Positions 1 through 29,150 of a DNA stretch of 29,150 bases are shown in pieces (position 1 is the stretch's first letter; each line of letters opens with the position of its first letter). A program made the translations under genes and the position numbers. The notes below the pieces were generated by a model. That model ran no database searches. It was not told the DNA's origin and was given only the letters and a program-made list of their open reading frames with translations. The DNA lies in NCBI GenBank assembly GCA_023257055.1, contig JALRDG010000043.1:1-29150 (forward strand). Reading direction: 5' to 3'. The stretch comes from Candidatus Saccharimonadia bacterium. GTDB taxonomy: Bacteria > Patescibacteriota > Saccharimonadia > Saccharimonadales > Saccharimonadaceae.

Positions 1-675
1 GCATATGTCGCTTCCCACGACCTACAGGAGCCATTGCGCAAAATCCAAGCATTTGGAAACTTATTGGAAGAAGAATATGGGGAAACGCTTGGTGAAGGTC
101 AGGATTATCTGCGCCGAATGCGCGGCGCGGCCGAGCGAATGAGCGCATTGATTAATGATCTTTTGGCGTTTTCGCGGGTGACAACCAAAAAGGAACCGTT
201 GAAAAGAATTGATCTTGATGCGGTTGTGGCGGGAGTGCTAAGTGATTTAGAAGATTTAATACGTCGTACAGATGGTGTCGTAGAAGTGAGTGATCTACCG
301 GAAGTTGTTGCCGATGCGACACAAATGCGACAACTCTTCCAAAACCTTATCGGCAACGCACTGAAGTTTCGCAAAAAGGATGTACCGGCAATCGTCAAGG
401 TATCTGCAAAAGAAAAGGATGAGGGTATAATTGAAATCTGGGTCGAGGATAACGGTGTTGGTTTTGACGAACAATACCTAGACAAAATCTTTGCCGTGTT
501 CCAGCGTCTCAACGGACGTGATGAATACGAGGGTACAGGTATTGGACTGGCAGTGTGTCGGAAGATTGCTGAACGACACGGTGGAGACATTACCGCCAAA
601 AGCTCCCCAGGAAACGGTGCGACATTCATTGTGACATTACCAAATTTGCAACATAAAGAAGGAGAAGAATTATGA
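1..675 (+). CDS. Sensor histidine kinase, C-terminal part (HisKA + HATPase_c, Cph1/BphP-like transmitter); 5'-truncated by the window edge
   Basis: Frame is open from base 1: AYVASHDLQEPLRKIQAFG (H-box). Also N-box QLFQNLIGNALKF, G1 VEDNGVGF, F-box IFAVFQRL and G2 GTGIGLAVC. The ORF-track start at 34 is an internal TTG. Confidence 0.93.
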   Translation, partial: AYVASHDLQEPLRKIQAFGNLLEEEYGETLGEGQDYLRRMRGAAERMSALINDLLAFSRVTTKKEPLKRIDLDAVVAGVLSDLEDLIRRTDGVVEVSDLPEVVADATQMRQLFQNLIGNALKFRKKDVPAIVKVSAKEKDEGIIEIWVEDNGVGFDEQYLDKIFAVFQRLNGRDEYEGTGIGLAVCRKIAERHGGDITAKSSPGNGATFIVTLPNLQHKEGEEL

Positions 676-1148
676 CCACTGATACGAGTACGAAGGGTAA
701 AGGTATCGTTATCCTTATGGCCGACGACGATGATGATGATTATTTGTTGACAAAAAAAGCCCTCAAGGAAAGTAAGCTGCTCAATCAGCTCATCCGTGTA
801 AAAGATGGTGAAGAACTACTTGAGTATCTTCGTCGCGAGGGGCGATACGAAGGCGTCACTGACGCTGACGCACCGCGCCCGGGGGTAGTTCTTCTTGATC
901 TTAATATGCCTCGTAAAGACGGCCGTGAGGCACTAAAGGACATTAAGTCTGACGAGCGTCTGGCAAGTATCCCGGTTATTGTATTCACGACCTCTAAGGC
1001 TGAAGAAGATATTTATCGCACCTACCAACTTGGCGTCAATTCGTTCATTACGAAACCAGTGACATTTGAAAATCTTACCGAAGTGATGCGTACGCTTGGC
1101 GCCTATTGGTTTGAAATTGTAGAACTTCCGAAAGAGAACAATGCCTGA
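672..1148 (+). CDS. Single-domain response regulator, Rcp1-like receiver
   Basis: ADDDDDD acidic pocket, LLDLNMPRKDG phospho-Asp, FTTS, NSFITKPV. Overlaps the kinase stop by 4 nt (ATGA), indicating translational coupling. Confidence 0.93.
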   Translation: MTTDTSTKGKGIVILMADDDDDDYLLTKKALKESKLLNQLIRVKDGEELLEYLRREGRYEGVTDADAPRPGVVLLDLNMPRKDGREALKDIKSDERLASIPVIVFTTSKAEEDIYRTYQLGVNSFITKPVTFENLTEVMRTLGAYWFEIVELPKENNA

Positions 1149-2259
1149 CGAAGATACCGACATTCGAATATTACTCATTGACGATGACGAAGATGACGCA
1201 TTGCTTTTTAAGAGTGTCATCCGTAAGATACCAGATGGTCGTTTTACGATAGAGTGGGTAAGTAATTACGAAACAGCTCGCCAGGAAATCGCGAAAAGCA
1301 GACATGACGTATATGTCATAGATTATATGTTGGGCGCGGAAAATGGAACGAAACTGCTACGTGAGTTTAAAGCCGTACAGCGACCGCAGCCGTTTATTAT
1401 GCTAACTGGCGCTGCGGATGGTACGCGCGAAAAAGAGGCAATGCGACTCGGCGCAGCTGACTATCTGATTAAAGGAGCGTTTGATGAACAGCTTCTATCG
1501 CGTGTTTTGCAGTACTCTATCCAGCGCAAGCTACTCGAAGCGCAGCGCATTCAACACTTTATCGAAGTGAATCGCTCGAAAGATGAGTTTATTGCTGTCG
1601 CTTCGCACGAGCTTCGAACGCCAGCAACGGCCGTCAAGCAGTATATTGGCATGGTCGTAGATGGATTTGCAGGCGAGATTACTGATACGCAGCGTAACTT
1701 TTTGGAGCGTGCATTTGAGAGTAACGAGCGGCAGCTTCGGATTATTGATGATATTTTGCGAGTGGCACGACTTGATCTTGATACCTTGTCATTGAATGTA
1801 GTGAAACTAGACGTCGGAAAGGTGATTCGCAGCATTATTAAAGATACATCAGGCGTGACTCATAAACGTCAGCAGGACGTACAGTTCAGCGATCCTGATA
1901 AGCCCGTATATGCAATGGCAGACGAGCTGTACTTTCGCATGGCGCTAGCCAATATCATTGATAATGCCAGTAAGTACTCCGAAGAGGGTAAGTCAATTAT
2001 CGTTACATTGAAAAAAGAAGCCAATGCGGCAGTTGTCGAAGTACAGGATTTTGGCGTGGGAATATCAGATGAAGATAAAGAAAAATTATTTGTTAAGTTT
2101 TCCCGTATTCATAACCCACTTTCGATTTTGCGTGGAGGCACTGGGCTTGGCTTGTATTGGTCGCGCGAGATATTAGCGCTTCACAACGGATCCATTTCCG
2201 TTAGTTCGGAACTAAATAAGGGGTCAACTTTCCGTATTTCGGTACCGCTTGCAAAATAA
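1141..2259 (+). CDS. Hybrid receiver-histidine kinase (REC-HisKA-HATPase_c)
   Basis: N-terminal REC (IDDDEDD, VIDYML, MLTG, LIKG), then ASHELRTP, NIIDNASKYS, VQDFGVGI, GTGLGLY. No transmembrane segment. Overlaps the upstream gene by 8 nt. Confidence 0.92.
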   Translation: MPDEDTDIRILLIDDDEDDALLFKSVIRKIPDGRFTIEWVSNYETARQEIAKSRHDVYVIDYMLGAENGTKLLREFKAVQRPQPFIMLTGAADGTREKEAMRLGAADYLIKGAFDEQLLSRVLQYSIQRKLLEAQRIQHFIEVNRSKDEFIAVASHELRTPATAVKQYIGMVVDGFAGEITDTQRNFLERAFESNERQLRIIDDILRVARLDLDTLSLNVVKLDVGKVIRSIIKDTSGVTHKRQQDVQFSDPDKPVYAMADELYFRMALANIIDNASKYSEEGKSIIVTLKKEANAAVVEVQDFGVGISDEDKEKLFVKFSRIHNPLSILRGGTGLGLYWSREILALHNGSISVSSELNKGSTFRISVPLAK

Positions 2260-2279
2260 TATACGCCATAAAAATTGTA

Positions 2280-2307
2280 GGCCGCCAGCGAGGATTCGCT
2301 GGCGGCC
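2280..2307. terminator. GC-rich hairpin between convergent genes, probable terminator
   Basis: ggccgccagcga-ggat-tcgctggcggcc, a perfect 12-bp stem. A T-run follows on the minus strand only. Confidence 0.65.
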
Positions 2308-2328
2308 GTAATGTAACAAGGAGTAGTG

Positions 2329-3117
2329 CTACGAACGAGCTTGTTCGGTAGTGTTTTTTTGCACGCCCAATAGAACATCTCGCAGTCGCAATCCGTCGCG
2401 CATGCAACGAAAAATCTCTCGCTCCTCGTACTTATTCGTATCGGGGTCATAGACCATAATCTTCATGGTCCAGCTATCTAGTCGCAACTGCTGTTCAGGC
2501 ATTGACTGTCCAACCTTGATTTTTTCGTGAATCATCGCAATCGACCAGTCCTGTGTGTGCGATGGCACGAACAGCAGGCGGCTTGGTTTGATACATTCAC
2601 TAAGTCGGTGATAGGTGGCGGTGTATATTGTATTTTTGTACAAATACCGCTGCCGATAGAGGAGGAACGCCACTACAAGATATGCGACGCCAATCAGTAA
2701 GAAAACAGGCATGATGCGTGTAGGGGTTTCACTTTGAAATATCGTGTAAATGACCGCCACGGTCACGAGGACGAGAATAAGCGAAGCGAGAATGTACTTC
2801 CACGACTTAATGATGAAATACAGTGGATGGCGAGTTTCTTTGTAAGTAGCCTCTGCCTCGTCTTCGTCGTCGGAGACGCCCTTCACTCCCTCTTCTAATT
2901 CTTCTTCAAGCTCATCTCGTTGATGCTTGGATGTATTATAATGCTCGTGTCTTTTCTGATCGATGTAGTAGTCGAGTTCATCATCCGGTATGGGCTGAAT
3001 CCTGTCTTCGTCATAGGGTAGCATGATCGCTTCAATAGGCTCTGCCGGCTCCCGGGGCGATTGAGGTTCGTTCGTACCTTCGGTGAATGAATGATTTCTC
3101 TTCTTCAATGAGAACAC
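2329..3117 (-). CDS. Hypothetical membrane protein: acidic N-terminus, 2 TM helices, possible bacterial PH-like C-terminal domain
   Basis: 262-aa ORF with two hydrophobic helices (YILASLILVLVTVAVIYTIF; IMPVFLLIGVAYLVVAFLLY). YTATYHRL...IKVGQSMPEQQL resembles the bPH_2 pattern. AAGGAG at 3119-3124 favours the TTG at 3108 as the start. Confidence 0.7.
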   Translation of the reverse strand: MFSLKKRNHSFTEGTNEPQSPREPAEPIEAIMLPYDEDRIQPIPDDELDYYIDQKRHEHYNTSKHQRDELEEELEEGVKGVSDDEDEAEATYKETRHPLYFIIKSWKYILASLILVLVTVAVIYTIFQSETPTRIMPVFLLIGVAYLVVAFLLYRQRYLYKNTIYTATYHRLSECIKPSRLLFVPSHTQDWSIAMIHEKIKVGQSMPEQQLRLDSWTMKIMVYDPDTNKYEEREIFRCMRDGLRLRDVLLGVQKNTTEQARS

Positions 3118-3224
3118 ACTCCTTATTACGTAAGGTGCGACTGCATAAAAGATAGCAATCTGCTCTTGTTATACCTGATATGTTATAGAACGTCAAAGTA
3201 AAGCACGTTATACTGATAAGAAGT

Positions 3225-3848
3225 ATGCAGTTACATCGTGCACAAGAGAAGCCGGATTGGGAAGTAGTGCTGCCCGAACATCGCAATGGTTGGCAGCGAG
3301 TGGCGGCCCGCACTAGAGGTGTCATAACACCGGCAAACGGCATTACGATAGTAGGGTGTGTAATTGTCTTGATAGGGCTATGGTGTCTGTACGTAGAGGT
3401 GTACTGGTGGTCGGCATTTCTTTTTGTTATTGGAAGATTATTTGATGTGGCTGATGGCTATGTAGCTGAATTGACCAAAACGAAAAGTCCATTTGGGGAG
3501 TTGCTTGACGCCGGCGTTGATAAATTCATTACTATCGGTGTAGTGATTGCATTGGGAATACTGCAGCTTGCATCATGGTGGTTAATTGGAATTATTGCAG
3601 TCCCGCAAATTGTTATTGCTGCAATTTCTTATCGAGCGAGACGACGAAAAGTCCACCTGCACCCTTCACGACTAGGGAAGTATAGTATGGCTCTCGTGTG
3701 GTGCGGATTTTCCTTGCTCATTATGGCAGTTGCGACTGATGGTCAAATGGCTCACGCTATTGGTATCGGTGCGTACGGTGTGATTGTAGTGGCTGTGGCT
3801 ATGAGTGGGTATGCCGCCTACGTGTATGCCTGTAGTAAAGCTGAGTAA
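3225..3848 (+). CDS. CDP-alcohol phosphatidyltransferase family protein (PgsA/Pss/Pis-like)
   Basis: Signature DVADGYVAE...SPFGELLDAGVDK (DxxDGxxAR...GxxxDxxxD) and multiple TM helices. Confidence 0.9.
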   Translation: MQLHRAQEKPDWEVVLPEHRNGWQRVAARTRGVITPANGITIVGCVIVLIGLWCLYVEVYWWSAFLFVIGRLFDVADGYVAELTKTKSPFGELLDAGVDKFITIGVVIALGILQLASWWLIGIIAVPQIVIAAISYRARRRKVHLHPSRLGKYSMALVWCGFSLLIMAVATDGQMAHAIGIGAYGVIVVAVAMSGYAAYVYACSKAE

Positions 3849-4406
3849 CTAGATCGGCTCTTTCTTTAATCCGATCCGCCAGCCGATATAGCAAACGATG
3901 ATATGCATACCAAACCATAAAAAGAGGATGATCAAATACTGGATGGCAGAAAGCAAGGCAAACGGCAAGGTTATAATAATTGTGCCAATAATATAATCAA
4001 CTTGATCGAATGGCACCCAAGCCTTGCCTGATGGTATGCCTCGCCGGCGCTTAAAAAAACTTTCAATCGCATCGCCGCCAAGTGCGCCAATAGCAAATAA
4101 TGGGCCAAGCAGTAATACCGGCAGGTGTGAATAATCAATACTTCCGGCAGCATATTGAGCCCATGAGGTATGTTCAGTAGCGATCTGTTGTAGCCATAAT
4201 GTTACAGTGGCGATGAAGATGCCGCTCATGAGGCCACGCCACGTTTTATTGTCACCAAGTAGGCGTTGGCCACGCCAACTGCGACCGTAGTCAATAGGTG
4301 TATTAAAGCGTGACAAAAATGGCAGATGAGCACTAAGAACGGGGGCTATGTTTGCTAAACCTGCAGGCAGTAGAAACCATAGAGCAAACACAATCATTTG
4401 TAGCAT
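3849..4406 (-). CDS. carS: CarS-like (CDP-archaeol synthase / DUF46 family) cytidylyltransferase
   Basis: ANIAPVL, PIDYGRSWRGQRLLGDNKTWRG and GDAIESFFKRRRGIPSGKAWVPFDQVD match the PxD-G...G-xKTW-G and GD-xxSF-KRR-G...DQxD motifs of the CarS family. Confidence 0.85.
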   Translation of the reverse strand: MLQMIVFALWFLLPAGLANIAPVLSAHLPFLSRFNTPIDYGRSWRGQRLLGDNKTWRGLMSGIFIATVTLWLQQIATEHTSWAQYAAGSIDYSHLPVLLLGPLFAIGALGGDAIESFFKRRRGIPSGKAWVPFDQVDYIIGTIIITLPFALLSAIQYLIILFLWFGMHIIVCYIGWRIGLKKEPI

Positions 4407-4436
4407 CCTTTTAGTATACGGTAGACTTATAAGAGG
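4407..4436. promoter_or_regulatory. Compact bidirectional promoter (two back-to-back -10 boxes)
   Basis: 30-bp gap with TATACT (minus, 4418-4413) 6 nt before the carS-like ATG and TAGACT (plus, 4422-4427) 9 nt before the methyltransferase ATG. Confidence 0.6.
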
Positions 4437-5024
4437 ATGCTAGACACGAAAGTATTATTATCAGATCAAGTTGATGCGCGCGAAATTGCCCTTGTTCTGC
4501 GTGAGCTCGACCGGACACGTGGCGTCGCTGGTGACATTGTAGAATTTGGTTGCTATGTGGGGACGACTAGCGTATTCCTCGGGACTCAACGAGAAAAAGG
4601 CAAGCAGCTGTTTCTTTACGATTCTTTCGAAGGGCTTCCTGAAAAAGGATTGCAAGATATATCTCCTGTCGGCCAGCAATTTGTCGCCGGAGAATTAGCA
4701 GCAACAAAGAAACAACTTCTTTCGAATCTCAAACGTGCGGGCGTGCACGATGCAAGGGTAAAAAAAGCCTGGTTTTCCGATTTAACGGACGTAGACGTCC
4801 CCGAGAGTATCAGCTTTGCATTTCTTGATGGGGATTATTATGACTCCATTCTTATACCACTCCAGCTCATTTGGGAGCGGTTGTCTCCTGGTGCAATTGT
4901 CATCGTGGATGATTACGCCAACGAAGCACTGCCCGGCGCCGCGCGCGCGGTAGACACATGGCTACACCGACACGATGCTTCGCTTCATATCGAGCATTCA
5001 CTGGCCATTATGCGGCTCCCTTGA
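4437..5024 (+). CDS. TylF/MycF/NovP-family O-methyltransferase
   Basis: GDIVEFGCYVG, LYDSFEGLP, AFLDGDYYDS and GAIVIVDDY are characteristic TylF-family motifs. Confidence 0.87.
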   Translation: MLDTKVLLSDQVDAREIALVLRELDRTRGVAGDIVEFGCYVGTTSVFLGTQREKGKQLFLYDSFEGLPEKGLQDISPVGQQFVAGELAATKKQLLSNLKRAGVHDARVKKAWFSDLTDVDVPESISFAFLDGDYYDSILIPLQLIWERLSPGAIVIVDDYANEALPGAARAVDTWLHRHDASLHIEHSLAIMRLP

Positions 5025-5538
5025 ACCATTTTGCGTAGGCTTTTCGGGCTTTTACAATTTTTGGAGCTATTACTATCGAGCAGTAGCCACTGGCGGGCCA
5101 CTTACTGAAATAATCTTGGTGCTCGTCTTCTGCTGGATAGAAAGCTGTCAGACTAGTGATTTCAGTAACAATTGGATCGTCCCAGTGTTGCTGTGCCCGC
5201 CTTTTGGCGGCGGTGAATGCAGCGGATTGTTGATCATCAGTTGCAAGCATAATTGAGCGGTATTGTGGCCCGGTATCTGCACCTTGCTGGTTAGGAGTTG
5301 TCGGGTTATGCAGAATAAAAAACAGATCGAGAATGACATCAGCAGGGATTATTGCTTCGTCGAACGTAATAGACACAACTTCAGCGTGGCCGGTTTGACC
5401 GCTTGCTACGGTATAGTAGTTTGGATAATGTTCGTCGCCGCCAGCATAGCCAGACACGACATCCGTCACTCCACGTAGCTGGCGATACACCGCATCAAGA
5501 CACCAAAAGCAGCCGCCCCCTAAAATGTATGTTGTCAT
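5008..5538 (-). CDS. msrA: Peptide-methionine (S)-S-oxide reductase
   Basis: GGGCFWC, VSGYAGG, GHAEVV, HNPT, QGADTGPQYRS and AEDEHQDY, plus a resolving Cys in GYC. Confidence 0.96.
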   Translation of the reverse strand: MTTYILGGGCFWCLDAVYRQLRGVTDVVSGYAGGDEHYPNYYTVASGQTGHAEVVSITFDEAIIPADVILDLFFILHNPTTPNQQGADTGPQYRSIMLATDDQQSAAFTAAKRRAQQHWDDPIVTEITSLTAFYPAEDEHQDYFSKWPASGYCSIVIAPKIVKARKAYAKWFKGAA

Positions 5539-5575
5539 AGTATCCTTAAGTATACCGGTTCATATTTTTAGTGTT

Positions 5576-5591
5576 CGTAAGAATTATTACA
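5576..5591. promoter_or_regulatory. Candidate Crp/Fnr-family binding site shared by divergent msrA and yihY
   Basis: CGTAA-gaatta-TTACA (contains GTA-N8-TAC). It lies 37 nt from msrA's -10 (TATACT, minus, 5554-5549) and 38 nt from yihY's extended -10 (TGC-GATACT, 5614-5619). Confidence 0.62.
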
Positions 5592-5628
5592 GATAAATGA
5601 AGATACCGGCTGCGATACTAAGCGATAT

Positions 5629-6615
5629 ATGAAACAATTTATTACACTACTGACAAAGTTGCCATTATGGGTGTACGGGGTTGGCCTCGGTATGTTGGCG
5701 CTGCTAGTTACGGCCGGCGCTGGCGCTAAAGAACGGTATATTGACGCCGCCGATAAACCAGCCGATCTATCAATGAAAGATTGGCGTAATGCGCTTATGG
5801 AAACAAAAGATGCGCTCAAAGACAAAAATATAAATATGATTGCTGCCGGTATCAGTTATTTTTCCTCATTGGCATTTTTTCCGCTCATTGCTGCCGCGGT
5901 TGCGATTGCGTTTTTGGCTATAACGCCCGAGCAAATTGAAACTTTGTTTACGTCTTTGGAAGGCTATTTACCTCCCGATGTAGCAAGCCTTCTATCTGAA
6001 CAGCTGTCAAAACAGGCCTCTTCCGATAAAGGTAATCTGCTCGTAGCTATCGGCGCTATTCTAGTTTCGTTATTCAGTGCGTCGGGAGCTATCGATAAAC
6101 TGATTAAGGGTCTCAGTATTGCCTATGACACCGAAGAAACTCGTGGATTTGTGAAGTTAAAACTGCTCAGTATTGCCCTAACCTTTGCCGGAATCTTGAT
6201 TGGTTTCGTTATTGTCGGCCTACTGGCCTTAAATAATTCGATTCTTGGTGCTGTCGGCATTGGCGGTGTGACTGCATGGATTATTTTGGCACTTCGATGG
6301 GTGTTGCTGATTGTTATTATATCTCTCGTCCTCGCAGCATTATTTCGTTATGGTCCCGACCGCCCAACGGCAAAATGGCAGTGGGTGAGCTGGGGTGCTA
6401 TTGCAGCAACGATATTATGGCTGCTGGGAACAATTGCCTTCTTTGTATACGTGCAATATTTTGCAAACTTTACGCAGTCGTACAGTATCTTTGCCGGTAT
6501 CATCATCTTAATGATGTGGCTGAATCTTTCCGCGCTTATTATGCTGATTGGAGCGCAAGTAAACCATCGACTTGAAACGAAAACCAGCCGACCGAAAGTC
6601 CTCAATTTTAAGTAA
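5629..6615 (+). CDS. yihY: YihY/virulence factor BrkB family membrane protein
   Basis: MIAAGISYFSSLAFFP, LFSAS, AYDTEETRG, FRYGPDR...WQWVSWGA and FANFTQSYSIFAGIIILMMWLNLSA.IGA follow the family pattern. Confidence 0.9.
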   Translation: MKQFITLLTKLPLWVYGVGLGMLALLVTAGAGAKERYIDAADKPADLSMKDWRNALMETKDALKDKNINMIAAGISYFSSLAFFPLIAAAVAIAFLAITPEQIETLFTSLEGYLPPDVASLLSEQLSKQASSDKGNLLVAIGAILVSLFSASGAIDKLIKGLSIAYDTEETRGFVKLKLLSIALTFAGILIGFVIVGLLALNNSILGAVGIGGVTAWIILALRWVLLIVIISLVLAALFRYGPDRPTAKWQWVSWGAIAATILWLLGTIAFFVYVQYFANFTQSYSIFAGIIILMMWLNLSALIMLIGAQVNHRLETKTSRPKVLNFK

Positions 6616-6717
6616 AAAGCAAGCTTTTCGCGTTGTAAAAACTAAATGCTACGATTGTTGACCCCGCGAGATTGCAGTGTTTAAATACGAAGGTATTAAT
6701 TATAACAAGGGGAAGAC

Positions 6718-7974
6718 ATGAAGCAGCTACGATATGTATTGCTAAGTGGATTGATGGTGGGCTCTCTAGCTTTTGCACAAAGTGCAACGGTTTTGGCAGC
6801 CGAGCAAATAACGGAAGCAGAAAATATGACACGCGAGTACGGCACACAGGAGGTGTGGTCGGACAGTACAGCCTCTGGCGGTAAAAAGCGTATTCTTTGG
6901 AATAATGGTGCTGCATACGGCACACTAAAGGCATCGGGCGGTTTTACGCAAATTGACATCCGAGCCAAGGGTGATCACTATGGATCGGCGTATCCAAAAG
7001 TGGATGTGTGGGTCGACCATGTCTTTATCAAAACGATTTCGCTCGACAGTGAATACTGGAAAACGTTTTCAGTGACGGGTAATTGGGCTGCCGGTGACCA
7101 TCGTTTGTATCTTGAATACACGAACGACCATAAGCACCGAGGTGTTATTCTGGATTCAGCGGTCGCGGCAAATGTTACGACACCAACAGAGCCAACACCA
7201 ACTGAACCGGTACCAACGATTCCTGGAGATAACACCAATGGTTCTGGCGGCGCGAAAACCGATCAGACATTTCTTTCGTATTCGAACGGAACATATACCT
7301 CCCGGTATCACCTTTATGCGGCCGGACTTGATTGGACGAAGCCAGTCGGCGCATTGATTTATGCGGACGGTTCGGGTGAATACGGCCTGAAGAACCCATC
7401 GAGCACCTATCTTCTTGCGGGGACAAACGGTCTCGTGAATGTCGCTAAGCGAAACAACATGGTACTTATTACCCCATTCGCACCAAATACTGCCTGCGCT
7501 GATGGCGGCGGCTCCTGCTGGTATCAGGGTGATTCTGTTGGCTATACAAAATGGGCTGAATCACTTGTGCAGGATATCTACACGAAATACCCAATTGATA
7601 AAAGTCGTGTAGCGATGGGTGGCTATTCATCGGGTGCGCAACTAGCGGCACGCTATTGGACGCCATCGGGTGCCGCGCAGCGAACCATGAATGACGGAGT
7701 CATTGTTTCTATCTCTTGTGGCGGTAATCCTGCCATGACCGAGACTACGTATACGACAGCATTCAAGGCGAATGTGCACATGAACTGGAATACAGGTGAT
7801 CAAGACGATTCATGTCCACACACAGCTACCTGGAGTACAAACGGTGGTTATACGCACTACACAAATCTAGGCTTTAACACTTCCCGTGATATTTTGCCTG
7901 GAGTGACGCACAACCGTTCTGGACAGTTCGGTAATATTGTGGAAGCACAAATCAAAGAACACGTTAAGCTGTAA
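6718..7974 (+). CDS. Secreted protein: signal peptide, carbohydrate-binding-module-like beta domain, Pro/Thr linker, alpha/beta-hydrolase (esterase/PHB-depolymerase-like) domain
   Basis: Signal MKQLRYVLLSGLMVGSLAFA; CBM-like segment (YPKVDVWVD...W..F...GDH.L.L.YTND); linker TTPTEPTPTEPVPT; nucleophile elbow GYSSG; candidate Asp (GDQDD) and His (GVTHN). Confidence 0.75.
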   Translation: MKQLRYVLLSGLMVGSLAFAQSATVLAAEQITEAENMTREYGTQEVWSDSTASGGKKRILWNNGAAYGTLKASGGFTQIDIRAKGDHYGSAYPKVDVWVDHVFIKTISLDSEYWKTFSVTGNWAAGDHRLYLEYTNDHKHRGVILDSAVAANVTTPTEPTPTEPVPTIPGDNTNGSGGAKTDQTFLSYSNGTYTSRYHLYAAGLDWTKPVGALIYADGSGEYGLKNPSSTYLLAGTNGLVNVAKRNNMVLITPFAPNTACADGGGSCWYQGDSVGYTKWAESLVQDIYTKYPIDKSRVAMGGYSSGAQLAARYWTPSGAAQRTMNDGVIVSISCGGNPAMTETTYTTAFKANVHMNWNTGDQDDSCPHTATWSTNGGYTHYTNLGFNTSRDILPGVTHNRSGQFGNIVEAQIKEHVKL

Positions 7975-7991
7975 ATAGTTGACGTAACTAC

Positions 7992-8028
7992 ACAATACAG
8001 GCCGTGTATATGCGGCCTGTATTGTTTT
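7992..8028 (+). terminator. Intrinsic terminator
   Basis: acaatacaggccg ... cggcctgtattgt (13-bp stem) running into a T-run, just after the stop at 7974. Confidence 0.8.
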
Positions 8029-8066
8029 GCCAAAAGAGTTCATCTATAAGGAAGAGTTGCCTGGCT

Positions 8067-9134
8067 TTAAAATGTGCGATTCGTAGCTTTGTCGATGAGT
8101 GCTTTAAAAGTAGCTTGCTTATCTACGCTGACATTCATTTCTGAAATGAGTTCATTGGCATGGATCGAGAGAGTTCGAACGTACTGTTCGGTTAATTCTT
8201 TGGCGCCACTTGCAGCGATAGCGTCTTTCAAATGATCGATTTCTTCATGGGTTGCGTGCGGGTTGCCAAAAACATCCCAAAAGGCATCGGTCTGTTCGAC
8301 GGTAGTTATTTCAAGATACTTCTCGATAAGATAGGTGTGTTTGCCTTCTCGTATGTCACCGCGACTAGATTTCCCCGTTGTTTCTTCATCGCCGAAGCAG
8401 CCAATGATGTCGTCGGTCAGCTGATACGCAATGCCAAGAATTTCGCTATATTTACTGAGTACCATACGTTGTTGCTCGGTTGCGCCAGCCAAGGCCGCTC
8501 CGGTAACTAAAGGAGTGATAAAAGAGTAACTCGCAGTTTTGTATCTGGCAATTAACAAAGCGTCTGTTTTTTCGAATTCTTTGAACGCACCTTCCGTGTC
8601 GAGCAGTTCACCTCCGCAGACCTCGAAAATTCCAGCACTAAGTAGGGAAGTTGCTTTTATTTTCAGTGTGTCTGAAAGTTCACTCGCCGCAATGCATTGG
8701 TAGGCGCCGGATAGTAAAAGGTCTCCGCCAAGAATCGCAGCTCCTTGGCTATAATGTCGCCGAACGTGAGGGTCACTGACGTGCGGGGCATACAGCTGCA
8801 TGTACGATCCCGTGATATTCGATACGCCATATCGAATATCATCTCGATCGATAATGTCATCATGAACGAGTAGCCCGAGATGAAGCAGCTCTTGCGCGAC
8901 TGCGACAGGGATAATTGACTGTGTGTCGTTTCCGCCAAATGCCTCGTACGCGAGAATAGTCATTTGAGGCCGTAATCTTTTTCCTCCTGCAGTCGAGAGA
9001 GACTGAATTGTTTGCCACAGACGGGCGTAATCAGGGTGTATAGCCTGAGCGTTATCAATTGCCTCTTGCAGAAAACTTTCAAGCTTGGTAGAAATAAGTT
9101 CTGGTGTGTCTGCGTGATGAAAGAGATTTTGCAT
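8067..9134 (-). CDS. Polyprenyl diphosphate synthase (trans-prenyltransferase, GGPP-synthase/IdsB-CrtE-like)
   Basis: GGKRLRP, first Asp-rich motif LVHDDIIDRD..RYG, G(G)ELLD, RYKTASYS, second motif AYQLTDD, DIREGK.T. Confidence 0.92.
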   Translation of the reverse strand: MQNLFHHADTPELISTKLESFLQEAIDNAQAIHPDYARLWQTIQSLSTAGGKRLRPQMTILAYEAFGGNDTQSIIPVAVAQELLHLGLLVHDDIIDRDDIRYGVSNITGSYMQLYAPHVSDPHVRRHYSQGAAILGGDLLLSGAYQCIAASELSDTLKIKATSLLSAGIFEVCGGELLDTEGAFKEFEKTDALLIARYKTASYSFITPLVTGAALAGATEQQRMVLSKYSEILGIAYQLTDDIIGCFGDEETTGKSSRGDIREGKHTYLIEKYLEITTVEQTDAFWDVFGNPHATHEEIDHLKDAIAASGAKELTEQYVRTLSIHANELISEMNVSVDKQATFKALIDKATNRTF

Positions 9135-9208
9135 ATTGTCGTCTTATTTTATCATAGCCACTTACCTCGACGGTGTGAAAAACGCCTACACCTGGTACTA
9201 TTAGAAGT

Positions 9209-10126
9209 ATGATTTCATATCTCCGCTCTACGCATTATCGACCGGCCATCAAACAGCGGCAAAGTCTGCAGCCGGGTTGCTGGGTTCGTTGCGAGAAGCC
9301 GTCTGAAGCTGAACTGGAGAAGCTGATTAATCTCGGGCTGGATGCTGATATCCTCCATGACACACTCGATCCACACGAGGTGCCACGCGTCGAGCTTGAT
9401 GGCGACTGGACGTACTTTATTACACGCTTACCAGACACTGACGACAACTTTAACGACTATACGACACCTATCTTGTTCGCAATCGGTCGTGAATATATTG
9501 TTACGGTTGGACGAGATTCGCTAGGGCGCCTGTGGCAGCCATTTATCGACAACGTCCAAGCACCGACAACGCAAAAAACGAAGGTCTTCATGCTGATGAT
9601 CGATGCAATCATACGGCAGTATTCCACGCGAGTCGCTTCTATCAATCGCCAGATGCGCGCAGCTACAACCGATATTGTCAATTTACGTCCGAAAGAAATC
9701 GCTAATATCGTTGAATACGAACGAAAACTCAATGATTATCTTGACGCTCTCATTCCAACGAACACTTCGGTGGAAAAAATTCTCAGTGGCAAGTTATTGC
9801 AGTTGTACGAAGACGATCGCGAAACTGCCGAAGATCTCTCGATTGATCTCGAGCAGCTAATTTCTCGTTGTAAAAGCTTGCTCCGTACGATTACGAACTT
9901 GCGTGATTCGTATCGTGCGGTAATGGATACACGTTTGAACGAGACAATCCGTACACTGACGCTCATTACTTTAGCACTGACAATTCCAACGATGTTGGCG
10001 GGATTATTTGGTATGAACGTAGCGCTACCGGTAAACCCTGAATCGCCTGTTGTTTTTTGGTTTGTCGTAGCGCTCAGTGTGGCTGCGGCCGGAAGTTTAA
10101 GTATGTATTTTAATCGAAAACGATAA
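9209..10126 (+). CDS. corA: CorA-family Mg2+/divalent cation transporter (copy 1)
   Basis: DTLDPHEVPRVE, LNETIRTLT.IT.A..IPT.LAGLFGMNV (GMN motif) and two C-terminal TM helices. Confidence 0.9.
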   Translation: MISYLRSTHYRPAIKQRQSLQPGCWVRCEKPSEAELEKLINLGLDADILHDTLDPHEVPRVELDGDWTYFITRLPDTDDNFNDYTTPILFAIGREYIVTVGRDSLGRLWQPFIDNVQAPTTQKTKVFMLMIDAIIRQYSTRVASINRQMRAATTDIVNLRPKEIANIVEYERKLNDYLDALIPTNTSVEKILSGKLLQLYEDDRETAEDLSIDLEQLISRCKSLLRTITNLRDSYRAVMDTRLNETIRTLTLITLALTIPTMLAGLFGMNVALPVNPESPVVFWFVVALSVAAAGSLSMYFNRKR

Positions 10127-10144
10127 GGGGACGTAGAAATATCA

Positions 10145-10825
10145 ATGTCGAACGATCATAAAAAATATCCTCGATACCTCATTACAGCACTCTTGCTAGC
10201 ACTTGGGGGATTTACGCTACTCGCTATTGGGTTCCTTGGTGTTATGCGATTTGTCGTATCTGGTGCAAGTCAATCGTACGACGAGCGTGTATTACTGGCA
10301 ATTAATGCATGGTCAACGCCGCTGCTCGATACGACTATGCGTACTATTACAGATTTTGGATCAGTTGGCGTGGCGGCAGTCGTAGTCATTGCCGCGCTTT
10401 TGTATGTACGCAACCATCACACCTACCGGGCACTGTTTATCGTGAGTGCTGTCGGCGGTGCTGCAATTTTGAGCGTTGTGTTGAAACTTTTATTCTCTCG
10501 CCCTCGCCCCGATTTATGGCAGCATCTTGTGGTGGAAGAAACATTTTCCTTTCCAAGCGGGCATGCCATTGCAAGCAGTGCACTCGCGTTTAGTGTCATG
10601 ATCTTACTGTGGCGTACACGATATCGTTGGCTGGGGGTGATAACTGGGGTTGTGTATATGTTGACAATTGGTTTCAGTCGAATGTATCTCGGCGTTCATT
10701 ATCCAACTGATATTATTGCCGGCTGGCTTGTCAGTGCGGCATGGGTGCTGCTTGTGGCAACAATGCTGTGGCATCGTCGACAGGTACGTCATGCCATGAA
10801 AGCGTTAGACGATACAACGAAGTGA
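10145..10825 (+). CDS. PAP2-family lipid/undecaprenyl-phosphate phosphatase
   Basis: C1 KLLFSRPRP, C2 SFPSGH and C3 SRMYLGVHYPTD, with multiple TM helices. Confidence 0.92.
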   Translation: MSNDHKKYPRYLITALLLALGGFTLLAIGFLGVMRFVVSGASQSYDERVLLAINAWSTPLLDTTMRTITDFGSVGVAAVVVIAALLYVRNHHTYRALFIVSAVGGAAILSVVLKLLFSRPRPDLWQHLVVEETFSFPSGHAIASSALAFSVMILLWRTRYRWLGVITGVVYMLTIGFSRMYLGVHYPTDIIAGWLVSAAWVLLVATMLWHRRQVRHAMKALDDTTK

Positions 10826-11674
10826 TTGCTGCACGCTTGCTATAGTAATTTCGGTGTGCGCCGGTAAGCGTATAATCTCGCCATCTATTTGCATACGCGT
10901 GGAATGCGTTGTTATAAAAGAGAAAGATTTGGCTTGCGGGGCTGTTTCAATACCAACGGTCGAAGCCTTAAGGAGGTACTGTAGTAGCCGAGGCCCGCTA
11001 GTGGAATGGAGGGCGGATATCTCAAACAGGCCGTCATCTATCTCGGCCGTTTTCGAGAGCTTAAGGACCTTAGACATACGACCGTTCGTGCTAAAAACAA
11101 GGCTATCATAGCGACGACGCCCGCCGTCTATGATGATACGAACAGAGCGAATGCGAAACAAGTTACGAATAACCAGCCATAACTCATTGATGCGATTAAG
11201 TTTCGTCTGATTAAGTTCATGTCCTATTTGTGGGGTTATGCCGATACCGGCGTAGGAATGACCATAGTAGGTATGAGGGCCAAAAGAGATTTTCAACGCG
11301 TCAATTAATCGAACATCACCTAGTCGAATCCGTTCGACCGTATTGCCCTCATGAACAAAGTGATAGTGATCGTTTGCATTACCGGACGGCAGGAGGCCGC
11401 AGACCGCTCGTGACTCTAGTGTGGAGTTGCTGAGAACGGCATTTACAATTTCATGGTATGTGCCATCACCACTTGACGCAATAAGCAGCGTCTCGGCTTC
11501 AGTGGCATGCTCACGGGCAAAGTCGCCCGCATGTCCGGCGTAATCTGTTTTTAAGAGCTCCACCTGCAGGTGGTCAATTGACGTAAGCTTATCGAACAGT
11601 TCTTTGGCAGTAGTATAGCTGCTACCAGTGCTGACGGGATTATAAAGAATGTATACCTGGGTGAGAATGGCCAT
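10805..11674 (-). CDS. Soluble diacylglycerol/lipid kinase family protein (DAGK_cat, DgkB/YegS-like)
   Basis: ILYNPVS, SSGDGTYHEIVN, GLLPSGNAND, IDDGLFEI, MQIDGE. Start moved from 11722 to the ATG at 11674 (MAILTQVYILYNP), which has TGC-TATAGT 6 nt upstream. Confidence 0.88.
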   Translation of the reverse strand: MAILTQVYILYNPVSTGSSYTTAKELFDKLTSIDHLQVELLKTDYAGHAGDFAREHATEAETLLIASSGDGTYHEIVNAVLSNSTLESRAVCGLLPSGNANDHYHFVHEGNTVERIRLGDVRLIDALKISFGPHTYYGHSYAGIGITPQIGHELNQTKLNRINELWLVIRNLFRIRSVRIIIDGGRRRYDSLVFSTNGRMSKVLKLSKTAEIDDGLFEISALHSTSGPRLLQYLLKASTVGIETAPQAKSFSFITTHSTRMQIDGEIIRLPAHTEITIASVQQSLRCIV

Positions 11675-11707
11675 ACAGGTACTATAGCAGGAGTAAAGTA
11701 GAAGATT

Positions 11708-11723
11708 TGTTATATATCTCACT
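11708..11723. promoter_or_regulatory. Candidate Crp/Fnr-family binding site shared by the divergent lipid kinase and yeaQ/ymgE-like genes
   Basis: TGTTA-tatatc-TCACT lies 37 nt from TATGAT (11745-11750, plus) and 37 nt from TATAGT (11686-11681, minus). It is 17/20 identical to the site at 22290. Confidence 0.68.
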
Positions 11724-11784
11724 GTTCGTCGGCTACAAGGCCGATATGATGGAGATACACACGAAATAAGTAAAGGAGATATAT

Positions 11785-12054
11785 ATGTTAGATATCATTC
11801 TGTGGATCCTGTTCGGTGCATTAGCCGGATGGATAGCATCAAAAATTATGAAGACCGATGCGGAACAAGGTGCGATCGCGAATATCATTGTTGGTATTCT
11901 TGGTGCCTTCATTGGTGGTTTCCTGATGCAGGCATTGACCGGCCAGCCAACCGACACCTTCAGTATTGGCGGCTTGCTCGTTGCCATTCTTGGCGCAGTT
12001 GTTCTGCTTGCCATCTACAAGGCCATCACTGGTCGTCGCGGCGTTACTCGCTAA
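11785..12054 (+). CDS. GlsB/YeaQ/YmgE family stress-response membrane protein (transglycosylase-associated)
   Basis: [16 protein letters not shown]...[15 protein letters not shown]...[16 protein letters not shown]; RBS AAAGGAG at 11772-11778. Confidence 0.93.
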
Positions 12055-12084
12055 TTCAACTACACACTCTCACTCTCTCACTTT

Positions 12085-12117
12085 ACCGCTCGCGCCCTCT
12101 CGCGAGCGGTTCTTTTT
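12085..12117 (+). terminator. Intrinsic terminator
   Basis: accgctcgcg-ccctct-cgcgagcggt followed by tcttttt. Confidence 0.85.
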
Positions 12118-12177
12118 ATGTACTATGGTTACTAAAAGATAGAAAAAATACCCCAATCAACCTATAATAGAGCTACG

Positions 12178-13962
12178 ATGATACAGCGATTACGATCGGT
12201 AGCTTTAACCCATTTACGGGCCTTGCGAGTAAAACGCTTTTTTTCCTCGACGTACTTAATTGCTTTGACGATCGGATTCGGGATCGTCCTTTGTTTATTA
12301 ACCGTCCTTTCAGCACGTGCGCTACATATTGCCAATCAAGACATGGTAGAGGTAGCAATTGAGCGACGAAAGCGTGAAGATGCTTTGGAGATAAACCGAG
12401 CGATGTCAGCTCATTCTCAGGCGCTTCTCAGCTCGGTCGGGTTAATGAACAGTGTCAGGATGACGCCGGAGGTATGGGGTCGATTCATTGCCTCCTATCG
12501 TAGCGAGGATGCATTTCCGGCAATGTTTGCAATTGGCGCGGCGGAATATATTCGATCAGAAAATATACCGGAGCTAGAAGCGCGCCTTTCAGACCAGTAT
12601 CAGCGTCCGGTTGAGGTATTTCCTAGGCCGACTGGAGAATTTAGTGAACCGGTGCTGTATGTCGAGCGAGGTGATAGCTTGGCACAGCAGACCATCGGAT
12701 TAGACATGATGCAATTGCCAGAGCGCAATGAGGCGGCTGAACTAGCCACGGACACGAACTCAATCGTACTGACCGACCCTGCTCATATTATTTCCGATAC
12801 GACGACACTCGAGGAAGACCCCCGGTCTGCCATCTTCATGTTTGCACCGTATTATGTGATCGGTAGCGATCTTTCGACCGTTGAAAAACGACAAAGGGCA
12901 ATACGTGGCCATGTATATATCGCGTTTCATACACAAGAGCTATTTTCAAAGATATTTTCAGAAAATAATTTTAATAACATTCGGTTGGTTATATATCAAA
13001 AAGACGACCCGGAAAAAGATTTATTATATGCATCTCCCAATATTTCCGCTCATCGACGCCAACAGAACGTAAAGACTGATCTTACGTTACTGAATAAAAC
13101 GTACACGTTGGAATACCAATTTAACGCTGCTTCGATATTGTCGCCGGTTCAGCGGTATGCACCACTACTGACGCTCCTGTTTGGATTGACGATTAGCATC
13201 GTGTTACCTGCTTTGATGCACAATATTGTGCGCGCTCGCCAGAATGCCTTGCATTTTGCAAATGAGCAAAAGATTAAAAAGGCGCAGGACGAACTACTTT
13301 CACTTGCTTCGCATCAGCTCCGAACGCCCGCTACGGCCACTAAGCAGTACATTGGCATGGTATTGCAAGGTTTTATGGGTGACGTGCCGAAAGAGCAACA
13401 GGCGTTCTTACAGAAGGCCTACGACAGCAATGAACGTCAGTTGCGTATCATCAATGATATTCTTCATGTTGCTAAGCTTGATGCTGGCCGCATCGTACCA
13501 TCCATGAAACCGTTTGACATCACGGCTACTGTCAAAGGCGTGCTCGAAGATACGGCTTCCGATGTTCGAAAAGCAGGTATTACTATTCGGCGTCAGCTTG
13601 GTCGCTCGTATATGTTGACAGGGGATGAATACATGATTCGGATGATTGTAGAGAACCTGGTAAGTAATGCAATTAAATACACGCCTTCTGGCGGCAAGGT
13701 GACTGTCGCGGCTCGGCGAGAGGCGCATGGCTATCATCTTAGCGTGACGGATACTGGTATAGGTATCGCAAAGCAGGACTTTGATCGTTTATTCAAGCAG
13801 TTCTCGCGGATAGAGAGCGATCATAGTGCGACAGTGCCAGGTAGTGGCGTTGGGCTGTACTTGGCGCAAAATCTTGCACATCTGCACGGCGGCAAGATTA
13901 AAGTAGTGTCAAAAATTGGCAAAGGATCGACCTTTACACTGTATTTGCCAAAAAATATGTAA
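12178..13962 (+). CDS. CHASE-domain membrane sensor histidine kinase
   Basis: Two TM helices flank a CHASE-like region (PVLYVE, IGLDM...RNEA..LA.DT...LT.P). Transmitter motifs ASHQLRTP, NLVSNAIKYT, VTDTGIGI, GSGVGLY. Confidence 0.9.
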   Translation: MIQRLRSVALTHLRALRVKRFFSSTYLIALTIGFGIVLCLLTVLSARALHIANQDMVEVAIERRKREDALEINRAMSAHSQALLSSVGLMNSVRMTPEVWGRFIASYRSEDAFPAMFAIGAAEYIRSENIPELEARLSDQYQRPVEVFPRPTGEFSEPVLYVERGDSLAQQTIGLDMMQLPERNEAAELATDTNSIVLTDPAHIISDTTTLEEDPRSAIFMFAPYYVIGSDLSTVEKRQRAIRGHVYIAFHTQELFSKIFSENNFNNIRLVIYQKDDPEKDLLYASPNISAHRRQQNVKTDLTLLNKTYTLEYQFNAASILSPVQRYAPLLTLLFGLTISIVLPALMHNIVRARQNALHFANEQKIKKAQDELLSLASHQLRTPATATKQYIGMVLQGFMGDVPKEQQAFLQKAYDSNERQLRIINDILHVAKLDAGRIVPSMKPFDITATVKGVLEDTASDVRKAGITIRRQLGRSYMLTGDEYMIRMIVENLVSNAIKYTPSGGKVTVAARREAHGYHLSVTDTGIGIAKQDFDRLFKQFSRIESDHSATVPGSGVGLYLAQNLAHLHGGKIKVVSKIGKGSTFTLYLPKNM

Positions 13963-13973
13963 GATAATTCATA
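13958..13973. promoter_or_regulatory. Candidate Crp/Fnr-family binding site upstream of the single-domain receiver gene
   Basis: TGTAA-gataat-TCATA overlaps the kinase stop codon. It is 37 nt before TAATAT (13995-14000), or 35 nt before the overlapping TATAAT at 13993. Confidence 0.5.
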
Positions 13974-14007
13974 GCTTATTATCAAAATATCGTATAATAT
14001 AAAATAT

Positions 14008-14379
14008 ATGTCAGGTAAAGTACTCATTGTAGAAGACGAAATAGCATTGTCTGATGTCTATAAAACCTTGCTCGATCAGGCCGGGTATGATGTTCGCGTC
14101 GCCGAAAACGGCGAGGTGGCGCTGGGAGTCGCGGAAGAATTTCAGCCAGAGATGATACTACTAGATCTTCGAATGCCGGTGCTTGATGGAATCGGCTTTT
14201 TACACAAATATGATCTTAAGAACGCACATCCGGACGTAAAGGTTGTCGTGTTCAGTAATTATGATATGCAAAAAGAGATTGATGAAGCATATTCGCTTGG
14301 TGCCGAGCGCTATCTATTAAAGGCGTGGGCGTCACCAAAAGAGCTTATCGAGCTAGTAAAGACGACACTTGGTAAATAA
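14008..14379 (+). CDS. Single-domain response regulator (receiver only)
   Basis: IVEDE, ILLDLRMPVLDG, FSNY, YLLKA; 123 aa with no output domain. Confidence 0.93.
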   Translation: MSGKVLIVEDEIALSDVYKTLLDQAGYDVRVAENGEVALGVAEEFQPEMILLDLRMPVLDGIGFLHKYDLKNAHPDVKVVVFSNYDMQKEIDEAYSLGAERYLLKAWASPKELIELVKTTLGK

Positions 14380-14388
14380 TAGTTATTG

Positions 14389-14417
14389 AAAACCCGCCAC
14401 ATAAAGGCGGGTTTTTT
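14389..14417. terminator. Bidirectional intrinsic terminator
   Basis: aaaacccgcc-acataaa-ggcgggtttttt between convergent genes. Confidence 0.85.
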
Positions 14418-14431
14418 GTTGGCAGGTGATA

Positions 14432-15109
14432 TTACAGGAGACTGTTAGTTGGATGAATAGCCGCAAAGCTGTCATCGCCAATGGAGCTTTCGATTGACTT
14501 GCGGTCAATAACGAAGCGTGAATTCTGATATTCAATGCTGCCTTGCTCCTTGAGCTTCTTCAGTTCAATAGTGGAGGTTTCACGCGTTAAGCCGGTCAAA
14601 CTTGCGAAGGTAGAGTGGGTGATCTTGAAGTTAATAAAATAACGACCATCGCGCTGCTGTCGACCAAAGCGGAGGAGGAGGAAGTATACCATCAGCTTAA
14701 CTTTATCGGCAGCACGAGTCTGATTTAAGGCATTAACTTGCAGTTGTGATGAGGTATGACTGCGGACAAAGTAGTCGAATACATGTTGTCGCGCGTCTTC
14801 ATCCGAGGTGATGATTGCAAGTAATTCATCCTTTGGAATTGTGTATACTTCGCAGTCTTCAAGTGCTTCATAATAAAATAGCGTACTTGAAGACTGTCCG
14901 TATATCCAGGCATCAGGAAAGATATCACCTTCGGTGTGAAAGTTAATAATCAGTTCATTACCATGATTATCAATGCGGTACACTTTTATAGTGCCGCGCT
15001 TAAGGACATGGGCCTGACGAGGAACTTCTCCCTGATACAGGATAATAGATTTGCGTTTATAAACACGCTTGGTTGCCACATCTTTTAGTAGAGGTAGAAG
15101 TGTACGCAT
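14432..15109 (-). CDS. Crp/Fnr-family transcriptional regulator
   Basis: cNMP-binding-fold motifs (YKRKSIILYQGE, LKRGTIKVY, YEALEDCEV) and C-terminal HTH ITHSTFASLTGLTRETSTIELKKLKEQGSI. Confidence 0.92.
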   Translation of the reverse strand: MRTLLPLLKDVATKRVYKRKSIILYQGEVPRQAHVLKRGTIKVYRIDNHGNELIINFHTEGDIFPDAWIYGQSSSTLFYYEALEDCEVYTIPKDELLAIITSDEDARQHVFDYFVRSHTSSQLQVNALNQTRAADKVKLMVYFLLLRFGRQQRDGRYFINFKITHSTFASLTGLTRETSTIELKKLKEQGSIEYQNSRFVIDRKSIESSIGDDSFAAIHPTNSLL

Positions 15110-15205
15110 ACCTCTGTATCATACCATTTTTTGGCTATTTGTGCACTTTTTTCGTAAAGTTTGCTAGATATGCATAAGTAGAAAAGTACGCTATACTGCT
15201 TATGA

Positions 15206-16129
15206 ATGGCCGAGTTCTATCAAAAAATTACCGCGCAAGAACCGCTTCACCGTATAAAAACCGCACAATTGGGCGGTGTATGGGCGCATGCCGGAACGAA
15301 AGCGGCAATTGATGAACTAGCTCGGCACTACGAGCTTGATCCACATATTGTTCGCGATGTATGTGATGAGCGCGAACTGGCGCGCATGGAAAATAACGGT
15401 CACGCCACCTATGTATTTTTCCGAAAACTTACCAGAGAGTACGATGGCCATGCGATTTCCGCACCGATACTGGCTGTGCTATTGCCAGATGCACTCATTA
15501 CGATGTCACCACATACGGCATTTAATCCTGGAGCATTAGGTGACGAACTGGTGCCGACAACCGATAAACCAGCTTCGGTTCTGACGGTAGTGCTAGGTAC
15601 GCTTGTCACGCAGTATGAGCAGCATATCCACGATATTAACGAAAAGATCAAAAAGCTCCGTAACCGGTTGCGTACACACGAAGTAAGTAATGATGATTTC
15701 ATCATGTTTGTTTCGATTGACGACAACTTAAATCATTATCATCAAAACCTTGACGGATTACTAGCGGTAATGCGTCGTTTGCGTGAGAATCAGCAGGTCG
15801 GATTTACCGCGCATGATATTGAAGTCATCGATGATATATCACTACATATCGAGCAGTTAGTGGTAGCGATTAAAAGTGCTAGCCAGACAGTGAGTAGTAT
15901 CCAGAACGCCTACAGTACGATTGCTAATAACCGCCTAAACCATCGCATGAAAGCTTTGACTGTTTTTACAGTCCTCCTGACACTTCCTAATGTTTTTTAC
16001 GGAATGTTCGGCATGAATGTCAGCTTGCCGTACCAGGAAGAACCGTGGGCATACACGGCGATTGTCGGGTTGACAGGAGTGTTAATCGTTGTTATTTACG
16101 CTATTGCAAAACGCTTACGTTTGTTTTAA
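15206..16129 (+). CDS. corA: CorA-family Mg2+/divalent cation transporter (copy 2)
   Basis: DVCDERELARME, NNRLNHRMKALTVFT..LTLPNVFYGMFGMNV..P. Confidence 0.9.
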   Translation: MAEFYQKITAQEPLHRIKTAQLGGVWAHAGTKAAIDELARHYELDPHIVRDVCDERELARMENNGHATYVFFRKLTREYDGHAISAPILAVLLPDALITMSPHTAFNPGALGDELVPTTDKPASVLTVVLGTLVTQYEQHIHDINEKIKKLRNRLRTHEVSNDDFIMFVSIDDNLNHYHQNLDGLLAVMRRLRENQQVGFTAHDIEVIDDISLHIEQLVVAIKSASQTVSSIQNAYSTIANNRLNHRMKALTVFTVLLTLPNVFYGMFGMNVSLPYQEEPWAYTAIVGLTGVLIVVIYAIAKRLRLF

Positions 16130-16163
16130 TATGTAGGTATAGGCTGTGAAATGCAGCAAATTC

Positions 16164-16192
16164 TTGACGGCTATAGGCAAGCTTGCTATTAT
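16164..16192 (+). promoter_or_regulatory. Near-consensus sigma70 promoter with no long ORF downstream
   Basis: TTGACG-17 nt-TATTAT. Confidence 0.65.
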
Positions 16193-16290
16193 AAATATTG
16201 CGTCTTGCAAGAAAAACGCAAATTTAAAAACTATTTTAAAGGTCGACATACGCAAGACATAACGCTTCATAAAGGAGTACAACTACGCAC

Positions 16291-16383
16291 ATGCCAATAG
16301 CCATCGAATTTGTGTCTACTAGGCGCAAAAAGATTGCAGTGGATGTGGTGCCCGCCGAATGGCAACTGTATATCGCTCATTAG
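16291..16383 (+). CDS. Possible 30-aa small protein (MPIAIEFVSTRRKKIAVDVVPAEWQLYIAH), or part of an sRNA
   Basis: Sits between the promoter at 16164 and the terminator at 16401. AAAGGAG at 16271-16277 is 13 nt upstream, which is long. No recognised homology. Confidence 0.3.
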   Translation: MPIAIEFVSTRRKKIAVDVVPAEWQLYIAH

Positions 16384-16400
16384 AACATATGAGTTCACAA

Positions 16401-16439
16401 ATAAAATCACCCCAAGGCACCGGGGTGATTTTATGTTTT
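16401..16439. terminator. Bidirectional intrinsic terminator
   Basis: ataaaatcacccc-aaggcacc-ggggtgattttat (13-bp stem) with T-rich tails on both strands. Confidence 0.85.
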
Positions 16440-16450
16440 ATTTGTACGAA

Positions 16451-17128
16451 TTACTTTTGTTTCGCGATTTCAGATTCAATAGCTTTACTTAATGCTTCTA
16501 CGCTGCTCCATTCTTCTTGTGGAAGCTGACGACCATTAAGAATAAAGGTAGGGGTGCTCGTGACGTTATGCTTCTTTCCAAGCGCCAGATCAAAATTGAT
16601 TTTCTCTGTTACGCTCTGACTAATGATGTCTTCTTTGTATTGAGCGATATTGAGACCGATTTGTTTTGCATATTGTTCGAATATGCCGCCACGGTCATCA
16701 ATTGAAGCTGTTTCCCATTCTTTCTGGGCTGTATAAAGGGTATCGTGCATTTCCCAGTATTTGTCTTGTTTTGCGGCGGCTTCCGCACTGGCAGCAGCGA
16801 CGCGTGCATTTGGATGGATGCTAGTAAGTGGGAAATTCCGAAAAACAAACGCAATGTCGTCTTTGTAGGTTTCTTTCACTTCCTGAACGGTCGGGTGAGC
16901 TGATGCGCAGCCAGGACACTGGAAGTCGCCGTATTCAATGAGTGTTACTTTGGCATCTTTATTACCGTACACGTGGTCACCTATGTTTCCCGATTGCGCA
17001 GTTGGTGCCTGAATGGCATTTTCCTTCACTGTCTCAACGTCAATTGAGTTCTGACCAGACAAGTATACTAGTCCTCCTAAAAGCAGTACGCTCAGTGCTG
17101 CAAAAATAATCCATGCTTTATTCGTCAC
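16451..17128 (-). CDS. Membrane-anchored DsbA-family thioredoxin-fold oxidoreductase
   Basis: N-terminal anchor, EYGDFQCPGC, FVFRNFPL..IHPNA and cis-Pro loop VTSTPTF; GTG start with GGAGG RBS. Confidence 0.9.
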   Translation of the reverse strand: MTNKAWIIFAALSVLLLGGLVYLSGQNSIDVETVKENAIQAPTAQSGNIGDHVYGNKDAKVTLIEYGDFQCPGCASAHPTVQEVKETYKDDIAFVFRNFPLTSIHPNARVAAASAEAAAKQDKYWEMHDTLYTAQKEWETASIDDRGGIFEQYAKQIGLNIAQYKEDIISQSVTEKINFDLALGKKHNVTSTPTFILNGRQLPQEEWSSVEALSKAIESEIAKQK

Positions 17129-17213
17129 AATATATTCCTCCCTCGGATATCTTTACTTAGTATAGCGAAAGCGCTATGGGTACGCAACCAAGAGTACGCT
17201 ACAATAAAAGCAT

Positions 17214-18239
17214 ATGGAAATCCTGTTGAGTATTTTATTTTGTATCGTTGGCGTACTGCTCCTTATTGTGATGGGTGTTCGCCCCCAGGAGCAGACACAT
17301 AGTACGTTTGAGCTCCGGCGAAGAAAACAAAAAGGCGACAAGGAGGCGGAATACCTCTTGCGCAGAAATGAACTGCTCCATGATGTGTTCTCATTGCAGC
17401 GAGTCGTGACGGCGCTGCTGCTTGTCATCTTGTCGGCAATTAGTGTCGAACTGTTTTATTGGCTTCTTGGTTTGGTAATAACATTGCTGATTGCTCTCGA
17501 GGCGGGGGCGGTGGCACGGTTATCGCTCCTGCAGCATCGTTCTCAAAAACTCTATCAGGCGGTTGAGCCGAAGCTACTTGCGATCATTGAACGCTATCCG
17601 TTAATATTTAAGATGATTCGCAGTGTCTCTCCAGTTCCAGCCGACACCTACGACATCGAATCACGAGAGGAACTGCTCCATATGATAGAACAATCTGGTG
17701 GTGTACTTCGTGCTAACGAGAAAAAAATGATTACTAACGCGCTGAATTTTGATGAGCGGACGGTTAGCGAAATAATGGTCTCGCGCAGTAACGTTACAAT
17801 GATTTCGGCCGATGAGGTACTTGGTCCACTGGTCGTGAATGATCTTTACTCGACAGGCTATACACGTTTTCCAGTGTATGGGGATTCAATCGACGATATT
17901 GTCGGTGTAATTTACTTGGAGCAGCTAATGAAAATTGACGGCGCCAAGACGGCAACCACGAAAACTGCGCACCAAATGATGGAGCGACGTGTCTACTATA
18001 TTCGTGAAGACCAGTCACTTCAGCACGCGCTGTCAGCGTTCCTTCGTATGCATCATCACCTGTTTGTCGTGCTAAATGAACACCGTGAAACGGTGGGAAT
18101 TGTGACACTTGAAGACTGTCTTGGCGCATTGTTGGGAAGAAAAATACACGACGAATTTGATCAGCATGATAACAGATCGGTCGTCGCAGGGCGGGTGCTG
18201 GCGAAAAACAATCACTCAAAAAACGGTCAAGAGGTGTAG
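17214..18239 (+). CDS. CBS-pair membrane protein (CNNM/CorB-CorC, hemolysin-like Mg/Co efflux family)
   Basis: N-terminal TM helices, then SREELLHMI, NALNFDERTVSEIMVSR, TGYTRFPVY, HLFVVLNEH.ETVGIVTLED and GRKIHDEFD. Confidence 0.85.
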   Translation: MEILLSILFCIVGVLLLIVMGVRPQEQTHSTFELRRRKQKGDKEAEYLLRRNELLHDVFSLQRVVTALLLVILSAISVELFYWLLGLVITLLIALEAGAVARLSLLQHRSQKLYQAVEPKLLAIIERYPLIFKMIRSVSPVPADTYDIESREELLHMIEQSGGVLRANEKKMITNALNFDERTVSEIMVSRSNVTMISADEVLGPLVVNDLYSTGYTRFPVYGDSIDDIVGVIYLEQLMKIDGAKTATTKTAHQMMERRVYYIREDQSLQHALSAFLRMHHHLFVVLNEHRETVGIVTLEDCLGALLGRKIHDEFDQHDNRSVVAGRVLAKNNHSKNGQEV

Positions 18240-18295
18240 CTTCTAAGCGTAAGCAGTGGAAAAAACTTGCAAAAGCGCGTAAAATATAACTAATT

Positions 18296-20062
18296 ATGAC
18301 ACGAACACTTATTCGCGATGCACTGCACGCAATCGACCAGACAATTACCGTAAAAGGCTGGGTTCATACTCGCCGTGACCACGGAGGCTTGATATTCGTT
18401 GACATACGTGACCATACGGGCGTATTGCAGCTTGTCATTCAGCCGGAAAACGATGTCGCGTTCGCCACTGCTGAACAGCTTCGTGACGAATATGTCATTG
18501 CAGTGAATGGCAAGATCAAAGAACGGACACCGGACCTTCGTAATGATCGATTGGCAACCGGTACTATTGAATTGGTCGTTGATGAACTGACGATTTTAAA
18601 CCGCTCCGAACCTCTGCCAATTCAAGTGCATGGTGAAGCGCAGTCGAGCGAAGAGCTTCGTCTGAAGTACCGCTATCTTGATCTTCGCCGCGAAAAAATG
18701 CAGGCAACCCTCCGACAGCGTTCGGACTACTACCGTGTCATACGTGATTATATGCAAAAAAATGAGTTTACCGAAGTAACGACGCCTGTCCTGGCAAACT
18801 CCAGCCCAGAGGGCGCCCGAGATTTCCTCGTCCCATCTCGCGTTCATCCAGGTAAATTTTACGCATTGCCGCAAGCGCCTCAACAGTTTAAGCAACTACT
18901 AATGGTCGGTGGTGTGCCTCGATACTATCAAATTGCTACGTGCTTCCGTGATGAAGACCCGCGAGCGGATCGTCTATACGGTGATTTCTATCAGCTCGAT
19001 CTTGAAATTGCGTTTGCAGAAACAGGTGAAGAAATTCGTCAAACGATGGAGCCGTTAATAAAGCAGCTTGTAACTGATTTCGCCGGCAAGAAACTTCTGC
19101 ACGAAGATATTCCACGTATTACGTACCGCGAAGCGATGGATCGTTTTGGCTCGGATAAGCCGGATCTTCGATACGGCATGGAGCTTATCGACCTGACTGA
19201 CATATTTGTGTCATCTGAGTTTAGTGTGTTTAAGAAAGCTGCTGAATCTGGCGTCGTTAAAGCTATTCGCGTTGAAGGCGGCTCTGGGTTATCCCGTTCG
19301 CAAATCGATTCGTTTACTGATATTGCTAAAAAAGAAGGCGCCGGTGGACTAGCGTATATTAGTTTTGTCGATGGTGAAGCGAAATCACCAATTAGTAAAT
19401 TCTTATCTGACAGTGAAATTGCAGAAATGCAAAAACGCACAGGTGCAAAAAACGGCGACACGCTCTTCTTTGGTGCTGATACGCGCGACACCGTAAACAA
19501 GGTACTTGGTAAATTACGGATTGAATTTGCAGATCATTTTAACCTGAAAGATCCTAATCTGGTTGCTCTTGCCTGGGTGATAGATTTCCCATTCTATGAA
19601 TGGAATGACGGTGAGCGAAAAGTTGACTTTGGACATAATCCATTCTCGATGCCAAAGGGTGGTCTGCAATCGCTTGAAGCGGCGGACGATCCGCTCACAA
19701 TCGTTGCCGATCAATACGACATGGTCATGAACGGGTACGAAATTTGCTCAGGGGCTGTCCGAAACCACAATCCAGAAGTTATGTATAAGGCGTTTGGTAT
19801 TCTAGGTTACGATGAGGCGTATGTGGACGCCAAGTTTGGCGCTATGATCAATGCATTTAAGTATGGGGCGCCACCTCACGCCGGCTGTGCGTTTGGATTA
19901 GATCGAATCTTCATGGTACTTATCGGCGAAGAGAATATTCGTGAAGTTGTCGCATTTCCAAAGAATGGCTCTGGTGTCGATGTTATGATGAACTCGCCAA
20001 GCGTAGTCGACAAAGCACAGCTCGACGATCTCAGCTTACACATTGAAGAGAGAGCGCGCTAG
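18296..20062 (+). CDS. aspS: Aspartate-tRNA ligase (bacterial type, with GAD insertion)
   Basis: RRDHGGLIFVDIRD, LRLKYRYLDLRR, motif 1 SSPEGARDFLVPSR, LPQAPQQFKQLLM, motif 2 CFRDEDPRADR, motif 3 GAPPHAGCAFGLDR. Confidence 0.97.
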   Translation: MTRTLIRDALHAIDQTITVKGWVHTRRDHGGLIFVDIRDHTGVLQLVIQPENDVAFATAEQLRDEYVIAVNGKIKERTPDLRNDRLATGTIELVVDELTILNRSEPLPIQVHGEAQSSEELRLKYRYLDLRREKMQATLRQRSDYYRVIRDYMQKNEFTEVTTPVLANSSPEGARDFLVPSRVHPGKFYALPQAPQQFKQLLMVGGVPRYYQIATCFRDEDPRADRLYGDFYQLDLEIAFAETGEEIRQTMEPLIKQLVTDFAGKKLLHEDIPRITYREAMDRFGSDKPDLRYGMELIDLTDIFVSSEFSVFKKAAESGVVKAIRVEGGSGLSRSQIDSFTDIAKKEGAGGLAYISFVDGEAKSPISKFLSDSEIAEMQKRTGAKNGDTLFFGADTRDTVNKVLGKLRIEFADHFNLKDPNLVALAWVIDFPFYEWNDGERKVDFGHNPFSMPKGGLQSLEAADDPLTIVADQYDMVMNGYEICSGAVRNHNPEVMYKAFGILGYDEAYVDAKFGAMINAFKYGAPPHAGCAFGLDRIFMVLIGEENIREVVAFPKNGSGVDVMMNSPSVVDKAQLDDLSLHIEERAR

Positions 20063-20066
20063 CGAT

Positions 20067-21530
20067 ATGATCGCCTGGTTCGTCGAAACACTACGATTCA
20101 TAGGCGGGTTTTCAACAATCTGGCTAATAATTGAGTGGGTACTGCGAGTGATCGCCGTCTTTGTCATGCCGAAAAATCGACGCCCAACAGCCGGCCTTAC
20201 GTGGCTCACGTTAACATTCCTTATACCGCCGGCGGGCTGGGTGGCGTATTTGATTCTCGGGAATTCAAAATTACCTCTTTACCGACGACGCATCCAGAAA
20301 CACCTTGATGATATCTTGCGTCAGACAAAACTCAGCAATCGGGTGAATACGCCGCCTATTTCACGAAAATTCGCTGATGTTGAGCGGCTCGCTTGGTCAC
20401 TGACGCACTTACCGGTCAGTACGGCGAAATCATACGAAATCATCAGCGATTATCATGCAATATTTCATGCGATTGCTCGCGATATTGACGCAGCAAAACA
20501 TACGATTCATCTCGAATATTACACACTGGTGTTCGACCGTGAAACCGAAATTATTTTTACTGCGATTGAACGAGCGGTGGAGCGCGGTGTCAAGGTCCGC
20601 GTATTGTATGACGCCTATGGATCATGGAAGCACCGAAAACAGTTTAAACATGGTCGTCGGCGTCTGCGTGCCTGTGGTGCAGATGTTCGAGCTTCGCTAC
20701 CGTTCCGCCTACCGCTTCAAGGGTATACTCGGCCAGACTTACGAAATCACCGTAAGCTCGTGACAATTGACGGTCAGATTGGCTATAGCGGATCGCAGAA
20801 TATTATAAGTCGTGGATATCACCGTCGGGATGGCATTATTTATAACGATCTGGTCATGCGCTGTACCGGGGCTATCGTCCGACAGCTTGATATTGTTTTT
20901 GCTGCCGACTGGTATGCTGAAACAGAAGAAATCTTAATTGAAGAACAGGAACTTACCGCCAAGCAGCAGCGTGCTGGTATACATCGCATGCAAGTATTGC
21001 CGAGTGGTCCCGGGTATGAATACGAAAACAATCTGAAGATATTCAATACGCTCATCTACTCGGCAGAAAAAAGCATTCTTATCGTCAACCCGTATTTCGT
21101 CCCCGATGAGTCCCTCATGACGGCGCTTGTTAGTGCGGCTCGTCGTGGCATACAAGTGACAATGGTGAACTCAAAGGTGATGGATCAGTGGATGGTGGGC
21201 CATGCTCAGCGGTCGTACTACGAGGAGCTATTCTTAGCAGGTGTGCGAATATATTGGCACGAGAAGCCAAGCCTGCTGCATTCAAAATTCATGATTATCG
21301 ATGATGAGGTAGCGACGATTGGTTCTAGTAATATGGATATTCGTTCGTTTGAGCTCGATCATGAACTTACTCTTATCTGCTATGACCAGGCCGTTACGAA
21401 GGAGCTTGCTACTGTTGCTGCAGGATATTTGGACGCCTCTCAAGAGGTGGATAAGATTCGTTGGCTTAAACGTCCGCGCTACCGCCAGGTATTTGATAAT
21501 ATTGCCCGGCTCACATCATCATTGCAGTAG
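20067..21530 (+). CDS. cls: Cardiolipin synthase (PLD superfamily)
   Basis: N-terminal TM pair (WL...FLIPPAG..AY.ILG) and two HKD motifs, RNHRKLVTID and LHSKFMIIDD. Start moved from the TTG at 20043 (inside aspS) to the ATG at 20067. Confidence 0.92.
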   Translation: MIAWFVETLRFIGGFSTIWLIIEWVLRVIAVFVMPKNRRPTAGLTWLTLTFLIPPAGWVAYLILGNSKLPLYRRRIQKHLDDILRQTKLSNRVNTPPISRKFADVERLAWSLTHLPVSTAKSYEIISDYHAIFHAIARDIDAAKHTIHLEYYTLVFDRETEIIFTAIERAVERGVKVRVLYDAYGSWKHRKQFKHGRRRLRACGADVRASLPFRLPLQGYTRPDLRNHRKLVTIDGQIGYSGSQNIISRGYHRRDGIIYNDLVMRCTGAIVRQLDIVFAADWYAETEEILIEEQELTAKQQRAGIHRMQVLPSGPGYEYENNLKIFNTLIYSAEKSILIVNPYFVPDESLMTALVSAARRGIQVTMVNSKVMDQWMVGHAQRSYYEELFLAGVRIYWHEKPSLLHSKFMIIDDEVATIGSSNMDIRSFELDHELTLICYDQAVTKELATVAAGYLDASQEVDKIRWLKRPRYRQVFDNIARLTSSLQ

Positions 21531-21584
21531 CATTTACATCAGGCGTATACTAAAGAAGTAAGTTAATGAGGAGCAGTTGATCCC

Positions 21585-22166
21585 ATGAAGCAATCAAACG
21601 ACGATCGACACGTTACACCGGAGTCTGAAGATTCGAAACCAGAACGAAACGAACCAATCAAGGTTCCTGTCATAGACCCTATGCGAAGGCGTCGAGGTGT
21701 TTGGCGAAAAATTGCCATCGGACTCCTTATCTGCTTGGTCATTGCCGGGTTAGTGGCGGCCTTTTTGTGGATGAATCGATCAAGTGACAAAATAAAAATT
21801 CGTGCCTTACAAAGCGACGTTACGTCACTCAACAAGCGTCTAGCGATGGCACAGCGGGAACAGGATGCGCTGGAAAATCGCATTGCTGGCATGCGAGCAG
21901 TTGCTGCAGTCGGTCAAGGTAACGACGAAGAGCAGATAGTGGCTGCGACAAGAGTATATGCCAGGACTTTTGTAGAGGATGGCGCTACGCTTGCTGTCGA
22001 GGTAAGCAAACGTGACGGTAGTGAAGCAGTAGCGGTGTTGCGTCATGAAGGTACGAAGTATAATATTTATCTCAAAAAAGCTGGAGAAATATGGCAACCG
22101 GTTTGGGCGGGCAAGGGATCACCTGCGGAGAACACACGTAAGCAGTACAACCTAACGATAGAGTAG
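21585..22166 (+). CDS. Hypothetical single-pass membrane protein with coiled coil
   Basis: Basic RRRR then a TM helix (IAIGLLICLVIAGLVAAFLW) and heptad region LQSDVTSLNKRLAMAQREQDALENRI; GAGGAG RBS. Confidence 0.75.
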   Translation: MKQSNDDRHVTPESEDSKPERNEPIKVPVIDPMRRRRGVWRKIAIGLLICLVIAGLVAAFLWMNRSSDKIKIRALQSDVTSLNKRLAMAQREQDALENRIAGMRAVAAVGQGNDEEQIVAATRVYARTFVEDGATLAVEVSKRDGSEAVAVLRHEGTKYNIYLKKAGEIWQPVWAGKGSPAENTRKQYNLTIE

Positions 22167-22179
22167 CCTTTACATGCTA

Positions 22180-22208
22180 TTGACAATTATAAAAGCTTAT
22201 GCTAATAT
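22180..22208 (+). promoter_or_regulatory. Near-consensus sigma70 promoter (distal promoter of the ytxG/ytxH-like pair)
   Basis: TTGACA-17 nt-TAATAT with TG at the extended -10 position. Confidence 0.65.
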
Positions 22209-22289
22209 AAAAATGTTGAACGCGTAAAACAAACAATCAATAACAACCTAACATACCAAAAAGTTCCTGTAACTCGAGTATCAGCGAAC

Positions 22290-22305
22290 TGTAATATATT
22301 TCACT
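22290..22305 (+). promoter_or_regulatory. Candidate Crp/Fnr-family binding site (proximal promoter of the ytxG/ytxH-like pair)
   Basis: TGTAA-tatatt-TCACT, 37 nt before GATAAT (22327-22332); 17/20 identical to 11708-11727. Confidence 0.65.
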
Positions 22306-22368
22306 GCTCAATTAACCGCAATGGTTGATAATCGAAAGTGACAATAACGAAACGAAAGGATTGTCGTT

Positions 22369-22584
22369 ATGGACACGCAGGTAGTGATAACCCTGCTGAC
22401 AGTCTGCATCGTGCTGTTATCGGTAGTAATCGTTGGATTACTAGCCGTAACAATCGCACTGCTTGTAAAAGTACGTAGCGTTGCGCGCAATGTAGATACC
22501 GTTATGCAGAATGCCCGTCGTGCATCCGAATGGATGGCGCCCGCAAAAGTATTTTCCGAAGCTGCAAAAGCGTTCCGAAAATAA
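22369..22584 (+). CDS. Small membrane protein, YtxG/DUF948-like
   Basis: Long hydrophobic N-terminus followed by an amphipathic helix; AAAGGA RBS; lies directly upstream of a YtxH gene, as in the ytxGH arrangement. Confidence 0.65.
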   Translation: MDTQVVITLLTVCIVLLSVVIVGLLAVTIALLVKVRSVARNVDTVMQNARRASEWMAPAKVFSEAAKAFRK

Positions 22585-22630
22585 GCCCACTGTACTCTCA
22601 TTTACATAACTAATAAGCAAGGAGAATCCT

Positions 22631-22993
22631 ATGAAAAAAACAGTTAGTGTTCTGATCGCCGCCGCAGCTGGTGTTGCTGCAGGAATCTTAATGGCTCCAA
22701 AGAGCGGCAAGGAAACCCGCGAAGAGTTGAAGAAGAAAGCCGATGATGCTAAAGAGTATGCCGATGAAAAGGCAACTCGCGTAAAGTCTGCCGTTAAAGA
22801 TGGTTACGATTCGCTTCGTACGACAGCATCTGACGTAAAAGGCGAAGCTGCCGGTTTGGCTGAGCATGCAAAAACGTCCGCTAAAGGATTAGCGACAGAT
22901 GCAAAGGCTCGTCGCGAGCGTGTTGCTGACAAGACAGATCGTACACTTGGCGATTTGCGTGAAGACGCTGACAAAACAATGGTAAAGAAGTAG
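22631..22993 (+). CDS. YtxH-domain general stress protein
   Basis: AAAAGVAAGILMAPKSGKETREELKKK signature, then LEA-like Ala/Lys/Asp helical repeats; AAGGAG RBS. Confidence 0.92.
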   Translation: MKKTVSVLIAAAAGVAAGILMAPKSGKETREELKKKADDAKEYADEKATRVKSAVKDGYDSLRTTASDVKGEAAGLAEHAKTSAKGLATDAKARRERVADKTDRTLGDLREDADKTMVKK

Positions 22994-23003
22994 AGTTGCT
23001 CTA

Positions 23004-23040
23004 CATAAAATACCGCCCGTACTACGGGCGGTATTTTATG
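23004..23040. terminator. Bidirectional terminator overlapping the MBL-gene stop
   Basis: cataaaataccgcccgt-act-acgggcggtattttatg, a 17-bp perfect stem. Confidence 0.88.
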
Positions 23041-23668
23041 TGATTTCGATTGGCTGAGTGAGTCGCTGGTAGGTAATATTGCGCTGGCCGAGGTAGTCTT
23101 GCGCAAGGCCATCGATGATTTGTTTGCCGGCAGGTGTCAAAATGGCGTCATGTGTCGGAATAACAAATGGCGCACGTATGTCACCTGCAAAGGCGAGGCT
23201 TTCGCTGATTTTAATCCATGGCGCTGCAACGGGTAACAGAAGGGTGGTTACTGTATGATCGGGTATGGTCAGGGCGTCACCAGGGTAGTAAATTTGCTCA
23301 TCAATCAAAACGCCAATGTTGCTAATTGGTTCGATGCCGTCATGAATACGTGCGTGCAGTTCACCGTAAAAACGCAATGAAAACGGCCCGGCGGTTCGGT
23401 GTTCGTCTGGTCGAGCAATATGGATATTGTATTCAGATAGTGCAGGAGCGACGTCAGCTGTTGTATAGATTTGCGCCATTGGGTGGTCATTGAGGATGGC
23501 TCGTACAAGCTGCGGGTCAAAATGATCAGCATGCTGGTGGGTGATAATAATTGCTTCGACAGGAGAAAGGCGTTGAAGATTTGGCGTCAAATTGCCGGGA
23601 TCAACGATAATACTGCGATCTTCTTTCTCGACGACGAAGCAGGCATGATCAAATTTCGTGAGCTTCAT
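23036..23668 (-). CDS. MBL-fold metallo-hydrolase (about 210 aa)
   Basis: MKLTKFDHACF..., IIVDPG, ITHQHADHFD, YYPGD, IPTHD. True start is the ATG at 23668 (TATACT 6 nt upstream); the ORF-track extension to 24076 is antisense to mutY. Confidence 0.88.
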   Translation of the reverse strand: MKLTKFDHACFVVEKEDRSIIVDPGNLTPNLQRLSPVEAIIITHQHADHFDPQLVRAILNDHPMAQIYTTADVAPALSEYNIHIARPDEHRTAGPFSLRFYGELHARIHDGIEPISNIGVLIDEQIYYPGDALTIPDHTVTTLLLPVAAPWIKISESLAFAGDIRAPFVIPTHDAILTPAGKQIIDGLAQDYLGQRNITYQRLTQPIEIT

Positions 23669-23706
23669 ACTATTAGTATAGCGAATTTTACTGCTAGACT
23701 GAAAGT

Positions 23707-24513
23707 ATGCAGGCGGATGAATTCCAGCGAATGATTTTCCAGAAAGGCGATGAATTATTTCGTGCCATGCCATGGCGTGACGACACAAGCCCCTATGCGG
23801 TGTTTGTAAGCGAACTGATGCTGCAGCAAACTCAGGTGGATCGTGTGCGGCCAAAGTTTGACGCTTTTGTGCAGCGATTTCCTGACGTGGACTCTTTAGC
23901 GTCCGCGAGCGTGGCTGATGTATTGCAGCTCTGGCAGGGGCTGGGGTATAACCGCCGGGCACTGTACTTACAGGCGGCAGCACAGGCGGTTGTTCAGCAA
24001 TACGGCGGCGTATTTCCAGACACAGCAAAAACACTGCAAACGCTCCCCGGAATTGGGCCGAACACGGCTGGTGCAATACTGGCGTATTCGTTTAATCAGC
24101 CAGTGGTATTTATTGAAACGAATATTCGAACAGTATATATTTATCACTTTTTCAATGACGATACTATCGTAGAAGACACACAAATCCGTAACTTGCTGAC
24201 TGAAACACTCCCGCCCGAACAGTCGCGTCGTTTTTATTGGGCATTGATGGACTATGGTTCGCACTTAAAACGATCAGGAGTAAAGGTGCATCGCCAGAGC
24301 AAGACACATAAAAAGCAGCCGCCGCTCGAAGGTAGTCTGCGTCAAATGAGAGGCGCAATTCTTCGTTTGTTAGTTGCAAAAAATATGGTGAGCCGGCAGG
24401 ATTTGCTGCGGACTTTTGACGGTGATGCTCGCGTTGCTCCAGCGCTTTCGGGGCTGACAAAGGAAGGCTTTATTAGGGAAGTGGCGGGCGAAATTCATTT
24501 GACCAATCACTAG
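23707..24513 (+). CDS. mutY: MutY-like A/G-specific adenine glycosylase (HhH-GPD), without the Fe-S motif
   Basis: MPWR, PYAVFVSELMLQQTQV, WQGLGYNRRA, HhH LPGIGPNTAGAI, ALMDYG. Confidence 0.85.
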   Translation: MQADEFQRMIFQKGDELFRAMPWRDDTSPYAVFVSELMLQQTQVDRVRPKFDAFVQRFPDVDSLASASVADVLQLWQGLGYNRRALYLQAAAQAVVQQYGGVFPDTAKTLQTLPGIGPNTAGAILAYSFNQPVVFIETNIRTVYIYHFFNDDTIVEDTQIRNLLTETLPPEQSRRFYWALMDYGSHLKRSGVKVHRQSKTHKKQPPLEGSLRQMRGAILRLLVAKNMVSRQDLLRTFDGDARVAPALSGLTKEGFIREVAGEIHLTNH

Positions 24514-24534
24514 TAGTGCGTGATAATAAGAAGT

Positions 24535-25089
24535 ATGACACATCGCTGGACAGTATTCGGGATTTTGATGGTCGCAGCTTTGTCGACTCTTCTTATGCTA
24601 CGCGTCGCGTCGGCTGAAACCACTCCACCGGAGTTGAGTCAGCAGAAAATACAGTCAATCCGATCACACTGCGGGTCGATCCGCTCCACGCTTAATCAGC
24701 TTCATACGACAGATGCACTACTTCGAGTGAATCGCGGTCAAATGTATACGTCGCTTTCGACAAATGTCATGGCAAAAATGAATAGCCGCCTCGCCTTGAA
24801 TCGTCTTGATGGCTCAGAATTGGTGCGTGTGACGACGGAATACGAAGAGCATTATAGTGTATTTCGCGAACGATATGAACGATACAACGATCGCATGGAA
24901 GAGCTGAAGAAAATTGACTGTACGCAAAATCCCGAGCAATTTTATGTTGCCTTAACGGATGCTCGTACGCTTCGCACGGAAGTTAATGAGGCGACAAAGC
25001 AATTGAATCGTGACATAGATGCATATCATGGTGCATTTAGTGATTTCCGCACGGACTTTCTTTCTGAGCAAAAGGCCAAGAATGATTAA
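24535..25089 (+). CDS. Hypothetical secreted helical/coiled-coil protein
   Basis: Signal-like N-terminus ending VASA-E, helical composition and two Cys. Start moved to the ATG at 24535 (GATAAT-aagaagt-ATG). Confidence 0.75.
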   Translation: MTHRWTVFGILMVAALSTLLMLRVASAETTPPELSQQKIQSIRSHCGSIRSTLNQLHTTDALLRVNRGQMYTSLSTNVMAKMNSRLALNRLDGSELVRVTTEYEEHYSVFRERYERYNDRMEELKKIDCTQNPEQFYVALTDARTLRTEVNEATKQLNRDIDAYHGAFSDFRTDFLSEQKAKND

Positions 25090-25429
25090 TTCGGTTCTTG
25101 CCTCTATAAAGCAATTCTTGCTTCGTCATCAGCTTGGCGTGATGCTGACTGGATCTATCTTGTTTGCTGTGCTGCTCGTGTACATAGCTCTACTTGCGTA
25201 TGATCGATCCGGTGCATCTAGTCTTGATTTGAGCCATCCAGATTATGATGGGCTTCGCTCGCAAATTACTACCGAGAAACCGGATGAAATTTCGAGTACC
25301 GGCTTAATTACCGAAGAATTCCTCAACGAGTTTGATAAAATATTTTCTGAGCGCGCAAAAGAAGCCAAAGAAATCGATGCATTTGGCGGTAATGTCTTAA
25401 GTGACGAAGCACTTGGTATTACGCAGTAG
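25082..25429 (+). CDS. Hypothetical single-pass membrane protein
   Basis: ATG at 25082 overlaps the upstream stop; TM segment LGVMLTGSILFAVLLVYIALLAY and an acidic C-terminus. Confidence 0.72.
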   Translation: MINSVLASIKQFLLRHQLGVMLTGSILFAVLLVYIALLAYDRSGASSLDLSHPDYDGLRSQITTEKPDEISSTGLITEEFLNEFDKIFSERAKEAKEIDAFGGNVLSDEALGITQ

Positions 25430-26278
25430 CTAGCCGGCGAGCTGAATGTCGTTGGCCTCAAACTCTGTAAGCAAGCGACGACGAAGTTCGTTACTGACAT
25501 CCCATTGATCAGCTGGCTGTGTTTTACTGCTAATAATGATAGTGATGGCGTTGCCAGTAATGTCACTAATAGCTTCATAGGCGGGAGCCTTAATGATTTT
25601 CTTTTTCCAGGCCGGCTCTGCTGCTAGTGCTTCACCTGTAGCATTGACAATTGTAACGACACGGTCGACGTCGACATCTGCCACAAGTTTAAGACTGAGG
25701 CGTGACATACTGTATCCCATTGTCTTGTTAATGACGTGCTGTACGATGCCATTAGGGAGGTAATGAACGTTTCCTTCGACATCTCGTATCATAGTAGAGC
25801 GGGTCCCAATGCGCTCCACGACGCCGTTGGCACCGGAAATCTCCACGACATCACCAACGCGATATTGGTTTTCGGCAATGATAAATATACCTGAGATAAA
25901 GTCCTTTACGAGTGACTGTGATCCGAATCCAAGTGCTACGCCAATAATGCCGGCACTTGCAAATAGGGGTGACAGGTCGACACCGAAGGCACTGGTGAGG
26001 ATAGTTGAAACGAGATAGAACCCGATGAGAATACGCCAGATATTGCGAATGAGTGCCGTCAGGGTGGTGCGGCGCTTTTCTATATCACGTCGGTTCCAGG
26101 CTCGATGTTTAGCCGTGCCATGTATTGCTCGTGCGACAAGTCGATCAAGGATGATGCGACCAATATAATACGCGACAAGTGATCCAATAATAATCCAGAG
26201 CACATCAAGGCCATGTGCTCGAATCCAGTCGTATATTCGTGTTGCTTCAAGAATTCGGTGCAGCAGTTCACTGTTCAT
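25430..26278 (-). CDS. mscS: Small-conductance mechanosensitive channel (MscS/YbiO type)
   Basis: ASAGIIGVALGFGSQSLVKDFISG, ENQYRVGDVVEI, GVVERIGTRST.IRD..G..HY.PNG. Start moved to the ATG at 26278 (TATACT 7 nt upstream). Confidence 0.93.
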   Translation of the reverse strand: MNSELLHRILEATRIYDWIRAHGLDVLWIIIGSLVAYYIGRIILDRLVARAIHGTAKHRAWNRRDIEKRRTTLTALIRNIWRILIGFYLVSTILTSAFGVDLSPLFASAGIIGVALGFGSQSLVKDFISGIFIIAENQYRVGDVVEISGANGVVERIGTRSTMIRDVEGNVHYLPNGIVQHVINKTMGYSMSRLSLKLVADVDVDRVVTIVNATGEALAAEPAWKKKIIKAPAYEAISDITGNAITIIISSKTQPADQWDVSNELRRRLLTEFEANDIQLAG

Positions 26279-26302
26279 TTGTTTTAGTATACCATGAGAA
26301 GT
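26279..26302. promoter_or_regulatory. Overlapping divergent -10 boxes for mscS and trmB
   Basis: 24-bp gap containing TATACT (minus, 26291-26286) overlapping TACCAT (plus, 26290-26295), each 7 nt from its ATG. Confidence 0.55.
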
Positions 26303-26971
26303 ATGACTGACTCCACGCGACCCGAGGTTAACCCGAATGACTACATTATTACTAGAAAACGAAAAAAATATAAATTTGCCAAGTTCTATAATTCTCCACT
26401 GTGTTTTGAATTTGATGAATGGTCTCACCGACCAGCCGATGTGATTGAAATTGGTGCGGGAACAGGATTATTTAGCGTTGAGCAGGCAGCCCTTCATCCA
26501 GCTAAACAGTTTGTCGCTATCGACGTAAAGGCGGATCGTTTACAAAAAGGAGCCTATGAGGCAACGGAACGGGGCTTGACAAACATTACGTTTCTTCGTG
26601 CTCGTGCCGACCAGGTGTTAGAGCTTTTTGAAGCAGACTCGCTTGAGACCATATGGATTACATTTCCTGATCCGTTTCCGAAGAAGCGTTCTGCCGGACG
26701 GCGTCTGACACACCGCGGATATCTGACGAAATATGCCCAGTTACTACAGCCTGACAATGGAAGGCTATGCTTTAAGACGGATGCACGTGAACTGTTTCTG
26801 TGGAGTCTTGAGGAGCTGGTGGCAACAGGATGGCGCGTCAACGAACTGAGCTTCGATCTTCATGAGTCTGGATTGTCAGAAGTATATAAAATCATGACCA
26901 CTTACGAGCATCGTTGGACAAGCGAAGGAATCCCAACAAATTTCGTACAAGCTATGCCACCGTGCCAGTAG
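26303..26971 (+). CDS. trmB: tRNA (guanine-N7)-methyltransferase
   Basis: IEIGAGTG, FPDPFPKKR...RRL, FKTD, IMTTYE. The in-frame ATG at 26294 is an alternative start. Confidence 0.9.
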   Translation: MTDSTRPEVNPNDYIITRKRKKYKFAKFYNSPLCFEFDEWSHRPADVIEIGAGTGLFSVEQAALHPAKQFVAIDVKADRLQKGAYEATERGLTNITFLRARADQVLELFEADSLETIWITFPDPFPKKRSAGRRLTHRGYLTKYAQLLQPDNGRLCFKTDARELFLWSLEELVATGWRVNELSFDLHESGLSEVYKIMTTYEHRWTSEGIPTNFVQAMPPCQ

Positions 26972-26986
26972 CGGTATAATAGAAAT

Positions 26987-27328
26987 ATGAATTTTACGGA
27001 TTATCAGCAGCAAGCAGTTACGACACTTTCAAACGATCACGCCTACGGGACTATTTCCGCGGAACTGATGAGTCAAATTTTAGGGTTGGTTGGCGAAAGT
27101 GGTGAAGTGGCAGAGAAATTTAAGAAGCTACTTCGTGATAATGGCGGTATGATAGATGAAACCGCCAAAGCGGAGATCGCTAAAGAACTCGGTGATATTT
27201 TATGGTATGTCAGTTCGGTTTCGCATTGTCTTGATATTTCTCTCGAAGATATTGCACATAAAAACCTCGACAAGGTGCTGAGCCGTAAGGCCCGAGGCGT
27301 GACGAAGGGAAGTGGGGATAATCGCTAG
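26987..27328 (+). CDS. MazG-like nucleoside triphosphate pyrophosphohydrolase (single domain)
   Basis: MNFTDYQ, LGLVGESGEVAEKFKK, KELGDILWYV, LEDIAHKNLDK...R. Confidence 0.9.
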   Translation: MNFTDYQQQAVTTLSNDHAYGTISAELMSQILGLVGESGEVAEKFKKLLRDNGGMIDETAKAEIAKELGDILWYVSSVSHCLDISLEDIAHKNLDKVLSRKARGVTKGSGDNR

Positions 27329-27340
27329 ACGTTAGTAACT

Positions 27341-27425
27341 ATCACCCTTATGGCACTATGGGGTATATCGCCATAAGGGTGATGCCGGAGCATACGCGGA
27401 GACAATGCCTCACGTATGCTCCGGC
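27341..27425. repeat. Two abutting long inverted repeats (tandem hairpins) between convergent genes
   Basis: atcacccttatggc/gccataagggtgat (14 bp; 27341-27354 and 27370-27383) and gccggagcatacg/cgtatgctccggc (13 bp; 27384-27396 and 27413-27425). Confidence 0.8.
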
Positions 27426-27431
27426 CCTCTA

Positions 27432-28046
27432 CTAGAAGGTGTGCAGGTGGCTCGGGAGGTCGAAGCCGTCAATGTAGCTGTACGGCTTGGCATCCTTAGC
27501 CAAATTGCGCATGAAGCATGGGTTGTCGTGCGGCAGTTGTGACTGCAGCTCGTCGAGCTGATTGCGCCAGTTGAGCGGCAAGACCAGCAGATCGAGATCG
27601 TTGGCGGAAATGCCAGACCAACGCTCGATCGTGTCGGCGTCGATCCTCAGCTGCTTCGCAATGACTGCATTGCGAATGCCCTTATAGAAGTGTACGCCCG
27701 GAAGCTCAATTGTTTCCTGTACGTACTTCGCAGCATTGGTGCCGTAGTGCAGTCTTGCGACCTTCACTTGGTGGTTGATGACGAACTGCGTAACGCGGTC
27801 AATCTCACGCAGGATGCCTTTGGCGAGGCGATCGCCGACGAGAACGATGACATTGTAGTCCGATGTCGTTGTTTCCTCGGCGCGGGCGCGCGAACCGAAC
27901 AGTTCGATACCCTGAACACCGTCAACGAGTGCCGGCAGGGTGCGCGCAAGACGCACGGCCTTGTGGTGGCCAGCTTCGAGCAGCGTTGCGTGGTACTGGG
28001 CGATGTACTGTGACATCTCGTCCGTAATGAGTATGCTCTGCATCAT
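27432..28046 (-). CDS. GC-rich orphan protein with a nucleotidyltransferase (Pol-beta/MNT-like) fold and degenerate metal-binding motif
   Basis: ELFGSRARAEETTTSDYNVIV (GS...DxN in place of DxD) and a later NDLDLLV strand. Has its own TATAAT (minus, 28114-28109) and AAGGTG RBS 6 nt before the ATG at 28046; the GTG at 28055 is an alternative start. Confidence 0.65.
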   Translation of the reverse strand: MMQSILITDEMSQYIAQYHATLLEAGHHKAVRLARTLPALVDGVQGIELFGSRARAEETTTSDYNVIVLVGDRLAKGILREIDRVTQFVINHQVKVARLHYGTNAAKYVQETIELPGVHFYKGIRNAVIAKQLRIDADTIERWSGISANDLDLLVLPLNWRNQLDELQSQLPHDNPCFMRNLAKDAKPYSYIDGFDLPSHLHTF

Positions 28047-28139
28047 GGTATTCACCTTGGGTCAGTAGGGGTAAATGTGCGCTACTGTCGAGATGGGTAG
28101 CTAAGTGGATTATACCATAAACACTATAAAAATGCAATA

Positions 28140-29150
28140 TTAGAGCTGTTTGCGTAGCCAGCTATCAATTGATCCGGCGCCCATGGCAAGAACGAGCTTA
28201 TTATTGGTACGGGCAGATTCGATTGCATGCCATAATTCGTCATTTAGCTCGGCAACCTCAATATGTTCTTTGTTGGTAATATTTTTAATTAATTCTTCCG
28301 GAGAAAGAATAGGTAAGTCGGGGTCTTCACGGCTAAGATAGGTCGGTAACCAGTAGACTTTTTTAGCCAGTTCAAATTGATCGATGTAATCGTCTTTTAT
28401 TTCGTGTTGTCGAACGTTTTGATGCGGCTGATATACCAGGATTACTTCATCGCTTAACTCGCGCGCCATTTGAAGGGTGGCGGCAATTTCGACGGGGTGA
28501 TGACCGTAGTCGCTATAGAGATTGTCGGCGAGTTTTTCGAAACGGCGCTGTGTTCCTGGGAAGCTTGCTAAAGCAGGAACTAACTCCTCGTCAGGACAAC
28601 CTAAGTGCTCCCTGAGTGCCGTACGTACTAAATAGGCATTTTCTCGGTTATGTTGCCCGGCAAGCTTTATTTGACCTACGCGGCCATCACTAACATTAGC
28701 CTTTTTATCAATGATATGGAGTAGTACATCGCTACCTTTAACGACCGAGGTGTCATCGAGGTCTTGCTGGTACATGACGGCCGTACGCGATTGGCGGATA
28801 AAGTCATTAAAAGCCTCGACGTAACTTTGTTCTGTCGGATAGGTGTCTGGGTGGTCGTAATCTATCGTAGTGATGATAGACAGGTGTGGTGAGAAGTGTA
28901 AGAAGTTGCGATCGAATTCGTCGCATTCGTACACGAAATACTCGCTTGCGGAATCGAAGTGGCCACTTGGCCCCCAGGATAGTGTAGTTCCGACGGAGTA
29001 GCTGACTGGAATACCGAGTTGCTTTAGAGTCCAGACGGCCATACCGGTCGTAGTGGTCTTGCCGTGTGTTCCGGCGATGGCAATTAGCTTCAACTGCTTA
29101 TCGGCGATAATGTGTGCTAGTAGTTCGTCACGTTTGGCGGTCTTTATTCC
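28140..29150 (-). CDS. murC: UDP-N-acetylmuramate--L-alanine ligase; 5'-truncated by the window edge
   Basis: Frame is open to base 29150 (GIKTAKRDELLAHII...). IAGTHGKTTTT, YECDEFDRNF, DHPD, GTQRRFE, DYGHHPVEI, YQPH, MGAGSID. Confidence 0.92.
   Translation of the reverse strand, partial: GIKTAKRDELLAHIIADKQLKLIAIAGTHGKTTTTGMAVWTLKQLGIPVSYSVGTTLSWGPSGHFDSASEYFVYECDEFDRNFLHFSPHLSIITTIDYDHPDTYPTEQSYVEAFNDFIRQSRTAVMYQQDLDDTSVVKGSDVLLHIIDKKANVSDGRVGQIKLAGQHNRENAYLVRTALREHLGCPDEELVPALASFPGTQRRFEKLADNLYSDYGHHPVEIAATLQMARELSDEVILVYQPHQNVRQHEIKDDYIDQFELAKKVYWLPTYLSREDPDLPILSPEELIKNITNKEHIEVAELNDELWHAIESARTNNKLVLAMGAGSIDSWLRKQL

Follow-up and report, generated by a model that had tools for sequence, protein, structure and literature searches.

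A CarS-like gene and candidate lipid head-group remodelling modules in a Saccharibacteria genome

The 29,150-nucleotide stretch of DNA analysed here (the window) is an entire contig of a Saccharibacteria genome (Saccharimonadia, TM7), and it carries a gene of the archaeal CarS family that we propose to encode a CDP-diacylglycerol synthase acting in place of CdsA. We lean towards a model in which a Saccharimonadia cell with no acyl-chain or phosphatidate (PA) backbone synthesis uses diacyl lipids of its host and remodels them through two independent modules. The original prediction had read six lipid-related genes as one complete route for re-headgrouping scavenged lipid, with CarS in the role of CdsA. 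Profile matches and motifs confirm all six genes at their positions, and the acyltransferase, fatty-acid synthesis, GGGPS and DGGGPS genes described as missing from the window are indeed not found there. As for the route itself, a CDP-activated step on scavenged lipid is favoured but a single complete pathway is not: the original interpretation is partly supported, and the genes form independent modules. The observations cover the identity of the genes, their folds and motifs, their phyletic patterns and the conservation of gene pairs, and concern the following features.

3225-3848 (+): 'LHR-type' CDP-alcohol phosphatidyltransferase, 207 aa (PF01066, 74 bits)
3849-4406 (-): CarS-like CTP:lipid cytidylyltransferase, 185 aa (PF01864, 104.7 bits)
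8067-9134 (-): short-chain trans-polyprenyl diphosphate synthase (PF00348, 163 bits)
10145-10825 (+): PAP2 lipid phosphate phosphatase, 226 aa (PF01569, 83 bits)
10805-11722 (-): DAGK_cat / YegS-BmrU-type lipid kinase, soluble (PF00781, 60 bits)
20043/20067-21530 (+): PLD-type cardiolipin synthase, ClsA-like (TIGR04265, 342 bits; cut-off 290)

The genome to which the window belongs is 936,506 b long (0.94 Mb), in 149 contigs, and 87% complete; the gene absences given here are limited by the 13% of marker genes that are missing, and an absence from the genome is not proof. Whole-genome searches found no canonical CdsA (the sole PF01148 match is the CarS-like gene, at 27.5 bits), no PF01553 acyltransferase (PlsC/PlsB), no PlsX, no FabF (searched in this genome only), no PcrB/GGGPS, no Fe-ADH_2/G1PDH and no DegV, in agreement with the original expectation for the de novo and archaeal lipid genes. 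For PlsY there is one match, but it lies in a foreign or chimeric-looking contig end (C84:92-634, within the first 1.3 kb of C84), where the GC content is 71% versus 45-50% in the rest of the contig and an incomplete GDPD frame continues into ThrRS. The sequences most like this PlsY come from Pseudomonadota, and of 120 other class genomes just one has PlsY; on these grounds we rejected it as a sign of partial de novo synthesis. Similarly, a single UbiA-family gene was found but lies in a carotenoid-type cluster on C149, a compositionally atypical contig, next to genes for a CrtI-like protein and for a protein with a lycopene-cyclase domain, and this context led us to reject it as a DGGGPS. The conclusion that the genome shows neither de novo acyl-lipid genes nor archaeal ether-lipid genes is supported. 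No lipid-uptake machinery was identified, and this counts against the model of host lipid use.

The CarS-like protein matches PF01864 well above the gathering score of 22, with residues 1-182 covering profile positions 1-172 of 175. Against the NCBIfam CarS equivalog (NF003114) it scores 129.7 bits, under the cut-off of 148, and its function therefore cannot be transferred by homology. A phmmer comparison with 5GUF gives E = 6.7e-12, with GDxxESFxKRRxG and DQxD conserved, and 5GUF is also the top Foldseek match of the AF2 model (pLDDT 89.9; TM 0.71/0.82, rmsd 1.9 A, 166 columns). The window protein thus resembles archaeal CarS (A. pernix ApCarS, 5GUF; A. fulgidus AfCarS; PF01864, EC 2.7.7.67) in Pfam family, five-helix fold, the cytoplasmic loops GDxxxSxxKRR and DQxD and a length of about 180 aa, but it is bacterial, falls under the equivalog cut-off and carries some 20 additional amino acids between helices (residues ~80-100). 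It shares 33-40% identity with the CarS proteins of DPANN archaea, which interleave with CPR sequences in a tree where the Saccharimonadia CarS-like sequences form their own clade (support 100/99). A further difference from the archaeal systems is that GGGPS, DGGGPS and G1PDH, which would supply DGGGP, are missing from the genome, so that the substrate must be another lipid, presumably diacyl PA. Counting against a diacyl-PA reading, A. fulgidus CarS has a strong preference for DGGGP relative to PA and failed to complement a cdsA mutant of E. coli (reviewed in PMC9385802). The reaction proposed for the window protein, PA + CTP -> CDP-DAG + PPi, is that of CdsA (T. maritima, 4Q2E/4Q2G; PF01148), to which it is related as a member of one superfamily, with a local match to the catalytic core (28.3 bits over the 62 profile positions 169-230 of 264) and no full-length match; CdsA, however, has nine TM helices and about 260-290 aa, and the TM score of the CarS-like model to TmCdsA (4Q2G) is only 0.38. 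The CarS-like gene is the genome's only member of the PF01148 superfamily.

Among 121 genomes sampled from the class, a strong CarS-like gene is present in 12 and canonical CdsA in 8, with both in none. This mutual exclusivity, together with the phylum-wide occurrence of CDP-alcohol phosphatidyltransferases as neighbours, agrees with the original placing of CarS in the position of CdsA and favours a CDP-activated step on scavenged lipid. About 100 of the 121 have neither gene, and with most relatives having neither type of CDP-DAG synthase the route is an optional feature rather than part of the core. A PIPS-like gene, a PHP gene and CarS form an operon, in that order, in about 48 of the 80 nearest Saccharimonadia species loci (and in L005-L015), and CarS is convergent with an LHR-type transferase in 22 of the 80 (and in L037); both arrangements surround one CarS gene in 3 of the 80. 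Elsewhere, a PgsA-HAD fusion adjoins CarS with a DAGK_cat gene alongside (G088), and other CPR genomes show the gene orders PgsA-like then CarS, and NusG-CarS-L11-CDP-OH. The window has in common with the saccharibacterial operon the CarS clade and the placing of a CDP-lipid synthase beside a CDP-alcohol transferase, but it differs in having no PIPS-like gene or PHP phosphatase, the convergent LHR-type transferase alone being kept; a tblastn search found no PHP or HAD PGP-phosphatase homolog elsewhere in the genome. We also looked for a syntenic locus at which CarS had taken the place of CdsA and saw none, the PgsA/CdsA loci of two relatives (G119 and G065) sharing no flanking genes with the window.

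The LHR-type gene is convergent with the CarS-like gene, with zero gap. Its product exceeds the PF01066 gathering score of 22 and, within the signature D1xxD2GxxAR...GxxxD3xxxD4, keeps the four catalytic Asp, the Gly and the Ala, but has DGYVAE where DGxxAR is expected; among 25 subfamily members the signature Arg position is occupied by E (13), D (11) or H (1). In the class sample, LHR-type profile matches of at least 164 bits occur in CarS-bearing genomes only, and 0 of 109 genomes without CarS reach 100 bits. Where the gene lies apart from CarS in relatives, no informative neighbours were found. The structure nearest to the model is S. aureus PgsA (TM 0.68/0.76), and the protein shares the six-helix CDP-alcohol phosphotransferase fold with SaPgsA (7DRJ/7DRK) and with the CMP-forming cardiolipin synthases that belong with PgsA to the CAP family (Streptomyces ClsA type, NF053678), as well as the D1xxD2G...G...D3xxxD4 metal site and the equivalents of K83 and K135 with SaPgsA. 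It differs from SaPgsA in the CDP-binding signature Arg and in having a conserved N-terminal MxLHR..DW..WQR extension and a TxTKS segment, and three of the five SaPgsA G3P-phosphate ligands (R110, R118 and K137) align to P, S and S in a mapping made by eye via alignment A1 and the bona fide PgsA L024. No head-group-specific NCBIfam model is reached at cut-off: the score is 51.6 bits against the pgsA model TIGR00560 (cut-off 109.1), and 36 and 56 bits against NF045883 and NF040950 (PIP / archaetidylinositol-phosphate synthase; cut-offs 170 and 180), to which the N-terminal half alone aligns. The low pgsA score, the replaced Arg and the unaligned ligands thus leave unproven the step from CDP-DAG to PG(P) that the original prediction had assigned to this transferase, which is no recognisable PgsA.

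The same properties bear on a linear single pathway, DAG <-> PA -> CDP-DAG -> PGP -> PG -> cardiolipin, in which the transferase would be PgsA and the PAP2 protein the PGP phosphatase. Every enzyme family that this needs is in the window, the transferase fold is nearest to SaPgsA, and JGI labels several LHR-type homologs as PGP synthase, although others carry the label CMP-forming cardiolipin synthase. PAP2 enzymes of the PgpB type are known to act as PGP phosphatases, and the window protein matches the NCBIfam PgpB model at 49 bits (cut-off 261). Also in keeping with the linear route, inositol-phosphate synthase (MIPS) was not found in this genome; of the 121 genomes in the class sample one gave a match and none of those with CarS did, in a search that also missed its C. 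glutamicum control. The pgsA score and the substitutions at the signature Arg and at the positions of R110, R118 and K137 speak against it, as does the behaviour of the remaining genes: a block of PAP2, DAGK and AspRS-Cls is syntenic in a relative (G071) that has no CarS, CdsA or CDP-OH transferase of any kind, and ClsA-type genes are uncoupled from CarS in the class sample. We consider the linear pathway doubtful. The retention of PAP2, DAGK and Cls in this relative, together with the roughly 100 class genomes that have neither CarS nor CdsA, indicates that the CDP route is dispensable and that the modules are not one pathway.

The second module consists of PAP2, the kinase and the cardiolipin synthase. 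PAP2 has six predicted TM helices, with its active-site motifs predicted on the outer face from the positive-inside pattern, and motifs C1, C2 and C3 are intact (K114xxxxxxRP, P137SGH and S178RxxxxxHxxxD). The kinase has a GDGT motif and no TM segment, with scores of 60 bits versus 23.6 for PF00781 and 50.5 bits for TIGR00147 (cut-off 118.65); its likely start is M17, which corresponds to the gene end originally given, 11674, and yields 289 aa. The kinase gene is convergent with PAP2 and overlaps it by 21 nt. The pair occurs in at least 11 class genomes, tightly adjacent in 9 and convergent in 2, and in G071 the kinase ortholog (41% identical) keeps the convergent arrangement. The cardiolipin synthase has HKD motifs (HxKxxxxD) at residues 236 and 413 and an N-terminal TM segment. 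Its gene shares 20 nt with the 3' end of aspS (18296-20062) and is therefore probably co-transcribed with it, and the aspS-cls arrangement is also kept in G071 (57% identity).

The mechanism that follows is our inference with respect to all substrates, to the direction of flux and to lipid uptake as such; in it, diacyl lipids would be obtained from the host. In the first module (3225-4406), the CarS-family membrane enzyme would convert PA and CTP to CDP-diacylglycerol, a task that falls to CdsA elsewhere, and the LHR-type transferase would move the phosphatidyl group onto a hydroxyl acceptor with release of CMP. The charge reversal of the Arg and the loss of most PgsA G3P-phosphate ligands weaken the case for G3P in spite of the PgsA-like fold, and PG (giving cardiolipin) or another alcohol would be at least as likely an acceptor. 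In the second module (10145-11722 plus cls, 20043-21530), the outward-facing PAP2 may remove phosphate from PA, PGP or lyso-PA, possibly also from undecaprenyl-PP; neutral diacylglycerol would then flip across the membrane and be re-phosphorylated to PA by the soluble cytoplasmic DAGK-type kinase, and the PLD-type Cls would interconvert PG and cardiolipin. By way of analogy, mammalian LPP/PAP2 enzymes dephosphorylate S1P or LPA outside the cell and a DAGK_cat-family kinase re-phosphorylates the product inside, much as a predicted outward PAP2 is paired here with a soluble DAGK_cat-family kinase. The comparison is one of analogy only, and the pair in the window could equally recycle endogenous lipid.

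A second alternative is that the CarS-like protein is a CTP-dependent prenol or polyprenol kinase or another isoprenoid-lipid enzyme, with PAP2 and the kinase recycling undecaprenyl phosphate for the cell wall. Dolichol and phytol kinases that use CTP do belong to the CTP_transf_1 superfamily. The genome also encodes UppS, BacA and the synthesis of peptidoglycan precursors, and a prenyl synthase is present in the window. The best NCBIfam match of PAP2 is moreover the undecaprenyl diphosphate phosphatase SepP (68 bits, cut-off 250, ahead of PgpB and of PRK11837 at 40 bits, cut-off 229; all are under cut-off), and going by this match the enzyme could equally act on undecaprenyl diphosphate; with BacA present, it is not needed as the sole Und-PP phosphatase. 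Undecaprenol, however, is phosphorylated by DgkA-type enzymes and is to our knowledge not a substrate of DAGK_cat kinases, and the fold and CTP-binding loops of the CarS-like protein match CarS. The repeated linkage of CarS-like genes to CDP-alcohol phosphatidyltransferases and head-group phosphatases, and their mutual exclusivity with CdsA, also argue against a prenol kinase, which we think quite unlikely.

Lipid salvage and re-headgrouping have already been proposed for Saccharibacteria by Starr et al. 2018 (PMC6031116), whose interpretation of the pathway in another Saccharibacterium resembles the present one; in general terms the idea is thus not new. On CarS in CPR or Saccharibacteria we found only that paper and a brief mention in Villanueva 2020. 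The wider question is how ultra-small CPR bacteria come by their membranes when they make neither fatty acids nor phosphatidate. Should the CarS-family enzyme accept diacyl PA, the supposed archaeal/bacterial specificity at the CDP-lipid step would not be absolute, and two small genes would allow a direct test of head-group remodelling of stolen lipid; further handles are offered by the transferase subfamily with its reversed charge and by the pairing of PAP2 with the kinase. A more far-reaching proposal, which is tentative and more probably wrong than right, is that the CarS family provides the native CDP-DAG synthases of a fifth of CPR, a crossing of the 'lipid divide' shared with lipid-scavenging DPANN, that it feeds an undescribed Arg to Glu/Asp transferase subfamily making a head group other than PGP, and that the PAP2/DAGK pair is an import device (dephosphorylate, flip, re-phosphorylate).

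An archaeal-type isoprenoid ether branch, running from the prenyl synthase through unrecognised GGGPS/DGGGPS enzymes to CarS and head groups, would fit the CarS family membership, with its closeness to and interleaving with DPANN sequences, the GGPP/FPP-type synthase in the window and the UbiA-family gene, but it is very improbable, as its low original ranking rightly had it, given that PcrB/GGGPS and G1P dehydrogenase families have no match, that the sole UbiA lies in the atypical CrtI / cyclase-domain cluster and that UppS accounts for the prenyl synthase. The best NCBIfam matches of the polyprenyl synthase are FPP/GGPP-type synthases, all under cut-off. The genome has UppS (C142, 248.6 bits), which needs an FPP primer; most simply, the polyprenyl synthase is a housekeeping enzyme that feeds UppS and stands outside the phospholipid route. 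The carotenoid cluster on C149 is possibly a further ordinary use for its product.

All six lipid genes that the original prediction placed in the window are present, each with a Pfam match above the gathering score, and the gene inventory agrees that the window carries no acyltransferase or fatty-acid synthesis gene. The six genes, and the O-methyltransferase gene that lies divergently beside the CarS-like one, are:

3225-3848, + strand, CDP-alcohol phosphatidyltransferase (CDP-OH_P_transf)
3849-4406, - strand, CarS-like
4437-5024, + strand, TylF/macrocin-type O-methyltransferase, 30 bp from the CarS-like gene
8067-9134, - strand, polyprenyl synthase (polyprenyl_synt)
10145-10825, + strand, PAP2, with three catalytic motifs
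10805-11722, - strand, probable start 11674, DAGK_cat kinase, with GDGT
20043-21530, + strand, PLD-type cardiolipin synthase (Cls), NCBI equivalog score 342 against a cut-off of 290, both HKD motifs

Other window genes encode two-component systems, a Crp-type regulator, two CorA proteins, MsrA, DsbA, AspRS and TrmB, among more. The O-methyltransferase position is not conserved, as an MFS transporter replaces it at the related locus L037. The window corresponds to contig C45 in full, and the assembly of its genome (G000) comprises 936,506 bases in 149 contigs with a mean GC of 48.7%, at 2.3% contamination and 87% completeness, and the absences reported for this genome are qualified by the latter value.

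The description of the CarS-like protein as archaeal-type is correct for both family and fold. Its PF01864 match spans the full length (105 bits), its score against the NCBIfam CarS equivalog is 129.7 (under the cut-off of 148), and it aligns to Aeropyrum pernix CarS (5GUF) with E = 6.7e-12, conserving the GDxxESFxKRRxG and DQxD loops that are invariant or near-invariant across 25 relatives. An AlphaFold model (pLDDT 89.9) superimposes on 5GUF with TM 0.71/0.82 and an rmsd of 1.9 A, whereas Thermotoga maritima CdsA gives a TM of only 0.38. The family is large, with 1,740 clusters at 50% identity (E <= 0.001) and 551 loci in species-representative genomes, and is found in 60 of 301 sampled Patescibacteria; homologs close to the window protein bear names such as Candidatus Saccharibacteria or Saccharimonadales, which places the organism in the Saccharimonadia (TM7) of the Patescibacteria/CPR. 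In a tree that is unrooted and contains no non-DPANN archaea, such that no direction of transfer is drawn, the Saccharimonadia sequences form one clade (100/99 support), around which other CPR sequences are interleaved with CarS annotated from Woesearchaeota and Nanoarchaeota; these archaeal sequences are 33-40% identical to the window protein.

CarS-like and CdsA genes were searched for in one shared sample of 121 class genomes. Twelve have strong CarS-like matches (G000, G022, G034, G038, G047, G053, G088, G089, G095, G098, G113 and the divergent G116), eight have a canonical CdsA at 73-149 bits (G024, G039, G065, G084, G104, G114, G118 and G119), none has both, and in about 100 neither is found. 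That the two never co-occur is consistent with a single shared function, and the large number of genomes with neither gene shows that this function is optional in the class. A CDP-alcohol phosphatidyltransferase gene is nonetheless present in 47 of the 121 genomes in which neither CarS-like nor CdsA is detectable; their CDP donor could be made by a CDP-DAG synthase of a third type, or could be a CDP-alcohol in soluble form. G104 is among the few class genomes in which PlsY is followed directly by CdsA, the canonical bacterial order (G104:C5:5364-6648, L035); the class-sample search gave no CDP-OH_P_transf match in this genome.

The usual arrangement in relatives is a tightly overlapping operon in which an AIP/PIP-synthase-like (PIPS-like) CDP-alcohol transferase is followed by a PHP-domain phosphoesterase and then CarS. 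Variants include a HAD-type 'PGP phosphatase-like' gene preceding the transferase and CarS (G034), a PgsA-HAD fusion adjoining CarS, beside which a DAGK_cat gene runs divergently (G088), and, in other CPR classes, PgsA-like followed by CarS or the order NusG-CarS-L11-transferase. When the 80 nearest species loci were scored with small profiles built for this analysis, PHP lay directly upstream of CarS in about 48, and a transferase converged on the CarS 3' end within 16 bp, as in the window, in 22, with one further locus having that transferase 1 kb from CarS. Three of the 80 have both arrangements, one of these with the transferase 1 kb away. Among the relatives closest to the window protein, at 55-64% identity, most have only the convergent pair, which is also the case at L037, and no PHP or HAD homolog was found in G000 at its 87% completeness. 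The NCBIfam scores of the operon transferases favour phosphatidylinositol as the product of the PHP operon. No inositol-phosphate synthase was found in the CarS genomes, by a weak search whose control missed Corynebacterium glutamicum.

The convergent transferase has few close relatives (20 matches in a word search, at no more than 50% identity). It shares a conserved N-terminal MxLHR..DW..WQR segment, and also an HPSRxGK segment, with second transferase copies of CarS-bearing relatives, and we refer to this subfamily as LHR-type. In place of the family signature DGxxAR it has DGxxA[E/D] and then x[TS]xTKS: of 25 members, 13 carry Glu at the Arg position, 11 carry Asp and one carries His, and Arg is retained in 46 of 49 PIPS-like operon copies. 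All four metal-binding Asp residues are kept. In Staphylococcus aureus PgsA the signature Arg, R65, binds the CDP moiety, and the R65A protein is near wild type in detergent and poor in the lipidic phase (PMC8640168). A model of the LHR-type enzyme (pLDDT 91) is nearest to SaPgsA (TM 0.68/0.76), compared with TM values of 0.53-0.59 for PIP synthases and 0.37 for PS synthase. Residues were mapped by eye with a bona fide PgsA as the bridge (L024; 163 bits, its numbering differing from that of SaPgsA by a constant 8). By this mapping K83 and K135 have conserved equivalents; R110, R118 and K137, the residues that bind the G3P phosphate, align to P, S and S. The NCBIfam matches are all sub-threshold and mutually inconsistent (AIP synthase 56, pgsA 52, CMP-forming ClsA 41), and JGI labels homologs as either PGP synthase or CMP-forming cardiolipin synthase. 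G3P is a possible acceptor that the pocket residues do not favour, and PG (to give cardiolipin) or some different alcohol has at least the same likelihood.

An LHR-type profile has strong matches (at least 164 bits) in only five genomes of the class sample (G000, G034, G047, G095 and G098), all with CarS, although four of the five were in the training set, which makes this part circular. The non-circular part is the 109 genomes without CarS, none of which reaches 100 bits, the G107 match being at 93. This distribution points to a dependence of the LHR-type enzyme on the CarS product.

The proposal that the six dispersed genes constitute a complete route from DAG and PA through CDP-DAG and PG(P) to cardiolipin is not supported in that form. 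A genome of the same family and a different genus, G071 (C7:7500-19500, L042), is collinear with window positions 9209-22993, with CorA, PAP2, kinase, Crp, CorA, DsbA, a CBS protein, AspRS, Cls and YtxH, and family searches of the class sample found no CarS, CdsA or CDP-alcohol transferase in it. ClsA-type genes likewise occur in the class both with and without CarS, and therefore the window does not carry one conserved complete route. The G071 stretch lacks the CHASE histidine kinase and its response regulator (window 12178-14379), which were apparently inserted in the lineage leading to the window. The aspS and cls genes (window 18296-21530) share a 20-nt overlap, and G071 keeps the pair; it is unusual for a cardiolipin synthase to be co-transcribed with an aminoacyl-tRNA synthetase, as is probable here.

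Comparison of match coordinates in the class genomes shows PAP2 and DAGK_cat to be co-directional, with matches 12-30 bp apart, in nine (G015, G017, G029, G040, G056, G061, G103, G114 and G118), convergent in G000 and G071, and within 1.3 kb of each other in four more. The PAP2 motif loops are predicted outside by the positive-inside pattern, and to our knowledge the active-site motifs lie on the outer side in all characterised PAP2 enzymes. Together with a kinase that has no membrane segment, this suggests dephosphorylation at the outer face, flipping, and re-phosphorylation inside, such that the pair may act as a lipid import or trapping device, analogous to animal-cell uptake by LPP plus sphingosine kinase.

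As predicted for a genome in which CarS replaces CdsA, no canonical CdsA was found in G000, where the sole PF01148 match is the CarS-like gene itself (27.5 bits). The anticipated lack of backbone-synthesis and ether-lipid genes was borne out, within an 87% complete assembly, for PF01553 acyltransferases (the family of PlsC and PlsB), PlsX, FabF, DegV/FakB, PcrB/GGGPS and Fe-ADH_2/G1P dehydrogenase, none of which has a match, and was complicated by one PlsY and one UbiA match, both of which we discount. PlsC-type acyltransferases occur in 52 of the 121 class genomes and not in G000, so re-acylation of lyso-lipid is not available as far as the assembly shows. The only CDP-alcohol transferase in G000 is the window's own copy.

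The PlsY match (C84:92-634, 176 bits) was rejected as a native gene. The last 1.3 kb at this end of the contig, which contain it, are at 71% GC against 45-50% elsewhere on the contig, its reading frame is rich in Arg, Pro and Ala in the manner of high-GC DNA, its look-alikes are in Pseudomonadota, a GDPD fragment runs directly into a ThrRS frame at this end (C84:1-1400, L002), and PlsY is found in only one of the 120 other class genomes. The end is probably a chimeric assembly join or a contaminant, and would mislead a pathway inventory. UbiA follows a CrtI-like oxidase, a 131-aa ORF and a lycopene-cyclase-domain ORF (C149:1606-4569, L043), a layout like that of C50-carotenoid clusters (crtI-crtYe/Yf-crtEb), on a contig that is a tetranucleotide outlier (only one of 66 contigs of similar length is further from the genome mean); it is not credible as a DGGGPS, and the cluster may reflect horizontal acquisition or a binning error. 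The window prenyl synthase could feed this cluster, and with UppS present on C142 it has an ordinary job in supplying the FPP primer for undecaprenyl-PP. With BacA on C73, PAP2 is not required as the sole Und-PP phosphatase.

On balance we lean towards a reading in which host-derived diacyl lipid would be the only backbone source. PA would be converted to CDP-DAG by the CarS-like enzyme, and the phosphatidyl group transferred to an alcohol by the LHR-type enzyme; PAP2 would dephosphorylate at the outer face, and the neutral diacylglycerol would flip and be re-phosphorylated inside by the kinase, cycling PA and DAG across the membrane; and Cls would interconvert PG and cardiolipin. The main counter-evidence is the biochemistry of Archaeoglobus fulgidus CarS, for which DGGGP is the preferred substrate and which fails to complement E. 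coli cdsA (PMC9385802), and homology alone cannot show that PA is a substrate of the diverged Saccharimonadia clade. Starr et al. (2018) proposed uptake of PA, PE or PC by a Saccharibacterium, with a phosphatidate cytidylyltransferase then leading to PGP, cardiolipin or PI (PMC6031116), and NCBI and JGI already annotate these CarS-like genes as CDP-archaeol synthase. New here are the exclusion between CarS and CdsA, with many class genomes having neither; the definition of a charge-reversed LHR-type subfamily restricted to CarS genomes; the recognition of the PAP2-kinase-Cls block as an independent module; and the discounting of PlsY and UbiA.

Outside the Saccharibacteria, CPR CarS proteins are 50-55% identical to those of Woesearchaeota and Nanoarchaeota (DPANN) and mix with them in the tree, which suggests exchange between two groups of ultra-small symbionts. 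At four loci in other CPR classes (L046 and L050-L052), CarS is inserted between nusG and rplK (L11), a region among the most conserved bacterial gene strings, with a CDP-alcohol transferase just past L11.

Follow-up and report, generated by a model that had tools for sequence, protein, structure and literature searches.

In Escherichia coli, CRP activates class II promoters of the galP1 type, and one CRP site may serve divergent promoters. The cyanobacterial regulator NtcA recognizes GTA-N8-TAC at -41.5 and activates, in class II fashion, promoters that lack a -35 element, while FNR carries a [4Fe-4S] cysteine cluster and has the site TTGAT-N4-ATCAA. The closest analogues of the system described here are SdrP (TTHA1359) of Thermus thermophilus and DdrI of Deinococcus radiodurans, both Crp-family regulators linked to stress and independent of cAMP. 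SdrP has the in vitro consensus AWTGTRA-N6-TYACAWT, does not tolerate spacers of 5 or 7 bp in binding, and has a recognition helix that reads VRETVTK (SRETVGR in CRP; PMC8465061). SdrP is a probable class II activator, linked mainly to oxidative stress, and its sites adjoin or overlap the -35 region (PMC8465061). DNA binding by DdrI does not require cAMP, and cells that lose the protein become more sensitive to heat, radiation and oxidation (PMC11253593). Stress-linked Crp homologues of class II type that do not depend on cAMP and share the consensus reported below are thus already represented by SdrP (PMC8465061), and the concept is not new. In the literature on Saccharibacteria Crp/Fnr proteins, Patescibacteria regulons and TM7x promoters we found nothing relevant; the design is familiar, and a published description of it in Saccharibacteria was not found. 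To our knowledge, almost nothing is known about transcription control in the CPR/Patescibacteria, which have very few regulators and most of which cannot be cultured alone.

The window analysed here is the whole 29-kb stretch (29,150 nt; GCA_023257055.1 JALRDG010000043.1:1-29150) from a Candidatus Saccharimonadia bacterium, whose ~0.94-Mb genome (G000) is 87% complete. Genes were called with our own crude ORF caller, and intergenic counts and start codons are approximate. A first-pass annotation had proposed that four intergenic sites, each at a fixed distance before a -10 hexamer without a good -35, are bound by a Crp/Fnr protein encoded nearby that activates a general-stress regulon. The four 16-mers are present at 5576, 11708, 13958 and 22290 exactly as it spelled them, and direct comparison reproduces the likeness of 17 in 20 nt between 11708 and 22290. 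Its gene names are upheld by Pfam (PMSR, BrkB/YihY, DAGK_cat, Transgly_assoc for YeaQ/YmgE/GlsB, Response_reg and YtxH); ORF 22369-22584 has no family match in Pfam. The predicted features are as follows, with scores given first for the full matrix and then for one trained on all of the genome except the window (leave-window-out).

5549-5554, minus strand: -10 box TATACT of msrA (5008-5538, minus), +29 from the site centre, near-leaderless
5576-5591, unstranded: predicted Crp-type operator CGTAA-gaatta-TTACA, common to the divergent msrA and yihY promoters (17.8 bits; 17.1 leave-window-out)
5614-5619, plus strand: -10 box GATACT of the yihY/BrkB-family gene (5629-6615), +30 from the site centre, near-leaderless
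11681-11686, minus strand: -10 box TATAGT of the YegS-type lipid kinase gene (10805-11674, minus, probable start ATG 11674), leaderless
11708-11723, unstranded: predicted Crp-type operator TGTTA-tatatc-TCACT, common to the divergent lipid-kinase and glsB/ymgE promoters (17.2 bits; 16.3 leave-window-out)
11745-11750, plus strand: -10 box TATGAT of the glsB/yeaQ/ymgE-family gene (11785-12054), offset +29, leader ~28 nt
13958-13973, unstranded: predicted Crp-type operator TGTAA-gataat-TCATA, upstream of the receiver gene (12.9 bits; 12.1 leave-window-out)
13993-14000, plus strand: -10 region TATAATAT of the single-domain receiver gene (14008-14379), leaderless
14432-15109, minus strand: Crp/Fnr-family regulator (cNMP_binding and HTH_Crp_2; recognition helix TRETSTI), best candidate binder
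22290-22305, unstranded: predicted Crp-type operator TGTAA-tatatt-TCACT, before small ORF 22369-22584 and ytxH (22631-22993) (16.8 bits; 15.4 leave-window-out)
22327-22332, plus strand: -10 box GATAAT, +29 from the centre of site 22290
22591-22606, unstranded: weak and uncertain fifth candidate site TGTAC-tctcat-TTACA, immediately upstream of ytxH (10.4 bits; 9.6 leave-window-out)

At 5576 the msrA and yihY start codons each lie 45 nt from the centre. The description of the sites as intergenic needs one amendment: site 11708 overlaps the longest lipid kinase ORF and is intergenic only if this gene starts at ATG 11674, giving a 289-aa product, a start supported by the 288-aa ortholog in the related genome G002. 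Site 13958 overlaps the end of the CHASE histidine kinase gene (12178-13962), at its stop codon. A known leader or riboswitch as the source of the likeness between 11708 and 22290 was rejected, since Rfam identified no known RNA element in the whole window.

Across the genome the matrix converges on the palindromic consensus tTGTRA-N6-TYACAa, which is biased to intergenic DNA. Scanning with a 12-bit threshold yielded 41 fully intergenic sites, where 100 dinucleotide shuffles gave 3.6 +/- 1.8; with the threshold raised to 16 bits, the figures were 20 and 0.24. The 6-nt spacer is specific: TGTNA-N6-TNACA occurs at 19 intergenic places, and the other spacers tried (range 0-12 nt) give 0-8. When the window is left out of training, the four annotated sites are its four top positions (17.1, 16.3, 15.4 and 12.1 bits). 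Half of the half-sites are TGTAA, and the two halves choose A or G at position 4 independently, with observed counts equal to those expected, which points to a single specificity class; two sub-motifs of TGTAA and TGTGA type, one per Crp paralog, were rejected on the same counts. Judged from these predictions, the genome would contain about 40 real sites of a Crp/Fnr-type regulon, the four window sites among them.

The annotated spacing of 37/38 nt is found at GATACT 5614, TATGAT 11745, TAATAT 13995 (a better TATAAT begins at 13993) and GATAAT 22327, and it recurs genome-wide: a -10-like hexamer lies 37-38 nt after the site start (+29/+30 from the centre) in 23 of 46 oriented site-gene pairs, against about 2 pairs at each other offset. 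If transcription starts 7 nt past the hexamer, the site centre would fall at -41.5/-42.5. The -35 is poor, as had been claimed, across these 23 promoters (mean best match to TTGACA 2.4 of 6; full match in 1 of 23). Predicted leaders are at most 6 nt in 12 of the 23, and about half of the genes look leaderless. The TTACA half-site was rejected as a -35 element, because 21 nt would then separate it from the -10, and so was an alternative sigma promoter, the motif being palindromic and only one sigma-70-family gene having been found in the 87%-complete genome.

On this sequence evidence we consider it likely that all four sites are true operators within a genome-wide class II Crp/Fnr-type regulon, bound most probably by the product of 14432-15109. 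A Crp/Fnr-family homodimer would bind each palindrome, whose centre would lie about 41.5 bp ahead of the transcription start, and recruit RNA polymerase carrying the single housekeeping sigma to promoters that have a -10 and lack a usable -35, that is, by class II activation. At 5576 and 11708 a single symmetric site would serve two divergent promoters simultaneously, and about half of the promoters would have their transcription start at the start codon or no more than a few bases away. As at class II promoters of E. coli CRP, the 16-bp core palindrome has a 6-bp spacer and TGTGA-like half-sites, its centre, predicted near -41.5, would replace the -35, R-E-T opens the recognition helix, and one site may lie between divergent promoters (here 5576 and 11708). 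Unlike in E. coli, half-site position 4 is A or G, and CRP R185 is replaced by Ile/Val.

The 14432-15109 product combines an N-terminal cNMP-binding-type beta-barrel (PF00027, 59.5 bits; cut-off 27.5) with a C-terminal Crp-type helix-turn-helix (PF13545, 38.6 bits; cut-off 27), which places it in the Crp/Fnr family; its residues 17-200 match NtcA, CRP, FNR and SdrP in the PDB, and the R-E-T recognition helix (TRETS) is confirmed. Its assignment to the cAMP-CRP subfamily is contradicted by the NCBIfam CRP equivalog score (44 bits; cut-off 266) and by the loss of the Arg-Ser pair (CRP R82-S83) and Glu72, since, where the T. thermophilus Crp-family chain 4ev0 has R-S and G-E, the protein has S-T and P-D in the alignment made with HMMER (roles of the cAMP-contacting residues from PMC11253593 and general knowledge). 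No class III cyclase (PF00211) was found in the 87%-complete genome, and the effector is probably not cAMP. The protein does not belong to the FNR subfamily either, having a single Cys, none near the N-terminus, the motif TGTRA-N6-TYACA and an Fnr model score of 46 bits (cut-off 228). NtcA is the best match among solved structures (E = 1.3e-8), and TGTAA half-sites contain GTA-N8-TAC; however, in the alignment NtcA has R-V-T in its helix where this protein has R-E-T, TIGR03697 scores 43 bits (cut-off 245), and nothing links the targets to nitrogen control. The system shares with SdrP the TGTRA-N6-TYACA consensus and the R-E-T helix; as in the SdrP/DdrI type, the cAMP-contacting R-S is absent, and several targets are oxidative-damage genes, but the kinship is at family level only (PDB 2zcw, E = 3.4e-6, weaker than NtcA). 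It differs from both in phylum, in its ~1-Mb genome with one sigma factor found, in its targets, in the conserved linkage to a CHASE kinase and a receiver, and in promoters predicted to be often leaderless and sometimes bidirectional.

Comparison with other Saccharibacteria ties the motif to the regulator gene. A module of glsB, CHASE kinase, receiver and crp is conserved across the order. Of 15 loci with a window-type crp, 12 have a site 70-85 nt upstream of crp, 9 have one upstream of the convergent receiver gene and 5 have one upstream of the glsB-like gene; in 5 more distant relatives the receiver site is present in all and a site precedes crp in 4. In genomes such as G002 and G012 the window-type Crp is the only Crp-family gene. 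In G002, where it is 49% identical, a site scoring at least 12 bits is retained by 7 of 27 orthologs of G000 targets, against 10 of 501 in the background (Fisher p = 5.6e-6). The intergenic site of the lipid kinase/glsB pair is kept in G002 (15.3 bits), and ytxH orthologs have upstream sites in G002, G006, G012, G023 and G024; no site of at least 12.5 bits was found upstream of ytxH orthologs in genomes without Crp. The msrA/yihY pair is not kept in G002, which has no site there, and a search for yihY detected it in just 3 of 30 relatives, so the 5576 site is lineage-specific.

These conserved loci, and the sole Crp-family gene of G002 and G012, support the annotated choice of 14432-15109 as regulator, but a second paralog on contig C118 (C118:3059-3691) means that the binder is not uniquely assigned in this genome: its helix is also R-E-T (TRET), and a 17.9-bit site lies 34 nt before its own ATG, suggestive of autoregulation. 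The C118 paralog possibly shares the sites with the window's Crp. That it binds these operators mainly or exclusively, leaving the window's Crp to another motif or to a local module, we regard as unlikely. Such exclusivity would fit the window's crp, which has no upstream site of its own (best 5.0 bits) of the kind carried by 12 of 15 orthologs, and the strong sites, about 3.5 times more numerous in G000 with both paralogs than in G002 with the window type only. It is opposed by genomes with only the window type, in which the motif persists at orthologous promoters and upstream of crp itself, by the C118-type ortholog of G006, which has no site nearby, and by half-sites without two-class structure; with TRET in both helices, shared binding is as likely as exclusive.

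Activation from these operators, as preferred above, must also be weighed against the regulator acting mainly as a repressor, the dimer blocking polymerase over the -35 region and the weak -35 being merely typical of the organism. The site does cover the -35 position, and for several strong sites (C39, C126, C42 and C118) the start codon is only 16-34 nt away, so that they overlap the core promoter, a position that fits repression better; at C118 crp, TATAAT is only 17 nt from the site centre. A repressor, however, needs overlap rather than phase, and the distance between site and -10 varies by no more than 1 nt, a phasing like that of activated class II promoters, with only one of the 23 having a good -35; SdrP, CRP, FNR and NtcA all activate from that position (PMC8465061 and general knowledge). 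Predominant repression is thus quite improbable. That the four sites reflect coincidence, AT-rich intergenic DNA yielding hits to a degenerate pattern defined post hoc, a caveat justified for YGTWA-N6-TYAYW alone (6 matches in the window against 2.4 expected; 2 of 100 shuffles reach 6), is refuted beyond practical doubt by the leave-window-out scores, the shuffles, the spacer specificity, the -10 spacing peak and the conservation at orthologous promoters.

The target set of the proposed Crp-activated regulon agrees only in part with the general-stress label. About one third of the annotated targets are of stress or repair type (MsrA, TrxB-like reductase, Ctc, YtxH, GlsB, ClpB-D2-like ATPase, FKBP, TerC and CsoR), but the others are CHAP cell-wall hydrolases, GH114, enolase, ThyA, ABC ATPases and many proteins of unassigned function, and the sites are some ten times more numerous than the four first described. 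From this composition (glsB, ytxH, CHAP hydrolases, oxidoreductases, msrA, ctc and others), the output appears biased toward damage repair and envelope maintenance, rather than being a clean general-stress set. The SigB-type regulons of Firmicutes offer a parallel in Ctc/L25, YtxH, GlsB/YmgE-type small membrane proteins, a Clp-type ATPase, TrxB-like enzymes and MsrA; unlike them, the system proposed here uses a dimeric activator with the housekeeping sigma, not an alternative sigma factor, and has many non-stress targets. The core of the regulon would be the regulator's neighbourhood, in which genes for a glsB-type membrane protein, a CHASE histidine kinase and a stand-alone receiver accompany crp; to this core the ytxH operon, CHAP hydrolases, the lipid kinase and flavin and thiol oxidoreductases would have been added, with a further expansion in this genome to msrA, yihY, ctc, the ClpB-D2-like ATPase and many unknowns.

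It is conceivable, if somewhat doubtful, that in the Saccharibacteria that keep it one effector-atypical Crp homologue is a master positive regulator, wired to the CHASE kinase and the stand-alone receiver and driving ~5% of all genes from symmetric sites at -41.5, many of them leaderless and some in divergent pairs, and so doing the job of alternative sigma factors. Its patchy presence (12 of the 18 same-family genomes searched yielded no Crp-family gene) would in that case mark two regulatory lifestyles in one family. The analysis provides a testable wiring diagram, with a defined motif, a candidate regulator and one paralog, and ~40 predicted promoters with predicted starts. It suggests that in these epibionts genes for oxidative-damage repair, envelope proteins and cell-wall hydrolases are switched on together, and it predicts widespread leaderless transcription. 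Related genomes exist both with and without the regulator. Among 30 relatives, the exact pattern occurs 5.1 times per genome with Crp against 3.9 for the reversed control, and 2.5 times in genomes without Crp, a modest contrast; matrix-based and locus-based tests are far more informative than such counts.

The palindromes at 5576, 11708, 13958 and 22290 are best explained overall, and with fair likelihood, by a genome-wide Crp/Fnr-type regulon with predicted class II activation, for which we infer both binding and activation, along with the start sites and the conditions of induction. The first-pass annotation had proposed such a regulon, and the proposal stands on about 40 sites, shuffle controls, a matrix built with the window left out and conservation at orthologs. 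The source genome (936 kb in 149 contigs, 87% complete) includes the window as contig C45 in full (29,150 bases), whose nearest public-genome relatives are Candidatus Saccharibacteria, Saccharimonadaceae and Saccharimonadales MAGs. All four 16-mers are present at the listed positions, no RNA family was found by Rfam across the whole window, and annotation with Pfam and NCBIfam bears out the identities proposed for the neighbouring genes:

MsrA gene, adjoining the site at 5576 (Pfam)
BrkB/YihY-family protein (Pfam)
10805-11722, longest ORF, lipid kinase (DAGK_cat in Pfam, YegS-type in NCBIfam)
Transgly_assoc (YeaQ/YmgE/GlsB) protein (Pfam)
Gene 14008, stand-alone receiver of 123 aa (Pfam)
14432-15109, Crp/Fnr-family protein (cNMP_binding and HTH_Crp_2, Pfam)
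YtxH (Pfam)

The degenerate pattern originally drawn from these sites matches six times in the window, where 2.4 matches would be expected. This is weak by itself, and therefore genes were called across the whole genome and the motif was tested genome-wide. A simple codon-usage ORF picker, a crude caller with approximate starts, gave 997 genes (87% coding). Between genes, TGTNA-N6-TNACA turns up at 19 distinct places, and in coding DNA, of which there is seven times as much, at six; any other spacer length from 0 to 12 nt (0-5 or 7-12) yields only 0-8 intergenic places. A symmetrised matrix grown from strict-palindrome seeds converges on tTGTAA-tatata-TTACAa, with G nearly as frequent as A at half-site position 4. 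The palindrome proved enriched between genes in the controlled whole-genome scan that the first-pass annotation had called for: 41 matches of at least 12 bits lie wholly within intergenic segments against 3.6 +/- 1.8 in dinucleotide-preserving shuffles (n=100), and 20 of at least 16 bits against 0.24, site counts being about one too high because a pair falls in a 119-nt stretch common to contigs C99 and C126. That stretch (C99:2422-2540 and C126:about 992-1110) is identical, includes one site and reaches the end of C99, and represents a short repeat or else redundancy in the assembly. Against circularity, the matrix was rebuilt from all contigs but the window; it scores the sites at 5576, 11708, 13958 and 22290 at 17.1, 16.3, 12.1 and 15.4 bits, and these are the window's top four positions (next best 9.7). 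This confirms the four sites, which belong to a family numbering about 40.

The arrangement of the sites relative to promoters points the same way. Sites of at least 12 bits were oriented towards every adjoining gene start, giving 46 pairs, and -10-like hexamers were called with A2 and T6 obligatory and at least four of six matches to TATAAT. In 23 of the 46 pairs such a hexamer starts 29 or 30 nt past the site centre, while the remaining offsets within 9-69 hold a mean of about two pairs each; the spacing first described, 37 or 38 nt from the site start, corresponds to these offsets and extends genome-wide. If transcription starts 7 nt beyond the hexamer, the centre would lie at -41.5 or -42.5. 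With spacers of 16-18 nt allowed, the best -35 candidates in the 23 promoters match at 2.4 of 6 positions on average, and TTGACA is found in only one. With starts taken as predicted, the phased -10 boxes and poor -35 matches sustain the class II geometry that had been claimed. The right half-site does not itself serve as a -35 element, because it would be separated from the -10 by 21 nt. Twelve of the 23 promoters, among them those of msrA, yihY and the receiver gene in the window, have a start codon no more than 6 nt from the predicted start, a sign that leaderless mRNAs may be frequent in this genome, at about half of site-bearing promoters. For the lipid kinase the start is most likely ATG 11674 and not GTG 11722 of the longest ORF: it yields 289 aa against 288 in the ortholog of relative G002, with the minus strand carrying TATAGT at +29 and the ATG at +41. 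From this start the kinase mRNA would be leaderless and site 11708 intergenic, and therefore 5576 and 11708 would each be equidistant from two divergent promoters.

Two Crp/Fnr-family proteins are encoded in the source genome, that of the window and a paralog of 210 aa from contig C118, and either or both may be the binder there. They share 23% identity, and the recognition helix opens T-R-E-T in both (T-R-E-T-S in the window protein). A site of 17.9 bits stands 34 nt ahead of the ATG of the C118 gene. Upstream of the window crp (15110-15205), the matrix scan found no site above 5 bits (best 5.0). Whether position 4 is A or G in one half of a site shows no statistical dependence on the other half (AA/AG/GG observed 14/18/6, expected 12.5/18/6.5), and thus there is no sign of two specificity classes.

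Comparison among relatives favours the window-type Crp as candidate binder. Its orthologs (43-48% identity) were found at 15 loci in other Saccharibacteria genomes, within a conserved module of a glsB-like gene, a kinase of about 1.7 kb and a receiver gene of about 0.38 kb convergent with crp. Sites of at least 12 bits lie 70-85 nt before crp at 12 of the 15 loci (in G002 the score is only 11.2 bits), immediately upstream of the receiver gene at nine and upstream of the glsB-like gene at five; in front of the orthologous receiver genes, too, the -10 boxes begin some 29 nt from the centre. Against the 12 of 15 loci with a site before crp, the window gene seems to have lost autoregulation. In five more distant genomes with window-type orthologs (G012, G022, G023, G028 and G030) the receiver site is present in all, some 1.1 kb beyond the start of crp, and the site before crp in four. 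With module sites at these 15 and five loci, the proposed link between motif and regulator holds. In G002 and G012 the window-type gene is the sole Crp-family gene, and the C118-type ortholog in G006 has no nearby site.

The whole 848 kb of G002 was scanned with the matrix, giving eight intergenic and three coding matches of at least 14 bits. A site of at least 12 bits is kept at seven of 27 reciprocal-best orthologs of genes adjoining sites in the source genome, against ten of 501 orthologs of site-less genes (Fisher p = 5.6e-6), often at unchanged distance. The seven are the lipid kinase/glsB pair, two CHAP hydrolases, a DAO-type flavoprotein and two small ORFs; a TrxB-like gene is weaker (10.0 bits). 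The footprinting suggested by the first-pass annotation is borne out for the kinase/glsB pair and less clearly for the ytxH operon (11.4 bits in G002). Sites also precede ytxH orthologs in G006, G012, G023 and G024, and ytxH-ortholog upstream regions in genomes without a Crp-family gene have none of at least 12.5 bits. Exact TGTRA-N6-TYACA averages 5.1 per Crp-containing relative (N7 control 0.9, reversed control 3.9) and 2.5 in relatives without Crp, a modest contrast; the source genome has 13. Occurrence of the regulator is patchy within a single family: 12 of 18 same-family genomes (among G001-G019), several of them 99-100% complete, have no Crp-family gene above the Pfam cut-off.

Against curated cut-offs of 228-300 (Fnr, CRP, NtcA, PtrA and FixK models), the two paralogs reach 44-52 bits; they belong to an unnamed Crp/Fnr subfamily. 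With one cysteine in total, the window Crp is not an FNR-type iron-sulfur sensor. In HMMER alignment with the Thermus thermophilus Crp-family chain 4ev0 it has S-T in place of R-S and P-D in place of G-E; the R-S position is that of the cAMP phosphate contacts R82-S83 of CRP. No class III cyclase domain was found in the genome (87% complete). The window Crp failed the tests for cAMP-CRP, FNR and NtcA subfamily membership. The sites share their architecture with E. coli CRP at class II promoters and with NtcA, the best structural match to the window Crp (E = 1.3e-8). Given this known architecture and the failed subfamily tests, the system is therefore a further case of a known type, not a new kind. 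Its closest functional analogue would be SdrP (TTHA1359) of T. thermophilus, which has the helix VRETVTK and the in vitro consensus AWTGTRA-N6-TYACAWT, with 5- or 7-bp spacers not tolerated (PMC8465061). SdrP is a probable class II activator, mainly in oxidative stress, and is thought effector-free (PMC8465061; PMC11253593, the latter also for residue roles at cAMP-contact positions). Full-text searches on Saccharibacteria Crp/Fnr, Patescibacteria regulons and TM7x promoters returned nothing relevant. The conserved linkage of crp to a CHASE kinase and a predicted Crp-controlled receiver invites speculation about cross-talk.

Annotation of 47 site-adjoining genes with Pfam and NCBIfam gave the following predicted targets:

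C48:7916-9241 (L006:917-2242), minus strand, ClpB/ClpA-D2-type AAA+ ATPase, with the genome's best site (22.6 bits)
Stress, repair and protein handling, with the AAA+ ATPase above: thioredoxin-reductase-like flavoprotein, FKBP isomerase, L25/Ctc, peptidyl-tRNA hydrolase, CsoR-type repressor, Zn alcohol dehydrogenase, DAO-type oxidase
Membrane proteins: TerC/DUF475, DedA/VTT, SPW
Cell surface and cell wall: two CHAP(+LysM) hydrolases, GH114-ricin protein, GT4 transferase
Others: T4SS-type pilin, PAS protein, RNase H, baeRF6 protein, two ABC ATPases, enolase, thymidylate synthase, the C118 crp paralog and many proteins without family

By these annotations the predicted set is biased to damage repair and the envelope, and it includes Ctc, YtxH and GlsB, gene classes shared with SigB. 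Bias and overlap fit the earlier idea of a general stress regulon only in part, and the set is too mixed for that plain label. Only one sigma-70-family gene was found in the genome (87% complete), which is compatible with a stand-in for a stress sigma factor without proving it.

The C48 AAA+ protein is stand-alone (441 aa), and its match to ClpB/ClpA is confined to the D2 half (model positions 546-842). The CHAP-domain protein C39:2618-3808 (L014) is 96% identical to G002:C1:11906-13096, against a median ortholog identity of 63%, and the two genomes also share, base for base, the 24-nt Crp-type site in front of it, suggesting a recent joint transfer of gene and promoter. The yihY ortholog of relative G017 (L048, G017:C2:16454-17245) contains one in-frame TGA.
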